In this document: one piece after another, positions 1-44,729 of the stretch | How positions within the stretch are numbered: the first letter of the stretch is position 1 | How the letters are laid out: each line of letters begins with the position of its first letter | Virus record (IMG/VR): IMGVR_UViG_3300013947_000009 | Span: 1 to 44,729 of that record | Strand: one strand, 5' to 3' | DNA: 44,729 nucleotides | DNA from: a virus | Translations under genes and position numbers: made by a program | Notes under the pieces: generated by a model | The model's input: only the letters and a program-made list of their open reading frames with translations | The model's database searches: none | What the model was told of the DNA's origin: nothing

Positions 1-35
1 TTTACTTATATATAATAGAGCTTAGCTAAAAGTTA
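1..35. repeat. Terminal direct overlap; 1-35 is identical to 44695-44729, so the contig is circularly closed
   Basis: String comparison of both ends (tttacttatatataatagagcttagctaaaagtta). Confidence 0.95.
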
Positions 36-85
36 AAGTGCTATATTATCTAAGACTAAAAAGTATCTTGTCCATCTTATACCGC
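1..85. repeat. IR copy A, right part. Copy A = 44651-44694 + 1-85 across the junction (129 bp); exact reverse complement of 15462-15590
   Basis: Block-by-block reverse-complement comparison, 0 mismatches. Confidence 0.95.
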
Positions 86-126
86 GAGCCCGCGAAGCAT
101 TACCGCGCAAGACTTCGTTGCGGTTG

Positions 127-171
127 AAGATGAGCTTTTCATCTTGTACTCATCTTGTACTCATCTTATAC
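127..171. promoter_or_regulatory. Candidate recombinase-binding array: dyad aagatga-N5-tcatctt (127-145) overlapping three tandem 11-bp units tcatcttgtac/tcatcttgtac/tcatcttatac (139-171)
   Basis: Exact tandem 11-bp periodicity; mirrored by a related array at 15323-15369. Confidence 0.5.
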
Positions 172-194
172 CATTCTTCACATATAGAATCATT
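163..194. repeat. Inner inverted repeat, 32 bp perfect; reverse complement of 15301-15332. About 45 more bp match at roughly 75-80 percent
   Basis: atcttataccattcttcacatatagaatcatt vs reverse complement of aatgattctatatgtgaagaatggtataagat; ends at the repressor stop codon (195). Confidence 0.9.
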
Positions 195-542
195 TCATTT
201 TAAATTTTGATATTTGGGTATGGATTGAATATCATCTACGTACTCAAATATTTTCTTCATGCCCTTTTCATTTACTCCAAGCGCAAGTTTTAAGTGCTCT
301 TTGAACATTCTTTCATGATATGCCTTGAAACCGTCATCTAATGTTTCCGGAAGAACAAAGACAACCGGAGGGACGTCAAATATATGACACAATTCCCTAA
401 TTGTCTCCAACTTCAGATTTTTGGTAGCTCCACTTTCGTATTTTTGGATTGATGAAGTATTCACCCCCAGCATAATTCCCAATTCTGATTGGGTAAATTT
501 CTTTTCATTACGTAATTTTTTAATAACTTCTCCAGTTTCCAT
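195..542 (-). CDS. XRE-family HTH repressor (CI-like), 115 aa
   Basis: HTH_3 motif KFTQSELGIMLGVNTSSIQKYESG; divergent from the Cro-like gene; GGAGG RBS. Confidence 0.85.
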   Translation of the reverse strand: METGEVIKKLRNEKKFTQSELGIMLGVNTSSIQKYESGATKNLKLETIRELCHIFDVPPVVFVLPETLDDGFKAYHERMFKEHLKLALGVNEKGMKKIFEYVDDIQSIPKYQNLK

Positions 543-642
543 TCTAACGCCTCCTGGTGTATATGTACAATTATAGGATAATATCCGTAATATACAAAGT
601 CAAACGAACGTGTGTTCTCGTAAAGAAATTACGTATTTTATA

Positions 643-671
643 TTGTCAATTGTAAATTATCTTAATATAAT
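643..671 (+). promoter_or_regulatory. Candidate rightward early promoter (TTGTCA-17-TATAAT)
   Basis: Hexamers with 17-nt spacer in the repressor/cro intergenic region; spacer carries ttgtaaattat, repeated at 764-774. Confidence 0.45.
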
Positions 672-753
672 AATTTCGTCATCACGTGCAACGGTTTAAT
701 CGTCATATACATATTTACTAATAAAACGACTAAATCTTTGGCTATTGTGCTAA

Positions 754-782
754 TTTACATTTTTTGTAAATTATAGTAGAAT
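754..782 (+). promoter_or_regulatory. Candidate second rightward promoter (TTTACA-17-TAGAAT) proximal to the Cro-like gene
   Basis: Hexamers with 17-nt spacer; contains the second ttgtaaattat copy. Confidence 0.4.
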
Positions 783-818
783 AGTAACGTAAACCGAACG
801 AAAAGAGGTGATGAGATA

Positions 819-1034
819 TTGACAAACACGAATCTATTAAAATCGAAAATGGTAAGTTGCGGAGATTGTGACTTCGTACATAGTCTTGCAAAGCTTCTCG
901 AAATTTCTCGCAGTACGGCTTCGGTAAAGCTCAACGGGCGTAAGCCATTTTCACAGAAGGAAATCGTCATAATTGCAAAAAAATATGACCTTTCTCCTGA
1001 AGAGATATATCAGATATTTGTAGGAGGTGATTGA
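819..1034 (+). CDS. Cro-like / DUF739-like small HTH regulator, 71 aa, TTG start
   Basis: SLAKLLEISRSTASVKLNGRKPFSQKEI resembles phage Cro/DUF739 proteins; position opposite the repressor. Confidence 0.7.
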   Translation: MTNTNLLKSKMVSCGDCDFVHSLAKLLEISRSTASVKLNGRKPFSQKEIVIIAKKYDLSPEEIYQIFVGGD

Positions 1035-1039
1035 AGGAA

Positions 1040-1210
1040 ATGACTGTCGCAGAATGTGCGAAATTGATGGGAAAATCCCCGCAATTCATTCGAGTAGGAC
1101 TACAGCGTGGCATTCTTCCATTTGGCTACGCTGTAAAAATGAGCAGCAAATGGACATATCATATTTCAGAGCACAAAGTGCTTGATTATTTAGGAGGTAA
1201 ACATGGCTAA
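1040..1210 (+). CDS. Small HTH_17/excisionase-family-like DNA-binding protein, 56 aa (below the ORF-track cutoff)
   Basis: Hand translation MTVAECAKLMGKSPQFIRVGLQRGILPFGYAVK...; ATG follows a GGAGGTGA RBS. Confidence 0.6.
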   Translation: MTVAECAKLMGKSPQFIRVGLQRGILPFGYAVKMSSKWTYHISEHKVLDYLGGKHG

Positions 1211-2006
1211 ATTTAAAGTTGGCGATCAGGTTGTTGCGCAGAAAAATGCACCTTATAGAATCGCAACCAACGGTTGGAAAGGCATAGTAGTTAAGCTTTA
1301 CGGTGGTGGTGAAATCCGTGTTGAGGGTAAGAACGGCTACTTTGGTGTCAATGAAAAATATTTCGATTTGGCAGAAGATACTCGCAAGGTTGTCATTACT
1401 GTCAAAGGTAAAGAAACGATTGCAACTCTTTACGAGAACAATGCAACCGTAAGAAAGGGAATTGCAAAATGTTCTCCGGATGACAAATTCGATTTTGAAA
1501 TCGGCGCGAAACTTGCTTTTGAAAGACTGTTTCCTGAACGTCTTGCTGTTGGTGATTTTGTGAGAATAGTCGGTAATTCAAAACCCAGTCATCGCTTTAA
1601 AATCGGTCAGCTCTGCGAAGTGAGAAAAACGGGGCAGCAATACGCTTATTTGTATGGGCCAGGCGCGTGTAAGGCTATAACTCAGTATGTCGCATGCGAA
1701 GATTTTAAAAAAGTTGATTTTTCATTTGGCGAATTCAAAAAAGAGAAAATGGCAGTTGCCGCCACAAAGGATAGTTTTGATTCTTTCATTGGATTCGCAG
1801 CTAATCATGGCCTCACATTCGGGGATAAGAAATTCAATCCTTTTCTTGACTCAGAGTTTTCTCATGTCGTGTGTCTGCTTCGTCTTGGTTTTATCCCGGT
1901 CAACGGACACGCTGCGGATGAAGATGAGCTTTTCATCACTGTCGAAAGTGGCAAGTTGAAAGTCGGTACGGCTGTTCCTAACGACTTTAAGGTTTTCAAA
2001 TGGTAA
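1203..2006 (+). CDS. Hypothetical early protein, 267 aa, two SH3/KOW-like VGD segments
   Basis: Good RBS, operon context; no family recognised. Confidence 0.7.
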   Translation: MAKFKVGDQVVAQKNAPYRIATNGWKGIVVKLYGGGEIRVEGKNGYFGVNEKYFDLAEDTRKVVITVKGKETIATLYENNATVRKGIAKCSPDDKFDFEIGAKLAFERLFPERLAVGDFVRIVGNSKPSHRFKIGQLCEVRKTGQQYAYLYGPGACKAITQYVACEDFKKVDFSFGEFKKEKMAVAATKDSFDSFIGFAANHGLTFGDKKFNPFLDSEFSHVVCLLRLGFIPVNGHAADEDELFITVESGKLKVGTAVPNDFKVFKW

Positions 2007-3268
2007 CATTATTTCCTCACCAAGTTGAAGGATTGAAACAGACTGAAGGTTTGGAAAGCTGTGCTCTCTATTGGGATATGGGTCTCGGAAAAACATTCGG
2101 CGGGTCCGAAAAAATGATGCAATACGGAAACCGTGTGAATTTGGTAGTTTGCCAAAAATCCAAAGTTGAAGATTGGGTGAATCATTTCAAAGAACATTAT
2201 GATGACGTGATTGTCTACAACGGAACAAAAGCAGAATGTTTGAAACGCTTTTTCGATTATCCATACAACGAAAAACAAGTTTGTATTATCAACTATGACT
2301 TGATTTTTCGTCGTCCTGAGCTCGCCAGTCTGAAAGACTTCACCTTGATGCTCGATGAAAGCTCGTTGATTCAGAACGAGATGAGCAAGAGATCGAAATT
2401 CATTTTGAAAAAGTTGAATCCCAAGAATGTGATTCTTCTTTCAGGCACTCCGACAGGTGGTAAATATGAACGTCTTTGGAGTCAATGCAGACTACTTGGT
2501 TGGAAAATCTCAAAAGATGCATTTTGGAAAACTTATGTTAAATATCACTTTGATACTCGAAACGGTTTTCCTTTAAAGATTATTGACGGTTATAAAAACG
2601 TTGATCGTCTTAAAAGAAAGCTCAGAGAATATGGTGCCGTTTTTATGAAAACTGAGGAAGTATTCGATTTGCCAGCTCAAATTGATACTACGATACAAAT
2701 TTCATCAAGTAAAGAATACCGAAAATTCAGAAGAAATGCAATTGTTTCAGTAAATAATGTTGAGCTTGTTGGTGATACTACCCTCACTAAAATGTTATAC
2801 GAACGGCAGTTGTGCGGTCAATACAATGCCGAGAAATTTCAGGCTTTTCGTGATTTGTTGGAATCTACCGATGATCGATTGATAGTTTTCTATAATTTCA
2901 CGGCCGAAATGAAAGAATTACATAAGATTGCGTTTGAAGAATACGAGCGCCCATGCTCTCTGATTAACGGCAGTATCAAGAACCTTGAGGCTTATGAGAA
3001 TTGTGATGATTCCGTAACTCTCATTCAATATCAGGCCGGCTCGATGGGGTTAAATCTCCAAAAAGCAAACAAAATAATTTACTTCACTCCCCCTTTGTCA
3101 AGTGAATTATTTGAACAGTCTAAAAAGAGGATTCATCGAATCGGCCAAAATAAACCTTGTTTCTATTATTATATCGTTTGTTCAAAATCAGTGGAGGAAA
3201 ATATTTATGCAACACTCAAAATGCGAAAAGATTATACGGAAGTACTTTTCGAAGGTGACAATCATTAG
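2000..3268 (+). CDS. SNF2-family DEAD/H helicase
   Basis: GLGKT, MLDESS (DExx), LLSGTP and HRIGQ motifs. Confidence 0.9.
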   Translation: MVTLFPHQVEGLKQTEGLESCALYWDMGLGKTFGGSEKMMQYGNRVNLVVCQKSKVEDWVNHFKEHYDDVIVYNGTKAECLKRFFDYPYNEKQVCIINYDLIFRRPELASLKDFTLMLDESSLIQNEMSKRSKFILKKLNPKNVILLSGTPTGGKYERLWSQCRLLGWKISKDAFWKTYVKYHFDTRNGFPLKIIDGYKNVDRLKRKLREYGAVFMKTEEVFDLPAQIDTTIQISSSKEYRKFRRNAIVSVNNVELVGDTTLTKMLYERQLCGQYNAEKFQAFRDLLESTDDRLIVFYNFTAEMKELHKIAFEEYERPCSLINGSIKNLEAYENCDDSVTLIQYQAGSMGLNLQKANKIIYFTPPLSSELFEQSKKRIHRIGQNKPCFYYYIVCSKSVEENIYATLKMRKDYTEVLFEGDNH

Positions 3269-3710
3269 TCTGGCGATTTTGCTCGTGATGAATATTTCTC
3301 AAAGCATTCAACTGAAGCATATTGCGGCGGAATTAAAAGAAACCGAAACGGTATCTGAGGTTGAAACTCTTCCGGCTCCCACTGTGACAAGTTTGGGAGA
3401 GTACACAATCACTGCTTATTGTGCATGCGCGAAATGTTGCGGACAATGGGCAGTAGATCGTCCTGATGGAATTGTTAAAGGTGCAGCAGGTACTGAGTTA
3501 GTGAGTGGTTACTCATGTGCGTCCAATAGTTTTGAGTTCGGAACCGAGCTTATAATTGAAGGTTACGGCAATGTTGTTGTTGAAGATCGTACTGCTGATT
3601 GGGTTGACGAACGATATGATGGGAAACTCGTTGATATTTATTTTGCTAACCATGAGAAAGCTCTCAACTTTGGAAAGCGAGTATTGGAGGTGAAAACTTA
3701 TAGCAGCTGA
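3207..3710 (+). CDS. 3D-domain (RlpA/MltA-like) cell-wall-binding or lytic protein with N-terminal membrane anchor
   Basis: YTITAYCACAKCCG 3D-domain signature; hydrophobic VTIISLAILLVMNI; ATG 3207 follows GGAGGA (track start 3102 overlaps the helicase). Confidence 0.75.
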   Translation: MQHSKCEKIIRKYFSKVTIISLAILLVMNISQSIQLKHIAAELKETETVSEVETLPAPTVTSLGEYTITAYCACAKCCGQWAVDRPDGIVKGAAGTELVSGYSCASNSFEFGTELIIEGYGNVVVEDRTADWVDERYDGKLVDIYFANHEKALNFGKRVLEVKTYSS

Positions 3711-3765
3711 AAAAACATTCGAGAACAAAGTCAAAAAATTTCTTGAAGCCAACGAGGCATGGTTT

Positions 3766-4026
3766 GTGAAATTCTTCGCAAACTCATTTACGAAAGCAGG
3801 TATTCCGGATATTTTGACGTGTGTCAACGGTCATTTCGTTGGCATTGAAGTTAAAGCCCAGAATGGTAAACCCTCAGAGCTCCAACTTTACAACGTTAAA
3901 AAAATCCGTGAGGCCGGAGGATTCGCGATCGTGTTATATCCGTCTGGATTCGGAAAATTTAAGGAGTTTATTCTCGATTTAAGAAAAGACAACTACAACA
4001 AAGAAATGGAGGTTATTTTCAAATGA
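3766..4026 (+). CDS. VRR-NUC domain nuclease; start uncertain, frame is open from 3694
   Basis: GIPDIL..GHFVGIEVK..GKPSELQ motif; GTG at 3766, but homologous-looking N-terminus lies upstream without ATG/GTG/TTG. Confidence 0.75.
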   Translation: MKFFANSFTKAGIPDILTCVNGHFVGIEVKAQNGKPSELQLYNVKKIREAGGFAIVLYPSGFGKFKEFILDLRKDNYNKEMEVIFK

Positions 4027-4727
4027 GTAATGTTTACGATGACGTAGCTGAATTACAGTTACAGGTGGCAAATTTGCAAAGCACAGTCGCGCTTCTCAAT
4101 TCGAGACTTGTCAAAGCGGAGGCTTTGGACGGTCAAATGCTGATTGAGGGAACTGACTTGAACACCCTTGAGTGCGGAAGGTATATCATTCCCACTGTCG
4201 CAATTGCGCAAAGTCTTTTGAACGCTCCGACTGGGGCAGGTAGTTACACCGGCATGATCGAAGTTTATTGCGGCGGTAGCGGCGGACAGAAAATTCAGAA
4301 GTATACTATCTGCCGTAAAGACGAAAAGCTCTATTATGAGCGTTGCTATTATAGCAATGCTTGGGGCGATTGGAAGATATTCGATGCGACTGATAGCGGT
4401 TGGGTCAATCTGACGCTCGCAAGTGGTGTTACAGCTTATGCACCGACACAGCTTCCTCAGTGCCGAAAAATCGGCAAAGCGGTTTATATCCGCGGGGCAG
4501 TAAAAAACGTGCTTTCAAATGGAGTTCTTGCAACTCTTCCTGCTGGGTATAGACCAAATACAACAATGGCATTTGCACAAGTAACATCTGTCAGAACTGG
4601 AAACTTTGCAATGTTTGCAAGATATACAATAAATTCTGCTGGTGAAATTAAACTTGAAGCAATTTCAGACGGTGCAGATTATGGTGAAACAAAGTGGTTC
4701 CCCATTTCCACGTGCTTCAGTATTTAA
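4023..4727 (+). CDS. Pyocin-knob-like / receptor-binding-like protein, 234 aa
   Basis: N-terminal coiled coil, GTDLNTL..GRY..N.P knob-like segment, C-terminal DSGW..LP.GYRP domain shared with the next ORF. Confidence 0.55.
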   Translation: MSNVYDDVAELQLQVANLQSTVALLNSRLVKAEALDGQMLIEGTDLNTLECGRYIIPTVAIAQSLLNAPTGAGSYTGMIEVYCGGSGGQKIQKYTICRKDEKLYYERCYYSNAWGDWKIFDATDSGWVNLTLASGVTAYAPTQLPQCRKIGKAVYIRGAVKNVLSNGVLATLPAGYRPNTTMAFAQVTSVRTGNFAMFARYTINSAGEIKLEAISDGADYGETKWFPISTCFSI

Positions 4728-4739
4728 GGAGGTAAGAGC

Positions 4740-5099
4740 ATGAAAGGTGTTTATGATATGACTGCTGATAGCGGTTGGAAAACATTACCCCTCGCAAGTG
4801 GAATTACGCCGAACAGCGATTCAGTAATTCCGCAGTACAGAAAAATCGGCGAAGCCGTTTATTTGCGTGGAGGAATAAAGGGAATTGTCAATGACAATAC
4901 GCTTATCGGAACGCTTCCTGCTGGTTACAGACCCGAAAGAGTCTTTCACTTTATTCAGAATAAGACCGCGAGCGGAAATATGCCAATGATTGCGCGATGG
5001 AAAATTGAAAGCGATGGTGACATTATAATGTCATTTAGCTATGACCAACCTGAAGCGACGCATTGGTTCGCGCTCGATTGCAACTTTTTGGTGGACTGA
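4740..5099 (+). CDS. Paralogue of the C-terminal domain of 4023-4727, 119 aa
   Basis: DSGWKTLPLASG..PQYRKIGEAVYLRG..LPAGYRP aligns with residues ~124-234 of the preceding protein. Confidence 0.6.
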   Translation: MKGVYDMTADSGWKTLPLASGITPNSDSVIPQYRKIGEAVYLRGGIKGIVNDNTLIGTLPAGYRPERVFHFIQNKTASGNMPMIARWKIESDGDIIMSFSYDQPEATHWFALDCNFLVD

Positions 5100-5101
5100 T
5101 T

Positions 5102-6745
5102 ATGCAGGTAAGTTATTCGAGAATCTCAACCTATGAGAAATGCCCGTATCAGTTTAAACTCCGTTACAAAGATGGGCTTGAGACAGTATTCAATTGTGAT
5201 CCTCAAAACGCTCTCATTCTCGGTCATGCGCTGCATACGGGAATTGAGAAAAACGTTGACGAGGCAATCAAAGAATATTATGCTGCCTATCCGGTGATTA
5301 AAGACGCTCACATAACTGAGGCTATGAAGTTGGAATATTTGATTCCGAAAGTTAAAAAACTTTTACCCAAGGGTCAGCATGAAGTAAAGATTGAGACTGA
5401 TGATTTTGTTGGATATATCGATTTGTTGGCTCCGATGGGTTATATGGCTAAAAACTCGATTTACAATTCATACGGCGAAGACGTTGACGTTTACGATCTT
5501 TACGACTTCAAGTATTCCAATAACGTTGGCAGCTATATGGAATCGGCTCAGCTTCATCTTTACAAATACTTCTTTGAGCTCAAAAATCCGGGTAAACGCA
5601 TAAGAAATCTATACTTTGTGTTTATTCCGAAATGCCAACTCAAACAGAAGTATAAGAACAAAACAAATTCGAGAGACGAAACGCTCTATGAATTTCGCAG
5701 GCGCTGCCTTGAAGATTTGGAATCAAAAGAAATCCGTATTGAACAAATCCAATATGACCCGAACAAGGTCATTGAATATCTCATCTCAACTAAACATTGC
5801 GTTGAGGCTACGGACTACCCTAAAAATACTACGCGCCTTTGTGATTGGTGCGAATATCAACTTTATTGTCAGAAAGGAATTGATTATATGAATCTCCCTG
5901 AAAATAAAAGAAGGGAAAAAACTCTCAACACCAAGCCCGACATGTGGATTTATGCCGACTCATACGTCGGAAAATCAACATTTGTAGACCAGATTGACAA
6001 TCTGATTTTTGCAAACACCGATGGTAATATCGAAAACATCACAAGCCCGGTTGTTCGCATTAAGGACGAGATCATCAAAAATGGCCGTATGACCGACAAA
6101 AAATTCGCATGGGAAGTATTCCTTGAATTTGTCGATGAGCTCGAAAAGAAAGAAAATTCATTCGAGGTTGTTGCTCTTGACCTGATGGAAGACCTCTATG
6201 AGCATTGTCGCTTGTATATCTATGACAAGCTCGGAATTGAGCATGAGCAGGACGCTGGATTCGGCAAGGGTTGGGATATGGTCCGCACTGAATTCCTTTC
6301 GACTATTAAGCGCCTGAAAAACCTCGGCTATCGAATTATTTACATTTCAAAAGAACTCAAGACCGAAATCAATCTCAAGAATGGCGCGAAAATTACAAGC
6401 TATGCACCGAACCTTCCTGATAAGGTTGCCAACGTTCTCGCCGGCACGGTTACTCTGACGCTCAGAGCATTCATGAACAACCGCGGAAGATTCCTTCAGC
6501 TTGCTAAGGAAGAAAATATTTTTGGAGGTGGGCGATTTGACTTTGTTCATGACACCTGCCCGCTCGATATCAACGCTTTTGTTGAAGAGCTCAAACTCGC
6601 TCAGGGCAGTGAAGAAGCTCCTAAAAGAAAGCCGGTTGAAGAAACGCCGGTAACAACTGAACCAGCAACAACTGAGTCATCAGATGATGAGGCGCCGGTA
6701 GCAGAAGAAGCACCGAAGCGTAGAACGAGAAAGAAAAGAGACTAA
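5102..6745 (+). CDS. Fusion of PD-(D/E)XK (Cas4/RecB-like) nuclease with AAA_24 (Sak4-like) ATPase, plus acidic/basic tail
   Basis: YSRISTYEKCPYQFKLRY plus C-terminal Cys cluster CDWCEYQLYC; then WIYADSYVGKST P-loop; ATG 5102 overlaps the preceding stop. Confidence 0.75.
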   Translation: MQVSYSRISTYEKCPYQFKLRYKDGLETVFNCDPQNALILGHALHTGIEKNVDEAIKEYYAAYPVIKDAHITEAMKLEYLIPKVKKLLPKGQHEVKIETDDFVGYIDLLAPMGYMAKNSIYNSYGEDVDVYDLYDFKYSNNVGSYMESAQLHLYKYFFELKNPGKRIRNLYFVFIPKCQLKQKYKNKTNSRDETLYEFRRRCLEDLESKEIRIEQIQYDPNKVIEYLISTKHCVEATDYPKNTTRLCDWCEYQLYCQKGIDYMNLPENKRREKTLNTKPDMWIYADSYVGKSTFVDQIDNLIFANTDGNIENITSPVVRIKDEIIKNGRMTDKKFAWEVFLEFVDELEKKENSFEVVALDLMEDLYEHCRLYIYDKLGIEHEQDAGFGKGWDMVRTEFLSTIKRLKNLGYRIIYISKELKTEINLKNGAKITSYAPNLPDKVANVLAGTVTLTLRAFMNNRGRFLQLAKEENIFGGGRFDFVHDTCPLDINAFVEELKLAQGSEEAPKRKPVEETPVTTEPATTESSDDEAPVAEEAPKRRTRKKRD

Positions 6746-6763
6746 TTAAGGAGGAACCCATAC

Positions 6764-7204
6764 ATGGATTTTTCAAAATTTGATAAAAAGGTAGACCTTG
6801 AAGGTCTTAAAAAAGATATTGAGGATAGCGCGAGCAGCGACTTCAAAGAGGTTCCTCTTGGTAGCTATGAGGTAGCTATTACTAAACTTGAACTTGGTGA
6901 ATCCAAAAAGAAAGACCCGATGGTAAAGGTTTGGTTCAAGATCGTTTCCGAGGGTGAATACAAAGGCAGTCTGATCTTTATGAATCAGGTTATCACGAAA
7001 GGCTTCCAGATTCATATTGTTGACGAATTTCTCAGAAGTCTCGGAACCGACATCGACATTCACTTTGATTCCTATTCTCAGTATGCCGATTTGCTGCTTG
7101 ATGTTTTTGAAGCTATTGATGGCAATTTCGAATTTGGCCTCAAATACGGCGAAAACAAAGGTTTCAACACGTTTAAGATCACAGACGTTTTTGAGCTTGA
7201 CTAA
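6764..7204 (+). CDS. DUF669-like protein (putative SSB-like partner of AAA_24)
   Basis: Size, sequence character and conserved position after AAA_24. Confidence 0.6.
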   Translation: MDFSKFDKKVDLEGLKKDIEDSASSDFKEVPLGSYEVAITKLELGESKKKDPMVKVWFKIVSEGEYKGSLIFMNQVITKGFQIHIVDEFLRSLGTDIDIHFDSYSQYADLLLDVFEAIDGNFEFGLKYGENKGFNTFKITDVFELD

Positions 7205-7266
7205 TCTTAAAGAATTCCTTGCGGGGTATTTATTACCCCGCGGGGTATTTCCGAAGGAGGAATTAG

Positions 7267-8031
7267 ATGGTACCAAGAATGCCGGAAGAATACAAAGGTC
7301 AAACAAATAAAAATGGTGGGTATACTACGAGCTCGCCGAGAGTGTGGACCAAACATGAATTAGAATGGGTTCAAAAACTTATTGCTGAAGGCTACTCAGT
7401 TAAAGAGATTGCGGAAAGTACCGATCGCACTGTCACTTCTGTTTCCATAAAAATCAAACGTCTTGGAAAAAAAGATGGGGGTTATAACGCGGACCATGTA
7501 GAAGAAAAGTATGAAATAAACGATGCATTTCTGAATGATATTAAGCCAGAATTTGTTCTTGATTGCTATTGCGGTAAACAAAATTTTTATAAAGATAAAG
7601 TTGCAGTAGTGACTAATGACATTGATGAAACTATTCCCGCAGATTATCACATGGATGCCTTAAAACTTCTTTGTGCACAATATCAGCGTGGTATGTCATT
7701 CGACTTAATTGATTTGGACCCATTCGGTAGTGCTTATGACTGTTTTGATTTAGCGATTAAAATGGCTCGGAAAGGCATAGTCATTACTTTTGGTGAGATG
7801 GGGCATAAACGTTGGAAACGCTTAGATTTTGTATCACGTTATTATGGTATCAATTCTCTTGATGATTTTCGCTTGGAGAAGATGATTCAGCACGTTCAGA
7901 TGATTGGACGAAGAAACAAGAAGAATCTCATCGTTTGCTATCAACGCGAATGGCGCAATATTGCAAGGGTTTGGTTTAAGATTGAACCTCTCAAAATCAC
8001 TGAGCAATGGGAGGGAAAATTAAATTGCTGA
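7267..8031 (+). CDS. HTH (Myb/sigma-r4-like) fused to a TRM1-like SAM methyltransferase fold
   Basis: VLDCYCG (motif I-like) and DLDPFGSAYDCFDLA (TRM1-type DPFGS motif). Confidence 0.55.
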   Translation: MVPRMPEEYKGQTNKNGGYTTSSPRVWTKHELEWVQKLIAEGYSVKEIAESTDRTVTSVSIKIKRLGKKDGGYNADHVEEKYEINDAFLNDIKPEFVLDCYCGKQNFYKDKVAVVTNDIDETIPADYHMDALKLLCAQYQRGMSFDLIDLDPFGSAYDCFDLAIKMARKGIVITFGEMGHKRWKRLDFVSRYYGINSLDDFRLEKMIQHVQMIGRRNKKNLIVCYQREWRNIARVWFKIEPLKITEQWEGKLNC

Positions 8032-9719
8032 ATTTTTACGATTTTGAGGTGTTTAAGGAAAATTGGCTGGTTGTCATAATCAATCCGGCTGAACGGTCAG
8101 AAACAATAATTGTCGATGATTCTGAAAAGCTGAAAGCCTATTATGAATCTCACAAAAATGAAATTTGGATCGGGTACAATAATCGTCGTTATGACCAGTA
8201 CATTATGAAAGCTATTCTTTGCGGATTTGATCCCAAGAAAGTCTCCGACTATTTAATTGTTGAAAATAAGGGAGGTTGGCAATATAGCAGTATGATGAAT
8301 AAGATTCCGATGATTAACTTTGACGTTATGCTTAAAAACGACGGAGGTCTTAAATCTCTTGAGGGATTCATGGGGAATGATATTCGAGAGACGAGCGTTC
8401 CATTTGATATTGACAGGAAGTTAACGGCCGAAGAAATTGCTGAAACTATCAAATATTGTAAGCACGACGTTGAGCAGACTATCGAAGTGTTTCTCAACCG
8501 AAAAGCAGAGTTTGACGCTGCCCTGGGATTGGTTAAGATTTTTAATCTTCCCATGAAGTTTATGGGAAAAACCGGCGCTCAAAGAGTTGCTCATATTTTG
8601 GGCGGAAAAGGTATTCATTATCACGATGAATTCGATTTTGAAATCGTTCCGACTCTGAAATTGAGTAAATATAAGTATATAGCTGATTGGTACCGAAACC
8701 CAGCTAATCGTGATTATAATAAAAAGCAAAAAGTCACGGTTGCAGGCGTCGAACACATTTTCGCTTGGGGAGGAATCCATGGGGCTATTCCAAAGTATTG
8801 TGATGAGGGAATTTTCTTGATGGCGGACGTTACAGCGTATTATCCCAGCTTACAGCTTCGATATAAATTCGGTTATCGCAATATGGTAAATCCCGAAAAT
8901 TTCGAGAAGATTCACGGCGAAAATTTAAGGCTTAAGAAAATTGATAAAAAAGCCAGACTTCCGTATAAAATTGCCGATAACGCAATTTCGGGCCAGCTCA
9001 AAGATAAGTATTCTCCGTTGTATGATCCGCGAGACAACAACGCAATCACTGTTAACGGACAGCTTTTGCTGCTTGATTTAATTGAAAAACTTGAGTCTCA
9101 CATTGAAAGACTGGTTCAATCTAATACCGATGGTATTCTCATCAAACTACGGTCAATTGATGACTATGAAAAAATTGACGATATCGTATGGGAATGGGAA
9201 CAACGAACGGGCATGCGAATGGGCTTTGACCTTTACACAAAAGTTTTTCAAAAGGACGTTAACAATTATTTAATTGTTGCTGAAGACGGAAGCACAAAAA
9301 CCAAGGGTGCCTATACTAAATCTTTGGGACCGCTCGATTTTGATTTGCCAATCATTAATAAAGCTATGGTTGAGTACATGAAAAATGGTACTCCTATAGA
9401 AAGAACGATTTTGGAATGTAATGAGCTTAAAATGTTCCAGAAAATCATAAAGTTGAGCGGTAAATATAAGTGCGTTTGGCACAACGGAAAATCATACACC
9501 GAAAAATGCTTCAGAGTCTTCGCAAGCCGATCTTCTTCAGATTCTTATATTGGCAAGCAAAAAAGCAACGGCGCAACGATTGAAAAGTTTGCAAACACCC
9601 CTGAACATTGTTTTGTTGATAATTCTGACATTAACGGAAAAAGTGTTCCCGATGAATTAGACAAACGATGGTATATCAATTTAACAAAAGAACGACTTGA
9701 ACAATATGGAGTGATTTAG
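8007..9719 (+). CDS. Family-B-like DNA polymerase with 3'-5' exonuclease domain; alternative TTG start at 8025
   Basis: Exo motifs FYDFEVF, GYNNRRYD, YCKHDV; pol motifs DVTAYYPSL, KIADNAISGQ, NTDGILI. Confidence 0.7.
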   Translation: MGGKIKLLNFYDFEVFKENWLVVIINPAERSETIIVDDSEKLKAYYESHKNEIWIGYNNRRYDQYIMKAILCGFDPKKVSDYLIVENKGGWQYSSMMNKIPMINFDVMLKNDGGLKSLEGFMGNDIRETSVPFDIDRKLTAEEIAETIKYCKHDVEQTIEVFLNRKAEFDAALGLVKIFNLPMKFMGKTGAQRVAHILGGKGIHYHDEFDFEIVPTLKLSKYKYIADWYRNPANRDYNKKQKVTVAGVEHIFAWGGIHGAIPKYCDEGIFLMADVTAYYPSLQLRYKFGYRNMVNPENFEKIHGENLRLKKIDKKARLPYKIADNAISGQLKDKYSPLYDPRDNNAITVNGQLLLLDLIEKLESHIERLVQSNTDGILIKLRSIDDYEKIDDIVWEWEQRTGMRMGFDLYTKVFQKDVNNYLIVAEDGSTKTKGAYTKSLGPLDFDLPIINKAMVEYMKNGTPIERTILECNELKMFQKIIKLSGKYKCVWHNGKSYTEKCFRVFASRSSSDSYIGKQKSNGATIEKFANTPEHCFVDNSDINGKSVPDELDKRWYINLTKERLEQYGVI

Positions 9720-9720
9720 A

Positions 9721-9927
9721 ATGACACATATGATTTACGAAACTCCGGGTACAAGGTACGGCCATTGGGAAGTATTGAGCTTCCACGAGGTAGATTCTCA
9801 CGGCGATGCTCGTTGGTGGTGTCGATGCTCAATATGCGGCGGAATTTATTCTGTAGCAGGATTCCGATTGCGTAACGGTAAATCAACGAAATGCTGGCCT
9901 TGCCATTTGCGGGAACCGAAGAGGTGA
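9721..9927 (+). CDS. Small zinc-ribbon protein, 68 aa
   Basis: CRCSICG...CWPC cysteine pairs. Confidence 0.6.
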   Translation: MTHMIYETPGTRYGHWEVLSFHEVDSHGDARWWCRCSICGGIYSVAGFRLRNGKSTKCWPCHLREPKR

Positions 9928-9932
9928 CGTGA

Positions 9933-11810
9933 TTGGAATTATTTCGCGGATACGTACCAACCAAGGATAAAAAATGCTTGATGAAATTCAAGAATTCGTC
10001 AGATTTGAAAAGTTATCGAGAAGTTAAAAATTTGCCTGAGTTTGCTGGAATACTCGCAGCCGACACGATTTTGATTGATGTTGATGATTTTCATCAATCA
10101 GAAATAATGATGGATATAGTTGAGGAGCTTCAACTGAGATGCCGAGTATATGCAACATCTCGAGGAAAGCATTTTCTTTTCAAAAATGACGGAGTAGAGA
10201 CAAACAAAATTCGCACGAAATTAGCTTGCGGATTGGAAGCTGATATTAAACTCGGAACTCGAAATAGTTACAGCGTGCTGAAATACGCCGGGAAAGAAAG
10301 AGAAATCATTTACGACATTTTCGAAGATGAAGATTATGAGCCTGTCCCTAAGTTTTTCACGCCTATTCAAACAAACATTGATTTTTTGAACATGGAGCAG
10401 GGAGATGGAAGAAATCAGTCATTATTCAATTATATCTTGACTCTTCAAAGCAATGACTTTTCAGTTGATGAGGCAAGACAGACGTTAAAGATCATCAATG
10501 ACCATGTGCTACCTGACCCGTTATCGGAGGAAGAATTGAGCACTCTATCACGCGATGACGCATTCAAAAAGCCGGTTTTCTTCAATAAAGGAAAGTTTCT
10601 TTTTGACAAGTTTGCAATCTTCCTCAAAAACAATAACCATATTGTCAGAATTAACGGGCAGCTACATATATATCGCGATGGTATTTACGTTGAGGGTCAA
10701 CCAGAAATTGAAGCAGCGATGATTGAGCATATTCCGAACCTAAACCGCTCGAAGCGAACAGAGATAACGAGTTATTTGGACATTCTCATTCGAAAGAATA
10801 TAAAAACCGATAATGCGAATCTCATAGCTTTCAGGAACGGCGTCTATGACCTTGAAACCGGTGAGCTGAGAGAATTCAGTCCGGATATTATAATTACGAA
10901 CAAAATCGATCATGATTATAACCCCGAGGCTTATAGCGAATTGGCCGACAAGACGCTTGATAAACTCGCTTGCGGAGACGCAGACGTCAGAGCCTTGTTG
11001 GAAGAAGCAATCGGTTATTGTTTCTATCGAAGAAATGAGTTAAGAAAATCTTTCATACTCACCGGCGATAAGAAAAACGGTAAATCGACATATCTGGCTG
11101 TTTTGAAAGAGCTGCTTGGAGACGTTAACACTGCGTCACTTGATTTGAATGAGTTGGGCGACAGGTTTTCGAGTGCCTCACTGTTCGGAAAGCTCGCAAA
11201 TATCGGCGACGATATTGCAGATGACTTTATTTCCAACCCGGCAATATTCAAAAAGATTGTTTCCGGCGATTGGATAAAAGGTGAGAACAAAGGTCAGAAA
11301 GAGTTTTTCTTCAAGCCTTATTGTAAGCTACTTTTCTCAGCCAACAATATTCCGAGAATTAAGGACAAATCGGGAGCAGTTCTTGACCGTTTGGTTATCG
11401 TTCCTTTTGACGCTCAATTCTCGAAAGATGACCCTGATTTTGATCCCTATATCAAGTATAAATTAATTCAGGAAGATTCATTGCAATACTTGATTTTGTT
11501 GGGAATTAAAGGGTTGAAGCGGGTACTCGATAACCGAGAATTTACTCAATCGGCCAAAGTACAAAGGTCCATTGATGAATACAAGGAAACGAACAATCCG
11601 ATTCTATTATTCTTCAAAGAAGACGTGCAAATTATCAACGAGCCAACGAATGAGGTATATCGCAAATATACGGAATTTTGTTTGGCAAACAGCTTCACGC
11701 CAATGAGCAACATCGAGTTTTCTAAACAAATCAAAAAGCACTATGGCGTTGAAATCAAAAGTAAAAGTATCAACGGTAAAAAATACCGCATATTTGTTGA
11801 AAGGAGTTAG
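9933..11810 (+). CDS. Bifunctional prim-pol / D5_N / P4-family primase-helicase
   Basis: ILIDVDD and SRGKH prim-pol motifs; Walker A GDKKNGKST; Walker B NIGDD; TTG start (ATG alternative at 9981). Confidence 0.85.
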   Translation: MELFRGYVPTKDKKCLMKFKNSSDLKSYREVKNLPEFAGILAADTILIDVDDFHQSEIMMDIVEELQLRCRVYATSRGKHFLFKNDGVETNKIRTKLACGLEADIKLGTRNSYSVLKYAGKEREIIYDIFEDEDYEPVPKFFTPIQTNIDFLNMEQGDGRNQSLFNYILTLQSNDFSVDEARQTLKIINDHVLPDPLSEEELSTLSRDDAFKKPVFFNKGKFLFDKFAIFLKNNNHIVRINGQLHIYRDGIYVEGQPEIEAAMIEHIPNLNRSKRTEITSYLDILIRKNIKTDNANLIAFRNGVYDLETGELREFSPDIIITNKIDHDYNPEAYSELADKTLDKLACGDADVRALLEEAIGYCFYRRNELRKSFILTGDKKNGKSTYLAVLKELLGDVNTASLDLNELGDRFSSASLFGKLANIGDDIADDFISNPAIFKKIVSGDWIKGENKGQKEFFFKPYCKLLFSANNIPRIKDKSGAVLDRLVIVPFDAQFSKDDPDFDPYIKYKLIQEDSLQYLILLGIKGLKRVLDNREFTQSAKVQRSIDEYKETNNPILLFFKEDVQIINEPTNEVYRKYTEFCLANSFTPMSNIEFSKQIKKHYGVEIKSKSINGKKYRIFVERS

Positions 11811-11812
11811 TT

Positions 11813-12139
11813 ATGACAAGTGAACGATTTAACGAGATTGTGAGAGAGCAGGTTGACACGTGCATGAGCTTGCTCGGAGTTAAAGGCGATGAATACGACA
11901 CAAATTCAAATGACCGTCTTCATGCTTTTAAAGCGGCAGCAGAAATTCAGTACGTCACACCTAAACAAGCTCTCGCGGGCATGATGGCCAAGCATACCAT
12001 ATCTATTTATGACATGCTTGCGAATGCCGATGAAAAACCTCCCGTTGAGAAATGGGTCGAAAAAATTTCAGACAGCATTAACTACTTGCTGTTACTGAGA
12101 GCAATTATTCAAGAGGAGATTGACAATAATGAAGCGTGA
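11813..12139 (+). CDS. DUF1599/MazG-like all-alpha protein (nucleotide-metabolism associated)
   Basis: GVKGDEYD...RLHAFKAAAEI...KH pattern; family call tentative. Confidence 0.45.
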   Translation: MTSERFNEIVREQVDTCMSLLGVKGDEYDTNSNDRLHAFKAAAEIQYVTPKQALAGMMAKHTISIYDMLANADEKPPVEKWVEKISDSINYLLLLRAIIQEEIDNNEA

Positions 12140-12266
12140 AGTAGTTACAGTTGTTAAGTATACCGAAGATTATATTCTTCTGAGTGACGGCAAAGAAATC
12201 CGCCCTCCTCATGGGCAAAAGTTTGATTTGGACGTCATTAAAAAAATATGGGAGGTGACGGATTGA
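12129..12266 (+). CDS. Small hypothetical protein, 45 aa
   Basis: Hand translation MKREVVTVVKYTEDYILLSDGKEIRPPHGQKFDLDVIKKIWEVTD; stop abuts the next ATG. Confidence 0.45.
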   Translation: MKREVVTVVKYTEDYILLSDGKEIRPPHGQKFDLDVIKKIWEVTD

Positions 12267-13058
12267 ATGCAATATAACAACATGGATGATATTTATCGTA
12301 TTATTTGTCGGCAGTTGCTTTACGCCCCGAAAGTTGGCGAAACTCGTGAAATAAACGGCTATTCATTTACCCTCACGAATTTGGACAACAACGTCGTTAA
12401 TATTCGCAATATTTCCAAATCGTATATTTGTGGAGAATTGCTTTGGTATGTGTTGGGCCGAAATGACGTGGGATTCATCAGCAAGTTTGCTAAACTCTGG
12501 GAAAGAATCAGCGACGATGGAAAAACATCGAACTCAGCTTATGGAGATATTATCCTCAAGCGCCACGGTTTTAACCAAGTTGATACCATTATTAGGCTTT
12601 TGAAGAAAGACCCGTTGAGTCGTCGAGCGGTAATCAATTTCAATGTGCCGAATCCAAACGTGATTAATACAAAAGATGAGATTTGTACCGTTGCTTTGCA
12701 ATTCCTCATTCGAAATGGAAAACTCAATGCGTATGGCTTGATGCGCAGCAACGATGTTTGGTTTGGTCTTCCGTATGATGTGATATTTTTCACAGAGTTG
12801 CAAAAGTACATCGCTCGCAAATTGGGAGTAGATTGTGGAACATATACACATACAGCAAATAGCTTGCATGTATATGAGCGGAATCTCCCTGATTTGGAAA
12901 AGGTTATATTTGCGAAGTCTGAGACTAAAATCTCCGTGGATTTTCAAAAATTCTGGATGTGCCGATATGGACTTGAAAGCGTCGTTGAAACATCGGATGA
13001 TCCGAGAAAGGAGCTTGTCGAAACGTGCGAACGCTTGAATATATTGAAAACGATTTGA
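12267..13058 (+). CDS. Thymidylate-synthase-family enzyme; predicted pyrimidine C5 hydroxymethylase/methylase acting on dCMP
   Basis: ThyA motifs ELLWY, DPLSRR, catalytic C140 (DEICT), RSND, GLPYD (Asp171 where TS has Asn), HVYE. Confidence 0.8.
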   Translation: MQYNNMDDIYRIICRQLLYAPKVGETREINGYSFTLTNLDNNVVNIRNISKSYICGELLWYVLGRNDVGFISKFAKLWERISDDGKTSNSAYGDIILKRHGFNQVDTIIRLLKKDPLSRRAVINFNVPNPNVINTKDEICTVALQFLIRNGKLNAYGLMRSNDVWFGLPYDVIFFTELQKYIARKLGVDCGTYTHTANSLHVYERNLPDLEKVIFAKSETKISVDFQKFWMCRYGLESVVETSDDPRKELVETCERLNILKTI

Positions 13059-13261
13059 CCTCGTGCATTTTCTCGTCTATAAATCAACGATGCGCTATTT
13101 TGACAGCGACTAAATGCCCTAAAAATTGCGCTTTTAAGAAGTCATTGACTGAATATCTTGACGGAATGCTCCATGCCGAAGAGATTCTTCGAGAAAAAGG
13201 ATTGAAGCGCGTAATGGCGTCTATAGACAACAACGAAATTGTAACTACTAAAAAGGAGTAA
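13025..13261 (+). CDS. Cys-rich small hypothetical protein, 78 aa, GTG start
   Basis: ORF fills the gap between the ThyA-like gene and the methyltransferase; start uncertain. Confidence 0.45.
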   Translation: MRTLEYIENDLTSCIFSSINQRCAILTATKCPKNCAFKKSLTEYLDGMLHAEEILREKGLKRVMASIDNNEIVTTKKE

Positions 13262-13266
13262 TTATT

Positions 13267-14019
13267 ATGGCAAAAGAAATTTACAACAAAACCCAACTCA
13301 CACCGCAGCAAGAATTTGAAAGACACATTTACCACCGCGATCAGTTTGCGCACTATCTGAGATGGTCGCATGTTCTGAAAGTCGCAAAAATCGGTCAAAA
13401 GATTCTTGACTTCGGTTGCGGATCAGGCGAAATGCTTGAGCTATTCTACCGCAATAAATTCAGACCTAAGAGATATTTGGGCCTGGACATTCGCCAGCAA
13501 ACAATCAAAGAAAACCAGGAGAAATTCGCAAAGCTCGATTTTGCTGAATTCAGACAGGCAGACCTCTGTCAGAGTGAGCTTGACCTTGGAGAAGACTTTG
13601 ACATTATTACTTGTTTTGAAGTGATGGAGCATATCGGCCATGCCAATGCAGACAAATTCCTTGAAAATATCTGGTATCACTGCGGCAAAGATACAAGGGT
13701 ATATCTGAGCACGCCGAACTATGATCCAAAAGTAGGAGCAGCAAAAAATCACCTTCTGGGGCCTGATAAAGAAATCGGCGAATGGGATCATTTCGAGCTT
13801 CAGGAAAAATTGAGCGAATATTTCGACATTGAGGCGAAATACGGCACGTTTGCAAGCATGAAAGACTACAAGGAAGAAATCGTCGGAGATTGGAGACAGC
13901 AGATGTTCGATGCTCTGAAAGAATATTATGACACGAACCTCATCTCGGTAATTATGGCGCCTCTCATTAAACCAGAACATGCTCGCAACTGCTTGTGGGT
14001 ACTGCGCGCAAAGGAGTGA
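13267..14019 (+). CDS. Class I SAM-dependent methyltransferase
   Basis: ILDFGCGSGEM motif I, DIITCFEVMEHI. Confidence 0.8.
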   Translation: MAKEIYNKTQLTPQQEFERHIYHRDQFAHYLRWSHVLKVAKIGQKILDFGCGSGEMLELFYRNKFRPKRYLGLDIRQQTIKENQEKFAKLDFAEFRQADLCQSELDLGEDFDIITCFEVMEHIGHANADKFLENIWYHCGKDTRVYLSTPNYDPKVGAAKNHLLGPDKEIGEWDHFELQEKLSEYFDIEAKYGTFASMKDYKEEIVGDWRQQMFDALKEYYDTNLISVIMAPLIKPEHARNCLWVLRAKE

Positions 14020-14024
14020 GTTTT

Positions 14025-14354
14025 ATGCACATAAAAATGCACAATGGCAAGGCTTATGGCGTGCAATTCACAGCAAGAGAGCGCGAAGCAATGCATAAGG
14101 AAGTCAACAGGCAGCTCGTTGAACAAATGCGCGAGCTCGGAACTGACGTTGATGCCCTGATTCTGTGGGTGCTACACGTTGAGTTTGGATTCGGCAAACA
14201 GAGGTTGAAAAGATTTTTTGACGTGTTCACAAAAGAATATGAATACATGGGCGAATATTACGACATGCCCAAGGATGTTCCTTGGATTTGCCGTACAAAG
14301 CTGAAAGAAATCGGCGTTGACATTGAACAATGGAATAAGGAGGCAAAACAATGA
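14025..14354 (+). CDS. Hypothetical protein, 109 aa
   Basis: ATG 14025 preceded by AAGGAG; track start 13995 overlaps the previous gene. Confidence 0.6.
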   Translation: MHIKMHNGKAYGVQFTAREREAMHKEVNRQLVEQMRELGTDVDALILWVLHVEFGFGKQRLKRFFDVFTKEYEYMGEYYDMPKDVPWICRTKLKEIGVDIEQWNKEAKQ

Positions 14355-14596
14355 TTTGCATGAAGAAAAAAATTAAGGTTGAGGACATTATTATTCCCGG
14401 CATTTTTGCCGGGAGCACCCCTAAACCTACGAAGCTGATCGAAAAGACAGCCGAGTATTTGGAATCAGGCAAAATCGCGTCGGTGTATGTTGACCGAAAT
14501 AAAGTGCTGGTTGACGGCTATTGCAGCTATTTGATTCTGAAAACGCTCGGCGTAAAGAAAATTAAATGTGTACAGATAAAGGAGAAAGATAGATGA
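14351..14596 (+). CDS. Small degenerate ParB/Srx-like N-terminal domain protein
   Basis: VLVDGYCSYLILKTLGVKKI resembles the ParB DGHHR region but lacks those residues. Confidence 0.4.
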   Translation: MICMKKKIKVEDIIIPGIFAGSTPKPTKLIEKTAEYLESGKIASVYVDRNKVLVDGYCSYLILKTLGVKKIKCVQIKEKDR

Positions 14597-14889
14597 TTCT
14601 TACATTATGCGGAAGTACGAAATTTAAGGATGATTTTATACGAGTGAATAAAGAGCTCACACTTGCTGGAAATGTCGTCCTCTCGGTCGGATGTTTTGGT
14701 CATAGTGGTGATTTTATCACCGACGAACAGAAGCTCATGCTCGATGCAATTCATAAGCGAAAAATTGACTTGTCAGAAGGCATATATGTCATCAACAAGG
14801 GCGGTTATATTGGTTCTTCGACGCGCGAGGAAATCAAATACGCAAGGAGCCATGGAAAATCAATCTTTTATATGGAGGAGCAAAAATGA
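14593..14889 (+). CDS. Nucleoside 2-deoxyribosyltransferase-superfamily-like small protein
   Basis: MILTLCGS..., HKRKIDLSEGIYVIN..GYIGSSTREEIKYA pattern. Confidence 0.45.
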   Translation: MILTLCGSTKFKDDFIRVNKELTLAGNVVLSVGCFGHSGDFITDEQKLMLDAIHKRKIDLSEGIYVINKGGYIGSSTREEIKYARSHGKSIFYMEEQK

Positions 14890-15305
14890 AGGTAAAAGTC
14901 ATCGATTTTGGTTATGAAAAGCTGCCGTTCAGAGCACATGAAAACGATGCCGGAGCAGATGTCTACGCGCACTTGCCCAACAGACGAGTCGGTGTTTGGC
15001 CTCATGAAACTGTGAAAATTCCGCTCGGTTTGGGCCTCTGTTTGCCTGATGGATATATGGCTTGCGTATTCCCCAGGAGCGGTTTGGCGAGCAAGGGACT
15101 TGTCTGTGAGCTTCCCCCTATCGATTCGGGTTACCGCGGAGAGATTCACGCGATTGTTACGAATTGCAGTAATGTCAAGCAATTTGTCAATGATGGAGAC
15201 AGAATTGGGCAACTGGTAATCACTCCGGTAGTAGTTGCTGACTTCATCACGGAAGACATTAAGGTGAGAGGCAACAGTGGTTTTGGCTCAACTGGGCTAA
15301 AATGA
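14886..15305 (+). CDS. dut: Trimeric dUTPase
   Basis: All five motifs: AGADVYA, PRSGLA, IDSGYRGEI, GDRIGQLV, RGNSGFGSTG. Confidence 0.92.
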   Translation: MKVKVIDFGYEKLPFRAHENDAGADVYAHLPNRRVGVWPHETVKIPLGLGLCLPDGYMACVFPRSGLASKGLVCELPPIDSGYRGEIHAIVTNCSNVKQFVNDGDRIGQLVITPVVVADFITEDIKVRGNSGFGSTGLK

Positions 15306-15332
15306 TTCTATATGTGAAGAATGGTATAAGAT
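15301..15332. repeat. Inner inverted repeat, partner of 163-194
   Basis: Exact reverse complement; overlaps the dUTPase stop codon. Confidence 0.9.
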
Positions 15333-15369
15333 CGGTATAAGATCGGTATAAGATGAATTCATTCATCTT
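15323..15369. promoter_or_regulatory. Candidate recombinase-binding array: three tandem 11-bp units ggtataagat(c/g) (15323-15355) overlapping dyad aagatga-attcat-tcatctt (15350-15369)
   Basis: Exact tandem repeats with 11-bp phasing; ggtataag/cttatacc also recurs at 15464-15471, 15568-15575 and in IR copy A. Confidence 0.5.
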
Positions 15370-15394
15370 CAACTCCTGTTTCGATAAGAATAGT

Positions 15395-15460
15395 TAGCGT
15401 GATGATTAAATAATGATTGCTGACGATATTATTTTTAATCGTCACGCTACTTTTCAATTT
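15395..15460 (+). terminator. Long hairpin (16-bp stem, one G-U pair, 23-nt loop) followed by a T-rich tract; putative early-operon terminator
   Basis: tagcgtgatgattaaa ... tttaatcgtcacgcta then cttttcaatttt. Confidence 0.5.
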
Positions 15461-15461
15461 T

Positions 15462-15590
15462 GCGGTATAAGATGGACAAGATACTTTTTAGTCTTAGATA
15501 ATATAGCACTTTAACTTTTAGCTAAGCTCTATTATATATAAGTAAAATAGTTAAGTTATACTATACTCTTATACCATTCTTCTGAAAGAG
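15462..15590. repeat. IR copy B (129 bp), exact reverse complement of copy A; ends 8 nt before the integrase ATG
   Basis: Block-by-block comparison, 0 mismatches. Confidence 0.95.
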
Positions 15591-15598
15591 GAGATTAT

Positions 15599-16603
15599 AT
15601 GAGAAGAGCAAATGGAGAAGGTTCGATTTTTAAATTAGGCGGAAAACGGCGAAAACCATGGGCCGTTAGAATCACAACCGGATATGAAGATGACGGTAAA
15701 CAGATTTATAAATATGTTGGATATTACCCAACCAAGACAGAAGCTAAAGAAGCAATGAGGGAATACTTAGTCAATCCATTCAATTTGGATCATAAGAGCA
15801 CAAAGCTCAAGGACGTTTATGATAGATGGTTAGACCAAGCTGATCTTGCTCAAACGACATTGCAAAGTTATACGTCCGCCTTTAATCAGGCGAAGCAATT
15901 ACATAACATGAACATGAGAGATATTAAGGCCGTACATCTGGAAGCAGCCATGGACCAGATGAAACCGCACATGCGCAGCGTATTTAAAAATGCAATGGGA
16001 AAAGTATACATATATGCTATCAAGCACGAAATTGTTGATAAGGACATCGTGAGTCTAATTTCAATTAAAACTATGGTTGAAACAAGAGAGAAAACTCCAT
16101 TCACTTTGGCTGAGATTAACAAGTTAAAATCTTTCAAGCATCCATTAAATGATACCGTTTTCATTTTGCTTTATACCGGAATGCGGATCAATGAATTGCT
16201 TGAGATTAAATGTGAAAATGTTTACTTAGATAAAAGGTATATGATTGGGGGTAAAAAGACGAAAGCCGGACAAAATCGAGTTATCCCAATTCACAATGCG
16301 ATTTATCCTTTGATTAAAGCGAGATATGAACAGGGGAATAAATACCTGATAACAAAGGATAATAAGAAAATCAGTTACGCTACATATCGGATCAGTTATT
16401 GGAACAAGATGACCTCAGCTCTGAAATTCAAACATACTCCCCATGATACTCGACACACGTTTACCACATTTGCAGATAGATATGAGGTTAATAAGGTTGC
16501 ACTGAAAAGAATTCTCGGGCACACATTAAACGACACGACTGATCACTATACGCATAAGGACCTCAGCGAATTATTGACTGAGATCAACAAAATTGAATAT
16601 TAA
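15599..16603 (+). CDS. int: Tyrosine recombinase / phage integrase with AP2-like N-terminal arm-binding domain
   Basis: N-terminal GSIFK...KPWAVRIT; catalytic-domain R...HDTRHTF...LGH...HYTH. Confidence 0.92.
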   Translation: MRRANGEGSIFKLGGKRRKPWAVRITTGYEDDGKQIYKYVGYYPTKTEAKEAMREYLVNPFNLDHKSTKLKDVYDRWLDQADLAQTTLQSYTSAFNQAKQLHNMNMRDIKAVHLEAAMDQMKPHMRSVFKNAMGKVYIYAIKHEIVDKDIVSLISIKTMVETREKTPFTLAEINKLKSFKHPLNDTVFILLYTGMRINELLEIKCENVYLDKRYMIGGKKTKAGQNRVIPIHNAIYPLIKARYEQGNKYLITKDNKKISYATYRISYWNKMTSALKFKHTPHDTRHTFTTFADRYEVNKVALKRILGHTLNDTTDHYTHKDLSELLTEINKIEY

Positions 16604-16629
16604 AAAAGAGCCTCGCGGCTCTTTTTTTG
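16602..16629. terminator. Bidirectional rho-independent terminator
   Basis: aaaaaagagcc-tcgc-ggctcttttttt between convergent genes. Confidence 0.85.
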
Positions 16630-16881
16630 TTATCTACACCAATCTTTATTTATCATTTCTTCATCTGCAATTCTTTTAATAGACGGACATTCATTACTCT
16701 TCAAATTTGCCCATACTTGGTATGGGTTTTCTGCCTGCCATACTACTTTTCCATCGTACATGCTGCACATTCTAATAAGAATACCATGTTGCTCTAAAAA
16801 TGTTTTCAAGATGAAGAACTCTTCACTACTTGATTTTATTAGATTTGTTTTCTGTCCGTATTCTTCTGTTATATGTTCCAT
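16630..16881 (-). CDS. Hypothetical protein, 83 aa
   Basis: ORF ending at the bidirectional terminator. Confidence 0.55.
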   Translation of the reverse strand: MEHITEEYGQKTNLIKSSSEEFFILKTFLEQHGILIRMCSMYDGKVVWQAENPYQVWANLKSNECPSIKRIADEEMINKDWCR

Positions 16882-16945
16882 ATTATTTCCTTACTTTCTG
16901 CCGTCGTAACCTCCGTGGCGGGATAATGTTTTATTTATCTTCTAA

Positions 16946-17104
16946 TTATCTTAATTCTTTTGCGATTTCTTCACTAATCCATTTTCTTTCAACTGCTCTG
17001 TCAATAATTTCATCAGTAAAATTATTGCAAGCAAGTTGTCCGAATGTGCTCTGATCAATTGTTCCATTATTAAATAATTTGATTGCTTTTTCTGTTCTTG
17101 TCAT
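16946..17104 (-). CDS. Small hypothetical protein, 52 aa (below the track cutoff)
   Basis: Hand translation MTRTEKAIKLFNNGTIDQSTFGQLACNNFTDEIIDRAVERKWISEEIAKELR; AAGGAG RBS; promoter P1 upstream. Confidence 0.55.
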   Translation of the reverse strand: MTRTEKAIKLFNNGTIDQSTFGQLACNNFTDEIIDRAVERKWISEEIAKELR

Positions 17105-17150
17105 AGTTTTTAATCTCCTTTGCTTTTTTGTTTAGCTTTATTATAGTTAT

Positions 17151-17179
17151 ATTATACAACTTTAGTTGTAGTTTGTACA
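17151..17179 (-). promoter_or_regulatory. P1: family promoter TGTACA-17-TATAAT with dyad TACAAC-N4-GTTGTA in the spacer
   Basis: Hexamers and dyad read on the - strand. Confidence 0.7.
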
Positions 17180-17402
17180 TAGGCAAAATGCACAAAGATA
17201 TATTTATTTTTTGTGTATATTTATTGTATATTATAGGTGCTTTTTCATACGTTTTTATACATTCTTAAACGTTGTTATATCAATGTTCCTTTTGATTTTA
17301 TACACTTTTTAAATTTTCCCAACAAAATTTAAGAATGTGATAACGTCAACGTTTGTATGTTGATTTGTATATTGCAAGCATATTGCAGAATAGAAAATGA
17401 AA

Positions 17403-17428
17403 AAAGCAGCTCAAATGAGCTGCTTCAT
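17403..17428 (-). terminator. Rho-independent terminator after 17430-17906
   Basis: agcagctca-aat-gagctgct followed by a T-run on the - strand. Confidence 0.8.
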
Positions 17429-17429
17429 A

Positions 17430-17906
17430 TTATTTGGATTTTCTTGTTGGCGTGGTAAATGCTCTCTCGACTGACCAACCCATCTTGTAGATACGTCCAT
17501 ACAATGTATTTGGCGACATTCCGAGCTCTTCGCCCCATTTGCAAATATTCTGAGCTTTTCCATCGTACTCAATTAACGCCCCGCGCTTCGGTTTTGGAGG
17601 AGCAACGATTTCAAGCGACAATTCTTCTTGCTTCGTTTTAACCTCGTCGCGTTCTGGCTCATTTTCTGTTGAGTCTTGATTAGTTATATTGTTTTCAACT
17701 TCGATTGATTCTGACGCGTTCTGGGTAGCAAACTGCGGAAACTCTTTTTCTATATCGTAGTCGGGATTTTTATCGGTTTTATCACCGATCGCGATTGAGA
17801 TTTTTTCAACCAATTTGTCTTTTTTCAGATTCCACCAGTTGCTGACTTGCAAGCCTTTCGCCATTTCTTTGAGGTCTTTCGCTTTCATTTCGTTAAGATT
17901 AATCAT
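17430..17906 (-). CDS. DNA-binding protein with SAP/Rho_N-like N-terminus and C-terminal HTH-like domain, 158 aa
   Basis: LNEMKAKDLKEMAKGL; C-terminal ICKWGEELGMSPNTLYGRIYKMGWSVERA; ATG 17906 follows AAGGAG. Confidence 0.6.
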   Translation of the reverse strand: MINLNEMKAKDLKEMAKGLQVSNWWNLKKDKLVEKISIAIGDKTDKNPDYDIEKEFPQFATQNASESIEVENNITNQDSTENEPERDEVKTKQEELSLEIVAPPKPKRGALIEYDGKAQNICKWGEELGMSPNTLYGRIYKMGWSVERAFTTPTRKSK

Positions 17907-17954
17907 GTTTATATCTCCTTCAAAAATCATATTCGGTGGTTAACCGTTGATTTA

Positions 17955-17983
17955 ATTATACAACGATAGTTGTAGTTTGTACA
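17955..17983 (-). promoter_or_regulatory. P2: family promoter TGTACA-17-TATAAT with dyad
   Basis: gtgTGTACAaactacaactatcgttgTATAATtaaa on the - strand. Confidence 0.7.
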
Positions 17984-18037
17984 CACTTTTGACCCACTTT
18001 TAATATTTTTTAATATGTTATAATTAAGTCATATCAT

Positions 18038-18066
18038 TGTACTATCTACAACCAACGTTGTACTAT
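18038..18066 (+). promoter_or_regulatory. P3: family promoter variant TGTACT-17-TACTAT with dyad TACAAC-caac-GTTGTA
   Basis: Divergent from P2; followed by the 16-bp palindrome ttaggcatatgcctaa in the leader. Confidence 0.55.
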
Positions 18067-18104
18067 TATATTAGGCATATGCCTAATTCATAGGAGGGGA
18101 GAAA

Positions 18105-18368
18105 ATGGAAGATATGACACGGTTAGAAATATTAACATTGTTGTTATCACTTAAAGGATTGCTTGAGACTAACAATGCAGAAAAAGCCTTAGAAGTAATT
18201 AACAACGTAATTGCTGAAGCACAACGGAAAGAATTATGAAAGAATGATGATCTAAGAATCTATATTGCAATCTTAGAATCTGAACGAATCCAAAGAGAGA
18301 ATGGCAACCTCATGTATGATTTCGATGAGTTCGCTGCCGAAGTAAGAAAAAAATACGGTATAAAATAA
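18105..18368 (+). pseudogene. 87-codon reading frame interrupted by one in-frame TGA (18237-18239): a 44-aa product, or a nonsense/readthrough gene
   Basis: Hand translation; the 42 codons after the TGA stay in frame, have no start of their own, and end at a terminator. Confidence 0.5.
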
Positions 18369-18390
18369 AGGGACCCTCATGGGTCCCTTT
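18367..18390. terminator. Bidirectional terminator hairpin
   Basis: aaagggaccc-tcat-gggtcccttt between convergent genes. Confidence 0.8.
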
Positions 18391-18997
18391 ATTTATATTG
18401 AATGAATTCCTCTCCGCATTCATCACATGTAGCTTTGATCTCATATATGCTATAGAATTTTACTCCGCAGCACGGACACATATAATATTTATATTTTGAT
18501 TTGGCAGTTGAACGGTCAGCTTTCTTTTTCGGAGCTCTTGCTAAATCGAAACCTTTGATTGTGACATTCTCATCAATCCATTTTTCAAGCTCTTCGCTCA
18601 GACTTGTTTTGGACCAACCGATGTTACCTTGCTTTTCAATTACAAGGCCGTGAGCTTCGGCTGTCTCTTTGAATTTCTTATTGTGATATCTTCCATTTGC
18701 ACCTGTATCTTTAACGCCGTTGTAGATGTTATCCAGATGAACCATTTCGTGAATCAGTGTTCCGCAGATTTCTTTAATTCCTCTGTTTAAATGCTCTGCG
18801 CAGATGTTGATCTCGTAAAATTCTTCATCGCTTGATTTCCAGATTTTCTGAGTCGTGCACCAACCATAAGAGCGATTTGACGTGTCCGGCGAAATTGTGA
18901 TTACGGGTTTTTCGAGCTTTCCATCGAACAGATGCGCGTTGAACGTATCAAAAAGTTCCTCAAGTGTTTTTACTGCCTCGTAATATTTTTTAGTCAT
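18389..18997 (-). CDS. SprT-like zinc metalloprotease domain protein with C-terminal zinc ribbon
   Basis: LIHEMVHL (HExxH), SprT-like N-terminal NAHLFDGKL, CPCCG...CDECG. Confidence 0.75.
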   Translation of the reverse strand: MTKKYYEAVKTLEELFDTFNAHLFDGKLEKPVITISPDTSNRSYGWCTTQKIWKSSDEEFYEINICAEHLNRGIKEICGTLIHEMVHLDNIYNGVKDTGANGRYHNKKFKETAEAHGLVIEKQGNIGWSKTSLSEELEKWIDENVTIKGFDLARAPKKKADRSTAKSKYKYYMCPCCGVKFYSIYEIKATCDECGEEFIQYK

Positions 18998-19029
18998 TTT
19001 TAATTACCTCCGTTTGATTTGATATACTT

Positions 19030-19058
19030 ATTATACAACTAAAGTTGTATAATGTACA
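19030..19058 (-). promoter_or_regulatory. P4: family promoter TGTACA-17-TATAAT with perfect dyad
   Basis: ctaTGTACAttatacaactttagttgTATAATaag on the - strand. Confidence 0.75.
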
Positions 19059-19091
19059 TAGTTTTTCCTGATTTCTAATATTTTTTAATAA

Positions 19092-19112
19092 TGTAACCCA
19101 TGCAAATTTCAA
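19092..19112. repeat. 21-bp inverted repeat, left arm (partner 20480-20500)
   Basis: tgtaacccatgcaaatttcaa is the exact reverse complement of ttgaaatttgcatgggttaca. Confidence 0.9.
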
Positions 19113-19135
19113 GAATATTTAAATTTCCATTTTAG

Positions 19136-19176
19136 TACAACTTTCGTTGTACATTATACAACTATCGTTATATAAT
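19136..19176 (+). promoter_or_regulatory. P5: family promoter TGTACA-17-TATAAT with two dyads (19136-19151, 19157-19172)
   Basis: agTACAACtttcGTTGTACAttaTACAACtatcGTTATATAAT. Confidence 0.75.
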
Positions 19177-19223
19177 AAGAATATAAGCTAATCAAGCTTA
19201 ATAACTTTCGAGGAGAGATTAAA

Positions 19224-19397
19224 ATGATTGAAAATGAATTATTGCTAGAACTACTTTGGGAATTTGAACAACGTGAGACTGATTATACGATTGAGAATGG
19301 TTGGTTAACGACATATCTCGGTAATGAGCGAATTCGTTTCAGAATTGATGACGAAGATCAAACAGACTGGCTGTTAGATATGATTTGGAATTGGTAA
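19224..19397 (+). CDS. Small hypothetical protein, 57 aa
   Basis: Hand translation MIENELLLELLWEFEQRETDYTIENGWLTTYLGNERIRFRIDDEDQTDWLLDMIWNW; GAGGAG RBS. Confidence 0.55.
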   Translation: MIENELLLELLWEFEQRETDYTIENGWLTTYLGNERIRFRIDDEDQTDWLLDMIWNW

Positions 19398-19448
19398 TAA
19401 AACGGAGGACTTTCGTCCTCCTCTAATTAAAAATATGGGGGAATTAAA

Positions 19449-19616
19449 ATGAACAAATACAGAGTTTGGTTTACAATTTATACGCAGTATTACGGTTACG
19501 ATGAAGATTATCTCGACGTTGAAGCTGCAAATGCTGATCAAGCATACGAAAATGTGAGAAATGCGAATTCCGACGTACATGGATTTAATATTGAAAGTGT
19601 AGAACCTCTCGATTGA
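19449..19616 (+). CDS. Small hypothetical protein, 55 aa
   Basis: Hand translation MNKYRVWFTIYTQYYGYDEDYLDVEAANADQAYENVRNANSDVHGFNIESVEPLD; GGGGGA RBS; terminator follows. Confidence 0.55.
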   Translation: MNKYRVWFTIYTQYYGYDEDYLDVEAANADQAYENVRNANSDVHGFNIESVEPLD

Positions 19617-19630
19617 GAGGTTTTTTATTT
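19603..19630 (+). terminator. Rho-independent terminator
   Basis: aacctctc-gatt-gagaggtt followed by tttttt. Confidence 0.85.
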
Positions 19631-19652
19631 GCAAAAAAAAATTTATTTTTTA

Positions 19653-19693
19653 TACAACTAACAGTGTACAAAGTACACTTTTCGTTGTATAAT
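19653..19693 (+). promoter_or_regulatory. P6: family promoter TGTACA-17-TATAAT with two imperfect dyads
   Basis: TACAACtaacAGTGTACAaagTACACTtttcGTTGTATAAT; leader nearly identical to that of P5. Confidence 0.7.
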
Positions 19694-19740
19694 TATATTA
19701 TAAGCTAATCAAGCTTAATAACTTTTAGGGAGAGATTAAA

Positions 19741-19929
19741 ATGATATTTAGATTTGCGGAAATGCTTTACGACATGTTTGGTGATGACTACGAAGGTATG
19801 ATTGAAACTTTCATGAGTGACTTACATCGTCAAAATAAAGAAGATCTTGGTCTTGATGAATTATTCATCGAGTTTGGTGAATATCTCGAAGCTTGCAAAA
19901 TCATGGCAAAAGTATTTAACCAAGAATAA
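19741..19929 (+). CDS. Small acidic hypothetical protein, 62 aa
   Basis: ORF track; RBS GGGAGAG; hairpin 19934-19951 downstream. Confidence 0.6.
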   Translation: MIFRFAEMLYDMFGDDYEGMIETFMSDLHRQNKEDLGLDELFIEFGEYLEACKIMAKVFNQE

Positions 19930-19972
19930 AAATGAGGGCCTTCGGGCCCTTGATAATAAAGGGGAAATTAAA

Positions 19973-20239
19973 GTGAAATTTAAGCTTGGTCAATTGGTGG
20001 CGACAAGAGGTATCAATGCGAGGCTATTAGAGGATTCTGACTTTTCAAAGTTCCTTTGGGATAGTTTTGCCAGATATAAAAATTGCGATTGGGGAGATAT
20101 TCCTCATGAGGACAAGAAAATGAACGATTCAGCAGTGAAAAACAATGACGACAGAATTGTTGCGCGATATAATAATATCTATATCATCACTGAGTATGAT
20201 CGTTCAGTAACTACCATTTTATTTACACACGAATATTGA
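19973..20239 (+). CDS. Conserved plasmid/phage small protein (GDWG ... ITE.DRS.TT motif), 88 aa, GTG start
   Basis: ATRGI...CDWGDIPHEDKKMND...IYIITEYDRSVTTILFTHEY; GGGGAA RBS before GTG 19973. Confidence 0.6.
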   Translation: MKFKLGQLVATRGINARLLEDSDFSKFLWDSFARYKNCDWGDIPHEDKKMNDSAVKNNDDRIVARYNNIYIITEYDRSVTTILFTHEY

Positions 20240-20249
20240 GGAGGTAAAA

Positions 20250-20483
20250 ATGAGTAAATTGAAAAAAATGAGACAGGCTAAAGGTCTGTCTCAATCTCAG
20301 TTGGCAGAAAAAGCCGACATGAATGTTCGCGTATTACAGCATTATGAGCAAGGTTCGAAGAATTTTGATCATGCTCGCATTGACAAAATTTTACGCGTTT
20401 GTTTGGCATTAAATTGCAAATTCGAGGATATTATTGAAAATCAAGAATATATTGATTTAATTAAACGGTATGAAGATTTTTGA
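20250..20483 (+). CDS. XRE-family HTH regulator, 77 aa
   Basis: GLSQSQLAEKADMNVRVLQHYEQG HTH_3 motif. Confidence 0.85.
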   Translation: MSKLKKMRQAKGLSQSQLAEKADMNVRVLQHYEQGSKNFDHARIDKILRVCLALNCKFEDIIENQEYIDLIKRYEDF

Positions 20484-20500
20484 AATTTGCATGGGTTACA
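20480..20500. repeat. 21-bp inverted repeat, right arm (partner 19092-19112); overlaps the stop codon of the HTH gene
   Basis: Exact reverse complement. Confidence 0.9.
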
Positions 20501-20506
20501 CTGCTG

Positions 20507-20536
20507 AAAAAGCTCCTCGTTCTGAGGAGCTTTTTT
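20507..20536. terminator. Bidirectional rho-independent terminator
   Basis: aaaaagctcctc-gttct-gaggagctttttt. Confidence 0.85.
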
Positions 20537-20717
20537 ATAGAAGAATATCAAATAGGTAGTCCAGCTCGAGCCCAAGCTCATCTGCAAGAATATCTTCTGC
20601 TTCAGTAAGAGGACTTTTAAGAATCATTTCTCTCACTTCATCGACCCGTGCTATTGCATCTTCTAATGCCATGCCATCTCTTTCCACTAAGATTATGACT
20701 ATTTTGTGTTTGCGCAT
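20535..20717 (-). CDS. Small hypothetical protein, 60 aa
   Basis: ORF track; promoter P7 upstream. Confidence 0.55.
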   Translation of the reverse strand: MRKHKIVIILVERDGMALEDAIARVDEVREMILKSPLTEAEDILADELGLELDYLFDILL

Positions 20718-20750
20718 TTTTAATTACCTTCTTTCGTTTGGTGTGATTAT

Positions 20751-20779
20751 ATTATACAACAAAAGTTGTATAATGTACA
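20751..20779 (-). promoter_or_regulatory. P7: family promoter TGTACA-17-TATAAT with perfect dyad
   Basis: aaTGTACAttatacaacttttgttgTATAATataatc on the - strand. Confidence 0.75.
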
Positions 20780-20828
20780 TTAGCAAAATAACCAAAGGTT
20801 AAGAAGTTTTCTTGTGTATTTTGTATAT

Positions 20829-20856
20829 AAAAACCCCCTCAATCGAGGGGGTTTAA
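20829..20856. terminator. Terminator at the end of the late operon (bidirectional hairpin)
   Basis: aaaaaccccctc-aatc-gagggggttt. Confidence 0.85.
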
Positions 20857-20857
20857 A

Positions 20858-21550
20858 TTAAATCTTTTTGCAGTATTTTAGACAAATCCAACCAGAAGGG
20901 GTTTTGCCCCAATCTCCTTTGACCTGAGAGACTGTGCAAGTTACACCTTCTACATAACCATTTGCCTTATATCCAGCAAGTTCGAGAATTTTTGTTCGTG
21001 CGTCCTTTGTAAATTGTTTAAATGTTTTAGCTTTATAATTTGTGCCAGGCCCCTTGCGAACGTGCAATACACCAGTGGTGACCTCGTAATTGCCTTTGGT
21101 ATATTTTGCCGGTTTAGTATATTCATTCTTGCTCCATGCTTCAGGGTCAATCCAACTTCCGCCGGATAGACGTTTGATTCCGAGGTGCAGATGAATTCCA
21201 GTTGCGCGTCCTGTTTGGCCGGTATATCCGAGAATAGTATTTTTATTGACTGATTGCCCCGCCTTGACGTTAATGCTATCAAGGTGATAATGCATCATTT
21301 TGACCTTAAGTCTCGGATATGATACCCAAACAAATTTTGCGTTGCCGTAGTTATAATCGATTCCGCACGAAAGAACGGTTCCATCCTCAATTGCATACTG
21401 AGGGAGCTTTTTGCCGTATGTAGCATAATCGCATCCGTTGTGAAATGTTCCTGTTGTGCCGGCAGATGTTTTGATTGCGTTTCGATATCCATACGGCGAT
21501 GAAAGGGCATGCGCTGCGTCGTGAAAAATAAGATTTGATACAGTTGACAT
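20858..21550 (-). CDS. Endolysin: M23 (LytM-type) peptidase plus C-terminal SH3b-like domains
   Basis: HNGCDYA and GQTGRATGIHLHLG motifs; VLHVRKGPGTNYK SH3-like. Confidence 0.85.
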   Translation of the reverse strand: MSTVSNLIFHDAAHALSSPYGYRNAIKTSAGTTGTFHNGCDYATYGKKLPQYAIEDGTVLSCGIDYNYGNAKFVWVSYPRLKVKMMHYHLDSINVKAGQSVNKNTILGYTGQTGRATGIHLHLGIKRLSGGSWIDPEAWSKNEYTKPAKYTKGNYEVTTGVLHVRKGPGTNYKAKTFKQFTKDARTKILELAGYKANGYVEGVTCTVSQVKGDWGKTPSGWICLKYCKKI

Positions 21551-21563
21551 GATGACTCCTCCT

Positions 21564-22748
21564 TTATTTCAGACCTACTGAAATGAGATATCCCTCCCCA
21601 GCAGGAACCTTATTTGTAATTGAGACTTGGACGTTGCCATAGGTGATTGCGACATTTAAAAATTCAGGCGGAACAATTATTTCTTCCCAATGTGCATATA
21701 AATCAGTCGTTCCTGTTGGCGTGAATGGGTCGCCACTGCCTCCGACTCTTGCACCGCCTTCTGCCGCCGTGTACCATCCTAAGAACGTGTAGCCATCTCT
21801 TGTTGGCGTTGGCAAGGTGACCGCAGGCATGGCTGACCAATGTGCATATAAATCAGTCGTTCCTGTTGGCGTGAATGGGTCGCCACTGCCTCCGACTCTT
21901 GCACCGCCTTCTGCCGCCGTGTACCATCCCAGAAAATCCGCAGATGAATAAAGAGTCTCAATCGTTTCATTGCCATCGTTATGATGTAGCTGAACCGAAT
22001 ATTTTTTCTCGAACCAATTAGTTTGCAGCGCATCGCTTATATCTTTCTGCATAGAAACTCTTCCGTATTCGCCGCTTGTCGCCCCATTGCCGTCGTAGGA
22101 TACGAGAACCAAGTCGATATCAAAAAAAGCCTTGTAACTCAAACTCGTTAAATATGTAGTCTGCTCTCCATTTGCCAGCGTGACGGTTCTTGTCGCGTTC
22201 GTGTTGCCATCAGACCATCTTGTAAACTCATAACCTTTCGCAGGCATCGCCGTGATAGTTACACTTGTTCCAACTTCATACGTTCCGGCTCCGCTGACGG
22301 TTCCCTCTCCTTGTTTAGAAAGGGAAACAAAAAATTTAGGATTTTCATATGTATAATGAACTTTCAGGTGAAAAATGTACCAAATTCTTGAGCTACCACT
22401 CAGATGAATTTTAATTTCTCCAGTTGGTCTGCCGGGGTATTCATCTTTGGAAGAAAAGTAGTCTTGAAGCCCGGAACGAGTATTTGTCGGATTGTTGTTC
22501 CATCCTTCGCATGTATCGCCGATTTTTGTCCCATTGATATAAAGATCGCTGTCTCCGCTGATAGTACCCTCACAGCCCCAGCGCAATTCAACGGAAACAT
22601 TTGTGAGCTTCGCATATTTTGGTATGAGATTCGCTGTGCCGTTCTGAACTTCATCGGCCGAAATACTTCTATCAACATTTTGCCTCAAGCCGAAAAGCTT
22701 TCCGTATTGTTCCTTGCTTCCGATAGCGGTATATGTAACTGTTGGCAT
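21564..22748 (-). CDS. Listeria-Bacteroides (InlB B-type) repeat protein; probable adhesin or tail accessory
   Basis: G(Y/F)..GWYTAAEGGARVG...TDLYAHW twice; GYEFTRWSDG; N-terminal domain unrecognised. Confidence 0.7.
   Translation of the reverse strand: MPTVTYTAIGSKEQYGKLFGLRQNVDRSISADEVQNGTANLIPKYAKLTNVSVELRWGCEGTISGDSDLYINGTKIGDTCEGWNNNPTNTRSGLQDYFSSKDEYPGRPTGEIKIHLSGSSRIWYIFHLKVHYTYENPKFFVSLSKQGEGTVSGAGTYEVGTSVTITAMPAKGYEFTRWSDGNTNATRTVTLANGEQTTYLTSLSYKAFFDIDLVLVSYDGNGATSGEYGRVSMQKDISDALQTNWFEKKYSVQLHHNDGNETIETLYSSADFLGWYTAAEGGARVGGSGDPFTPTGTTDLYAHWSAMPAVTLPTPTRDGYTFLGWYTAAEGGARVGGSGDPFTPTGTTDLYAHWEEIIVPPEFLNVAITYGNVQVSITNKVPAGEGYLISVGLK
21687..21929. repeat. Two perfect 93-bp direct repeats (21687-21779, 21837-21929) inside the B-repeat gene
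   Basis: Direct string comparison. Confidence 0.9.
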
Positions 22749-22760
22749 TTACTCATCTCC

Positions 22761-23042
22761 TTATTTATCCACCCGGATATGCGCTTTTTCGATAAATATT
22801 TCTTTCCCAACCTTGATGATAACTTTAAGCTCGTAGAATCCGGGCTCGGTTATACCAAGGATTGTTGAAACAGTGTCTCCTTCAATGTCAAGATTTCCTT
22901 TTTCAATAATCCGATTGCTGTCCGTTTTAACGAGCTCGTATTTTGCATTGCCAACAACGACAATCTCTTTTGTATTTTTTGGTGCGACTTTTGCTTTAAC
23001 AAGCTTAACTTCGCCCGAGTAATATTGAAGATTACCACGCAT
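22761..23042 (-). CDS. Hypothetical tail-module protein, 93 aa
   Basis: ORF in the late operon. Confidence 0.6.
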   Translation of the reverse strand: MRGNLQYYSGEVKLVKAKVAPKNTKEIVVVGNAKYELVKTDSNRIIEKGNLDIEGDTVSTILGITEPGFYELKVIIKVGKEIFIEKAHIRVDK

Positions 23043-23352
23043 GTTCGTGCTCCTTATATATCATGATCGTATAGTCTTGTTCGAGAAAACTAATAGGCTC
23101 ACATTCCTTTTGAAATATTATTGCGTATGGAATTTCAAATAATTCAAGATGACAAACTCCGTTGCACATATAGAGTGTGCCAGTCCAATATGCCATCTCG
23201 CCAAATACATTTATTGCATGTATCTCAACGGCATACTGACCATCTTTGGTATCAGGCGGAACGGTGCAAATCCACCGTCCACCTGATTCATGAAATTCTA
23301 TGTCGAAGTCGTCAGCTTTGCCCCATACTCTGATGATTTTCGGCCTGCTCAT
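23032..23352 (-). CDS. Hypothetical tail-module protein, 106 aa
   Basis: ORF in the late operon, overlapping starts and stops. Confidence 0.6.
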   Translation of the reverse strand: MSRPKIIRVWGKADDFDIEFHESGGRWICTVPPDTKDGQYAVEIHAINVFGEMAYWTGTLYMCNGVCHLELFEIPYAIIFQKECEPISFLEQDYTIMIYKEHEHAW

Positions 23353-24272
23353 TCGATCTCGACCGAAATAGTATACAGGGTACCGGCATTAACAGGGTTC
23401 GGCGAGATAACCACTGATTTAATGACTGGTGCAACAGTGTTAAACACAATTTTGCGCGTTACGCTTGTTACTTTTCCTGCTTTGTCCGTAGCGGAAACAA
23501 CAATAGTATTTTCGCCCTGCTGACTGAGCGTAATTGTTTTGCTGAACGAACCGTCTGAGCCGACTGTTACTGCTCCGCAATCGGTGTCGTTGAGCTTCAC
23601 GGCAACAACAACCGGCTTGCTTGTCACGTCATCGGTTGTACCGACAATCTCAAGCTCACTCTCATTTGTTTCAAAGCCTTCTGCCGGTGCGGTAATTACG
23701 AGAGAAGGCGCGACAGTATCAATTTTGAATGTGCAGCTCGCAGTGTCAGCACTGTTACCGTCATTGTCCTTGATGTCAACTGTAAAAGTTTGTTCGCCAT
23801 CAGCGAGAATATCTGCCGGCGTATATGTGCCAATATAACCGCCTTCAGTATCTTCCCAAGCGATTCCGCTTGTAATTGATTTTCCAGCAAGACCAATTAC
23901 GCAAGTATCTTTCTTAATTCCTGAGTAACCGCTCGTCTGAATTGTGTTATCAAGCACTTTGAATTTAAACGTTGGCGTTCCAGTAGTAACATACGCGCCT
24001 GCCGCCGGTGCAAGAATTGTAATGACAGGCTTAACCTGTTCTTTAACGAAAAGTCTGAGATTAGTTCCGAGGGTACTGTGTGTGCTGTCAGCGTTTGTGA
24101 CGTTTCCAGCCGTGTCCTCTGCACGAAGCGAAACAGGATAATATCCTCCATCCAAATTAAATGACGATCCTGCCGGAGCGGTGAGCTGTGCCTCATACTT
24201 TCCTGTGCTTTCATTGAGCGTGAGCGGAACAGTTTGTCCATTGATTGTTGCAGTTAACGATTTAATTGCCAC
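23349..24272 (-). CDS. Ig-like (Big) repeat structural protein
   Basis: Three repeats ending ...D.AGN/GK..S.......(I/F).(T/D)V.AP. Confidence 0.65.
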   Translation of the reverse strand: MAIKSLTATINGQTVPLTLNESTGKYEAQLTAPAGSSFNLDGGYYPVSLRAEDTAGNVTNADSTHSTLGTNLRLFVKEQVKPVITILAPAAGAYVTTGTPTFKFKVLDNTIQTSGYSGIKKDTCVIGLAGKSITSGIAWEDTEGGYIGTYTPADILADGEQTFTVDIKDNDGNSADTASCTFKIDTVAPSLVITAPAEGFETNESELEIVGTTDDVTSKPVVVAVKLNDTDCGAVTVGSDGSFSKTITLSQQGENTIVVSATDKAGKVTSVTRKIVFNTVAPVIKSVVISPNPVNAGTLYTISVEIE

Positions 24273-24274
24273 AA

Positions 24275-24409
24275 TTAAAACTCCTTTCCAATAAATTTTT
24301 TAAATTGAATGAAAATATACGTCAAAGGAAGAATGATATTAATACAAAAGCCCTCGAGCAGTGCGCGAAAAAAACCCTTAAAAGCATAGATAAAAGTATC
24401 TTTTTGCAT
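24275..24409 (-). CDS. Small hydrophobic protein, 44 aa; start set at the RBS-linked ATG
   Basis: GGAGGA RBS before ATG 24409; FFRALLEGFCINIILPLTYIFIQF. Confidence 0.35.
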   Translation of the reverse strand: MQKDTFIYAFKGFFRALLEGFCINIILPLTYIFIQFKKFIGKEF

Positions 24410-24422
24410 GTTAATTTCCTCC

Positions 24423-25346
24423 TTAACTATAAATTTCATTATTTCCAATAACTGACTTAATGCAAACAAATGTCACTTTGTTAACGCCTTTAATAGAGTT
24501 AGTCAGTGTAATTTTAGCTGCATTACCGGTACCGCTAATTGTAAATTCTGAGCCTTCGACGAATAACACGCCTCCGATATGAACGAGAAGAACATCGCCG
24601 CTCGTATATTGAGAAATTCCAATATTAATTTGGTTAGTTAAACTCGTTGAATCAGTTCCGATGGTAACCGTGTTTTGATATTTAACAAGAGTAGTATCAA
24701 CATTCAAAGCATCAGTCAACGAATTAAACCATGTTTCAAATGCAGTTTTCTTAGCTGCCATATAGGCATCAAATTGCGCGGTAGCCGCTGCATAATAGGT
24801 AGCAAATGCGTCCTGATACTGAAGAGCTAATTGTGTAGTGTCTACTTGATTAACTAAGCTTGTGACAAATCCGCATAGAGACGTATTGAGCCGCTGATCC
24901 GTAATGTTCGCCTGAGAAATAGATGTTGCTCGGTTGTTAATTGCTATATCAGCCAGACAAATTTCGTAGACGGTGTTATTTCTTGTCAGCGCCGGAGCAG
25001 TAGGAGTCAAAGCATTAGTTCCTTGCTTAATGGCAAAAGTCATACTTCGGACGTTATCTGATGTGTCGAGACGAACAACCACGCGATCAATTCGTTTGTA
25101 CTGCACGTCTGCTGCGCCAATTGTTAAATTGGTAACGGCATCATTATTCATCCAATGACAATTAATAAACGCACGCCCAGTATCGATATTGACCGACATT
25201 CCTGTTCCCGGCGTGACAATCAATTTGTTACCGATACTTTCAAAAATTCCATTGCTAATTAACCCATTAAAATAATTGCCTAAATCTTCCGCATCATAGG
25301 TTCGGTCTCCGTCGACACTGTTAAAAAATCCACTGGTTATACTCAT
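24423..25346 (-). CDS. Tail fibre / receptor-binding-type structural protein
   Basis: N-terminal SGFFNSVDGDRTYDAEDLGNYF signature common in Firmicutes phage fibre proteins; ATGA overlap with the upstream gene. Confidence 0.6.
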   Translation of the reverse strand: MSITSGFFNSVDGDRTYDAEDLGNYFNGLISNGIFESIGNKLIVTPGTGMSVNIDTGRAFINCHWMNNDAVTNLTIGAADVQYKRIDRVVVRLDTSDNVRSMTFAIKQGTNALTPTAPALTRNNTVYEICLADIAINNRATSISQANITDQRLNTSLCGFVTSLVNQVDTTQLALQYQDAFATYYAAATAQFDAYMAAKKTAFETWFNSLTDALNVDTTLVKYQNTVTIGTDSTSLTNQINIGISQYTSGDVLLVHIGGVLFVEGSEFTISGTGNAAKITLTNSIKGVNKVTFVCIKSVIGNNEIYS

Positions 25347-26368
25347 GTATGCACACTCCAATCTTCAAAAGTAGGAATTACTTTGTAACCATTTTCATCA
25401 TCGCTTTCAATAATCTCTATTATTCTTGATTCCGCCGTCAGTCCATATTCATTTTTAACTTTCACGACATCTCCTAAGTCATAGTCTTTCTTATATTCAT
25501 AAGTCATATTTGGCTCGACTTCACTTTCAAAGGTTTCCTTCAGAGTCTGTTCGTTCAATTTTTTATTGCCGCGTTGAACGAGCAAATTTTGATATTCAGC
25601 TTCAGTAATTTCGTTATCATTACTTGAAATATCTCGAGCGTCGACGAATATCTCACGCCGGTCAATGCCAGTCGACGAGCCAATCGCGGCCTTTCTTCTG
25701 GCAATTCCTTCGCCTTCACCCGCGACATATGCGACATTCGCGTATTTGGAGCTGTCAAACTTATAATCAGAATTAATTAGATTATCGAATTCAGGGGAAA
25801 ATATTACGCCGTTATCCGTGCCTTTGTACAATTCAAAAATAAAATTTTTGTTATCGAGAGTAACTTTCCATCCCCATTTGTTTGCTACGCAAATTTGATT
25901 TACAACGTCGCTCACTGCATCGCCTGTAGATTGCAAACGAATCGTTTCGGAGTAGTTTCTCAATGTTCCGAATTTAAAATTTGATATTTTCCTCTCAGAC
26001 AATTCAGGAGAAATGATATTTTCAGTGATTAAGCGCTTAATGGCGAGTTCAGCTTTACCGTTCAAATTTGTTTGACCCCAAACTATTCGACGCTCCAAAA
26101 GACTTTCTGCAGACCTGCCTGTGATAGTTACGAAATTGCCATTTTGTACGTCCGTCATGATTTGAATGTTTTCAATAATCATAATTCGATCGTTGTCTTG
26201 ACGGTGAATGTAATTTCCTATTTTCAAAATAGACAATGTCTCATCGTTTACAGGTAAATATAATTCAAAATCTCCAGGCGAATAATATCGCGTTGTCCAA
26301 ATCAGCGAGCTATAACAGTCTACTATAGCGATAGGAATCAAGTTTTTATCTAAAACATATAAATCCAA
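25343..26368 (-). CDS. Sipho_Gp37-like tail-associated (Tal/baseplate) protein
   Basis: DCYSSLIWTTRYYSPGDFELYLP signature; follows Dit. Confidence 0.7.
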   Translation of the reverse strand: MDLYVLDKNLIPIAIVDCYSSLIWTTRYYSPGDFELYLPVNDETLSILKIGNYIHRQDNDRIMIIENIQIMTDVQNGNFVTITGRSAESLLERRIVWGQTNLNGKAELAIKRLITENIISPELSERKISNFKFGTLRNYSETIRLQSTGDAVSDVVNQICVANKWGWKVTLDNKNFIFELYKGTDNGVIFSPEFDNLINSDYKFDSSKYANVAYVAGEGEGIARRKAAIGSSTGIDRREIFVDARDISSNDNEITEAEYQNLLVQRGNKKLNEQTLKETFESEVEPNMTYEYKKDYDLGDVVKVKNEYGLTAESRIIEIIESDDENGYKVIPTFEDWSVHT

Positions 26369-26371
26369 AAC

Positions 26372-27220
26372 TTAAACCCCCTCAAACTGATTGGTTAGTT
26401 CAACTGTAATTGTTAAATTACTTTCACCTTCATCCGCTCCATAACTTATTTCATTTTCATTAGGAGCAAATTGAATCCATGTTGAACCCGTGCTCACCTT
26501 ATCAATCAGATTTGTAACTGTACCGGCTCGCAAAAGGGTAACGGATTTTTTTCCGAGGATTGTGCACAGCGTAATAACATCCCCTGAATTCATGTCAACG
26601 TTTAACCCAAAATACTTTTGCGTGGTTCGGTTATATATTGCAGGATTCAGAATTCCGCTCGTAGTTGCAATGAATGATATCGTGCCGCCGGTTTCAACTT
26701 CCCCTGCATTAATCGTCATTTCTGTTGATTTTTCAGTTACGCCGAGTTCAGTTCCTGCATCGGAAATTGAAAAAGGAAATTCAAAATTCGGAGCGGTATT
26801 TGAAAATTCAATATAATTGTTTTGGTTATTCCTGAAAAACGGATTTGGGCAAATAATACTGATCTGCGCTACTTGGCGATTTTTAAATAAATCAACCTCA
26901 TGGCTTTCGACATACCCTTCAATATGAACATCGCGCGAATCGTTTTTGTAATAAAACGTGATTGGATATTTCGTCGGAGCAAATTTGTATAATTGCAAGC
27001 GATTCCTTTCAATATTTCCTTCGATTACGACTGTTATTACGATATTTCTTTTATTCTTTTTTGAGCTGTTAAATACCGTACCATCCACAGTCGCTATCGC
27101 AGTAGTATTTATGGCCGCATTTACTGGGCCCAATCCAGTAATGCTTTGAATCGTATAATCAGGATTATGTGTTAACTCCAGTATCTCGCCATATTTATTT
27201 TTTATTTTTGCAGTAAACAC
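26372..27220 (-). CDS. Distal tail protein (Dit, Sipho_tail family)
   Basis: Position immediately after the tape measure gene; size and sequence character. Confidence 0.7.
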   Translation of the reverse strand: MFTAKIKNKYGEILELTHNPDYTIQSITGLGPVNAAINTTAIATVDGTVFNSSKKNKRNIVITVVIEGNIERNRLQLYKFAPTKYPITFYYKNDSRDVHIEGYVESHEVDLFKNRQVAQISIICPNPFFRNNQNNYIEFSNTAPNFEFPFSISDAGTELGVTEKSTEMTINAGEVETGGTISFIATTSGILNPAIYNRTTQKYFGLNVDMNSGDVITLCTILGKKSVTLLRAGTVTNLIDKVSTGSTWIQFAPNENEISYGADEGESNLTITVELTNQFEGV

Positions 27221-27223
27221 ACG

Positions 27224-30200
27224 TCATCCTCCTCTGATTAACGCCAGCTGATTTTTTGTTTGGCGATAAATTTCCAATCTTGAAAGGGGCTCAGGACTGT
27301 TAATCGTTTGATAGAAATTGTTGGAAACATTGTTGACTTGATTTCTATTGAATGAATTCATGCCGTTACCATTCATTTTCGTAGATAAACGTTTAGCGAT
27401 TTCATCGAGCCAAGCTGTATTTTTTTCAAGAGGAACAACTGCTTCAGCGCCGCTACCTTCAAGCAAACCGATTTGACCTTTTTTAAGAACACCGCCTTTA
27501 GCAAGTCGAGGCAAGGAGACCGTTGACATCGGGCTAATACTAACGCCGGGCAATGCATTGATTGCACCGATTGCTCTATTGATAGCGTTCGGAATCACAT
27601 TGATACCTCTTTCGACCGTTGCTATAACTGCATTTATTGCAGTTTTAAACGCTCCGCCAATCGCGTCGCCAACTTTGGTGCCGATTGTTGAAAATTTTTC
27701 TTTAATCGTGTTCCAAATTCCACCGAAAAAGCTTCCAACTTTTGAAAATGCCTTCTTAATCGCTGTCCAAGCGCTTCCAAAAACATTTCCAAAGAATTTA
27801 CTTACAGCAGAAAATGTTCCTTTAATGCCATTCCAAATAGCGGTAAAGTATGGTTTTACTTTATCCCAGACACCTTTAATTGCATTCCAAGCAGTTGAGA
27901 AAAACCCTCCTAATACCTCTTTGACGACTGAGAAAACGAGTTTAATGCCTTCCCAAACTATTTTGAAGTATGCTACCACAATGTCCCAAACCTTTTTAAT
28001 TGCCTCCCAAGCGGTTGAGAAATATGCTCCTAATATTGCTTTAACAACTGAGAATATTTTTTTAATGCCGTTCCAAATAGTTTCAAAATATGGCTTTACT
28101 TTATCCCAGATACTTTTGATTTTTTCCCATGCAGTTGAGAAAAATTTTCCCAATACCTCTTTAACGACTGAGAATATTTTTTTAATGGCATTCCAAACTG
28201 TTTCAAAATACGGTTTTGCTTTTTCCCAAACACTTTTGATTTTTTCCCATGCAGTTGAGAAGAACGCTTCAATTGCTTTCCAAACAGTTGAAGCAACCTC
28301 TTTAATTTTCTCCCAAAGATTTATCCAAAACTCTCTGAATGCGTCAGATTTATTCCACAAAATGACAAATGCAGCAACAAGTCCAGCGATCGCACTAATA
28401 ACCAATCCAATCGGGTTCATGTTCATTACCACGTTTAACGCTGCTTGCGCGATTTCCATCATTTTAATTGCCGCTGCTCCTGACTTTATCCAAGTTATAA
28501 ATGTCTGGATCTGCGTAACCGCAAAATATGTTGCAATCGCCGTGCCTATGCCTACAATCAAAGGCTCCCATTTCTCGAGCTCACTTGCGACATTTTTTAT
28601 TTTCTCAATGAAGCTTGGCAATTTCTCAGTAACCCATGCAGCCACATTATTCAATGTCGGCATTAAACTATCGGCGAGCGGTCCCAACAAATCTGTTTTA
28701 AGCGTTCGTCCTATACCGCTAATTGCTGCGGCGGGCGTGTCATATTTGACTGCTGCGAGTTCATCAGCTTTTCCCTTAACGTCAGTAAAGCTTTTGCCGA
28801 CGCTGCTCAATGATTCGATGAATTTAGTGCCTCCGTCTTCGGCCATAGTACCGAATGCTTTAGACGCCAAATTCATTTTTTCTTGTTCAGTTTTGGCTCC
28901 TTGAATATCAGCTACAATCGACGCGAAAACATCTTTCTGTGTCGCTTTACCGTTTTGCCATGCAGCAAACAATTTTTCAGTCTCTTTGGACCATATACCA
29001 GTGCCGTCTTTAACCTTTCCTGTCTTCTCGTCAATCGCAGTCATTGTGTCAGCAATCGTACCATCACCGAGACGAGTTGTAATTTCGTTTACTGCGTCGT
29101 TGACTTTATCAAGGTTATACGCGCCGCCCTCAGCGCCATTTTTCAAAAGCTGGAAATATTCTTCTGCTGTAAATCCAGCCTCAGCAAACTTGCCTGAGTA
29201 TTCGCTTACGTTGTCGCCCAATTCATCAGTATAGTTTAAACCGTTTTGGGCGCCGCTCGATATGAGGTCAAATGCTTCGTCACTTGTCATACCGAAATGC
29301 GTCATGAGTGAGTTAACCCCGCGCAAGGTTTCAACCATATCCATTCCAAACGTATCTTCCAGCGTCATGGCTTTTTTAGTCATATCTTCAAGTTTGGAGG
29401 CGTCAAGCTCTCCGGTAACTTCCTTGACTTTAGCCATTTTTTCAGCTACATCTTGCAAACTTTCACCGAAATTCTGTTTATATACGTTTTTTATTGCGGT
29501 TTCATATTTGCCCATAGCGTCTGCTGCTGTTCCTGTTTGTGCCGCAAATTGAGCATAAGCGTTTGCGCTGTCATTTATAAGGTCAGACGTGAGTTCAGCC
29601 AAAGCTTCAATGCATTTCTTTATACCTTCAGCAATAAGATTCGCAAGAGTGCCTTTTAAAACTGTGAAATTTCCCCCAGCTTTATCGGCAGCACCTCCTG
29701 CATTGCCAAACGATTTATCTAAACTGTCAGCTGCACTTTCAGCTTCTGACAGTTTGGATTTGTTAGCACTGAGTTTAGATGACAGCTGAGCAATTTCTTT
29801 CGCGGTGTTTCTTGCTTCCTTGCCTGTTTCACCCTGCGTCGCTACAATTTCAACATATTTTTCTTTGAGCTCTCGCAGCTTATTCTCTTGCTCGCTTATT
29901 GTACGGCTTAACTTTTCAAACGCGGTTTCAGTTTGTTTTTCTTCTCCGGTTAAATCCGACAATGATTTCTCATAGTTTCGAATTTCTTTTTCCGTCTTGT
30001 TAACTGCAGCTTGCTGGTTTAAAATAGTAACGCGCATGTTATCAGAAGCCGTTTTATTTGCAGTTTGTTCTTTTTCAACATTCGCGAGTTGTTTCTCAAG
30101 GGCTTTATATTCCTGAGATGTCTTTGAAACACCTTGATCGGCGAGTTGTTGCATTGCTGCGCGCAACTCATCTGCTCGTTTACCATTTTCAGCATATGCT

Positions 30201-30448
30201 TTATCAATTTCGGCTTGCTGCTTTTTGTAATTCTCGAGTTTTGCCTTTTGAGAATCGAGCACCGTCCCAAGTTGTTTGAGTTTGGCATTAATGCCGTCGC
30301 TCGATTTGCTCCAATTATCCATACCAGCCGAAGCCGCTTTAAATTCAGCGTTTGCGAGTTTAATATTTTTGTTGGCTTCTTGAATACCCGCTTTTAACTC
30401 AGATATATCAACCTTAAATTTTGTAGTCGGCTCATTGTTTTTGGGCAT
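27224..30448 (-). CDS. Tape measure protein, 1074 aa
   Basis: Length, coiled-coil N-terminus, TM segments, tandem FSTAWE.IK..W.K.KPYF repeats, position after the G/GT chaperones. Confidence 0.92.
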   Translation of the reverse strand: MPKNNEPTTKFKVDISELKAGIQEANKNIKLANAEFKAASAGMDNWSKSSDGINAKLKQLGTVLDSQKAKLENYKKQQAEIDKAYAENGKRADELRAAMQQLADQGVSKTSQEYKALEKQLANVEKEQTANKTASDNMRVTILNQQAAVNKTEKEIRNYEKSLSDLTGEEKQTETAFEKLSRTISEQENKLRELKEKYVEIVATQGETGKEARNTAKEIAQLSSKLSANKSKLSEAESAADSLDKSFGNAGGAADKAGGNFTVLKGTLANLIAEGIKKCIEALAELTSDLINDSANAYAQFAAQTGTAADAMGKYETAIKNVYKQNFGESLQDVAEKMAKVKEVTGELDASKLEDMTKKAMTLEDTFGMDMVETLRGVNSLMTHFGMTSDEAFDLISSGAQNGLNYTDELGDNVSEYSGKFAEAGFTAEEYFQLLKNGAEGGAYNLDKVNDAVNEITTRLGDGTIADTMTAIDEKTGKVKDGTGIWSKETEKLFAAWQNGKATQKDVFASIVADIQGAKTEQEKMNLASKAFGTMAEDGGTKFIESLSSVGKSFTDVKGKADELAAVKYDTPAAAISGIGRTLKTDLLGPLADSLMPTLNNVAAWVTEKLPSFIEKIKNVASELEKWEPLIVGIGTAIATYFAVTQIQTFITWIKSGAAAIKMMEIAQAALNVVMNMNPIGLVISAIAGLVAAFVILWNKSDAFREFWINLWEKIKEVASTVWKAIEAFFSTAWEKIKSVWEKAKPYFETVWNAIKKIFSVVKEVLGKFFSTAWEKIKSIWDKVKPYFETIWNGIKKIFSVVKAILGAYFSTAWEAIKKVWDIVVAYFKIVWEGIKLVFSVVKEVLGGFFSTAWNAIKGVWDKVKPYFTAIWNGIKGTFSAVSKFFGNVFGSAWTAIKKAFSKVGSFFGGIWNTIKEKFSTIGTKVGDAIGGAFKTAINAVIATVERGINVIPNAINRAIGAINALPGVSISPMSTVSLPRLAKGGVLKKGQIGLLEGSGAEAVVPLEKNTAWLDEIAKRLSTKMNGNGMNSFNRNQVNNVSNNFYQTINSPEPLSRLEIYRQTKNQLALIRGG
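27700..28330. repeat. Tandem in-frame coding repeats (about 40-aa unit, 5-6 copies) in the tape measure gene; coordinates approximate
   Basis: Repeated ...ccaaa(t/c)...gttgagaa... DNA pattern and the protein repeats. Confidence 0.75.
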
Positions 30449-30460
30449 CTTTTCACCACC

Positions 30461-31002
30461 TTAAAACCAGTTATCCCCCGCTTTTCGTTTATACGTTTTA
30501 GGCGCATCAGTTTGAATTTGAATCTTTCGCACGTTGCAATATAATGTCATTACTTTGTGAAATTTTTCACATTCAATCTGAAACGGAGTAAATGCAGGAA
30601 ATTCTTTGCACAGATTATAGTTTATTTGGAAAATCAATTCGGAAAAGGAGGCGGAGTTTTCCGCCTCCTCACTTAGTTTTTTGAGTCGGTGGGAATAGAC
30701 ATCATGTCAGCGACTGCAAATTTCGCAATATTGATTATGATAGGTAAAAGCTCTTTGACTTTTACGTGCTTCCATTCTTCATCGGTAACTCCTGGAAAAA
30801 CTTCTGACAAAACGCTTTTAATTTCCGTCCAAGCGTTATGAATTACTTTAAGAAGTTCAACCTGATTTTCAAGGTCCTCGATTTTGAGCAAATCCATCAA
30901 GCTCATAACCGTTCCAAACATCAGGTCATAGGTTGCAGCGCTATACTCCTTAACAACCTTTTTTCCTCGCGCATCATATATTTTCAAAATAAGATTATCC
31001 AT
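30461..31002 (-). CDS. Tail assembly chaperone G-T fusion made by -1 frameshift at 30676-30682 (109 + 71 aa)
   Basis: -1 frame continues LSEEAENSASFSELIF...KRKAGDNWF and stops at 30461, just before the tape measure ATG. Confidence 0.75.
30646..30682 (-). promoter_or_regulatory. Programmed -1 frameshift signal: slippery A_AAA_AAC (30676-30682) plus 9-bp GC-rich hairpin 6 nt downstream (30646-30669)
   Basis: Zero-frame codons tcA AAA AAC taa; aggaggcgg-N6-ccgcctcct. Confidence 0.75.
30673..31002 (-). CDS. Tail assembly chaperone (gpG-like), 109 aa
   Basis: Position between the major tail protein and the tape measure gene. Confidence 0.8.
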   Translation of the reverse strand: MDNLILKIYDARGKKVVKEYSAATYDLMFGTVMSLMDLLKIEDLENQVELLKVIHNAWTEIKSVLSEVFPGVTDEEWKHVKVKELLPIIINIAKFAVADMMSIPTDSKN

Positions 31003-31024
31003 GTCTATTCCTCCTCAGTGTTAA

Positions 31025-31642
31025 TTACGATCCGGCTGTAACGAGCGCAGCAAGCTTGTCGATATCCTGTACTTCTTCAAAGAATTTAGCTTCGGTAATA
31101 AGAGTATTTTTCTTATGATTAATAGCTTTAGCGGTTTTACCGGTTTTAGTAAATTTGTGAGTTGTGTTAATGCCTGTAAACACAAGTTCCTGTCCGCTTG
31201 CATCAGTACCGTCATTTTTGGTAGCGTGAGTTGAGTCAGGAATAGAGCACTTGACCTTATGCCTCCAAACAAAGATTTCATTTCCGCTGGTATCTTCTGT
31301 AACATAGCCGATTGCGAAATACGGACGAGTTGCTTCGCCTTCAACAAAGGTCTGGCTGCTTTCGTCATAGGTCTGGCCAGTGAGTTTGGCCAGTACGTCA
31401 AGCGGAATAGCTGACATCGAGCAAGTTACTTCGTCAGCACCAACTGAGTCAATAACGATTGCCGCAATGTTGTCATAATAATGAGTTTCAGAGCTGTTTT
31501 CAGTGGTTTTGGACAACTCTGCAATACCAGCAATCGGAAACGGAGTTCCATAAGCGAGAGTGTCTGCGGTATCAGTTGTGAGTTCTGCCGCAACAAGGTC
31601 CCTGATACCACGATATTCAGTGATTACTTTTTCATTTGCCAT
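31025..31642 (-). CDS. Major tail protein (phi13 family-like)
   Basis: Position and N-terminal EYRGIRDLVAAEL...D....YG.P signature. Confidence 0.8.
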   Translation of the reverse strand: MANEKVITEYRGIRDLVAAELTTDTADTLAYGTPFPIAGIAELSKTTENSSETHYYDNIAAIVIDSVGADEVTCSMSAIPLDVLAKLTGQTYDESSQTFVEGEATRPYFAIGYVTEDTSGNEIFVWRHKVKCSIPDSTHATKNDGTDASGQELVFTGINTTHKFTKTGKTAKAINHKKNTLITEAKFFEEVQDIDKLAALVTAGS

Positions 31643-31643
31643 G

Positions 31644-31988
31644 TTAGTTCCTCCTTAAATATTTGACATTGATTCCTCTGCCGTCGTGTGTAGGCTCATC
31701 TGAAATGACAGTATAGCCGTCTCCACTCAAAATGAATCCCGCTTCTTTTAATTTAGTTTTCGCCTCGCGTAATGTTTCATAAACCGCCGAAGGGTCAACG
31801 CTATAGAAGTTGACGTCATAATCAAATGTCGTTGTTCGTTCGTCGTCATCATAATAACTCTCACCATAAGAGTCATTATTCCAAAACGTAAAGAAGTGAT
31901 CGGGATAGGGCTCATTTTCCAAAAGCGATCCTTGCAGTTTTACCGGATATCCGAAAGTCTCTAAAACTGCAATCAATAAATCCTCCAT
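31644..31988 (-). CDS. Tail terminator/completion-like protein (positional call)
   Basis: Gene order upstream of the major tail protein. Confidence 0.5.
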   Translation of the reverse strand: MEDLLIAVLETFGYPVKLQGSLLENEPYPDHFFTFWNNDSYGESYYDDDERTTTFDYDVNFYSVDPSAVYETLREAKTKLKEAGFILSGDGYTVISDEPTHDGRGINVKYLRRN

Positions 31989-31991
31989 GAT

Positions 31992-32405
31992 TCACCCTCC
32001 CAATTTTTTCTGAATTGCTCGCATAACAGTTTTCTCTTGCAGTTCTGCGACTTCTTTTTTTGTTCGCGAGCCGTAAATGTCATTATAAAGTTTTTTATCG
32101 GGCCTCATTCGTGGAGTTCCGTACATAAGAAATATTGACGGCATTCCTCCGTTACTCAAGTTAAAACCTACGTCGATACTCGCCACATCTCCAGCCCATT
32201 GTACTTTTGCGTTTTTAATGATTGACGCAGCGGTTTTACCCGTTCGCCGGTGTCGACCCATATCAGCTTGGAGCTTAGGCGTAATAAAACCGTGCGTACT
32301 CTGAAGGGCTTGTTCAGTGGTAGCTTTTAAATCGCCGCCTAATTCTTCTAAACGAGCGCTTAATTCTTCAAATCCACTAAATTCTAATTTGAATTTCTTA
32401 GCCAT
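31992..32405 (-). CDS. HK97 gp10-family tail-component protein
   Basis: N-terminal FSGFEELSARLEELGGDL pattern and position. Confidence 0.65.
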   Translation of the reverse strand: MAKKFKLEFSGFEELSARLEELGGDLKATTEQALQSTHGFITPKLQADMGRHRRTGKTAASIIKNAKVQWAGDVASIDVGFNLSNGGMPSIFLMYGTPRMRPDKKLYNDIYGSRTKKEVAELQEKTVMRAIQKKLGG

Positions 32406-32749
32406 TAAGCACCGCCTCGAATTGCTCTTATTTTGAATTTCAAATACTGATTGCGTCTGTTGATATTTTCAGGAGTTCCGAGAATTTCATATTCAGTTTC
32501 ATCCGTGTCTTTTATCTTGCAATCCGGTTTAATATCCGGACGGTACCACGTCTCAATGACTGCGGTATCTTCTATGACAAGAACATCGTTTTCAGTTCTC
32601 TCTGTTCCTCCAAAAGTTCTAAATGAGCACATGATTTGTTCACCGACTTCTGGATAAACTTTCTTTGATGAACCTTTTTTTGTAACAATGGTTGGAACGA
32701 ATAGAAATAAGGGAACGTTGAATGGACCCGAAGGTCTATATTCGCTCAT
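32405..32749 (-). CDS. Head-tail adaptor / head closure protein (SPP1 gp16-like)
   Basis: Position; F.TFGG.E.......V......I.TWYRPDI pattern. Confidence 0.65.
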   Translation of the reverse strand: MSEYRPSGPFNVPLFLFVPTIVTKKGSSKKVYPEVGEQIMCSFRTFGGTERTENDVLVIEDTAVIETWYRPDIKPDCKIKDTDETEYEILGTPENINRRNQYLKFKIRAIRGGA

Positions 32750-32755
32750 AACTTA

Positions 32756-33316
32756 TCACCCCAAATTATCGATTACTCTAGTATTTCCAGCTTTCTCAGC
32801 AAGATTATCGGAATTAACCTCAATGATCGTTATAATATGGCCGTCTTCCGCTTCGATATCTGATACACCATTCCAAGGAGTATAATCAGAAACGTCATCA
32901 TGATAGGCCGGAAAATCAATCTCATTCGGCGTAATTTTATACCGAAACATTGGATTTTTAGAGGCCCCAATAACCGTAATTTTGGTTGTGAAAAATTCTT
33001 TTCCTGGCTCTGATATAAGCGTTAATTCTCCAAGTATTGGAACAGGCGGCTCAATTATTTTGTAAATGAGTTGCTTGGCTCGTTGATAAAAATAATCGCT
33101 TAACCGAGCTTCGCCTGAACCATAATTCCACAAATCAGCAACGCCTCGAGCGATGACACCGACCGACACAGCGTTATTAAGCACATTTTCATTAACGCCG
33201 GCATCAAGCAGATATCCTTTTACGTCTTCAATATAAGACAATAAAGTCTCATCCTGATATGTACCAGTGATCCCCAAGCTGGATTTAACTCTTGCTAATA
33301 ATTCTGTGTCGGTCAA
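32756..33316 (-). CDS. gp6-like head-tail connector protein with C-terminal extension
   Basis: LLARVKSSLGITGTYQDETLLSYIEDVKGYL signature. Confidence 0.65.
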   Translation of the reverse strand: MTDTELLARVKSSLGITGTYQDETLLSYIEDVKGYLLDAGVNENVLNNAVSVGVIARGVADLWNYGSGEARLSDYFYQRAKQLIYKIIEPPVPILGELTLISEPGKEFFTTKITVIGASKNPMFRYKITPNEIDFPAYHDDVSDYTPWNGVSDIEAEDGHIITIIEVNSDNLAEKAGNTRVIDNLG

Positions 33317-33333
33317 TTCGTCTCACCCTTTCT

Positions 33334-33537
33334 TTAGGCGCTAACCGCGGTCCATGTTGCTGCGCCCTCGCTGTCAATAACCAAATTATAAGTGCCGGCA
33401 GTAGTCGGCAACGCCGGGGCCGAATAATTGTTCGCAATATAAGCAATTATTTCGGCCGTAGTGTTACCGGTGACCGCAGACTCTGAACCACCGCAAACTG
33501 CTGCCGCAAGCTTTCTCAATGCTTCAACATTAGTCAT
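33334..33537 (-). CDS. Small head-module protein, 67 aa
   Basis: ORF directly after the capsid gene. Confidence 0.5.
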   Translation of the reverse strand: MTNVEALRKLAAAVCGGSESAVTGNTTAEIIAYIANNYSAPALPTTAGTYNLVIDSEGAATWTAVSA

Positions 33538-33549
33538 GCAAAGCCCTCC

Positions 33550-34791
33550 TTATTTTGTGAGAATGTAAACTCCGTTAGTATCAAGGAGCTTACCATCCAT
33601 AATGCAAAGGCCCTTATTGAACCATTTATTTTTGTCATCGTCGAACCAACGCTTAAATCCGAGCTGAAGCTGGGTATTGACGGCATAATTTGACGGTTTC
33701 AAATAAATGCACCATGCATCGCCGCTCGAAGTAGCATCATAATCTTTAAGAATATCAGGCTCGACGAGCTGGACCTCACGACCTGCAAAACGACAAGTTG
33801 TTGCTCCATCAGTAGTATTAAATACTTCAGTTGCAAGAGGTCTATTGTTATTGTCCTTGAGCGTCATAATATAAGTTTCCCAAGTCGCGGCCGTCATGAT
33901 GAACATACCTTCACCACGATATGCAAGCGGGATTTTCGCAAAGAGCTTGGTCCTCCACTTAGTCCAATCTGCAAGCTCGGCAGAGGTGAAGGCAATCTTA
34001 TTGGCAGTCTTAATTCTTGTATCTTTGAGTATACCGAGAGGCTGGCCGCTACCAGTGCCGTTAATGATTACACGGTCAAACTCTTTGACAAATGCTTCAG
34101 CAAGAAGCTTAGCCATCTCGGTTTCGAGATAAGGAAGCGAAACGACCTGCGAAAGAAGAGACTGGGCGAGTCTTGCTTCGACAATGTGATAGCCGAACGA
34201 AACACTCGTTTTGATTTCAGGAACAGCCTGATCGTCAGATTTCGCGGTTGTCTCAGTTATCCATGTTACAGTCGGGACAAGTTCCTCAATCGGAAATTCT
34301 ACGCCACCCTTAACGTTGAGCTTTCTGACGCGGTTGAAGATGTTACCATAGACCTTGAGCTCTTTGATAAACTCGTTCATGATTGTATTCGGAATAATCT
34401 TACCGATATCCGTAGTCAGAAGAGTATCATCAGCTCTCTGCTCATACTCCCACTTGCCGGTCTGAACGTACTTCATGAACGCCGTACGATATTCGAGACT
34501 GTCAAGAGGACTCTCTGAGGTTCGGGTCTGATTCTGCTGAAAACTTCCGAGAGGATTGAATCCTCTGTGCTGAGCATTAGGCGGAACCTGAGAGCGCTGA
34601 CCCTCACCTTTATCATCGTCATCAAGAGCATCAAGCTGACTTCTGGCTTCATCCAATTCGTCGAGAACCGACTGAAGCGTTTCACCAAGAGCTCTGACTT
34701 CATCCGCAGTGGCAGCGTCTTTAATTTGCTGTCTAATCTGCTTTGCTCTTTCTTCCTTTGCTTTAATCAGCTTTTCAAGAAATTCTCTCAT
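33550..34791 (-). CDS. Major capsid protein, HK97 family
   Basis: Size, coiled-coil delta domain, position after the prohead protease. Confidence 0.88.
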   Translation of the reverse strand: MREFLEKLIKAKEERAKQIRQQIKDAATADEVRALGETLQSVLDELDEARSQLDALDDDDKGEGQRSQVPPNAQHRGFNPLGSFQQNQTRTSESPLDSLEYRTAFMKYVQTGKWEYEQRADDTLLTTDIGKIIPNTIMNEFIKELKVYGNIFNRVRKLNVKGGVEFPIEELVPTVTWITETTAKSDDQAVPEIKTSVSFGYHIVEARLAQSLLSQVVSLPYLETEMAKLLAEAFVKEFDRVIINGTGSGQPLGILKDTRIKTANKIAFTSAELADWTKWRTKLFAKIPLAYRGEGMFIMTAATWETYIMTLKDNNNRPLATEVFNTTDGATTCRFAGREVQLVEPDILKDYDATSSGDAWCIYLKPSNYAVNTQLQLGFKRWFDDDKNKWFNKGLCIMDGKLLDTNGVYILTK

Positions 34792-34804
34792 TAATATCTA
34801 CCTC

Positions 34805-35449
34805 CTAAATGTTATAGAGAAATTTAGCTTTGAGCTTTTCAAGCTCTAAATCAGTCTCCACCGATTCGTCACGTTTCTGTCTGGCAGTCTCCACCGCCTG
34901 ACGAGCGTTCTCCAACGCCTCTTTTCCACGCGCATTTATTTCAGTGCTTTCATAAGCCGGAAATGTTACTGCGCTTACTTCAACAACACTTGAAATGCTT
35001 TCAATATGTCTGGTTGGATAGTCAGAATCAAGGTCCTCCCATCGTTCCTGGTCAATTCCAAACATGAATGACATGCCTGAAATATCGCCGCGCTGAACAG
35101 CACTGTAAAGGGCTCTTGCTTCCGAGTTGTTCTCAATATCCAAAAGTACACGAATTGCCATACCGTCATCGTCAACCGATAATTGCATGGTTGAGGATTT
35201 TGTGTTTTTACGACTTCGCGCAAGAGGAATCTTACTGATATCATGGTTTACCAAAAATCGAACATCGGTCAAATCCGTCTTACTGAGCGCTCCGCGCTCG
35301 ATCACTTCCGCACAAAATCCCAAATCGGTTTTACTGTCATAAACAATCGGACGACCAGTTATAACGTTTCCGCTTTCAGTTTCTTCTGCACGTATTTCGA
35401 AATTATATTGCCTTTGTTCTAAAGGCTTTTTATTCTTCATCGTTTCCAC
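34805..35449 (-). CDS. HK97-family prohead protease (S78)
   Basis: Position between portal and capsid genes; VNHD, SFMF motifs. Confidence 0.85.
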   Translation of the reverse strand: METMKNKKPLEQRQYNFEIRAEETESGNVITGRPIVYDSKTDLGFCAEVIERGALSKTDLTDVRFLVNHDISKIPLARSRKNTKSSTMQLSVDDDGMAIRVLLDIENNSEARALYSAVQRGDISGMSFMFGIDQERWEDLDSDYPTRHIESISSVVEVSAVTFPAYESTEINARGKEALENARQAVETARQKRDESVETDLELEKLKAKFLYNI

Positions 35450-36656
35450 CCCCGTTACTCATTTGGTATTGTCCGGCATAATCGACATTGACATAGTTGA
35501 GCGATTGCATTCGAATTCCTTCAAGTTCAGGCAGCGGGCGCAATCCAAATGCAATACGCTTTTCATTTTCATATAACGATCCGCTATCACCGAGCAATCG
35601 CACCATTTCGAGCGTCTGGTCAACAGACATAAAAATTAAATCTTTCGGATAAAACTTAATTTGATTTCCAAATGATTTCTCTCTTGAAGTAAATAACGTC
35701 TTAGTAAATGCCTGTGATAATGCAATGATTAAAGGCTCGAGTGTTTTTTGGTAAAAGGCTTCATATTGCGCTTTAGTATAATCGCCTGTCAAAATTGGAA
35801 GCGGTACGCCAAAGTGACGGAGTATTTTCTCGTCAATAAATTTCAATGTCGCTTCGTCTACCATCTGAATAGTTCTATTTATAGGAATAAAATCGGAGGT
35901 GACATCAATCGGCAAGAATCCGCTTTCTGAATTTTTCAACTTAGCCTCAAGTTCTTTTAAGGCCTGTTCTGTTTTGGACCCGTCAATCATAGTTTTAATC
36001 TTAACAACTCCGTTAATCGCAAAACTTGATTTCATGGCTTTAGAAACGCCCTGCAGTAGTTGGTAATTCAAGTCCAATGTTTTTAATAGTGCATCATTAT
36101 CCGGCTGGCCGAGCTCGTTTCCGCCCATATACTCACTAACCGAATAATGATATTTAATGTGAATAATCTCCGAATACGGGATTGTCGTTTTATAATTGTT
36201 TGCGAATGTTAGAGTGACATATAATGTTTCGCTCGCGTCCTGAATAAAATCAACTTGAGTGGGAGCGACTGGATATAGTCCATCATACGATCTCTGCTCA
36301 TTCCCTTGCTTGTCTGTCCAAACATAATATGTTGGAATAACAAAAGCATTGTAATTGAATAGCAACTGCCAAATGATTTTCTCAATAAATTCGCTCGTAG
36401 TCATGAGTTCATTCGGATTTTGCAATGTAGTTTGAATACTGCTATTTACGGGCACCATATCCGAGCCATTCACTCTCACGTGTTGAGGATTCAACTTTTT
36501 CATTTCGGAAACAATACAATTTATAGCTTGTTGCACAACGTCGCTCGCATAAATATCATCGCCAAATTGTGAAAATATGGGCGTAAACCCGTTTAACATA
36601 TCAGCATATTTGCTACTTGAAGGGGGTTTTCTCCTCAATCTATCGAACCAACCCAA
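35430..36656 (-). CDS. Portal protein, HK97 family
   Basis: Size, gene order, sequence character. Confidence 0.85.
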   Translation of the reverse strand: MGWFDRLRRKPPSSSKYADMLNGFTPIFSQFGDDIYASDVVQQAINCIVSEMKKLNPQHVRVNGSDMVPVNSSIQTTLQNPNELMTTSEFIEKIIWQLLFNYNAFVIPTYYVWTDKQGNEQRSYDGLYPVAPTQVDFIQDASETLYVTLTFANNYKTTIPYSEIIHIKYHYSVSEYMGGNELGQPDNDALLKTLDLNYQLLQGVSKAMKSSFAINGVVKIKTMIDGSKTEQALKELEAKLKNSESGFLPIDVTSDFIPINRTIQMVDEATLKFIDEKILRHFGVPLPILTGDYTKAQYEAFYQKTLEPLIIALSQAFTKTLFTSREKSFGNQIKFYPKDLIFMSVDQTLEMVRLLGDSGSLYENEKRIAFGLRPLPELEGIRMQSLNYVNVDYAGQYQMSNGGGNDEE

Positions 36657-36695
36657 TCGCTACCACCACCTTTTAGTCAAATTATTATCTAAAAA

Positions 36696-37235
36696 TTAGA
36701 TACAAACGATATAACCCTCAAACGCTTCATCAGAAGTGAGAACGATATTCGATCCTGATACAGCAACGTCAACCAATGCTACACCATAAGTCGTTCCGTT
36801 CTTTCTCATGACAGCAAGAGGTCTTTTTCCGGCAGCGGCAACAGTATAAGTTACGTGGCCGTTCGAAGCTACCCAATTAGCAGTGGCGAATGAGAGATTT
36901 TCAGGAGCTTTGAGTCCTGCAAGTTTATTCTTTTCTGCTGTGGTATAATCTTCAGTTGAAAGACCTTTGCCGGATTCACGATCGACCTTGTTTTCAATCG
37001 CAGCCGAAGTAATATAGCCGCTGTCATTTGTCAGTTGACTTACTTTTGTCGGTACCGTCGGAATAGCTGCACTCGTGATGAATCCGCTGTCGTTCGTCAA
37101 ATCACTGGTCTTTGTAGGAACGGTGGGAATGTCGGTCTGTTTTGCGTAGTCAGCCTGAATTTCCGTAAAGTTCGCGTTTACTTTTGCAACTTCGTCTGAA
37201 ATAAATCCGCCAACTTTGATTACCTGCATTGCCAT
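36696..37235 (-). CDS. Fibre-like protein with duplicated IPTVPTK.S.LTNDSG(F/Y)ITSAAI motif
   Basis: LTNDSGFIT repeats typical of phage fibres; N-terminal KVNANFTEI. Confidence 0.6.
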   Translation of the reverse strand: MAMQVIKVGGFISDEVAKVNANFTEIQADYAKQTDIPTVPTKTSDLTNDSGFITSAAIPTVPTKVSQLTNDSGYITSAAIENKVDRESGKGLSTEDYTTAEKNKLAGLKAPENLSFATANWVASNGHVTYTVAAAGKRPLAVMRKNGTTYGVALVDVAVSGSNIVLTSDEAFEGYIVCI

Positions 37236-37253
37236 GAAAATTTCCTCCTTAAA

Positions 37254-37730
37254 TTAGTTAAGTTTTATTCCGATAACCCGTGTAATAGGTCTATCGCTAA
37301 ATGATGTTATGTACCGTGCTGCGGCATTCGTTCTGATTCCGCTGTAAACATTATTGCTCACTTTTAACTGTGTTTTCGCACTAACCTCAACGTTGCACAT
37401 GTACAGGTTGCAACCTTCCATAAGGTCAAAATCAGATTCGCAATTCATAACCTTAAATTTTGAGCCTACAGCAATTTTCTGGATTGATTCCCAACACGAT
37501 GAACTTTCACGCTGAATAATAACTCCATCAAACTTTGTTATGTCGTCACTCAACGCGATAATAGAAGTGTTTTCTGAGCTATTTGACGGAATATTTGCTG
37601 AACCAGTGAACAACACTTTATAGCTAATAGGTTGGTATGTTAATTTATTCACAAGTTCGGCGAAATTCGCGTTGATTCCTGTTATGAAATTCTTCACGCT
37701 TGTTCCCAATTTAAAAACCGTCATACTCAA
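37254..37730 (-). CDS. Hypothetical structural-like protein, 158 aa (N-terminal GINANFAEL similar to the neighbouring gene)
   Basis: ORF track; shared N-terminal motif. Confidence 0.55.
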   Translation of the reverse strand: MSMTVFKLGTSVKNFITGINANFAELVNKLTYQPISYKVLFTGSANIPSNSSENTSIIALSDDITKFDGVIIQRESSSCWESIQKIAVGSKFKVMNCESDFDLMEGCNLYMCNVEVSAKTQLKVSNNVYSGIRTNAAARYITSFSDRPITRVIGIKLN

Positions 37731-38032
37731 TCCCCCATCAAATACACTTTGCAGGTAGCCGGCTCGTCGAAATAAAGCATAAAATCACCGTTTGATAAAA
37801 TGTCATAATTAGGAATTACATTCTCCCAGCTTCCATCGCTTTTTCTTCGAATAACCTTTGTAACGCTGTAGGCATTTCCCAGACCGTGACTTGCTGCAAA
37901 AATTGTAGCAGCCCAACGCCCGTCCGTTTGCTTTTCGAAATGATTTTCACCAAATGTTTTTGGATATGACGCCGTATTAACCACCTCCAATGATTTGCTT
38001 GAATTCGGTGCGGTAACGTCGATACATTTCAT
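37727..38032 (-). CDS. Hypothetical protein, up to 101 aa; start uncertain (overlaps the terL 3' end by 56 nt)
   Basis: ORF track. Confidence 0.45.
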   Translation of the reverse strand: MKCIDVTAPNSSKSLEVVNTASYPKTFGENHFEKQTDGRWAATIFAASHGLGNAYSVTKVIRRKSDGSWENVIPNYDILSNGDFMLYFDEPATCKVYLMGD

Positions 38033-39683
38033 ACAGAATGATTTTAGTTACAGCCCCGTCAATTCGTTTTGATGTTTCTTGCTTAACACATAGTCCTTGG
38101 CCGCGATCATCAACTTTAATTCCTGCGTTTTTCAAGCACCATTTATCAATTCTGTTTTCGTTGTAGTTAATAAGCCGGTGTTTAAAATCCGCTTCAACGA
38201 GTTTCATAGCGTTCGAAAGAGTTTGAGCATTTTGAAGAATCATAACTAAATCTTCGTTAGCTTTAACCCAACCATATATTTCCATACGGTTAATCCAATC
38301 TTTCGCAAAGCGTTGGTCATATCCGCATTTCCAAAGTTTGATATCATAATCGGTGTAAAGTTTATAAAACCAATCAGCAACGACAGCGAGGTCAATATCA
38401 TTTCCCTCAGTTATAGTTAATAGACCCTCACCAGCCCAATCCTTATAGCGTGCTCCAGCATTCCAGTCGTCTGAATCTTCCAATTTAGATTCAGGGATAA
38501 AGTACATCGTATGGATATATTTGGTTGTGTCGTCAGGTTTCATCAAAAGAATTTTAGCGCAAGTCAGGTCAGTTGTTTCTGAAAGGTCAACCGCTCCCAA
38601 ACAAATGCTGCCTCGAAAATTCTCAAGGTCATAAACAGCTTCATAATCATAATCTTCTACATTCAACCATGCTTCTGCTGAGTTTTGTTTTATATTAAAA
38701 TCTTTTGATAATACGAAAATTCGGTCTGCCTTTGATTTTTTGGCAAGGTCAATCTGCTCGTCAAGGTAGTCCCATTTTTTAACAATCCCAAGTGTTGGAT
38801 TTGATTTCATCCATGACCTGCGATTCTGCCAAATTTCTTGCTCGGAGTCTTGAGTGTAAAACCAAGGAAGAAGTCTCGCAGCAGCTGGGCCATCGTCTTC
38901 TCCGCGAATCACCGCTCGTGCCTTTTTTAACTCATCATCAAGATAACCATCAATAACAAATCCTTCGGTTGTAATGTTTATGAATTTAGGGTTATCTTTC
39001 AATGATTGAGATTGCTCTATTGATTTACCGATAATGTTTTCTTGCATTTCGTGCGTTTCGTCAATAATAGCAAAATCAATATTTCGTCCCTCTTTATTTC
39101 GAGTACGGTCAGACAGTTTAAAAATTTTACTGTTTGTCTGCTTATTTAGAATGAACCGCTGATTTCTCTTAGTATCAAGATCGTCAGGGTCAATGAGTCG
39201 ACGCATTGTGTCGATTGCATCATATGTAATGCTCGCCTGATTGTCATCGTTTGAGCTGCAAACTATATCTGCGCCTTCATTTCCAACAATGAGCTCGCTC
39301 AATCCTAAAGCTGAACAAGTTTCTGATTTTGTATTCTTTCTGGCAATTAGCAAGATTACTTTCTTGAATCTATCAAAGCTGGTATCAGCCATTTTGAATG
39401 AGTAAACAGTCTCAATAAATGCTTTCTGCCAAAGCATCAAAACCATTGGCTTATTATAGAAAGGAGACTTTGTTAGCCGGACACAATTTTCCATGAAGTC
39501 CATGCGAAGCATGGCGTTATCGGTGTCATAGAAATACGCGTCGTTTGCAAAATCTTCTTTGAGGTTTTGGAGCTCTTGCCAAAGCTCTTGGCCGACAATG
39601 ATTTCACCGCATTCAATACGCGCGCGGTATTCCAACAAGGAACTGTTGTCAGGCGTCCACAATTTTCGTTCTTTAATCAACAT
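37977..39683 (-). CDS. terL: Terminase large subunit (Terminase_1 type)
   Basis: Size; ATPase LLIARKNTKSE, IIDETHE; position. Confidence 0.9.
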   Translation of the reverse strand: MLIKERKLWTPDNSSLLEYRARIECGEIIVGQELWQELQNLKEDFANDAYFYDTDNAMLRMDFMENCVRLTKSPFYNKPMVLMLWQKAFIETVYSFKMADTSFDRFKKVILLIARKNTKSETCSALGLSELIVGNEGADIVCSSNDDNQASITYDAIDTMRRLIDPDDLDTKRNQRFILNKQTNSKIFKLSDRTRNKEGRNIDFAIIDETHEMQENIIGKSIEQSQSLKDNPKFINITTEGFVIDGYLDDELKKARAVIRGEDDGPAAARLLPWFYTQDSEQEIWQNRRSWMKSNPTLGIVKKWDYLDEQIDLAKKSKADRIFVLSKDFNIKQNSAEAWLNVEDYDYEAVYDLENFRGSICLGAVDLSETTDLTCAKILLMKPDDTTKYIHTMYFIPESKLEDSDDWNAGARYKDWAGEGLLTITEGNDIDLAVVADWFYKLYTDYDIKLWKCGYDQRFAKDWINRMEIYGWVKANEDLVMILQNAQTLSNAMKLVEADFKHRLINYNENRIDKWCLKNAGIKVDDRGQGLCVKQETSKRIDGAVTKIILYEMYRRYRTEFKQIIGGG

Positions 39684-39972
39684 CTTGTCTCGATTTCACC
39701 CATTTCCTGAGCGGTGATTCCTCATCGTTCTCATCTTGTCCGGAAACACGCGCGAGAATTTTCAAGCTGTTATTGTATTGCTGCAAAAACTCTTTATATA
39801 GTTTTGCTGCTGCGGTAGATTTTTGTTGACTCGGGTTTTTAGGGTTAATACTGATAAAAGGATATTTTTTTAGCTCGACGAGTTGATTCTCGATATATAT
39901 AATCTCGTCTATCAATCGAATAAATAGCTCATTGTCACCAACAATCTTTAATAGCTCATCTTTTCTATTCAT
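39673..39972 (-). CDS. terS: Terminase small subunit, P27-family-like, 99 aa
   Basis: Adjacent to terL; AAKLYKEFLQQYNNSLKILA pattern; ATG 39972 overlaps the upstream stop. Confidence 0.65.
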   Translation of the reverse strand: MNRKDELLKIVGDNELFIRLIDEIIYIENQLVELKKYPFISINPKNPSQQKSTAAAKLYKEFLQQYNNSLKILARVSGQDENDEESPLRKWVKSRQDVD

Positions 39973-41180
39973 TACGCTGTCCTCTTCCACATGTAGCAAG
40001 TAATATAAGGCTGCAAGTTGTTGTGGGCATCGCCACCGCCGACTGAATTCGTTGCTCCTTGTGCGCCCGTAAAAGTGTGCTCATGAGAAGTTGTTTCACC
40101 TTTAAAAGTGTGATCGTGGTAATTTGTTTCACCTTTAAAAGTATGTTTATGAGAAGCGCTTGCACCTGTAAAAGTATGTTTGTGAGAAGCGGCAGTACCC
40201 GTAAAAGTATGTGTATGAGCACCTGCACTTGCAGCTGTACCGCTTACTGTATGTGTATGAGCACCTGCTGATGAGCTCGTATGACTACCATAATCATTAG
40301 CAGTATTAAGTCCCGCTGTCACGTTTCTCGCATCTCCTGCCGCGCAACGTAATTTTCTGTAGCCATATCGGTGTGTATGAGCACCTGCACTTGCAGCTGT
40401 ACCGCTTACTGTATGTGTATGAGCACCTGCTGAAGCAATCGTACCACTCGGAGTAATTGAAGTGCTTTCAATCGTACCACTCGGAGTAATTGAAGTGCTT
40501 TCAATCGTACCACTCGGAGTAATAATAGCCGTCTTAACCACGCCTTTCACTTCAACTGAAGCACTTCCGATTGTACCGCTTGGAGTAAATATATGGTTAT
40601 GTGACGGCACTTGGTTTTGCGTCAGAGTGTGAGTTGTTTCACCACCTGTTTTTTCAACGGCATTAAATTCCGTTTGAGAAGTATCTACGCCTACAGGTAC
40701 TTGACCCGTTCCCCAAGTTTCCCAAGTACCACCGAATAAAGTTGAGGGGTCTATATTATTTATAGACATATAAATTGAACCAACCGGATAAACTCGCAAT
40801 AAAATATCCTCAAGCACCTCAGGATAGTTCGCATAATATATAAGCCTGCTACGTTGCTGCAAAGTCATATTTCCAGTAATTTTTGAAGGAAACACAAAAC
40901 TTATTGTTTCTGATTCACTCTCCAAAGACGTGAATTGGGCCTCAATACTTGCATTTTCTACATAATAATCAACCGGAATTAATACATTATTCTCAGAATT
41001 CGCAACCAAATTGATCGTAGTAGCCATTGAACCATTTCTGTATATATTTAATTTAGGGTTAGTTTTATTTCCAACGGTGATAGCAATGAAAATTCGGTTA
41101 GTACCATCGTCTATGCTATCCAAACATTCGCAAACAAAGTCCGTGCAAGTTAATGTAACCGTATTTTTCACGATTTTCAC
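39972..41180 (-). CDS. Tail-collar-domain fibre-like protein with about 12 tandem G.H.H(T/I)(F/V) repeats
   Basis: VGSIYMS...LFGGTWE collar motif; SAGAHTHTVSGTAA repeats; C-terminal GGDAHNNLQPYITCYMWKRTA. Confidence 0.75.
   Translation of the reverse strand: MKIVKNTVTLTCTDFVCECLDSIDDGTNRIFIAITVGNKTNPKLNIYRNGSMATTINLVANSENNVLIPVDYYVENASIEAQFTSLESESETISFVFPSKITGNMTLQQRSRLIYYANYPEVLEDILLRVYPVGSIYMSINNIDPSTLFGGTWETWGTGQVPVGVDTSQTEFNAVEKTGGETTHTLTQNQVPSHNHIFTPSGTIGSASVEVKGVVKTAIITPSGTIESTSITPSGTIESTSITPSGTIASAGAHTHTVSGTAASAGAHTHRYGYRKLRCAAGDARNVTAGLNTANDYGSHTSSSAGAHTHTVSGTAASAGAHTHTFTGTAASHKHTFTGASASHKHTFKGETNYHDHTFKGETTSHEHTFTGAQGATNSVGGGDAHNNLQPYITCYMWKRTA
40060..40610. repeat. In-frame tandem DNA repeats encoding PSGTIES and HxH units; coordinates approximate
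   Basis: Repeated gtatgtgtatgagcacctgc / caatcgtaccactcggagtaattgaagtgctt blocks. Confidence 0.8.
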
Positions 41181-41279
41181 CGCCTTTTCATTTTTTCCAA
41201 TTTTTTAAAATCAAAAATCTGGTTTTTTCACTTTATGTGAAACGAATGGACCCTCTAACAGTTCCCTTTGGAGAAAATT

Positions 41280-41963
41280 TCAGCAAGACCTGGGGGGACC
41301 CCCGAATTTCTCCCACCAATCAGAAATATATTTTTCCCATTCAACTAAATCACGATCTGAACAATCTTTTAGTCGCTGCAAACAAGTTTCTTTGTCTGTA
41401 TCAATAAATATTTCTCTTGCTCCAAGCGATTTAATTAACCGTTCGCGCTCGCTAATTAAAGGATATCCGCCTATAACATAAGCATTGAGCCACTTGCCAC
41501 GACGAACACGAACCATATCAATTAAAGAATCTCTTACAGCAAATACATTCTGTCTGAGCCTGTTAGGTTTAATGTATCTGTCGCACCCCGAAATACATTG
41601 CCATATGTTATCCATATCGACAATAAGATCGCCCTCTGACATATTATCTTTAACCCAAGTAGACTTGCCGCTTAACGGCGAGCCATACACCAAGAACACT
41701 TGTCTCTGAGCATAGCCCAACTTGTTGTGTATAATGTTATGACAACGATGATGAACCAACTGAATCAAATCAGGATTGAGAGATATGGAAGCATCCATAT
41801 AGTTAAACTCATCGAGTACTACCGAATGATGTCCAATACAATCGTATGCTTTAACTATCGGTCTACCGCAATGCTCGCATATGATTTGACCTTCATCATT
41901 TGCACGTTGTAGCTTAATGAGAGTTAATAAGTCTCGCCATTCATTCGACGTATAATCAAACAC
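41280..41963 (-). CDS. HNH endonuclease fused to a P-loop kinase-like (AAA_33/zeta-like) domain
   Basis: CEHCG...HH......N...LVHHRCHNIIH; then VYGSPLSGKST Walker A. Confidence 0.75.
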   Translation of the reverse strand: MFDYTSNEWRDLLTLIKLQRANDEGQIICEHCGRPIVKAYDCIGHHSVVLDEFNYMDASISLNPDLIQLVHHRCHNIIHNKLGYAQRQVFLVYGSPLSGKSTWVKDNMSEGDLIVDMDNIWQCISGCDRYIKPNRLRQNVFAVRDSLIDMVRVRRGKWLNAYVIGGYPLISERERLIKSLGAREIFIDTDKETCLQRLKDCSDRDLVEWEKYISDWWEKFGGPPRSC

Positions 41964-42372
41964 ATCTAATCACCAACGTAGTTACGCCGCTCCATTGCTC
42001 TGAAGTTATAGTTTCTGAACTTAAATTCGTAATGACAGTAGATACTCCATGTTCTCCGTTCTGTGTGAGTATATAAGATTTAACGTCCAGGCTTTTCAAG
42101 ATTGTCTCTTGATTATATGTCGTTGAATTCGGGTTAGGCGCGATAGTGTTACATGTAACAAAACAACTTGCCTCAGGTTGCTCTCCGGGTTTACCGAAAA
42201 ACGGCTCATATTTGACGCCTAATCCAGCTTTACCAATATATAAACTCATTGATTGATTTGGAGCCAAAGTGCCGACATGACTTGATGGTACATAAGTCTT
42301 GAGCGTTTGAGGAATTTCCACTTGACACTTGTTTTCGCAAATACCATAGATATGTTCATGCGCCATTACCAA
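41956..42372 (-). CDS. Hypothetical protein, 138 aa
   Basis: ORF in the late operon. Confidence 0.6.
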   Translation of the reverse strand: MVMAHEHIYGICENKCQVEIPQTLKTYVPSSHVGTLAPNQSMSLYIGKAGLGVKYEPFFGKPGEQPEASCFVTCNTIAPNPNSTTYNQETILKSLDVKSYILTQNGEHGVSTVITNLSSETITSEQWSGVTTLVIRCV

Positions 42373-42899
42373 TCATTCCTTTCAATCTGTATTTCTTTGA
42401 GCTCAAGCTCGCGTTTTTTGAGCTTTAAACCTTGAGGATCGTTAGCCCAATTATCAGGGTCATAATTTTTCAAAGCCAAATTCAAAGCTGCTACATCGGG
42501 CAAGGCCTGCTTTTCAGCAACTTCAGTTTTAACCAATTTACTTTCAGATAGCTGTTCTTCAGTGAATCCGCTTCTCAAAAGATACTCATAAATATGTTCA
42601 GGCAGCTTAACCGCCTCAGTAACCGTTTTTGTCTCGTTGTACTTAAAACCTAAAGCTCTTTGTATTAAAGCTCCTCTGAGTTTCAATACAACTGACTGAC
42701 GGCCTTTTTTAATGATTTCTCGTAATTCTTCTTTTTCTGTTTTATAGCGGTTAAAAGTGCTGTAACCGATACCCAGATTTTGAGCAATTTGTCTTTCCGT
42801 AGCACCACTTTCAAGCCATTTAGAAATTTGAGAAAAATGAGCTTTTACGTCTGTTTCATACTTATTCTTCCGGCCCCGTTTCGCCATTAGAACCATCAC
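42366..42899 (-). CDS. HTH DNA-binding protein resembling terminase small subunits (second TerS-like gene); start may be ATG 42887
   Basis: RGRKNKYE...ESGATERQIAQNLGIGYSTFNRYK pattern. Confidence 0.55.
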   Translation of the reverse strand: MMVLMAKRGRKNKYETDVKAHFSQISKWLESGATERQIAQNLGIGYSTFNRYKTEKEELREIIKKGRQSVVLKLRGALIQRALGFKYNETKTVTEAVKLPEHIYEYLLRSGFTEEQLSESKLVKTEVAEKQALPDVAALNLALKNYDPDNWANDPQGLKLKKRELELKEIQIERNDW

Positions 42900-43311
42900 C
42901 CTTTAAAATATCAATCGCCTTTGTTATTACTCCGGGAATAGGGATTCCCATGAGGCCTGCATTTTCAACTATGCTGATCAACTCATTGACAATAAACGCA
43001 ATGACAACCGCGGTTTTGATATAATCGGTACCAATCAGAAGATCCAATCGATGACCAATTAACACCAGCGCCAAAATCAATACTTTTCGAGCTAACCCTT
43101 TAAAACAAGTATTGCTTTCGAGAGCACCATTTTCTGATTTAGTTGATTTGTGAAATATCCCCGCCACAATCAGGCCGGTAATAAAATCAACTCCCATGAA
43201 TATTAAAAGTGTTATCAAATCCGTTGACCATCCTCCGAACAAATATGCAACCCCTGAACCTACGACGCCGCATATTGTCATTACAACATGTTTATTTGTC
43301 ATTTCATTCAC
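42862..43311 (-). CDS. Holin (Hol44 / phage_holin_4_1-like)
   Basis: Multiple TM segments; GVDFITGL, NELISIVENAG signatures. Confidence 0.75.
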   Translation of the reverse strand: MNEMTNKHVVMTICGVVGSGVAYLFGGWSTDLITLLIFMGVDFITGLIVAGIFHKSTKSENGALESNTCFKGLARKVLILALVLIGHRLDLLIGTDYIKTAVVIAFIVNELISIVENAGLMGIPIPGVITKAIDILKGDGSNGETGPEE

Positions 43312-43322
43312 CTCACGATTTT

Positions 43323-43393
43323 ATTATACTGAGAAAATTTTCCTTTTTACATACACATGGTGTGACATACCTTGTGACATACCTTGTGACATT
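43323..43393 (-). promoter_or_regulatory. Candidate activator-dependent late promoter: -10 TATAAT (43323-43328), weak -35 TGTAAA, and 2.75 copies of a 12-bp direct repeat (43361-43393)
   Basis: tgtgacatacct tgtgacatacct tgtgacatt; located upstream of the first late gene. Confidence 0.55.
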
Positions 43394-43494
43394 GCAAATT
43401 GATAATAAACAAAGCAATCTTCTCGATCATGCCCCGTGTCTCCAAAACCATAGCCCAGACGCATTTTATTGCTCACTTAATAAAACTATATAGG

Positions 43495-43530
43495 CAAAAT
43501 AAAAAAGCCCTCAGAATCAATCTGAGAGCT
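43495..43530 (-). terminator. Rho-independent terminator upstream of the late promoter
   Basis: On the - strand: gctctcaga-ttgat-tctgagggc followed by ttttttatttt. Confidence 0.7.
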
Positions 43531-43547
43531 TTGTGTTTAATACGGGG

Positions 43548-43752
43548 TTATTCTGCGTTTGCTTCAAAGACAACGATTTCTTTAATGCAAAAATCGTCTT
43601 CGTTGGTGCATACCGAAATTCTGATCTGCTCGTCAGGAAACTGCTGGTGCAAGTCCTCTGCCATTGCGAAAGCTTCTTCTCTGCTTTCGCTACCATAGTC
43701 TGACGAATAGTCGTCTCCGTGCTGTACTGCGTAGAATAATGTTTTTTTCCAT
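43548..43752 (-). pseudogene. Small acidic gene split by a frameshift at an A7 run (43742-43748); an A6 run would give an intact 67-aa ORF
   Basis: AAGGAG-linked ATG at 43752 stops after 20 codons; the +1 frame continues LFYAVQHGDDYSSDYGSESREEAF...VVFEANAE to 43548. Confidence 0.55.
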
Positions 43753-43862
43753 TGTGATTACTCCTTCTTTCTTCATACTGTACTCTGCATTTACGGGCTT
43801 GTAACCGTCTACGGCTGCATTACAGTAGGGCGGTTTTGCCGCCGCCCTCGGCTTTAAATTAT

Positions 43863-44147
43863 TTAGCTATTCAACCATGCTTTAAATTCTGCAACCGTCA
43901 TATTCATCTCAGAAGCAGATTTTTTATGAGACGCGTAAATCATCTTATGAACACGCTTGGAAGTTTCATTTCTTTCGTGCCACTTTTCACAATCTTCATC
44001 GAACTTTTCTTCCGTTGTGATGAATCTTACTGAGTAACCATTATTGCGAAGATCAGTGTAAAAATCTGATTTGCGGTCATATTCACGTTCGATGATTTTG
44101 AGCTCTTTTGTTTCTTTATCTCTAACTGATGCGATATATTTTTTCAT
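43863..44147 (-). CDS. Hypothetical protein, 94 aa
   Basis: ORF track; promoter P8 upstream. Confidence 0.6.
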   Translation of the reverse strand: MKKYIASVRDKETKELKIIEREYDRKSDFYTDLRNNGYSVRFITTEEKFDEDCEKWHERNETSKRVHKMIYASHKKSASEMNMTVAEFKAWLNS

Positions 44148-44182
44148 GGTTGTTACCTCTTTCTCTGTTTGATTACATTTAT

Positions 44183-44211
44183 ATTATACACTTAAAGTTG
44201 TACAATGTACA
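44183..44211 (-). promoter_or_regulatory. P8: family promoter TGTACA-17-TATAAT with dyad (one mismatch), outside the accessory island
   Basis: taTGTACAttgtacaactttaagtgTATAATataaa on the - strand. Confidence 0.7.
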
Positions 44212-44245
44212 TACTTTTCGCAAGTTTCTAATATTTCTTAATAAT

Positions 44246-44635
44246 TCACAGAAAAAGTTCGCGGATAACATCATCGGCGAAAATATAAGTTTTGAGCTTG
44301 TTAATCAGTCGCGTTTTATTCCGGCTCACGCTTGTAACCGTCACGTCAAAAAATTCAGCAACCTCTTCTCGGGTCCTGCCTTCAAAATATATCATCGGGA
44401 TAATATCGAAATAATCGTCATCTTGTATTTGTTTGAGTGCTTCGTCAATAATCTCAATGAAACGTGTTGCAGTACCTTCTTCACTATGAGCCTTTTTCAA
44501 ATTATTATAGTCTCGGAGAACCTTCTCAGTCTTCTGAAAAGTACTTTGCTGCTCGTCTTTCATTAGCCTTGCCATTTTCAATTTGGATATGGTCTGATCA
44601 ATCGTCTCTGAGATTATTTCACGGATATCTTCCAT
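44246..44635 (-). CDS. ArpU/RinA-like or sigma-70 region-4-like late transcription regulator, 129 aa
   Basis: IPMIYFEGRTREEVAEFFDVTVTSVSRNKTRLINKL region-4 HTH; size and position upstream of the packaging genes. Confidence 0.7.
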   Translation of the reverse strand: MEDIREIISETIDQTISKLKMARLMKDEQQSTFQKTEKVLRDYNNLKKAHSEEGTATRFIEIIDEALKQIQDDDYFDIIPMIYFEGRTREEVAEFFDVTVTSVSRNKTRLINKLKTYIFADDVIRELFL

Positions 44636-44650
44636 CAGAACCTCCTTTTT

Positions 44651-44729
44651 CTCTTTCAGAAGAATGGTATAAGAGTATAGTATAACTTAACTATTTTACT
44701 TATATATAATAGAGCTTAGCTAAAAGTTA
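44651..44729. repeat. IR copy A, left part (continues into 36-85 after the circular overlap); starts 15 nt upstream of the ArpU-like ATG on the - strand
   Basis: Exact reverse complement of 15512-15590. Confidence 0.95.

Follow-up and report, generated by a model that had tools for sequence, protein, structure and literature searches.

The window analysed here is the whole 44,729-nucleotide stretch of IMG/VR virus record IMGVR_UViG_3300013947_000009, which belongs to a gut phage. Its ends share a 35-bp overlap (1-35 = 44695-44729), giving a true length of 44,694 bp for the circle. Near the left end lies a gene encoding a cI-like HTH repressor (195..542, minus strand; HTH_3, E 2.8e-11). The plus strand then carries the phage's own homologous-recombination module (5063..7204), composed of a PD-(D/E)XK exonuclease fused to a Sak4-like annealing protein (5063..6745) and a DUF669 gene (6764..7204), followed by a DNA polymerase (8007..9719; 51% identical to that of Paenibacillus phage LincolnB), a primase-helicase of the D5/P4-alpha/SaPI PriRep type (9933..11810) and a dUTPase (14886..15305), the last gene of the early/replication module. 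Beyond the dUTPase is the gene of a tyrosine integrase, Int, with an N-terminal arm-DNA-binding domain (Arm-DNA-bind_4; 15599..16603, plus strand). On the repressor side, across the circular junction, is a gene encoding an ArpU-like, sigma-70 region-4-like late regulator (sigma-r4-like; 44246..44635, minus strand). Pfam domain lists of the phage contained no site-specific recombinase other than Int; the first-pass annotation's statement that no other recombinase is present holds in this sense, while the phage does encode the homologous-recombination module.

The two intergenic regions carry the copies of a 129-bp inverted repeat (IR). Copy B (15462..15590, plus strand) ends 8 bp before the int ATG. 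Copy A, on the minus strand, is divided by the contig ends into an outer part of 44 bp (44651..44694), which stops 15 bp short of the ArpU-like start codon, and an inner part of 85 bp (1..85) at the contig's left end. Comparison within the window showed exact reverse complementarity of 1-85 to 15462-15546 and of 44651-44729 to 15512-15590; joined via the terminal overlap, copy A matched copy B at 129/129 positions. Further in, 163-194 matched 15301-15332 at 32/32 positions, within a wider imperfect match (52/58) between 138..195 (minus strand), which adjoins the repressor stop codon, and 15300..15357 (plus strand), which overlaps the dUTPase stop codon. The sequences left between these arms and the IR, 86-137 and 15358-15461, are unrelated. 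The former is a variable GC-rich hairpin region (minus strand) between the repressor-side motif triplet described below and copy A. The part that differs on the other side holds a long hairpin (15395-15449) followed by CTTTTCAATTTT, which together form a terminator-like element (15395..15461, plus strand) between dUTPase and IR; the repressor side has no clear terminator.

Both IR copies are present, contiguous and identical at 129/129 positions, in an independently assembled contig, ERZ808272 NODE_97, and single copies match at 129/129 in 9 further contigs of other assemblies. The repeat was unchanged across every independent assembly checked, with different assemblers and different k values, confirming that the 129-bp IR is real and no artefact of the window contig. 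The perfect repeat, the inner inverted match with its flanking partial identity, and the repressor and dUTPase inside and ArpU-like regulator and integrase outside (checked by gene calls and domains) are thus as first annotated, and an origin of the IR as a one-off assembly artefact is contradicted by these assemblies and by homologous cassettes in related phages. The 129-bp unit was not found at unrelated loci in IMG/VR, GTDB representative genomes or JGI metagenomes.

The orientation of the 15.4-kb segment between the repeats is another matter. Both ends of the window fall within copy A, its start 85 bp and its end 79 bp into the repeat, so that the contig nowhere traverses copy A. The repressor-IR-ArpU junction of the window rests solely on the 35-bp end overlap (44695..44729), which is located within the IR and without which the circle would not close; dUTPase-IR-int is the sole IR junction internal to the contig. 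ERZ808272 NODE_97, 100.000% identical to the window over 11,142 + 9,948 + 9,985 + 4,261 bp (about 35 kb), has the junctions repressor-IR-int and dUTPase-IR-ArpU, that is, the segment in the opposite orientation and the canonical temperate order. We judged orientation from assembled contigs and junction counts. Canonical junctions occur in 8 independent assemblies, including two MEGAHIT k141 contigs in which reads must span the repeat, since k exceeds 129 bp. Six relatives in IMG/VR share this order, as does a distant one that has been isolated, Paenibacillus phage LincolnB. Outside the window, a window-like junction was seen in a single 12.9-kb scaffold (ERZ28614471), which was reported from 2 samples and is 100% identical to the same strain's canonical contigs; the dUTPase-IR-int junction is confined to the window among the contigs compared. 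No contig with k greater than the repeat length contained a flipped junction. Many contigs end exactly k-1 bases into the IR (k = 31, 55, 77, 119), indicating that the repeat collapses in assembly graphs. Both repeats are crossed by full-length contigs built at k=141 and by SPAdes ones at 67x coverage. The window orientation is therefore a minority among junction-spanning contigs and is not reliable. The natural, predominant order appears to be int<-cI / cro->replication->dUTPase->arpU->packaging...lysis. The first-pass annotation had predicted that flipping the segment would yield this canonical order, and the flipped form not only exists but is the common one. Its proposal of two isomers survives in part: both orders have been assembled, but that of the window is contradicted by the assembly of a 100%-identical genome and finds no support at k above the repeat length.

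Inspection of the IR revealed an ordered architecture. Copy B contains GGTATAAGAT and GGACAAGAT in direct orientation, an 84-bp core (15483-15566; 79% A+T), and then TCTTATACC and ATTCTTC in inverted orientation, so that the core is flanked by a 9-10-bp motif in two direct and two inverted copies. Inner arm A holds three 11-bp-phased copies of the motif at 141-172 (GTACAAGAT twice and GGTATAAGAT once) plus GAAGAATGGTATAAGA, and inner arm B holds GGTATAAGAT three times in tandem, at 15323, 15334 and 15345. All eight exact GGTATAAGA sites of the window fall within the two intergenic regions.

Related phages carry both cassettes at the same two sites and in the same layout, with AGTCAAGAT replacing GGTATAAGAT. 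Their cores measure 78-87 bp and are 83-90% A+T. The two cassettes within one relative's genome are 77-83% identical, with longest exact runs of 15-27 bp, and the mean identity for the same cassette across relatives' genomes is 84-86%; the relatives' cassettes are 62-67% identical to that of the window. A long IR is absent from relatives whose Int is 85-88% identical. The comparison of synteny and repeats proposed at first pass thus found both cassettes in place, but no long IR and the canonical order throughout. These data suggest that the two 129-bp copies are most likely paralogous copies of one conserved cis-acting cassette. Because all the related phages have both cassettes at these positions, the inverted arrangement would be ancestral and not built for inversion. 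Within the lineage of the window, two strains with 51 differences in the 862 bp preceding the IR have 0 in the IR itself. Since the relatives' pairs at the same sites are only 77-83% identical, we infer that gene conversion made both copies identical in this lineage; the suggestion that the perfect identity arose through recombination or gene conversion fits such homogenisation.

Together, these results favour, with a probability of roughly 0.6, conserved origin-type cassettes homogenised by gene conversion, with the window order most likely an assembler path and no involvement of Int. The early/replication module has a cassette at either end, one immediately upstream of int and the other of the ArpU-like gene, with an extra triplet of 11-bp-phased motif copies further in from each, and the 9-10-bp motif would be a putative protein-binding site around a centre of ~84 bp and ~80% A+T. 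The window order would arise when a short-read assembler walks into the collapsed 129-bp repeat and takes the wrong exit or, at most, would represent a minority recombinant from general homologous recombination by host RecA or the phage Exo-Sak4. The integrase would have no part in segment orientation. A point against an artefact is that assemblies of two strains independently gave the non-canonical order, more than expected from a single accident.

A possible though less probable explanation is genuine flip-flop isomerisation, in which homologous recombination between the 129-bp copies, by RecA or by Exo-Sak4/DUF669, produces both isomers naturally and the window is authentic. A perfect repeat of 129 bp is long enough for RecA- or Sak4-type recombination, the phage carries a recombination module, both orientations were assembled for two strains of otherwise identical sequence, and the recurrence of the non-canonical scaffold in 2 samples agrees with it. 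Against it stand the counts, 8 canonical assemblies versus 1 plus the window, the contigs running straight through both repeats, unexpected under a balanced mixture, and the lack of a flipped junction at k above the repeat length. In addition, with no clear terminator on the repressor side, repressor transcripts of the flipped form would continue towards the late regulator, probably to the detriment of a lysogen. There is a precedent in the Anabaena cyanophages A-1(L), N-1 and A-Lf14, which have a ~30-kb invertible region between IRs of 400-700 nt and whose coexisting isomers were documented by PCR, Sanger sequencing and read mapping (bioRxiv 10.64898/2026.02.14.705889). As in those phages, a large block of a tailed-phage genome lies between IRs, assembles in either orientation and has no dedicated invertase identified. 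Here, in contrast, the IR measures 129 bp, the phage is a temperate one whose canonical order is clear, and the flipped form is known from assembled contigs, among which it is rare. Plastid IRs and herpesvirus segments similarly split a circle or unit genome by identical IRs, kept identical by gene conversion, and short-read assemblers need spanning information to orient their single-copy segments. Their repeats, however, extend over kilobases and their isomers are near-equimolar, whereas the k=141 and SPAdes contigs cross the repeats in a single orientation, which means that any isomer of this phage must be minor.

Programmed site-specific inversion of the segment by Int, switching which operon feeds int and which the late activator, is highly improbable. 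Int is the only site-specific recombinase, its gene adjoins copy B, and the layout of the motif arrays (3 + 2 + 2 copies) bears a superficial likeness to that of arm-type sites. Yet relatives with a different motif (AGTCAAGAT versus GGTATAAGAT) have an essentially identical N-terminal arm-binding domain in Int, the relatives with closely similar Int are always canonical, and the same motif arrays occur in int-less relatives. Moreover, a conserved A+T-rich non-coding block (17209..17405) found directly downstream of int in relatives shares nothing with the IR beyond chance; attP is likely to reside in this candidate block rather than in the IR. The terminator-like hairpin between dUTPase and IR weakens the idea that flipping rewires the operons feeding int and the late regulator. 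With respect to known inversion systems, the phage resembles the G segment of Mu and the C segment of P1 (Gin/Cin) in bearing a segment bounded by inverted repeats, but those are 3-4-kb tail-fibre switches with serine invertases, an enhancer and Fis, whereas this phage has no serine recombinase and the segment is the whole early module.

Equally improbable is a Futcher-type device as in the yeast 2-micron circle, in which inversion at the IRs during bidirectional replication, by Int or homologous recombination, would turn theta into double rolling-circle replication and yield concatemers for terminase. The circle is divided by IRs, a tyrosine recombinase gene adjoins one repeat as with Flp/FRT, the phage has its own recombination module and, if the cassettes are origins, the repeats would coincide with replication starts. 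But there is no recombinogenic repeat in relatives that share the replication and packaging genes (their longest exact runs are 15-27 bp), so that such a mechanism cannot be required; abundant flipped molecules find no support and involvement of Int is disfavoured. Flp, furthermore, is a simple recombinase whose target is a defined FRT core of 34 bp within IRs of 599 bp, whereas the phage Int is an arm-binding integrase with an attP-like site elsewhere. Least probable is a recent MITE-like element with terminal inverted repeats at two sites, or an assembly-collapse duplication, leaving a functionless repeat: each intergenic region is bounded by ~16-26-bp inverted copies of GAAGAATGGTATAAGA and the 129-bp identity stops abruptly at both borders, but homologous cassettes occupy exactly the same two positions in relatives, which makes these positions ancient, both copies are intact across assemblers and k values, and neither a third copy nor a transposase is present.

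As to the function of the cassettes, they may alternatively provide int and arpU with a common regulated promoter or leader. Each cassette has a fixed direction relative to its downstream gene and adjoins that gene's ribosome-binding site, as befits a promoter or leader, and the IR contains a predicted sigma-70-like site (TGGACA-18-GATAAT), though relatives do not conserve it. For an origin, the position is unfavourable, the cassettes lying 3.6 kb downstream of the primase-helicase gene or on the module's far side, and the winged-helix region of the primase-helicase showed no specific divergence between the two motif classes (GGTATAAGAT versus AGTCAAGAT). On the other hand, the origin reading is favoured by a relative lacking int in which the cassette stands free: 6 direct copies come first, then an A+T core, then 6 inverted copies, with a separate promoter beyond them. 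The primase-helicase aligns to SaPI5 PriRep (PDB 7OLA, E 1e-42, residues 244-604), C-terminal region included. SaPI origins comprise 6-12 iterons around an A+T-rich centre, at least 2 per side in opposite directions, bound by the C-terminal winged helix of Rep (PMC9371898). The phage cassettes share with them the short motifs flanking an A+T-rich centre of ~80 bp and the encoded PriRep homologue. They differ in that a SaPI has a single origin, placed right after rep, and its iterons are of 5-6 nt (PMC9371898), whereas the phage has two inverted cassettes, as putative origins, with 9-10-bp motifs at the borders of the replication module. By this analogy the primase-helicase is a candidate for the protein that binds the motif arrays, and the cassettes would most likely serve as initiator-binding, origin-type sites for this SaPI PriRep-like enzyme.

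The window was found to be a circle of 44,694 bp with a 35-bp terminal overlap (1-35 = 44695-44729). The first-pass annotation had claimed a perfect 129-bp inverted repeat (IR), and alignment of copy A (44651-44694 + 1-85) with copy B (15462-15590) bore out the 129/129 identity; 1-85 is the exact reverse complement of 15462-15546 and 44651-44729 that of 15512-15590. The inner inverted match was recovered as well (163-194 vs 15301-15332, 32/32), within a wider stretch matching at 52/58 positions (138-195 vs 15300-15357). The neighbouring genes are those previously named: an HTH repressor (195-542, minus strand), a dUTPase (14886-15305, plus strand), a tyrosine integrase with an arm-binding domain (int; 15599-16603, plus strand) and an ArpU-like / sigma-region-4-like regulator (44246-44635, minus strand). 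The integrase gene begins 8 bp outside copy B, i.e. a recombinase gene is linked to the segment. Since both contig ends lie inside copy A, the repressor-IR-ArpU junction of the window rests only on the 35-bp overlap.

Relatives in IMG/VR (protein identity 85-88% for Int, 85-95% for the repressor and 50-74% for the polymerase) revealed a different arrangement. All six int-bearing relatives read int(-) repressor(-) / SNF2 ... polymerase ... primase-helicase ... dUTPase, ArpU-like(+), here denoted the canonical order, of which the window is the version with the segment flipped. The isolate Paenibacillus phage LincolnB, having the replication module in common (polymerase 51%), shows the canonical order too; it is devoid of this cassette, as we denote each copy of the repeat, and has other arrays beside its primase gene. 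Judged from these gene orders, the canonical order is the ancestral, normal one. Within one relative's genome the two cassettes show 77-83% identity and no exact run longer than 15-27 bp, and this divergence makes those assemblies unambiguous. The same cassette compared between relatives' genomes is 84-86% identical, more than the two cassettes inside one genome, indicating that there is no concerted evolution in the relatives. In the window's lineage both IR copies are identical, with 0 differences between two strains that differ at 51/862 bp just upstream, which suggests a gene-conversion event followed by strong conservation. The first-pass view that perfect identity reflects homogenisation is thus upheld by the lower identity of the relatives' cassettes, and in the comparison of relatives that it proposed, the canonical order and both cassettes at the same sites are present, a long identical IR is not.

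Beyond these relatives, megablast of 1-16700 against GenBank phages gave no match, and exact 40-48-mers of the IR had no hit in IMG/VR, GTDB representative genomes or JGI metagenomes. No relative of the integrase was found among GTDB representatives, the phage and its integrase being absent from 185,579 such genomes; distant Int relatives occur in Butyrivibrio, Ruminococcus gnavus and Fusobacterium phages. None of the contigs of this phage in public assemblies exceeded 50 kb or carried bacterial flanks, and no integrated copy, prophage context, host or attB was found in these searches, although the phage carries int and a repressor. A literature search for the sample accessions gave no match.

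We then searched public assemblies for exact matches to the proteins encoded by int, the ArpU-like gene, the repressor gene, the dUTPase gene and two of their neighbours, and a script sorted every repeat copy by its flanking sequence. The IR was 129/129 in each contig holding a complete copy, demonstrating that it is real and invariant. The repressor-IR-int junction was detected in seven assemblies (ERZ808272, ERZ27287399, ERZ808282, ERZ26858485, ERZ27287474, ERZ28614896 and ERZ26858442) and dUTPase-IR-ArpU in two (ERZ808272 and ERZ28613895). These canonical junctions thus occur in 8 assemblies, against 1 assembly plus the window with the window-like order. That one assembly contributes a single contig with a repressor-IR-ArpU junction (ERZ28614471 scaffold_7459, 12.9 kb); dUTPase-IR-int was found in none of the public assemblies looked up, only in the window. 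Hence the canonical form that the first-pass annotation expected from flipping the segment does exist, both in these 8 assemblies and in all six int-bearing relatives. Two canonical contigs are MEGAHIT contigs assembled at a k-mer length (k) of 141, one of them full-length at 44,459 bp, and as k exceeds the length of the repeat, real reads must bridge the IR in both. Many other contigs break exactly k-1 bases inside the IR (30, 54, 76 or 118 for k = 31, 55, 77 or 119), indicating collapse of the repeat in assembly graphs. No contig with k above the repeat length had the flipped order, which was seen in the window and in ERZ28614471 scaffold_7459. A contig of ERZ27287474 (k141_723207) begins exactly at the outer boundary base of copy A (its position 1 = window 44651), which sets it apart from all other broken contigs; the same assembly also holds a repressor-IR-int contig, ending 266 bp into int.

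A direct comparison was provided by ERZ808272 NODE_97 (44,716 bp, 67x coverage), which is 100.000% identical to the window, with no mismatch, across four retrieved stretches (11,142, 9,948, 9,985 and 4,261 bp), while its early segment is oriented opposite to that of the window. The ends of NODE_97 fall at window ~40469, inside the repeat-rich gene 39972-41180, and its length differs by 22 bp from the circle of the window. The conflict of orientation recurs in a second strain, which has about 97% identity to the first: its canonical contig L005 and non-canonical contig L006 are 100% identical over their common 4,351 + 1,484 bp, and on its repressor side L006 likewise matches at 100% the two k141 contigs that run on into int. 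Among the assembled contigs compared, opposite segment orientations were seen between assemblies only. Orientation is not a stable lineage property. Identical sequences in opposite orientation mean either that orientation is set by the assembler or that flipping outpaces point mutation.

The first of these is the most likely: the window begins and ends in the IR and an identical genome was resolved oppositely, both pointing to a path choice by the assembler. Once the IR collapses, the graph consists of a 15.1-kb and a 29-kb unique segment meeting at one node, and both circular walks are valid unless read pairs choose between them. The window is just such a walk, its start and end inside the IR, and SPAdes at high coverage resolved the identical genome the other way. 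Reads would be needed before the window's flipped order is relied on. A real minority recombinant arising by recombination through the IR is a less probable source of the flipped order. A perfect 129-bp repeat suffices for RecA-type recombination, and the IR copies, identical to each other, have the length that homologous recombination needs; among the phage genes are a fusion of an exonuclease with a Sak4-like annealing protein and DUF669, and the flipped order appears in two strains (the window and ERZ28614471 scaffold_7459). Two isomers of comparable abundance are not seen, with 8 canonical assemblies against 1 plus the window, and a balanced mixture is excluded because the k141 and the 67x SPAdes contigs pass both repeats in one orientation. 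As in plastids, herpesviruses and cyanophages, the last with IR-flanked segments found in both orientations (bioRxiv 10.64898/2026.02.14.705889), identical inverted repeats flank a segment, but at 129 bp the IR is far shorter than in the known flip-flop cases. The phage would at best be a further, weakly supported case in the known class of IR-mediated genome isomers.

It is very unlikely that the twin cassettes are two active origins kept identical, at which Exo-Sak4 recombination inverts the replication module. Real inversion of this kind would explain the flipped order in two strains and, occurring during bidirectional replication, would turn theta forms into Futcher-like double rolling circles for the terminase, with no site-specific recombinase. 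An inversion system run by the adjacent integrase, as first proposed, finds no support: relatives with 85-88% identical Int carry a different motif and only short exact runs (15-27 bp) between their cassettes, the IR has no sequence in common with the attP-like block, and conserved core sites tracking Int were not found. The analogy with yeast 2-micron/Flp is not supported either.

What remains is the cassette itself, which probably functions as a cis element. From the inside out, each intergenic region starts at the upstream gene's stop codon and continues with three copies of a 9-10-bp motif, phased at 11 bp, and a small hairpin; a stretch of about 105 bp that the two regions do not share, containing a long terminator-like hairpin and T-rich tract on the dUTPase side and a GC-rich hairpin on the repressor side; the 129-bp cassette, in which an 84-bp core (79% A+T) has two direct motif copies before it and two inverted ones after it; and the ribosome-binding site of the downstream gene. 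The window carries the motif class GGTATAAGAT, and all exact GGTATAAGA sites in it (8/8) lie within the two intergenic regions. Relatives have the same layout at the same two sites, with AGTCAAGAT replacing GGTATAAGAT and cores of 78-87 bp (83-90% A+T). The arrays are also present in int-less relatives. In one of these, L035, a cassette stands on its own, with 6 direct motif copies on one side of the core and 6 inverted ones on the other, and a separate SNF2 promoter comes after it. Rfam gave no significant family in the cassette. Arrays of AACAGCGGC / AACAGTGG in more distant relatives were rejected as cis elements, being coding pentapeptide repeats: in L045 (2784-3785) and L046 (1-520), DNA that lies just upstream of the SNF2 gene and resembled motif arrays at first sight encodes a protein with long pentapeptide-repeat runs (NSGNW / NSGNR).

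Several proteins were considered as binders of the motif. The integrase is an unlikely one: its N-terminal arm-binding domain is essentially the same in both motif classes, and the IR shows no likeness beyond chance to the attP-like block; on these grounds a reading of the arrays as Int arm sites was rejected. A better attP candidate is 17209-17405, an A+T-rich non-coding block that is conserved and, in relatives, comes straight after int; in the window two small ORFs on the reverse strand (83 and 52 aa; 16630-17104) sit between int and this block. A tRNA scan for an att clue found none. The ArpU-like protein finds no support as the motif-specific binder, its predicted recognition helix being nearly identical in both motif classes, and the repressor is 94-95% identical in phages bearing the other motif. 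Our best lead is the putative initiator, a primase-helicase (9933-11810) with D5_N, DUF5906 and Pox_D5 domains, whose residues 244-604 align to SaPI5 PriRep (PDB 7OLA, E 1e-42), C-terminal region included. A check for covariation of its C-terminus with the motif gave 65% identity between window and relatives, against 68% among relatives.

This lead suggests an origin-type site, a reading that we consider slightly more likely than not and place ahead of a promoter. SaPI origins comprise 6-12 iterons round an A+T-rich centre, at least 2 per side and in opposed directions, bound by the C-terminal winged helix of Rep (PMC9371898). The cassette likewise has at least 2 opposed motif copies on each side of an A+T-rich core, and the phage, in SaPI/P4 fashion, has its own gene for an SF3 primase-helicase initiator of the self-loading type, with a predicted C-terminal DNA-binding domain. 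In contrast to the SaPI origin, which directly follows rep, one cassette lies 3.6 kb downstream of the primase-helicase gene and the other on the far side of the repressor gene; no motif array is present at 11810-12267, 3' of the primase-helicase gene. Less probably, the cassette is instead a common factor-dependent promoter or leader for int and arpU. Its fixed direction and its contact with the ribosome-binding site favour such a role, but a sigma-70 promoter scan predicted one site inside the IR that is not conserved in relatives, and a promoter therefore stays conjectural.

Other repeats and strain differences were noted. A second family, (TA)TTATACAAC-N4-GTTGTA-N3-TGTACA, has six copies in the window (17147-17197, 17951-18017, 19029-19092, 19148-19184 on the minus strand, 20747-20797 and 44182-44245), of which five precede small genes of the accessory region that separates int from the lysis genes, while the sixth lies immediately downstream of the ArpU-like gene. 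A similar element is present in the promoter region of the SNF2 gene of L035 (6265-6295), and the family has the appearance of a shared set of operators or promoters. Gene 21564-22748 (Flg_new repeats; tail or receptor-binding-like) contains a perfect 93-bp direct repeat (21687-21779 / 21837-21929) with 150-bp spacing, and the otherwise 100% identical contig L002 (ERZ27300217) has one 150-bp unit fewer (344 vs 394 aa), indicating copy-number polymorphism. Several tandem-repeat families (33, 38 and 77 bp) occupy 40070-40600 of gene 39972-41180, and 120-nt periodic repeats (27751-28230; three overlapping 240-nt copies, 64-71% identical) lie in the 1074-aa gene 27224-30448, presumably the tape-measure protein. 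A stretch of ~330 bp (43532-43863), flanked by the holin-like gene and the gene that follows the ArpU-like one, is present in strain 1 (window, L004, L007) and missing from strain 2 (L005, L006, L008, L010).

For genome catalogues, these data warn that a 129-bp inverted repeat is probably enough to make short-read assemblers yield a "complete circular" phage genome with one third flipped; public data contain the identical genome in either orientation. On the biological side, what will last is a conserved pair of motif-array cassettes that brackets the replication module in a human-gut Firmicutes phage group, directly upstream of int and the late regulator, and that was made identical in one lineage. 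The new element would be a putative origin-like cassette pair in this uncultured gut-phage group. If rare flipping is real, a temperate gut phage would join the recently described cyanophage genome isomers; if the cassettes are origins for a SaPI-PriRep-like initiator, they would provide an origin architecture open to testing in phages that have not been cultured.

Follow-up and report, generated by a model that had tools for sequence, protein, structure and literature searches.

A phage ThyA homologue predicted to be a dCMP hydroxymethylase, encoded near a SAM-dependent methyltransferase and lacking the usual partner kinase

A ThyA-family protein predicted to hydroxymethylate dCMP

We propose that a ThyA-family gene at 12267..13058 (+ strand) of the window, by which we mean the whole 44,729-nt stretch of viral DNA that was analysed, encodes a folate-dependent dCMP hydroxymethylase (5-hydroxymethyl-dCMP synthase) of the T4 gp42 functional type, and we put the probability of this reading at roughly 70%. 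The assignment draws on homology and the active-site signature, on the conserved linkage of the genes and on experimentally shown cytosine modification in relatives. As predicted from the sequence of the protein, its most likely output is 5-hydroxymethyl-dCMP for modified phage DNA, and the gene most likely serves to protect the phage's own DNA from restriction by supplying it with 5-hydroxymethylcytosine (5hmC). Both the enzyme kind and this strategy of cytosine modification are already known, and the protein, hereafter ThyA(Asp), is another member. Replacement of Asn by Asp at the base-discriminating position is the literature criterion for phage ThyA homologues (PMC13326640; PMC8670742; PMC5175136) and an established flag for modified-cytosine phages, and by this reading the ORF is a clear positive.

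The ORF encodes 263 aa and is preceded by a Shine-Dalgarno sequence (GGAGG, 12251-12255). Its product matched Pfam PF00303 (E=2.7e-25, 89.5 bits against a cutoff of 24.3), with an alignment that stopped at profile position 226 of 266 and left the C-terminal segment of thymidylate synthase unmatched. It scored under the cutoff of all eight NCBIfam thymidylate synthase equivalogs (best 78.9 vs 174.55 bits). The motifs that the earlier note had picked out by eye were all confirmed, namely ELLWY at residues 57-61, DPLSRR at 115-120, DEICT at 137-141 with the catalytic Cys140, RSND at 160-163, GLPYD at 167-171 ending in Asp171, and HVYE at 201-204. Among PDB sequences the best match was MilA (4e-30), a CMP hydroxymethylase of a small-molecule pathway, followed by thymidylate synthases (about 1e-15) and T4 dCMP hydroxymethylase (8.6e-14); that MilA and not T4 gp42 ranked first was counted against the T4-type assignment.

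Active-site residues point to cytosine recognition and a hydroxymethyl product

An alignment, which the earlier note had proposed as a check, was run with MAFFT on 275 sequences, comprising the query, E. coli ThyA, T4 gp42, a MilA fragment, SPO1 gp29, VPE25, ATCCB and 268 database homologues. The E. coli ThyA and T4 gp42 references were verified by a 100% match to their PDB entries. In this alignment the predicted cytosine-versus-uracil determinant Asp171 (codon GAT, 12777..12779, + strand) shared a column with E. coli Asn177, T4 Asp179, the Asp of MilA and the Asn of SPO1, and the register was the same when the query was aligned pairwise and independently by HMMER to MilA and to thymidylate synthases from PDB. 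Asp occupied this column in 266 of the 268 homologues (119/119 close homologues and 147/149 representatives clustered at 50% identity), and 12 assembled contigs, originating from several samples, encoded a protein identical to ThyA(Asp), indicating that Asp171 is neither a one-off nor a sequencing error. It has been reported that N177D leads to dCMP specificity (PMC13326640). The earlier claim that Asp at the pyrimidine-discriminating Asn position predicts a dCMP-modifying enzyme is thus supported, since the Asn-to-Asp rule holds under rigorous alignment.

The catalytic residues of the superfamily are present, with Cys140, Glu57 and Tyr92 corresponding to the nucleophile Cys146 and the general-base pair Glu58 and Tyr94 of E. 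coli. The same is true of phosphate-binding Arg119, Arg120 and Arg160 (E. coli Arg126, Arg127 and Arg166) and sugar-binding His201 and Tyr203 (His207 and Tyr209). An ordinary thymidylate synthase, making dTMP for phage replication, is what the family name used in databases and phage records would imply, but it is the least probable reading that we considered. The residues Asn177, Leu143 and His147 of canonical ThyA (EC 2.1.1.45) are all replaced, by Asp171, Asp137 and Thr141, the NCBIfam equivalog scores fall far below cutoff, and Asp at 177 greatly disfavours dUMP (PMC13326640; PMC8670742).

The segment Asp137-Glu-Ile-Cys140 (12675..12686, + strand) forms the Asp-x-x-Cys hydroxymethylase signature, aligned with Leu143/Cys146 of E. 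coli and Asp145/Cys148 of T4, and both its Asp and its Cys are invariant in 268/268 homologues. Ser90-Ala91-Tyr92 (12534..12542, + strand) aligns with the water-positioning pair Ser94-x-Tyr96 of T4 (PMC6400193). In the T4 enzyme, Asp145, whose thymidylate synthase counterpart is Leu143, is essential for water activation, and formation of 5hm-dCMP was abolished in the mutants D145N, S94N and Y96F (PMC6400193); L143D/E is also known to accompany the hydroxymethyl product (PMC13326640). Thr141 aligns with E. coli His147 and T4 Thr149, and in a metagenomic selection the positions that best separated modified from unmodified contigs were 177 and 147 (PMC8670742). Arg119 (12621..12623, + strand), equivalent to Arg126' of thymidylate synthase, Arg123' of T4 and Lys133 of MilA, is of the deoxyribose type (PMC5175136). 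Within Ser161-Asn162-Asp163 (12747..12755, + strand; PMC5175136; PMC13326640), Ser161 corresponds to Ser167 of thymidylate synthase (Ala176 in MilA) and Asp163 to E. coli Asp169. Asp171, Asp137, Thr141, Ser90/Tyr92, Arg119, Ser161 and Asp163 were all invariant or nearly so among the 268 homologues.

The product had been left in the earlier note as either 5-hydroxymethyl- or 5-methyl-dCMP. Judged by these residues, the hydroxymethyl half appears to stand, and the methyl half is disfavoured because Asp137-x-x-Cys140 together with Ser90-x-Tyr92 is the T4 hydroxymethylase signature. A dCMP C5-methyltransferase, which would make 5-methyl-dCMP like the N229D/N177D thymidylate synthases or the XP12-type activity, gains some ground from reports that the Asn-to-Asp exchange alone suffices to turn thymidylate synthase to the methylation of dCMP (Liu and Santi 1992; Hardy and Nalivaika 1992; cited in PMC8670742). 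We consider it improbable, as Asp137 occupies the Leu143 position and is joined by Ser90-x-Tyr92, and as the C-terminal segment of thymidylate synthase is unmatched beyond PF00303 position 226/266. Moreover, the ThyA proteins of two related phages (L034 and L038) combine Leu at 143 with Asp at 177, as predicted for a dCMP methylase, and clearly differ from the query. Each signature is thus represented among related phages, that of the query being clearly the hydroxymethylase one.

A flavin-dependent 5-hydroxy-dCMP synthase has to be weighed as well, since RB69 gp48 and DLP3 gp80 also carry N177D with L143E/D and were long annotated as hydroxymethylases (PMC13326640). However, D169N marks these synthases, all those tested having Asn where E. 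coli has Asp169 (PMC13326640), whereas Asp163 is kept in the query and in 268/268 homologues. Retention of this Asp, together with the finding of no arabinosyl- or glycosyltransferase in the window, makes a 5-hydroxy-dCMP synthase very improbable.

In the hydroxymethylase mechanism suggested by these residues, Cys140 would attack C6 of dCMP, and Asp171 would protonate and read cytosine N3/N4 and thereby exclude dUMP. The methylene of 5,10-methylene-tetrahydrofolate would then be transferred to C5, and water activated by Asp137 with Ser90 and Tyr92 would attack the exocyclic methylene, so that 5-hydroxymethyl-dCMP would be formed with no hydride transfer.

We further compared ThyA(Asp) with T4 gp42 (PDB 1B5E, 6A9A). 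The two matched at every checked position for base, sugar and product specificity, having in common the Glu, Ser-x-Tyr, Arg-Arg, Asp-x-x-Cys-Thr, Met-Arg-Ser-Asn-Asp, Asp179, His and Tyr residues, and the active-site signature agreed at 17 of the 19 checked E. coli positions, the exceptions being a gap at Arg21 and Arg versus Gln at Glu82. Predicted chemistry and purpose, 5hmC for phage DNA, are likewise the same. However, the proteins are distant overall, the 8.6e-14 match being aligned only over residues 48-191. T4 is a T-even myovirus with the dNMP kinase gp1, the dCTPase gp56 and glucosyltransferases, whereas the phage here is of the small temperate siphophage type and has no recognisable counterpart of these genes besides a trimeric dUTPase.

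Relatives share the signature, and some have modified DNA

Megablast of positions 9900-16700 against 50,697 phage records gave no match, indicating that these records hold no annotated close relative, and a scan of genome contigs with the single ThyA(Asp) protein returned nothing. A profile scan of genome contigs returned only metagenome-assembled genomes at up to 54% identity (from rumen, Collinsella, Erysipelotrichaceae and horse faeces) and actinomycete MilA-like genes. The closest sequenced phage relatives were the Enterococcus phages VPE25, VFW, 9183 and Planchet and the Lactobacillus phage ATCCB (42-49% identity over 84-99%), which have the same active-site signature and ThyA-dUTPase pairing.

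Among these, VPE25 and VFW are the closest cultured relatives (ThyA identity 42-45%). Their DNA is a substrate for PvuRts1I but withstands bisulfite conversion and digestion with EcoRI or MspI (PMC4999554). In both phages the gene order is kinase, ThyA(Asp), dUTPase and beta-glucosyltransferase, an arrangement also found in ATCCB, and their modified cytosine is probably glucosyl-5hmC. By analogy, the modified DNA of these phages lends weight to the earlier suggestion that the DNA of the phage studied here may contain modified cytosine. The DNA of this phage family may accordingly resist many restriction enzymes, give aberrant results when methylation is assayed with bisulfite or enzymes, and alter nanopore signals. 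The VPE25-type phages have the kinase directly upstream of ThyA and the beta-glucosyltransferase downstream, whereas both genes are absent from the window, where a SAM-dependent methyltransferase is encoded instead.

Closer in sequence are metagenomic relatives whose ThyA is 67-71% identical and whose loci encode a kinase, ThyA(Asp), dUTPase, an O-carbamoyltransferase and a dCMP deaminase, a gene set that matches the characterised 5-carbamoyloxymethylcytosine pathway (PMC8670742). The MetaGPA phages with ThyA and a 5hmC carbamoyltransferase (eLife 2021) share with the window the synteny of polymerase, primase, ThyA and dUTPase, but their kinase, O-carbamoyltransferase and dCMP deaminase are all absent from it. 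For MetaGPA contigs, as for VPE25 and VFW, the presence of modified cytosine has been shown (PMC8670742). When 80 viral loci were compared, most had a dUTPase gene near ThyA(Asp), and among the closest ~65 almost every locus had a kinase adjoining ThyA(Asp). In three loci the kinase was in frame with ThyA(Asp) and apparently fused to it. This adjacency and apparent fusion indicate that the product of the family normally goes on to the triphosphate.

The replication module lacks the usual partner kinase

The genome is complete and circular, as shown by a terminal repeat of 35 nt and by a second assembly, 44,716 nt long. The phage is a siphophage of temperate type (about 44.7 kb) found in gut or rumen metagenomes, and its host is probably a Gram-positive gut bacterium. 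An integrase and a cI-like repressor imply a prophage stage replicated with ordinary cytosine, an observation that was counted against the hydroxymethylase assignment.

The ThyA(Asp) gene lies inside a replication and nucleotide module. This module contains a DNA polymerase (8007-9719, + strand; phrog_1252, 6e-155), a D5-like primase/helicase (9933-11810, + strand; D5_N, DUF5906) and a trimeric dUTPase-family enzyme (14886..15305, + strand; PF00692, 2.3e-20), the last being a conserved partner of ThyA(Asp). The polymerase and primase/helicase (8007..11810) would be the replication machinery to use a modified dNTP. The dUTPase scored 98.6-99.5 bits with NCBIfam dut, slightly under the cutoffs of 102.55 and 103, and its base specificity is unreadable from sequence.

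No dNMP kinase homologue was found in the complete genome by tblastn with the kinases of five relatives, and a kinase HMM of 15 sequences, run with --max and filters off, gave no match in it at E<0.5. A Walker-A scan identified as other P-loop proteins only a Sak4-like exonuclease fusion, the primase/helicase and an HNH-AAA_33 protein beside the terminase (41280-41963). The latter is a possible kinase substitute, a role left unsupported because phage L003 has both this protein and a dedicated kinase. The place of the relatives' kinase, directly upstream of ThyA, is taken by p108 (11813..12139, + strand; phrog_6802, function unknown), which sits in the same position in L034 and L038 and gave no match in PDB, Pfam (even at E<10) or NCBIfam. 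A resemblance of p108 to MazG or DUF1599 proteins was an impression only and was dropped.

Pfam and PHROG scans of the ORFs and tblastn found no glycosyltransferase, carbamoyltransferase or dCMP deaminase in the genome, and no dCTPase was recognised in it. With neither a kinase nor a recognised dCTPase, it is hard to account for an efficient supply of hm-dCTP from hm-dCMP or for the exclusion of dCTP, and without a phage dNMP kinase the amount of modified base that reaches DNA is uncertain. We infer that the hydroxymethyl product is nonetheless incorporated into DNA, and this kinase-less member offers a natural test of whether host kinases process hm-dCMP. Two features thus set the locus apart: it lacks the near-universal partner kinase, and it has a methyltransferase in place of the usual enzyme that adds a sugar or a carbamoyl group.

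A methyltransferase takes the position of known 5hmC-tailoring enzymes

This methyltransferase is a class I SAM-dependent enzyme of 250 aa (13267..14019, + strand; Pfam Methyltransf_23/12/25/11) and a candidate tailoring enzyme. It holds the genomic position of the 5hmC glucosyltransferase or 5hmC carbamoyltransferase of relatives, and its homologues (71-84% identity) were found within about 1.5 kb of ThyA(Asp) on 15/15 IMG/VR contigs. The ThyA of the window is closer to the carbamoyltransferase lineage (about 70% identity) than to the methyltransferase lineage (49-58%), but its methyltransferase shares 84% identity with the latter. This mosaic fits interchangeable tailoring cassettes, and the window appears to have taken a methyltransferase cassette in place of the carbamoyltransferase cassette of its nearest ThyA relatives.

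A PDB profile search with the methyltransferase gave the Hen1 family of RNA 3'-terminal 2'-O-methyltransferases as all five top matches (E=6e-8 to 5e-6; PDB 3JWG, 3JWH, 3HTX), with motif I, EVxEH and TPN in common; a downstream DHxFEW-like motif was ambiguous in register. EVxEH is the metal-binding motif of Hen1. However, the similarity is weak. NCBIfam UbiG and Hen1 were far under cutoff (Hen1 36.6 bits vs 340), a Pnkp or RNA ligase partner is absent from the window, and the gene is linked to ThyA(Asp) on the 15 contigs. Foldseek of the structural model (pLDDT 69) gave non-specific matches to cap guanine-N7 methyltransferases, N-methyltransferases and cyclopropane fatty acid synthase, and with such generic class I matches the acceptor atom is not deducible from the fold.

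From its genomic position, the methyltransferase probably further modifies the hydroxymethylated base or nucleotide. A more specific and doubtful suggestion is that it represents a third kind of 5hmC tailoring, in which the hydroxymethyl group would be O-methylated, on the nucleotide or on DNA, to give 5-methoxymethylcytosine. Our search of the phage 5hmC literature found no report of 5-methoxymethylcytosine as a DNA base, and a 5hmC methyltransferase is not mentioned in the MetaGPA follow-up papers. If a Hen1-like methyltransferase does act on 5hmC, this would add a new hypermodified phage base and a new enzyme for 5hmC-directed biotechnology.

The small neighbour protein p98 and a small-molecule pathway

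The gene for p98 (14593..14889, + strand) encodes a protein predicted by AlphaFold2 and Foldseek to have a nucleoside 2-deoxyribosyltransferase / nucleotide N-glycosidase fold like that of BcmB, MilB and DNPH1. The model has a pLDDT of 88.5, and its Foldseek matches were marginal (BcmB, deoxyribosyltransferases and MilB in the range 8e-4 to 5e-3, with BcmB 4jen at 8e-4 and the deoxyribosyltransferases at TMq 0.72-0.76; also DNPH1). At the sequence level no PDB match was found with either the single sequence or a profile. The protein has an invariant Phe11-Lys12 and a Ser/Thr...Glu80, which by eye recall Phe22-Arg23 of MilB and Lys12 of BcmB and the phosphate-binding and catalytic residues of MilB.

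This neighbour raises the question of a small-molecule pathway like that of MilA/BcmA (mildiomycin, bacimethrin; PDB 5B6D). ThyA(Asp) would hydroxymethylate a cytidine nucleotide, p98 would free 5-hydroxymethylcytosine, and the methyltransferase would methylate it to a bacimethrin-like antimetabolite. ThyA(Asp) shares with MilA the base-discriminating Asp and the Asp-x-x-Cys motif, MilA is its best match of solved structure, and the modelled p98 fold is that of the partner N-glycosidases, coming closest to the CMP N-glycosidase BcmB and also resembling MilB. The four enzyme classes of the bacimethrin cluster bcmABCD recur here as a hydroxymethylase, a protein of N-glycosidase fold and a methyltransferase, with the kinase found in the relatives. 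The window itself has no dNMP kinase.

We nevertheless regard such a pathway as unlikely. The Foldseek values for p98 are no better than 8e-4, and p98 lies between the methyltransferase and ThyA in 9/15 methyltransferase loci and is missing from the other 6/15, while its family is widespread in phages without ThyA and the methyltransferase. The kinase of the relatives is of the P-loop dNMP-kinase type, common to phages with experimentally shown DNA modification. MilA and BcmA have Lys and Ala at the sugar-contacting positions, Lys133 and Ala176 of MilA favouring ribose, whereas ThyA(Asp) has the deoxyribose-type Arg119 and Ser161 of dCMP/dUMP enzymes, and the double mutation A176S/K133R switches MilA to dCMP (PMC5175136). 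Finally, MilA is set in an antibiotic gene cluster, whereas the ThyA(Asp) gene is set within a phage DNA replication module.

The ThyA-family gene encodes Asp at the base-discriminating position

The ThyA(Asp) ORF (12267..13058, + strand) encodes a protein of 263 aa which matched Pfam PF00303 (thymidylate synthase; E=2.7e-25, well over the gathering score) and fell far under the cutoff of every NCBIfam thymidylate synthase equivalog model. It is preceded by a GGAGG ribosome-binding site, and its ATG immediately adjoins the stop codon of a small upstream ORF. All motifs listed in the earlier note were found in their places: ELLWY (57-61), DPLSRR (115-120), DEICT (137-141, with Cys140), RSND (160-163), GLPYD (167-171) and HVYE (201-204). 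At E<1e-3, the family comprised 10,359 representatives in a 50%-clustered library.

We aligned the protein by MAFFT with E. coli ThyA, T4 gp42 (the T4 dCMP hydroxymethylase, T4 dCH), a MilA segment, SPO1 gp29, the homologues of phages VPE25 and ATCCB, and 268 database homologues; the E. coli and T4 references were exact matches to PDB entries. Asp171 (codon GAT, 12777-12779, + strand) shared a column with E. coli Asn177, T4 Asp179, the Asp of MilA and the Asn of SPO1. The same register came from pairwise HMMER alignments, run independently, with MilA and with PDB thymidylate synthases, so that both methods place Asp at the Asn177-equivalent position, as had been proposed by eye. The column held Asp in 266/268 homologues, and the identical protein was present on 12 contigs from several samples. 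Because of this conservation, this recurrence and the agreement of the registers, the sequence comparisons indicate that Asp171 is real and under selection.

Active-site residues point to a dCMP hydroxymethylase

The change of Asn177 to Asp shifts ThyA enzymes to dCMP (PMC13326640; PMC8670742), and the MetaGPA selection ranked positions 177 and 147 highest for telling contigs with modified cytosine from unmodified ones (PMC8670742). Asp171 and Thr141 of the query are the T4 residues at these two positions. Moreover, the query and T4 gp42 were identical at 17/19 E. coli positions checked, differing at Arg21 (a gap) and at Glu82 (Arg versus Gln), although the two proteins are distant overall (E=8.6e-14). 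The dCMP-modifying enzyme proposed earlier is thus supported by Asp171 and Thr141 within a T4-like active site.

For the sugar, the CMP preference of MilA and BcmA is due to Lys133/Ala176, which replace the Arg/Ser of dNMP enzymes, and the MilA A176S/K133R mutant goes back to dCMP (PMC5175136). The query has Arg119 and Ser161 rather than Lys and Ala, and was rejected as a CMP enzyme. Flavin-dependent 5-hydroxy-dCMP synthases carry Asn at E. coli Asp169 (PMC13326640); the equivalent Asp163 was retained by the query and by 268/268 homologues, and this activity was likewise discarded.

For the product, T4 dCH Asp145, three residues ahead of the catalytic Cys, activates the water attacking the exocyclic methylene, and the mutants D145N, S94N and Y96F are inactive. 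Asp-x-x-Cys with Ser-x-Tyr was proposed as the hydroxymethylase signature, thymidylate synthase having Leu143 at the Asp position (PMC6400193). The query carries Asp137-x-x-Cys140 and Ser90-Ala-Tyr92, invariant or nearly invariant across the family alignment, instead of Leu143, which argues against a dCMP methylase. The combination predicted for a dCMP methylase, Leu at 143 with Asp at 177, was seen in the ThyA homologues of two related phages, L034 and L038, which serve as an internal control; therefore, the two signatures are distinguishable in this phage group. Of the two products suggested initially, 5-hydroxymethyl- and 5-methyl-dCMP, the residues favour the first. Taken together, the query is most likely a dCMP hydroxymethylase, as predicted from its residues. 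This is a well-known kind of enzyme, and the Asp rule was previously applied to metagenomic phages.

Relatives carry the gene beside predicted cytosine-tailoring genes

The closest sequenced phages (42-49% identity) were Enterococcus phages VPE25, VFW, 9183 and Planchet and Lactobacillus phage ATCCB. In VPE25 and VFW, the DNA resists EcoRI and MspI as well as bisulfite conversion but is a substrate of PvuRts1I; the pattern was taken to mean glucosylated 5-hydroxymethylcytosine (5hmC) (PMC4999554). VPE25 and ATCCB share the order kinase, ThyA(Asp), optional dUTPase and beta-glucosyltransferase. Metagenomic relatives (67-71% identity) showed primase, dNMP kinase, ThyA(Asp), dUTPase, a ~220-aa protein, O-carbamoyltransferase and dCMP deaminase; the same carbamoyltransferase arrangement yielded a characterised 5hmC carbamoyltransferase and 5-carbamoyloxymethylcytosine (PMC8670742). 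The conserved ~220-aa protein lies just 5′ of the carbamoyltransferase gene (L001:11215-11868, L002:11822-12487, L003:12059-12733), has no Pfam match, resembles a degenerate ThyX-like protein by eye and is missing from the window.

We then screened 80 IMG/VR loci for accessory genes with home-made HMMs, and found methyltransferase (13), carbamoyltransferase (5), beta-glucosyltransferase (10) or deaminase only. Of the ~65 closest loci, almost all had the kinase next to ThyA(Asp); in 3 loci it was in the same reading frame, apparently fused, which is strong evidence at the sequence level for coupling of the two predicted activities. The apparent fusions are on contigs L108, L126 and L128, each with both matches in one ORF; such a fusion is also suggested by P0121, a 440-aa protein whose residues 166-387 match ThyA. 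Chromosomal ThyA(Asp) homologues (33-36% identity) occurred in the actinomycete genera Micromonospora, Actinoplanes and Virgisporangium (L051-L057). Two of them, L051 and L052, were aligned: both carry Asp-x-x-Cys, and both have Ser where MilA has Ala176. These homologues may be part of uncharacterised nucleoside antibiotic clusters using a deoxy substrate.

The window genome and its missing partners

The window represents a genome that is circular and complete: its ends share a direct repeat of 35 nt, and a separate assembly (44,716 nt) agrees with it at 100% identity. It encodes polymerase, primase/helicase, SNF2 helicase, an exonuclease/Sak4 fusion, SSB and dUTPase, as well as integrase, a cI-like repressor, and structural and lysis genes. 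In this complete genome, searches for the partner dNMP kinase found no homologue, and glycosyltransferase, carbamoyltransferase and dCMP deaminase genes were likewise missing. The kinase position 5′ of ThyA(Asp) is filled by p108 (phrog_6802; 11813-12139, + strand), directly 5′ of the gene, and a 48-aa ORF. Homologues of p108 occupy the same site in L034 (6001-6318) and L038 (1844-2110), the two phages with the Leu143/Asp177 ThyA; elsewhere, p108 homologues are not near a ThyA gene.

Besides the Sak4-like exonuclease fusion and the primase/helicase, the one P-loop protein that might conceivably serve as a kinase is encoded at 41280-41963 (- strand), with an HNH-like N-terminus, a GSPLSGKS P-loop and a weak AAA_33 match. 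Its gene maps to the packaging region, 5′ of the terminase genes, is kept in L003 and carries the PHROG label small terminase subunit.

A putative tailoring methyltransferase lies 3′ of ThyA(Asp)

A class I SAM methyltransferase of 250 aa is encoded at 13267-14019. On 15/15 IMG/VR contigs, its homologues (71-84% identity) lay between kinase and ThyA(Asp), the full order being primase, kinase, methyltransferase, optional p98, ThyA(Asp), dUTPase. The window ThyA is nearest to the carbamoyltransferase lineage (~70%, versus 49-58% for the methyltransferase lineage), whereas for the window methyltransferase, identity to the methyltransferase lineage is 84%. Since the two genes trace to different lineages, we read the window as a mosaic, with probable cassette exchange at the tailoring-enzyme position.

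By sequence, bacterial and plant Hen1 2′-O-methyltransferases are its nearest solved relatives: they took the top five places in a profile search (E=6e-8 to 5e-6) and have the EVxEH and TPN motifs in common with it. NCBIfam gave weak matches to UbiG and Hen1, and Foldseek with the AlphaFold model (pLDDT 69) matched generic class I methyltransferases only. Because of the Hen1 likeness, a reasonable guess is that the enzyme O-methylates a nucleic-acid or nucleotide hydroxyl. We found no description of 5hmC methylation in phage DNA in the literature. A second methyltransferase-like protein (7267-8031, + strand), between SSB and DNA polymerase, has an N-terminal HTH and a TRM1-like core containing LIDLDPFGS, and matches a PHROG annotated DNA methyltransferase; a further DNA modification may come from this protein.

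p98 and the possibility of a free modified pyrimidine

The small protein p98 (14593-14889, + strand) had no match in Pfam, PHROG or NCBIfam. Its confident model (pLDDT 88.5) best matched BcmB CMP N-glycosidase, nucleoside 2′-deoxyribosyltransferases, MilB and DNPH1 in the PDB (Foldseek E=8e-4 and weaker, TMq up to 0.76). The family, in which Phe11-Lys12 and Glu80 do not vary, has >3,200 members, frequently in large phages. Based on the modelled fold, p98 is possibly a nucleotide-sanitising N-glycosidase, acting for example on hm-dUMP.

The bacimethrin cluster comprises hydroxymethylase, N-glycosidase, methyltransferase and kinase. These are the enzyme classes predicted for the module, with the kinase in relatives; MilA was the best PDB sequence match of the query, and the modelled p98 fold resembles BcmB and MilB. 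We therefore considered whether a modified pyrimidine in free form, rather than modified DNA, is the output of the module. However, the sugar-site residues of the query are of the deoxyribose type, and the kinase of the relatives is of the P-loop dNMP-kinase type common to phages with proven DNA modification. Furthermore, the p98 family is present in large phages without ThyA or methyltransferase, and p98 is missing at 6/15 methyltransferase loci. A free-pyrimidine product is thus quite improbable.

Inverted repeats flank a 29-kb arc

After circularising through the 35-nt terminal repeat, we identified a perfect 129-nt inverted repeat (15462-15590 versus 44651-44729 plus 36-85) and a further 58-nt arm pair of 90% identity (138-195 versus 15300-15357). 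The repeats flank a 29-kb arc with the integrase and all structural genes, and a tyrosine recombinase (15599-16603) lies just inside the 129-nt repeat. In L004, an independent, 100% identical assembly, the arc has the opposite orientation, which reflects either ambiguity in assembly or a genuine inversion driven by this recombinase. In the L004 orientation, all genes are co-directional and the integrase lies beside the cI-like repressor.

Follow-up and report, generated by a model that had tools for sequence, protein, structure and literature searches.

Genes and inverted repeat at the locus

The DNA analyzed here (the window, by which we mean the whole stretch of 44,729 nucleotides) is a circular phage contig of 44,694 bp, the ends of which overlap by 35 bp (positions 1 to 35 are the same as 44695 to 44729). 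It holds a 129-bp repeat in two copies that are inverted with respect to each other and identical at 129 of 129 positions. Copy A lies at positions 15462 to 15590 on the plus strand and is read here as the core of a putative origin-like module. Copy B lies on the minus strand across the contig junction and is the reverse complement of 44651 to 44694 joined to 1 to 85. Its gene-proximal part falls in 44651 to 44729, where 44651 to 44694 are the repeat proper and 44695 to 44729 duplicate 1 to 35 through the circular overlap; its other part is 1 to 85.

The two copies bracket an early segment of 15.4 kb (86 to 15461), which runs from a cI-like gene to a dUTPase gene. On the early-segment side of module B, the nearest gene is the cI-like one, which encodes an HTH_3 repressor (195 to 542, minus strand); the early/replication operon ends, ahead of module A, with the dUTPase gene (14886 to 15305, plus strand). 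Copy A is followed by int (15599 to 16603, plus strand), a tyrosine recombinase/integrase gene whose product has Phage_integrase and Arm-DNA-bind_4 domains. Copy B is followed by the gene for a small sigma-70 region 4-like regulator (44246 to 44635, minus strand), which heads a block of minus-strand genes, those for packaging, structure, and lysis among them; judging from this position at the head of the block, it is probably the late regulator. We do not retain the label "ArpU-like" that was given to it at first, since the protein has no significant match to the ArpU family and only subthreshold hits to sigma-70 region 4 and ECF models. It matches the PHROG "transcriptional regulator" family phrog_36, and a scan of the protein against IMG/VR gave no match. 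A tRNA scan found none, and hence no clue to a tRNA-type attachment site; an Rfam search of the whole window returned no family.

The preliminary description had claimed that a perfect 129-bp repeat stands upstream of both int and the late-regulator gene and that the two sequences diverge only at the ribosome-binding sites. This is borne out: copy A stops 8 nt before the int ATG (15599), copy B stops 15 nt before the ATG of the sigma-like gene (44635, minus strand), and the sequences part exactly at the ribosome-binding sites, as claimed, all cis elements within the 129 bp being common to the two genes. The exact 129-mer is present in every independent public contig of the same phage that reaches the region, from 12 different samples, and so is due neither to chance nor to a one-off assembly artifact. 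Between strain L005 and the window, the flanks differ by 4 to 5.5% (46 of 844 and 32 of 802 positions) and the repeat at 0 of 129. A DNA similarity search of deposited phages with positions 14600 to 16700 gave no match.

Words arranged around an AT-rich center

The repeat contains a 10-bp word, GGTATAAGAT, all six exact genome copies of which fall within the two repeat regions (the 129-mer together with outer arrays). The left side of copy A has the tandem words GGTATAAGAT (15464 to 15473) and GGACAAGAT (15474 to 15482). These are followed by an AT-rich center of ~80 bp (about 15484 to 15565; 22 to 23% GC, against 40 to 55% in the flanks) and, on the right side, by the inverted word CTCTTATACC (15566 to 15575) and a degenerate second inverted word. 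The exact word of copy B is at 74 to 83.

Outside the 129-mers there is an outer inverted repeat that was absent from the preliminary description, 58 nt in length with 90% identity (15300 to 15357 versus 138 to 195). Its half beside copy A (outer array A, 15300 to 15357, plus strand) carries three tandem copies of GGTATAAGAT with an 11-bp period (15323 to 15354), the third of which pairs with a partial, inverted copy of the word in a small hairpin (AAGATGAA-TTCA-TTCATCTT, 15350 to 15369). The half beside copy B (outer array B, 138 to 195, minus strand) directly follows the stop codon of the cI-like gene and has GGTATAAGAT at 163 to 172 and two AGTACAAGAT words at 141 to 161. Outer repeat and 129-mer are separated by unique spacers that are unrelated to each other, 104 bp on the A side (15358 to 15461, plus strand) and 52 bp on the B side (86 to 137, minus strand). 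Spacer A holds a long hairpin (about 15396 to 15452) and then CTTTTCAATTTT, which together resemble a terminator and would close the early operon.

SaPI origins have 6 to 12 iterons just downstream of rep, which are read by the C-terminal winged helix of Rep, and they have an AT-rich center with at least two iterons on each side, the two sides being oppositely oriented (PMC9371898). Module A has the same layout, with at least six short repeats around an AT-rich center and at least two on each side in opposed orientation, when the three outer tandem words, the two inner tandem words, and one good plus one degenerate inverted word are counted.

The module in related phages

About 40 phages that share the primase (55 to 70% identity), most of them without this int or cI, have one module of the same layout. 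It lies where the replication operon ends, 3 to 4 kb downstream of the primase gene, and it immediately precedes the sigma-like gene wherever a homologue of the latter is detectable (about 20 of the ~40). Two direct words and two to three inverted ones are clearly visible in these modules. Paenibacillus phage Wanderer, an isolate, has its module immediately downstream of the primase gene, where it occupies the whole 257-bp gap; in the window and most relatives, module and initiator gene are 3 to 4 kb apart. The distance in the window is 3.5 kb, and accessory genes (ThyA, methyltransferase, and dUTPase) lie between. It had been proposed, as one of two options, that the repeat is a neutral landing pad; an architecture conserved in ~40 related phages and invariant between diverged strains argues against that option.

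The window's subfamily has a second, inverted copy between cI and int. Phages L041, L043, L046, L048, and L051 have both copies, with 74 to 81% identity between them over 120 to 208 bp and with the words conserved; the AT-rich centers differ between the two copies in relatives. A search with a 28-mer of the int-proximal repeat gave one match per contig, as if these relatives had no second copy, a view that was abandoned when self-BLAST found copies 74 to 81% alike. Copy-to-copy identity is 97% in L047 and 100% in both L053 and the window. The full identity of the copies in the window lineage points to gene conversion, and from the perfect identity over 129 bp together with the 97 to 100% in two other lineages, it follows that the copies do recombine.

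The words and the primase-helicase

The proposed initiator that would read the words is a P4-family primase-helicase encoded at 9933 to 11810 (plus strand). It passes the NCBIfam model TIGR01613 ("phage/plasmid primase, P4 family") with 209.9 bits against a cutoff of 108.7, and it matches PriRep5 of SaPI5 (PDB 7OLA) with an E value of 1e-42 over residues 244 to 604, the tail aligning to PriRep5 residues 671 to 745. Its other matches are to D5_N and DUF5906 and, at the C terminus, to Pox_D5 (E value of 6e-5) and weakly to RFX, which is winged-helix-like. The P4-family/Pri-Rep primase-helicase with a C-terminal winged helix that an origin of the SaPI type requires is present in the phage genome. 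The phage polymerase is encoded at 8007 to 9719.

The words are lineage specific (GGTATAAGAT, AGTCAAGAT, GTTCAAGAT, GAACAGAT, and GTAACAGAT), and they can be compared with the proteins encoded beside them. The int and cI products of the window are 85 to 95% identical to those of the AGTCAAGAT phages and 40 to 44% identical to those of L051 and L053, which have the same word as the window. Residues 380 to 500 of the primase show 80 to 87% identity to same-word phages versus 62 to 75% to others, and the hexapeptide in the wing of the winged helix, SKSING, is identical in the window and L051, while the AGTCAAGAT phages mostly have DKTIKG. Only the wing and one helicase segment of the primase follow the word class; at full length, the C-terminal domain of the window primase is 66 to 72% identical to the AGTCAAGAT class and 55 to 64% identical to its own word class. 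A screen of the window's proteins for similarity following the word class gave no clean candidate besides these parts of the primase-helicase. The ORFs at 4023 to 4727 and 4740 to 5099 were considered and rejected, as they resemble L053 but are absent from L051.

The arm-binding domain of Int is almost invariant, even in phages with the unrelated words ACAACTATTT and CCGTAAAGTGTA: L051 and L122 have near-identical Int arm domains, yet their words are GGTATAAGAT and ACAACTATTT, respectively. Phage L127 can be regarded as a natural knockout, having homologues of Int (43%) and of the sigma-like protein (46%) and no module before either gene; its early region is fully covered and contains no P4-family primase. 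The word appears, then, to covary with parts of the primase-helicase and not with Int, cI, or the sigma-like protein, a correlation within a word class of three members only, in which common ancestry could explain part of the tracking. The ACAACTATTT module belongs to Int lineages of 50% identity (for example, JAFXUJ010000015.1); an exact scan of IMG/VR with the ACAACTATTT array pattern found none.

Orientation of the early segment

Public assemblies of this phage differ in the orientation of the early segment, and the window has the rarer, flipped form. The usual order is represented by the junction from cI through the repeat to int in 7 samples and by that from dUTPase through the repeat to the sigma-like gene in 2 samples, at least 9 sample-junctions in all, to be read with the proviso that a 129-bp repeat can mislead short-read assemblers. 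The flipped order is represented by one contig type with the junction from cI through the repeat to the sigma-like gene (L006/L019, listed for 2 samples) and by the window alone for the junction from dUTPase through the repeat to int. An exact scan of IMG/VR and JGI metagenomes with a 39-mer of the window repeat found none and so did not enlarge this census, and a literature search on phage genome isomers found nothing directly relevant. The large inversion proposed in the preliminary description finds backing in the two orientations of these public assemblies, from which real flipping and an assembler's choice of path are not distinguishable.

We give slightly less than an even chance to the explanation that only the usual order is natural, the orientation of the window and of L006/L019 being an arbitrary path taken by the assembler through a repeat longer than its k-mer. 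The ends of the window fall inside the repeat, with the 35-bp overlap, and ERZ808272 NODE_97 is 100% identical to the window across all segments and yet has the usual order. MEGAHIT k119 contigs stop exactly at the repeat (L002 at 29,115 bp and L015 at 15,614 bp), and the usual order appears in both of the MEGAHIT k141 contigs that extend across it, as it does in every relative in which the copies have diverged too far to mislead an assembler. On the other hand, the flipped junction from cI to the sigma-like gene is in a gap-free contig that is listed for 2 samples and belongs to another strain background, with a divergence of about 1.8%, and the recombination between copies that is evident from their identity bears against a purely computational origin as well. 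One phage protein, moreover, combines an AAA_24 domain with a PD-(D/E)XK nuclease domain in a fusion that we take to be a Sak4-type recombinase; 129 bp of homology would presumably be ample for such a system. An assembler artifact of this kind would bear on the flipping alone and would leave room for the reading of the repeat as an origin.

A putative origin in two inverted copies

On balance, we think it probable that the 129-bp repeat is an iteron-type origin core for the phage's P4/SaPI-type primase-helicase, present in two inverted copies that exchange sequence and can flip the early segment. Short words would flank an AT-rich unwinding region, with the two sides opposed and the outer array adding further words. 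In the wider family there would be one such module, at the end of the replication operon and reaching the ribosome-binding site of the sigma-like regulator; in the window's subfamily, a second, inverted module would lie between the cI-like gene and int. Because of this second copy, the early 15-kb segment would be bracketed by two origins, and the identity of the copies would stop at the ribosome-binding sites because the module ends there. Swapping of sequence by gene conversion has probably made the copies identical over 129 bp in the window lineage, and recombination between them would flip the early segment to give two genome isomers, of which the window would be the flipped one. The repeat with its layout and conservation, the link to the primase-helicase, and the two kinds of junction in assemblies are observed; initiator binding, origin activity, flipping in vivo, and any effect on the expression of int and the late regulator are what we infer from sequence comparison. 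The fit to SaPI origins is less close in that the words are 9 to 10 bp, compared with 5 to 6 bp in SaPIs, and that the right side has a single good inverted word.

What always adjoins the module is the sigma-like gene and not the primase gene, an arrangement that would suit a regulatory element as well. In this alternative the words are operators of a phage regulator other than the initiator, flanking a promoter and allowing one protein to switch int and the late regulator together. Promoters with short tandem repeats around them are a known arrangement for ParR/parC and for repressors of the omega type. The module always reaches the ribosome-binding site of the sigma-like gene, even with 3.5 kb of genes after the primase, and the terminator-like hairpin in spacer A means that the sigma-like gene may need its own promoter. 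There is, moreover, a single sigma-70-like match in the repeat (TGGACA-18 nt-GATAAT, 15473 to 15502), with its -35 box inside the second word. However, a promoter scan of the repeat found 2 sites versus 3.4 expected from shuffles, no better than chance, and the spacing of the match to the words is not kept in other word classes. The word follows none of cI, Int, and the sigma-like protein, no candidate regulator has similarity following the word class in all three same-word phages, and L127 keeps Int and the sigma-like gene while having neither primase nor module. We regard an operator function of this kind as unlikely. The words were also considered as promoter hexamers themselves, an idea that was rejected, since the word classes keep no -35-like or -10-like sequence and the spacing varies. 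Transcription control and origin function are not exclusive, as an initiator at the origin could also regulate both genes; coregulation of int and the late regulator, for example by initiator bound beside both ribosome-binding sites, is possible as a secondary consequence.

It is far less probable that the modules are attP-like sites at which the adjacent tyrosine recombinase deliberately flips the early segment, rewiring operons into int or the late regulator. The int gene does adjoin one copy, Int has an arm-binding domain, the direct and inverted short repeats around an AT-rich center make up an attP-like layout of about 260 bp, and both orientations occur in assemblies. Int might also have another job, given that the databases, in which absence is no proof, yielded no integrated prophage among its relatives: homologues with at least 40% identity are all on contigs of at most 51 kb, a single-protein scan of 185,579 species genomes gave no relative, and a profile scan found relatives only on phage-sized MAG contigs, fixing neither host nor attB. 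Against this, the arm domain is nearly constant while the words are unrelated between lineages, by which comparison the words were ruled out as arm-type sites of Int. Many phages in which neither this int nor this cI was detected have the module ahead of the sigma-like gene, and in Wanderer it directly follows the primase gene; the AT-rich centers of the two copies differ in relatives, and all examined relatives with both copies have the early region in the same orientation.

Returning to the origin reading, we can extend it, improbably, to inverted origins as a working device instead of a leftover of duplication. A flip at the time of replication would, as in the 2-micron plasmid, convert a pair of converging forks into forks chasing each other and so produce packaging concatemers without a separate rolling-circle initiator. 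Initiator bound beside both ribosome-binding sites would meanwhile make the expression of int and of the late sigma-like regulator depend on replication having begun. A plasmid-like prophage, considered because no integrated copy was found, might also exist, and the second set of iterons might then serve to control copy number.

If the origin reading is correct, it would provide a sequence-level origin finder for gut Firmicutes phages, a large group that is uncultured, and for isolated relatives such as Wanderer, the signature being iteron arrays at the junction of replication and late-regulator genes, with words that follow the primase-helicase. It would also describe a phage layout with two origin copies, inverted relative to each other, on either side of the early genes. 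Such genomes would break or be misoriented in short-read assemblies, and gene-order oddities in viral catalogues may thus be flipped isomers. As for the identical DNA upstream of int and the late-regulator gene, it is no ground for assuming a shared promoter unless transcripts point to one.

Comparison with known systems

The closest likeness is to the origin and Pri-Rep of SaPIs (PriRep5, PDB 7OLA; PMC9371898), with which the phage shares a homologous primase-helicase (E value of 1e-42), short repeats in opposed orientation on both sides of an AT-rich center downstream of the replication gene(s), and a lineage-specific word read by a C-terminal winged helix, the last being a prediction here. 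Unlike SaPIs, the phage has two inverted copies about 15 kb apart and an extra outer array, its words are 9 to 10 bp rather than 5 to 6 bp, and the module in the window adjoins the late-regulator gene, 3.5 kb away from that of the primase. SaPIs are satellites, whereas the window is a full temperate phage.

The satellite phage P4 has ori and crr, both of which are bound by the alpha primase-helicase. The window shares with P4 a primase-helicase of the P4 family, as judged by TIGR01613, and two cis regions several kilobases apart with the same short iterons, read in P4, and presumably in the window, by the C-terminal domain of the initiator. In P4, however, crr is a direct duplication with a layout that differs from that of ori, while here near-identical inverted copies bracket the whole early region, each abutting the start of a gene. 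A literature search on P4 ori and crr found nothing directly relevant.

In phage lambda, CII controls pI (int) and paQ (antisense to the late regulator Q) through short direct repeats, so that one protein acts at the integrase and late-regulator genes, which is the coupling that the preliminary description had proposed. The two outcomes in lambda are opposite, and the elements are small promoter elements rather than a duplicated 129-bp module; no regulator that would be a counterpart to CII was identified in this phage.

The duplication itself has parallels elsewhere. Herpes simplex virus 1 has oriS in the inverted repeats that flank its short unique segment and hence has it twice; ICP22 and ICP47, at the segment ends, have identical upstream and leader sequences, and recombination between the repeats gives isomers. 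An origin in an inverted repeat, shared upstream sequence, and isomers would be features in common, in an analogy of design only: the virus is eukaryotic, its proteins are unrelated, and its repeats measure kilobases. The yeast 2-micron plasmid has FLP/FRT in 599-bp inverted repeats, and chloroplast genomes show inverted-repeat flip-flop. These are alike in having a circular genome, one inverted-repeat pair, two isomers (putative ones in the phage), and a tyrosine recombinase gene beside one repeat, but, unlike the case of the 2-micron plasmid, the phage words do not follow Int and the repeat looks like an origin, not a recombinase target. The phage arrangement, most likely a pair of inverted origins, is unusual but built from known parts, and if the origin reading is true, it would offer a tractable bacterial parallel to the origin-bearing inverted repeats of herpesviruses and to the flip-flop replication of the 2-micron plasmid.

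Architecture and gene context of the repeat module

The first 35 bases of the window (1-35) recur as its last 35 (44695-44729), so that it represents a circular contig with a true length of 44,694 bp. Two inverted copies of a 129-bp repeat lie on this circle: copy A (15462-15590), which precedes int, and copy B (the reverse complement of 44651-44694 joined to 1-85), which precedes a sigma-like gene. The copies are identical at 129 of 129 positions; the int ATG (15599) is 8 nt past the end of copy A, and the sigma-like ATG (44635, minus strand) is 15 nt past the end of copy B. The preliminary description had reported identical 129-bp sequences upstream of int and a late-regulator gene, and it proves accurate, since the copies diverge exactly at the ribosome-binding sites. 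Its label “ArpU-like” for the second gene (44246-44635) was not confirmed, as no significant match to the ArpU family was found. The product looks like a truncated sigma-70/ECF-type protein consisting of region 4 only; the genes at the equivalent position in Paenibacillus phage Wanderer are annotated as sigma-28 and sigma-24 subunits.

Each copy belongs to a module of ~290 bp organized around the 10-bp word GGTATAAGAT. Outside the copies lie two unrelated spacers, of 104 bp for copy A (15358-15461) and 52 bp for copy B (86-137), and beyond them is a 58-nt outer inverted repeat of 90% identity (15300-15357 versus 138-195). The outer array is a tandem of three words repeating every 11 bp (15323-15354); the last of them pairs with an inverted partial copy to make a small hairpin. 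Two tandem words mark the outer end of the 129-mer (15464-15482), its center is ~80 bp of 22-23% GC, and an inverted word (15566-15575) adjoins a degenerate second copy. All six exact copies of GGTATAAGAT in the genome fall inside the two modules. Spacer A also contains, past dUTPase, a nearly perfect long hairpin, TAGCGTGATGATTAAA...TTTAATCGTCACGCTA, followed by CTTTTCAATTTT (15396-15452); it resembles a terminator for the early operon, is missing from the output of a consensus terminator scan, and remains joined to dUTPase in both isomers.

The two copies divide the circle into a 15.4-kb early segment and a 29-kb segment. The early segment carries a cI-like HTH gene (195-542, minus strand) and then, on the plus strand, genes for an SNF2 helicase, an AAA_24/PD-(D/E)XK protein, DNA polymerase, a P4-family primase-helicase, ThyA, a methyltransferase, and dUTPase (ending at 15305). 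The 29-kb segment holds int (15599-16603), then accessory genes, and on the minus strand the sigma-like gene followed by the terminase, head, tail, and lysis genes. As assembled, dUTPase leads into int, and cI leads into the sigma-like gene. With the early segment inverted, the order becomes the one standard for temperate phages: int and cI lie on one strand, and the other carries the early genes up to dUTPase, then the sigma-like gene and the genes from packaging to lysis.

Possible genome isomers and strain variation

We examined ~25 public contigs of the window phage, found by exact-protein look-ups, for the order of genes around the repeat. The usual junctions, cI to int and dUTPase to sigma-like gene, occur in seven and two samples, respectively. 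As for the junctions of the window, cI to sigma-like gene occurs in one gap-free contig type, listed for two samples, from a strain ~1.8% from the window, and dUTPase to int occurs only in the window. Every segment of contig ERZ808272 NODE_97 (44,716 bp) is 100% identical to the window, yet it has the usual order. MEGAHIT k119 contigs end at the repeat, with lengths (29,115 and 15,614 bp) that correspond to the two segments, and k141 contigs crossing the repeat have the usual order, as do all IMG/VR relatives with an Int 85-88% identical. The ends of the window fall within the repeat, and because the 35-bp overlap sits inside copy B, the repeat node is where the circular path was cut open, and a de Bruijn graph leaves it ambiguous how the two unique segments are oriented to each other. 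Since the window ends inside the repeat, its flipped form is either a minority isomer that really exists or an assembler's path choice; we put the chance of the latter at about even.

Strains also differ at other places. ORF 21564-22748 (Flg_new repeats), whose product is likely a tail or receptor-binding protein, contains a perfect 93-bp direct repeat at 150-bp spacing (21687-21779 and 21837-21929). Strain L002 is without one 150-bp unit (344 versus 394 amino acids), and the difference is one of repeat number among strains. Several families of 33-bp coding tandem repeats (40070-40600) lie in ORF 39972-41180, which has a Gp10_C match in relatives and encodes 388, 399, or 402 amino acids depending on the strain. 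A stretch of ~315 bp within 43532-43863, between a 94-amino-acid gene and a holin-like gene, is missing in strains L005, L006, L008, L010, and L012. A palindromic operator-like element, TATTATACAAC-N4-GTTGTATAATGTACA, occurs seven times. Six copies fall in the accessory/lysogeny region from int to the lysis genes (17147-17197, 17951-18017, 19029-19092, 19148-19184 [inverted], 19650-19711, and 20747-20797), and the seventh (44182-44245) is directly after the sigma-like gene, before the next late-block gene. These are probably operator/promoter sites for one of the small HTH proteins.

The inverted pair in related phages

In five related loci (L041, L043, L046, L048, and L051), the cI-int gap and the dUTPase-sigma-like gap show inverted homology of 74-81% over 120-208 bp; L051 has the pair although its Int is only 43% identical. 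Copy identity is 97% in L047 and 100% in L053, both contigs that finish in the repeat, and within the window lineage the 129-mer is invariant, including in a strain with 4-5.5% divergence on either side. Because the pair is present at 74-100% copy identity across relatives, it is, judged by sequence comparison, an old family feature that has been homogenized repeatedly.

A second, inverted iteron module was also seen at the left edge of the early region in three other loci, L075 (75-329), L050 (389-595), and L052 (2216-2424). Their word classes are GTTCAAGAT and AGTCAAGAT, and the stretches retrieved showed no homologue of the window int or cI. An early region with a module on each side is thus not confined to the window's subfamily.

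Association of the module with the primase-helicase

We searched 80 loci that share the primase-helicase de novo for clustered 8-mers, and about 40 proved to have one module arranged in this way. It lies 3-4 kb downstream of the primase gene; in most of these phages, int or cI of the window type was undetected. Its parts are an outer array that includes one inverted copy, a tandem pair of words, an AT-rich stretch, and two inverted words, often with a third word set beside the ribosome-binding site, the words being GTTCAAGAT or GAACAGAT. The isolated phage Wanderer, whose primase is 49% identical, has this arrangement with the word GTAACAGAT, and there it takes up the whole of a 257-bp gap right after the primase gene. 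Locus L127 has Int and sigma-like homologues, no P4-family primase in its fully covered early region, and no module at either place.

Gene 9933-11810 passes a curated P4-family primase model, and its sole PDB relative is PriRep5 of SaPI5 (7OLA, E = 1e-42). Reps of this type are self-loading helicases and initiators whose C-terminal winged helix reads short iterons; the SaPI origin has 6 to 12 iterons just downstream of rep, with an AT-rich center and at least two iterons per side in opposite directions (PMC9371898). The 129-mer and all its relatives are arranged in this way. Primase residues 380-500 are 80-87% identical to those of same-word phages versus 62-75% to others. The wing, beside the conserved recognition helix, reads SKSING in the window and L051, TKSVKG in L053, and mostly DKTIKG, DKKI(D/N)G, and AKYI(R/K)G in the AGTCAAGAT, GTTCAAGAT, and GAACAGAT classes, respectively; the remainder of the window's C-terminal domain is nearer to the AGTCAAGAT class. 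The conserved helix, SNIEFSKQVKK, may parallel the conserved AGAT end of the words.

The words vary independently of the integrase. Phages with the int and cI nearest to the window's (85-95%) have AGTCAAGAT, and L051 and L053, in which both are only 40-44% identical, have GGTATAAGAT. In Int lineages farther from the window, the module still precedes int, but its words are unrelated (ACAACTATTT in L122 and L123, CCGTAAAGTGTA-like in L125 and L126), and the Int arm-binding domains of these four are almost identical to those of GGTATAAGAT phages. The words are therefore not Int arm-type sites of attP. No contig larger than ~51 kb carries an Int homologue among the best 120 of 694, nor an Int relative of at least 40% identity in 185,579 species genomes, and the taxonomy of the MAG bins with Int homologues is inconsistent (Ruminococcaceae, Christensenellaceae, Elusimicrobiaceae, and Alphaproteobacteria). 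Since the Int homologues surveyed, including loci L121-L150, give no sign of chromosomal integration, either the phage may persist as an episome or its Int may serve a different function; no attP was located.

A candidate replication origin

With moderate confidence, we propose that the module is a phage replication origin. We infer that the primase-helicase would bind the words, melt the AT-rich center, and load itself, so firing the origin. The ancestral family copy would be the one at the end of the replication operon, extending to the start of the late regulator; the window's subfamily has a second, inverted copy between cI and int. Identity up to the ribosome-binding site would then reflect the module edge and gene conversion, and not selection on expression for a leader common to both genes. 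Recombination between the copies, via host RecA or the phage AAA_24/PD-(D/E)XK protein (which we take to be a Sak4-type recombinase), would homogenize them and would also invert the early segment. We infer flipping in vivo, and any regulatory effect, from the same comparisons. Because inversion leaves the 129 bp upstream of int and of the sigma-like gene as they were, and spacer A holds the terminator-like hairpin, it may change little for int and the late regulator.

That the module is purely an operator or promoter seems unlikely to us. It is in constant contact with the sigma-like gene, lying directly before it wherever a homologue is detectable in the primase-sharing loci, but we found no regulator that follows the word, and the repeat's one sigma-70-like match is no better than chance and is unconserved. 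An inversion switch driven by Int is very improbable: the comparison of arm-binding domains speaks against it, and the relatives examined with both copies all share one early-region orientation.

Comparison with known systems

The components of the proposed origin are those of a SaPI/P4-type iteron origin. The initiator family, the repeat architecture, and the tracking of words with the initiator all agree, and placement of the origin immediately after rep agrees in part only. In the literature searched, we found no temperate phage whose early genes are bracketed by an origin duplicated in inverted orientation. The nearest two-site precedent for the paired modules is P4, with its ori plus crr. 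In design, the inverted pair most resembles herpes simplex oriS, whose location in inverted repeats gives ICP22 and ICP47 a common upstream sequence and leads the genome to isomerize.

Follow-up and report, generated by a model that had tools for sequence, protein, structure and literature searches.

Introduction

Many near-identical sites for a single phage repressor, scattered across the genome, are familiar from the 'stoperators' of mycobacteriophage L5, which are recognized by gp71, and from the conserved inverted repeats of phiC31; in both phages the main immunity repressor occupies these sites, and lytic genes are silenced. In the immI region of P22 (Arc/Mnt), a second immunity region is shut off by the repressor Arc, which also regulates itself. 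Aca proteins repress acr promoters via inverted repeats, with predicted control of up to three neighbouring operons (PMC6765145, PMC13551039); such multi-operon control is a prediction for Aca1-Aca12 and has been demonstrated for Aca11, Aca13 and Aca14 (PMC6765145, PMC9410906, PMC12282945, PMC13551039). On plasmid p576, Reg576 represses three strong promoters of variable establishment operons as well as its own promoter, which is less strictly repressed (PMC8708921).

Here we analyze a repeated promoter-operator element in a viral DNA of 44,729 nucleotides, referred to as the window. The whole window assembled into a circle, with 35 nt shared by its two ends, and is a circular temperate phage whose host is an uncultured human-gut Clostridia; a human-gut Clostridia MAG is its only close genome match. 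Between integrase and lysin lies a 4.2-kb island in which seven short transcription units are arrayed, and one further cassette unit is found elsewhere in the genome. If the mechanism proposed below is true, these eight accessory units form one regulon, resembling the control of anti-CRISPR genes and of plasmid establishment.

Results

Architecture of the Element

The units share a common layout: An A/T-rich upstream stretch is followed by the -35 hexamer TGTACA, a 17-bp spacer with the 16-bp dyad TACAAC-N4-GTTGTA, the right arm of which continues into the -10 hexamer (GTTGTATAAT). Behind the promoter come a short leader and a ribosome-binding site, then between one and three small genes, and lastly a hairpin terminator. 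The strong hairpin closing each unit is an addition to the earlier description; terminators are enriched, with 14 found versus 2.0 expected. The elements (P1 to P8) and their genes are:

17151..17179 (-), P1 promoter-operator: TGTACA-N17-TATAAT, perfect dyad 17155-17170
17104-16946 (-), P1 target: 52-aa ORF; probably also 83-aa ORF 16881-16630
17955..17983 (-), P2 promoter-operator: perfect dyad 17959-17974
17906-17430 (-), P2 target: 158-aa Rho_N/SAP-like protein with C-terminal HTH-like domain; terminator 17403-17426
18038..18066 (+), P3 promoter-operator: weaker variant TGTACT-N17-TACTAT, perfect dyad 18047-18062, back-to-back with P2
18105-18239 (+), P3 target: 44-aa ORF; terminator 18366-18392; after the TGA, in frame, a 42-codon relic of an antitoxin-like gene (18240-18368)
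19030..19058 (-), P4 promoter-operator: perfect dyad 19034-19049, part of the 24-bp palindrome ATTATACAAC-N4-GTTGTATAAT
18997-18389 (-), P4 target: 202-aa SprT-like zinc metalloprotease with C-terminal zinc ribbon
19136..19176 (+), P5 promoter-operator: two dyads 21 bp apart, 19136-19151 and 19157-19172
19224-19397 (+), P5 targets: acidic 57-aa ORF, and acidic 55-aa ORF 19449-19616; terminator 19601-19624
19653..19693 (+), P6 promoter-operator of the regulator operon: two slightly degenerate dyads 21 bp apart, 19653-19668 and 19674-19689
19741-19929 (+), first gene of the regulator operon: 62-aa acidic ORF
19973-20239 (+), second gene of the regulator operon: 88-aa ORF
20250..20483 (+), XRE77: 77-aa XRE-family HTH protein, last gene of the P6 operon
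20505..20537 (both strands), bidirectional hairpin terminator: -22.7 kcal/mol, z = -4.45, closing the XRE77 operon (+) as well as the 60-aa ORF unit (-) that converges on it
20751..20779 (-), P7 promoter-operator: perfect dyad 20755-20770
20717-20535 (-), P7 target: 60-aa acidic ORF
44183..44211 (-), P8 promoter-operator, outside the island: dyad 44187-44202 with 2 mismatches
44147-43863 (-), P8 target: 94-aa ORF

The eight-copy composite family described in a preceding sequence-only reading is real: The window contains six exact matches to TACAAC-N4-GTTGTA versus 0.00 expected (100 dinucleotide-preserving shuffles) and seven to TGTACA-N17-TATAAT, again versus 0.00 expected. With up to two mismatches allowed, the dyad yields 11 matches versus 1.8 expected, ten of which fall inside the listed elements; the other one, at 16066, looks like a chance match. 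The single consensus claimed for all eight copies holds for seven and not for P3, where a TGTACT-N17-TACTAT variant surrounds a perfect dyad. The double dyads reported for P5 and P6 were recovered, the second dyads (19136-19151 and 19653-19668) each lying exactly 21 bp upstream of the promoter-proximal one and overlapping the -35 hexamer. With 10/12 hexamer positions and a 17-bp spacer, the elements score as promoters of the sigma-A type, and the dyad spans approximately -27 to -11 and overlaps the -10 hexamer as had been proposed; this is a predicted repressing position. From the observed consensus match we infer that the promoters are read by the host sigma-A-type RNA polymerase holoenzyme. 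In all eight cases the named small gene begins 30-50 nt downstream, with a Shine-Dalgarno sequence and a start codon, which agrees with the assignment of each copy to an RBS-linked gene. Owing to the circularity of the assembly, P8 is placed between a sigma-70-region-4-like gene (44635-44246) on one side and the holin/terminase arm on the other.

Conservation and Cargo in Related Phages

The motif search in related genomes that the sequence-only reading had suggested (IMG/VR scan and follow-up) returned 67 distinct copies in about 15 related phages, with 3-11 copies per phage and the element conserved as a unit. Flanks and cargo differ between copies (30 cargo clusters among 61 copies). In copies pre-selected for the motifs in question, both half-sites and the -35 and -10 hexamers are rich in information, whereas the central 4 nt and the 3-nt linker carry little. 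The second dyad recurs exactly 21 bp upstream in 14 of 16 regulator-module promoters. Moreover, promoter-proximal dyads are weaker at regulator modules than at cargo promoters, with mean mismatches of 1.0-1.2 versus 0.51 (p = 0.003-0.02, the copies not being phylogenetically independent). The same dyad is kept in relatives whose integrases are only 36-38% identical and in which no CI homologue is detectable in the sequenced stretches examined. Together with the CI/cro intergenic region of the window (543-818), where a search found no dyad and which carries its own, different repeats (TTGTAAATTA / TAATTTACA), this upholds the proposed separation of the regulon from the CI/Cro switch.

The cargo comprises about 30 unrelated families, mostly tiny acidic proteins, and changes fast between relatives: The window contributes the SprT-like protease, while relatives add ParE-type toxins as well as DUF932, DUF2786/DUF7168 and amidoligase proteins. 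Cargo proteins gave no match to characterized anti-defence proteins, none in PADLOC and none in PHROGs of known function, and a PDB fold search with the 88-aa ORF and the SprT-like protein yielded no significant match. The cargo might most plausibly serve host takeover, anti-defence or establishment; the suggested anti-defence role is plausible, and the regulon may conceivably act as a second immunity system. In sum, every computationally testable part of the earlier interpretation is supported.

XRE77 as the Most Likely Binder

The two HTH proteins of the island had been put forward as candidate binders. Co-occurrence and phylogenetic footprinting strongly favour the XRE protein at 20250-20483, which makes XRE77 the most likely ligand of the dyad as judged from comparative evidence; neither the SAP/HTH protein, which is missing from distant dyad loci, nor CI or the sigma-like protein shows such links. 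The XRE77 gene is present at 70-91% identity in every related contig whose neighbouring DNA is available, including the phages with 36-38% identical integrases, and elements further away have no protein but XRE77 in common with the window. At three distant loci the promoter of the XRE operon gives the top dyad weight-matrix score of the entire locus (L128, 13.1 versus 5.6 for the next match; L129, 11.6 versus 1.3; L133, 9.7 versus 1.9), and at L127 the XRE promoter is flanked by the top two matches. In the L002/L037/L084/L099 lineage, a perfect TTGACA-TTA-TACAAC-AAAA-GTTGTA-TAAT precedes an XRE homologue of 49% identity by 30 nt. The recognition helix of XRE77, NVRVLQHYEQG, conforms to the pattern N-x-R-V/T-L/I-Q-x-Y-E-Q-G that is kept across all these homologues; since helix and half-site are both nearly invariant, they provide conservation without informative covariation. 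The nearest solved relatives of XRE77 include the dimeric operator binders C.BclI, CylR2, C.AhdI, SinR and HipB.

Alternative Explanations

It is conceivable, albeit unlikely, that another protein binds the dyad, either a Firmicutes-wide host regulator or a different phage protein, and that XRE77 is merely regulated cargo. This idea draws on Streptococcus prophages: SpSL1 and more than 25 metagenomic Streptococcus-prophage contigs carry the identical 24-bp palindrome ATTATACAAC-N4-GTTGTATAAT in a sigma-A-type promoter, in one copy between lysin gene and attP, and no XRE77 homologue is detectable anywhere in the complete SpSL1-type prophage genome. Consequently, sequence alone is no proof of XRE77 binding. 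However, the Streptococcus palindrome may be a coincidence, as anchoring on TATAAT leaves only CAAC/GTTG free; the match then requires just 4 bp, the remainder being the -10 hexamer and its mirror image. The operon behind it also ends in an HTH gene of its own, encoding an unrelated 63-aa protein. Additionally, the dyad accompanies the XRE77 gene into high-GC elements and a contig of a Flexilinea (Chloroflexota) MAG that share nothing else with the window, hosts so different that a single common host factor is unlikely. That the 158-aa SAP/Rho_N protein (17430-17906) is the family regulator appears very improbable: It is itself transcribed from cassette P2 and has relatives in all close relatives and in L127, but it is missing from L128/L129, L133 and L134, and the small ORFs around the L099 dyad encode XRE-type proteins only; at L128/L129, L133 and L099 the dyad nonetheless persists in the XRE promoter. 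Over its C-terminal domain, the 158-aa protein matches the accessory DNA-binding domain known from HNH-endonuclease families (phrog_3377) rather than a dimeric operator binder, and its middle region is very variable in length (158-231 aa).

We also find it improbable that the repeats are copies of one strong promoter spread with the cassettes by duplication or recombination, the dyad being a non-regulatory passenger. Copies within one genome do share extra flanking similarity, those in opposite orientation act as inverted repeats, and the regulator module of L090 is inverted relative to the integrase when compared with the window. Against a passenger, the half-sites alone are conserved, and symmetrically so, whereas flanks and central 4 nt drift; distant lineages retain the dyad next to another, canonical -35 (TTGACA/TTGACT); and the second dyad at exactly 21 bp recurs at the regulator's own promoter. 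There is little chance, comparable to that of the SAP/Rho_N protein, that the 88-aa ORF and XRE77 form a HigBA-like pair of a toxin followed by an XRE antitoxin, with the dyad primarily serving as its operator. Gene order, sizes and tight linkage fit such a pair (the 88-aa ORF occurs in 10/12 related loci, mostly directly upstream of the XRE gene), ParE toxin cassettes stand under the same promoter in relatives, and the modelled 88-aa protein has a strand-helix-helix-helix-three-strand order with RelE-type toxins among its weak fold matches. Yet these matches are not significant (E ~1, TM ~0.4), the protein is near neutral and not basic, the XRE homologues of L127, L128, L133 and L099 retain the operator without it, and seven further promoters would be left unaccounted for. 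The possibility to which we give the least weight is that the sigma-70-region-4-like protein (44246-44635) reads a middle/late promoter class through the unusual TGTACA, independently of any repressor. TGTACA is non-canonical and strictly conserved, and the sigma-like gene adjoins P8; however, the protein matches only the C-terminal half of sigma models (regions 3-4), the -10-reading region 2 not being detected, while the -10 of the promoter family is a perfect TATAAT. No close relatives of it were found in IMG/VR, where the promoter family is common, distant lineages pair the dyad with canonical TTGACA, and a better target is a separate promoter upstream of the holin/terminase genes, which lacks the dyad and follows three 12-bp direct repeats.

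Proposed Mechanism

We consider it probable that XRE77 represses all cassettes, its own included, by blocking the -10 region of host sigma-A-type promoters. A XRE77 dimer on the dyad would cover approximately -27 to -11 and keep the open complex from forming at each of the eight promoters. The XRE77 gene itself closes a cassette unit with dyads in its own promoter, which suggests a negative-feedback circuit: When the repressor is absent, upon DNA entry or by dilution, all cassettes would fire at once, and rising XRE77 would then close the single strong operators of the cargo promoters first. P6, with two weaker dyads 21 bp apart on the same helix face and the upstream one over the -35, would subsequently settle at a low set point by cooperative binding to both sites. 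This order of shut-off and the P6 set point are modelled by analogy with Aca proteins and Reg576. The strict TGTACA -35 of the window's lineage, in place of TTGACA, is unaccounted for by the XRE77-repressor model.

Discussion

Multiple near-identical sites are shared with L5 and phiC31, from which the present system differs in that its CI/Cro switch has other repeats and no dyad and that the controlled genes are accessory. The C proteins of restriction-modification systems are related at the level of the regulator: XRE77 has C.BclI and C.AhdI among its closest solved relatives by sequence (E = 4e-5 to 6e-4), and C proteins are likewise XRE HTH dimers of about 75-80 aa that are autoregulated through two adjacent dyads at their own promoter, as proposed for P6. 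Unlike these systems, however, the island contains no restriction or modification genes, the dyad deviates from C-boxes in sequence and spacing, and C proteins control one or two promoters as opposed to eight.

With Aca systems the locus shares a small DNA-binding protein gene that closes an operon of small accessory genes at its 3' end, inverted repeats (often two) in or over the operon's own strong promoter, an expected burst and shut-off by negative feedback, neighbouring operons of putatively anti-defence genes with the same operator, and a location in the variable region of a temperate phage. In contrast to these systems, the window revealed no known acr gene and no member of an Aca family, no solved structure named Aca matches XRE77 significantly in sequence, promoter and operator make up a standardized 29-bp cassette with one copy outside the island, and the promoters number eight in the window and 3-11 in relatives, where 'up to three' operons have been reported for Aca.

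The regulatory logic also resembles that of Reg576/EGeRS2 from p576 and clade II pLS20-family conjugative Bacillus plasmids, where one repressor acts on its own and several strong sigma-A promoters. There, too, the operons are highly variable between relatives, with only the regulator (plus ardC) conserved, and the system is proposed to serve transient expression once the DNA has entered, as it would here (PMC8708921). One cargo protein of the window is a SprT-like metalloprotease, which shows no sequence or fold match to ArdC. The weaker operators at the regulator-module promoters of the window's family parallel the Reg576 system. The two differ in the regulator and its sites, Reg576 being a ribbon-helix-helix protein with direct-repeat 'dual motifs' (TTATCCC-N2-TTATCCC) flanking the promoter, whereas here an XRE HTH protein is paired with an inverted repeat inside the spacer, and in setting, with four promoters on a conjugative plasmid in one case and eight in a phage in the other.

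Eight Putative Promoter-Operators inside and outside the Accessory Island

The promoter-operator family described by the sequence-only reading is confirmed: In the 44.7-kb window, the exact dyad TACAAC-N4-GTTGTA occurs six times (0.00 expected from 100 dinucleotide-preserving shuffles), the dyad with at most two mismatches 11 times (1.8 expected), and the exact promoter TGTACA-N17-TATAAT seven times (0.00 expected). All eight copies were found on the strands and at the positions named for them:

17151-17179, - strand: promoter with dyad in the spacer
17955-17983, - strand: promoter with dyad in the spacer
18038-18066, + strand: variant hexamers TGTACT/TACTAT around a perfect dyad
19030-19058, - strand: promoter with dyad in the spacer
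19136-19176, + strand: promoter with two dyads
19653-19693, + strand: promoter with two dyads (P6), heading the regulator operon
20751-20779, - strand: promoter with dyad in the spacer
44183-44211, - strand: copy 8, outside the island

The composite of promoter and dyad, which had been read into every copy, is exact at seven of them; the copy at 18038-18066 is a weaker variant. The double dyads were borne out: At 19136 and 19653 a second dyad precedes the promoter-proximal one by exactly 21 bp, where it overlaps the -35 hexamer. Once oriented and aligned, the copies are each followed, as had been proposed, by an RBS-linked gene whose Shine-Dalgarno sequence and start codon come 30-50 nt past the -10 hexamer. 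With 10 of 12 hexamer positions and a 17-bp spacer, seven sites are predicted sigma-A (sigma-70) promoters, and the element sites occupy the top ranks of a generic sigma-70 consensus scan. The island holds 14 hairpin terminators (2.0 expected). The CI/cro intergenic region (543-818) indeed lacks the dyad and contains different repeats, and the dyad does not form operators common to the divergent repressor and cro promoters, the hallmark of a CI/Cro switch. The regulatory reading is supported to the limit of sequence analysis.

The window, whose ends share a 35-nt overlap and which is therefore a circular assembly, is a temperate siphovirus-like genome. Its + strand arm carries, in this order, cro, the replication genes and the integrase, its - strand arm CI, a sigma-70-region-4-like gene, the holin, the terminase, the structural genes and an M23 lysin, and both arms converge on a 4.2-kb island. 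For the large terminase, identity is 72% with an unannotated human-faecal phage and 47% with Butyrivibrio phages. A human-gut Clostridia MAG is the sole close match in a genome collection, and the best lead to a host is the human-gut Clostridia MAG HGM12858. DNA searches, near or distant, matched the island to no annotated phage record, and no known RNA family was found in the window. The island consists of seven short units, an eighth being located between the holin and the sigma-like gene, with the following cargo:

Small ORFs of 52, 83, 44, 57, 55, 62, 88, 60 and 94 aa: most acidic (pI 4.1-5.3)
17430-17906: 158-aa Rho_N/SAP-like protein with a C-terminal DNA-binding-like domain (SAP/HTH)
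18389-18997: 202-aa SprT-like zinc protease
20250-20483, + strand: 77-aa XRE protein (XRE77)

XRE77 (HTH_3 match, E = 6.6e-10) is encoded last in its operon, after the 62-aa and 88-aa ORFs and before a terminator. Pfam, PHROGs and PADLOC yielded no functional annotation for the small ORFs, for which, together with the other cargo, a putative anti-defence role is plausible. The 88-aa ORF was compared with the toxin of a HigBA-type toxin-antitoxin module, in which the gene of a RelE-fold toxin precedes that of an XRE antitoxin. It had no match in Pfam, PHROGs, NCBIfam or PADLOC, nor among PDB sequences; its structural model (pLDDT 91.6) matches RelE/HigB folds non-significantly (E ~1, TM ~0.4), and all of its significant matches are uncharacterised viral proteins.

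The SprT-like domain is recognised by Pfam (E = 2.5e-8), and the protein occurs in only 2 of 12 related loci. No PDB chain matched it by sequence at E <= 0.1, and its best fold match, selecase, is non-significant (E = 0.54); homology to ArdC, the product of the conserved anti-restriction gene of the Reg576 regulon, is thus unsupported beyond the Pfam family. Some of its homologues (P0330-P0336) are recorded with an N-terminal XRE HTH fusion. Because other records show the same SprT protein joined to downstream sequence that is unrelated, these fusions are probably gene-calling artefacts; they could stem from read-through in gene calling, from stop codons recoded in this lineage of phages, or from a real protease-repressor pairing like ImmA/ImmR. 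The ORF that had been read as TGA-interrupted (18105-18368) is a 44-aa ORF followed by 42 in-frame codons that lack a start codon of their own, an arrangement kept in two relatives (L016 and L090). In a third locus (L051) the 42 codons form the C-terminus of a longer ORF that, judged by eye, resembles a Phd/YefM-type antitoxin, for which reason the stretch is probably a recombination relic; TGA read-through is a possible alternative.

A Conserved Cassette with Changing Cargo

Relatives were gathered from IMG/VR with two queries, TACAACNNNNGTTGTATAAT and the XRE protein, in line with the motif search on related genomes that had been suggested. The two scans recovered the element in about 15 related phages of 42-46 kb, with 3-11 copies each and 67 distinct copies across the relatives, and with the consensus TGTACAa..TACAACtat.GTTGTATAAT. 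Hexamers and half-sites have a high information content, the flanks, the 3-nt linker and the 4 nt at the centre a low one, the values being inflated because the profile copies were chosen by the motif itself. The first genes downstream of 61 copies fall into 30 unrelated clusters; the cassette is thus kept while its cargo turns over. Orphans of 37-100 aa predominate, 69% of them with a pI <5.5, and the clusters also include ParE toxin, DUF932, DUF2786+DUF7168 and Amidoligase_2 proteins. A literature search for the operator sequence gave nothing relevant.

XRE77 as the Candidate Repressor

Of the two island proteins put forward as regulators, XRE77 is favoured and is probably the cognate repressor of the dyad: Among all window proteins it is the one whose presence follows the dyad, as a rule together with the 88-aa ORF immediately before it. 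Homologues of 70-91% identity occur in every related contig whose neighbouring DNA was examined, including phages with an integrase only 36-38% identical and with no CI homologue detectable in the DNA examined. Persistence of the dyad in these relatives agrees with the claim that the regulon is separate from CI/Cro.

As to who would bind, the decisive evidence comes from distant XRE homologues. These are 46-61% identical and keep the recognition helix NVRVLQHYEQG, and the XRE protein is the only one common to the window and either L128/L129 (a high-GC phage) or L133 (a Flexilinea MAG contig). A de novo search of the distant XRE loci found no repeated perfect dyads; degenerate sites were later located with a dyad weight matrix, built from 64 copies and run over the whole loci. 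In L128, L129 and L133 the top match is the XRE operon's own promoter, in the same register and with the right arm running into TATAAT:

Scores of the dyad weight matrix at distant XRE loci
L128: best 13.1, next best 5.6
L129: best 11.6, next best 1.3
L133: best 9.7, next best 1.9

At a further locus (L127) the two best matrix sites flank the XRE promoter, and in the lineage of L002, L037, L084 and L099 a perfect TTGACA-TTA-TACAAC-AAAA-GTTGTA-TAAT stands 30 nt before an XRE gene of 49% identity, which adjoins an IS30 transposase. Metagenome proteins include 519 XRE77 homologues at E <= 1e-5. Recognition helix and half-site are both nearly invariant, so that there is no covariation between them to exploit.

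The other candidates of the window do not fit. The SAP/HTH protein, the second regulator proposed, is absent from the distant loci L128/L129 and L133, and is therefore disfavoured. The sigma-like protein (44246-44635) was rejected as a promoter-specific factor, as its similarity to sigma models is limited to their C-terminal half (regions 3-4) and no close relatives of it were found in IMG/VR. The region of CI bears other repeats. Control of the island by LexA was likewise dismissed: The sole Cheo-box-like site of the window, CGAACGTGTGTTC at 605-617, falls between the CI and cro genes, and the dyad of the island is not of the form GAAC-N4-GTTC. At least one such site arises by chance in 25 of 100 shuffles; the position of the one at 605-617 hints at direct SOS input at the switch.

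Proposed Mechanism

In these promoters, whose 17-bp spacer is optimal, the dyad occupies the stretch from about -27 to -11, a position at which a bound protein is predicted to repress. XRE77, encoded last under the two-dyad promoter P6, would exert negative feedback on its own operon. At the regulator-module promoters of this lineage, 14 of 16 carry a second dyad exactly two helical turns upstream, over the -35 hexamer, and their proximal dyads have on average 1.0-1.2 mismatches versus 0.51 at single-dyad cargo promoters (p = 0.003-0.02, with copies that are not independent). Second dyads together with weaker proximal ones are the pattern expected of a negative-feedback repressor: It would hold the cargo promoters tightly, and its own promoter would idle through cooperative binding at weak sites. 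Every step from binding onward is one that we infer.

Further Features of the Window and Its Relatives

Leader hairpins stand at the start of predicted transcripts (19177-19215 and 19694-19735 in the window; e.g., TAAGCT-AATCA-AGCTTA). They occur in 39% of related cassette leaders versus 14% of shuffled leaders, with varying sequences and pairing kept. Since only about 40% of cassettes have one and the sequences vary, TAAGCT-N5-AGCTTA was rejected as a conserved RNA motif of the cassette; the hairpins are more likely mRNA 5' stabilisers than a defining cassette part, and they could also be protein-binding RNA motifs like those reported for Aca2.

A 39-bp inverted repeat (19081-19119 / 20473-20511, 85% complementary) brackets both two-dyad operons including XRE77, and in the relative L090 the module with the two-dyad operons is inverted relative to the integrase as compared with the window; both are consistent with cassette shuffling by recombination between repeats. 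Among the relatives with 36-38% identical integrase (L052, 4356-4882; L122, L070, L126), the interval from the integrase to the cro gene contains no XRE gene of CI type, and the XRE77 homologue is the sole XRE-family gene within ~10 kb around the island.

TGTACA is palindromic and could at three - strand copies be the -35 hexamer of a weak back-to-back promoter, TGTACA-N17-TAATAT:

17978-18006, + strand: possible back-to-back promoter
19053-19081, + strand: possible back-to-back promoter
44206-44234, + strand: possible back-to-back promoter, which would run antisense into the sigma-like gene

Alternatively, AATATTAGAAA, a conserved stretch, may be an UP element. Elsewhere (43362-43395 and 43323-43351, - strand), two exact tandem copies of GTGACATACCTT and a partial third copy, GTGACATTGC, are found; read on the - strand, they stand just upstream of a dyad-less TGTAAA-N17-TATAAT promoter before the holin/terminase arm. 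These repeats are likely a binding site of a predicted late activator, perhaps the sigma-like protein. Finally, the island may hold an attP with arm-type sites in a 220-bp non-coding A/T-rich stretch (17180-17400) in which TTGTAT/TTGTATATT motifs recur, at a distance of about 600-800 bp from the integrase.

The Same Palindrome in Streptococcus Prophages

The 24-bp palindrome ATTATACAAC-N4-GTTGTATAAT recurs identically in Streptococcus prophages, once each, between the lysin gene and attP:

L096, 3655-4205: palindrome locus with TTGACA/TATAAT promoter
L147 (phage SpSL1, NC_027396), 18659-19210: palindrome locus with TTGACA/TATAAT promoter

It is followed by two tiny ORFs and the gene of a 63-aa HTH protein (gp21), which is not a detectable homologue of XRE77, and the complete SpSL1 genome has no member of the XRE77 family. 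The match may reflect convergence of an unrelated HTH protein on this site, or it may be coincidence: A palindrome anchored on TATAAT leaves only CAAC/GTTG free, and the search selected exactly that. Under either reading the two architectures are alike in having a strong promoter, an operator over the -10 hexamer, small ORFs, a terminal small HTH gene and a location at the prophage end, which suggests that such a design is widespread in Firmicutes phages. The Streptococcus locus looks like an analogous, undescribed autoregulated mini-operon.

Implications

If XRE77 controls these promoters, the dyad is a cheap computational tag for co-regulated accessory cargo downstream of it in a widespread human-gut phage group. 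To our knowledge, very few anti-defence or host-takeover proteins are known from Clostridia; the cargo provides a candidate list of about 30 families, mostly small acidic orphans, for screening for such functions in these hosts. The design of one autorepressor with many variable operons, previously seen at anti-CRISPR loci and in Bacillus plasmid establishment genes, would extend to phages of anaerobic Firmicutes, here with an unusually large and standardised promoter set. A compact, strong, repressible 29-bp promoter with a 77-residue repressor could, given such control, also serve as a genetic tool.

A further-reaching scenario, which we consider doubtful in its entirety, combines a shared plug under a portable repressor, recombination at the plugs and silencing of superinfecting relatives into a 'plug-and-play' arsenal. 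Any small gene gaining the 29-bp plug would join the regulon of one portable repressor. Plugs in both orientations would act as recombination sites that shuffle, invert and exchange cassettes among phages of gut Clostridia and could seed copies elsewhere in the genome, such as copy 8. When a related phage superinfects a cell whose resident prophage expresses XRE77, the plugs of the newcomer would be silenced and its early counter-defence genes thereby disarmed. Such inter-phage exclusion, of an 'anti-anti-defence' kind, would be independent of CI immunity.

Comparison with Known Systems

Aca proteins are small HTH autorepressors encoded at the end of anti-CRISPR operons, and the acr promoter contains the inverted repeats to which they bind (PMC6765145). 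Regulation extends to adjacent operons for Aca11 and Aca13 (PMC12282945), and for most Aca families a study of 2026 predicts additional control over as many as three neighbouring putative anti-defence operons (PMC13551039). Likewise, the small HTH protein XRE77 is encoded downstream in the operon it is proposed to regulate, two dyads (19653-19689) overlap the -35 and -10 hexamers of that operon's promoter, and inverted repeats also cover the own promoters of distant XRE homologues. No acr gene was identified among the small ORFs with Pfam, PHROGs or PADLOC, and comparison of XRE77 with all PDB sequences (single-sequence and profile) returned only generic XRE proteins, none named Aca. Its nearest solved relatives, all generic small XRE proteins, include the restriction-modification controller (C) proteins C.BclI and C.AhdI; the island has no restriction endonuclease or methyltransferase genes, and the likeness is confined to the HTH domain.

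The RHH protein Reg576 of Bacillus pLS20 clade II plasmids controls its own and three other strong promoters, its own being repressed less strictly, and the establishment operons differ among these plasmids, with only reg and ardC conserved (PMC8708921). As in this EGeRS2/Reg576 system, one candidate repressor here faces the same operator at its own and at other promoters before variable operons, with eight operator-bearing promoters in the window, 3-11 in relatives and 30 cargo clusters. In contrast to Reg576, however, the candidate regulator of the window is an XRE HTH protein, and whereas Reg576 binds dual heptamers TTATCCC-N2-TTATCCC flanking the promoter (PMC8708921), the putative operator of the window is an inverted repeat placed within the spacer. 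In its working, this system resembles the Aca and Reg576 regulons but is a demonstrated member of neither. An accessory or establishment regulon under an autorepressor is an already known design; what is notable here is the number and uniformity of the promoter-operator cassettes, and their abundance in human-gut phages.
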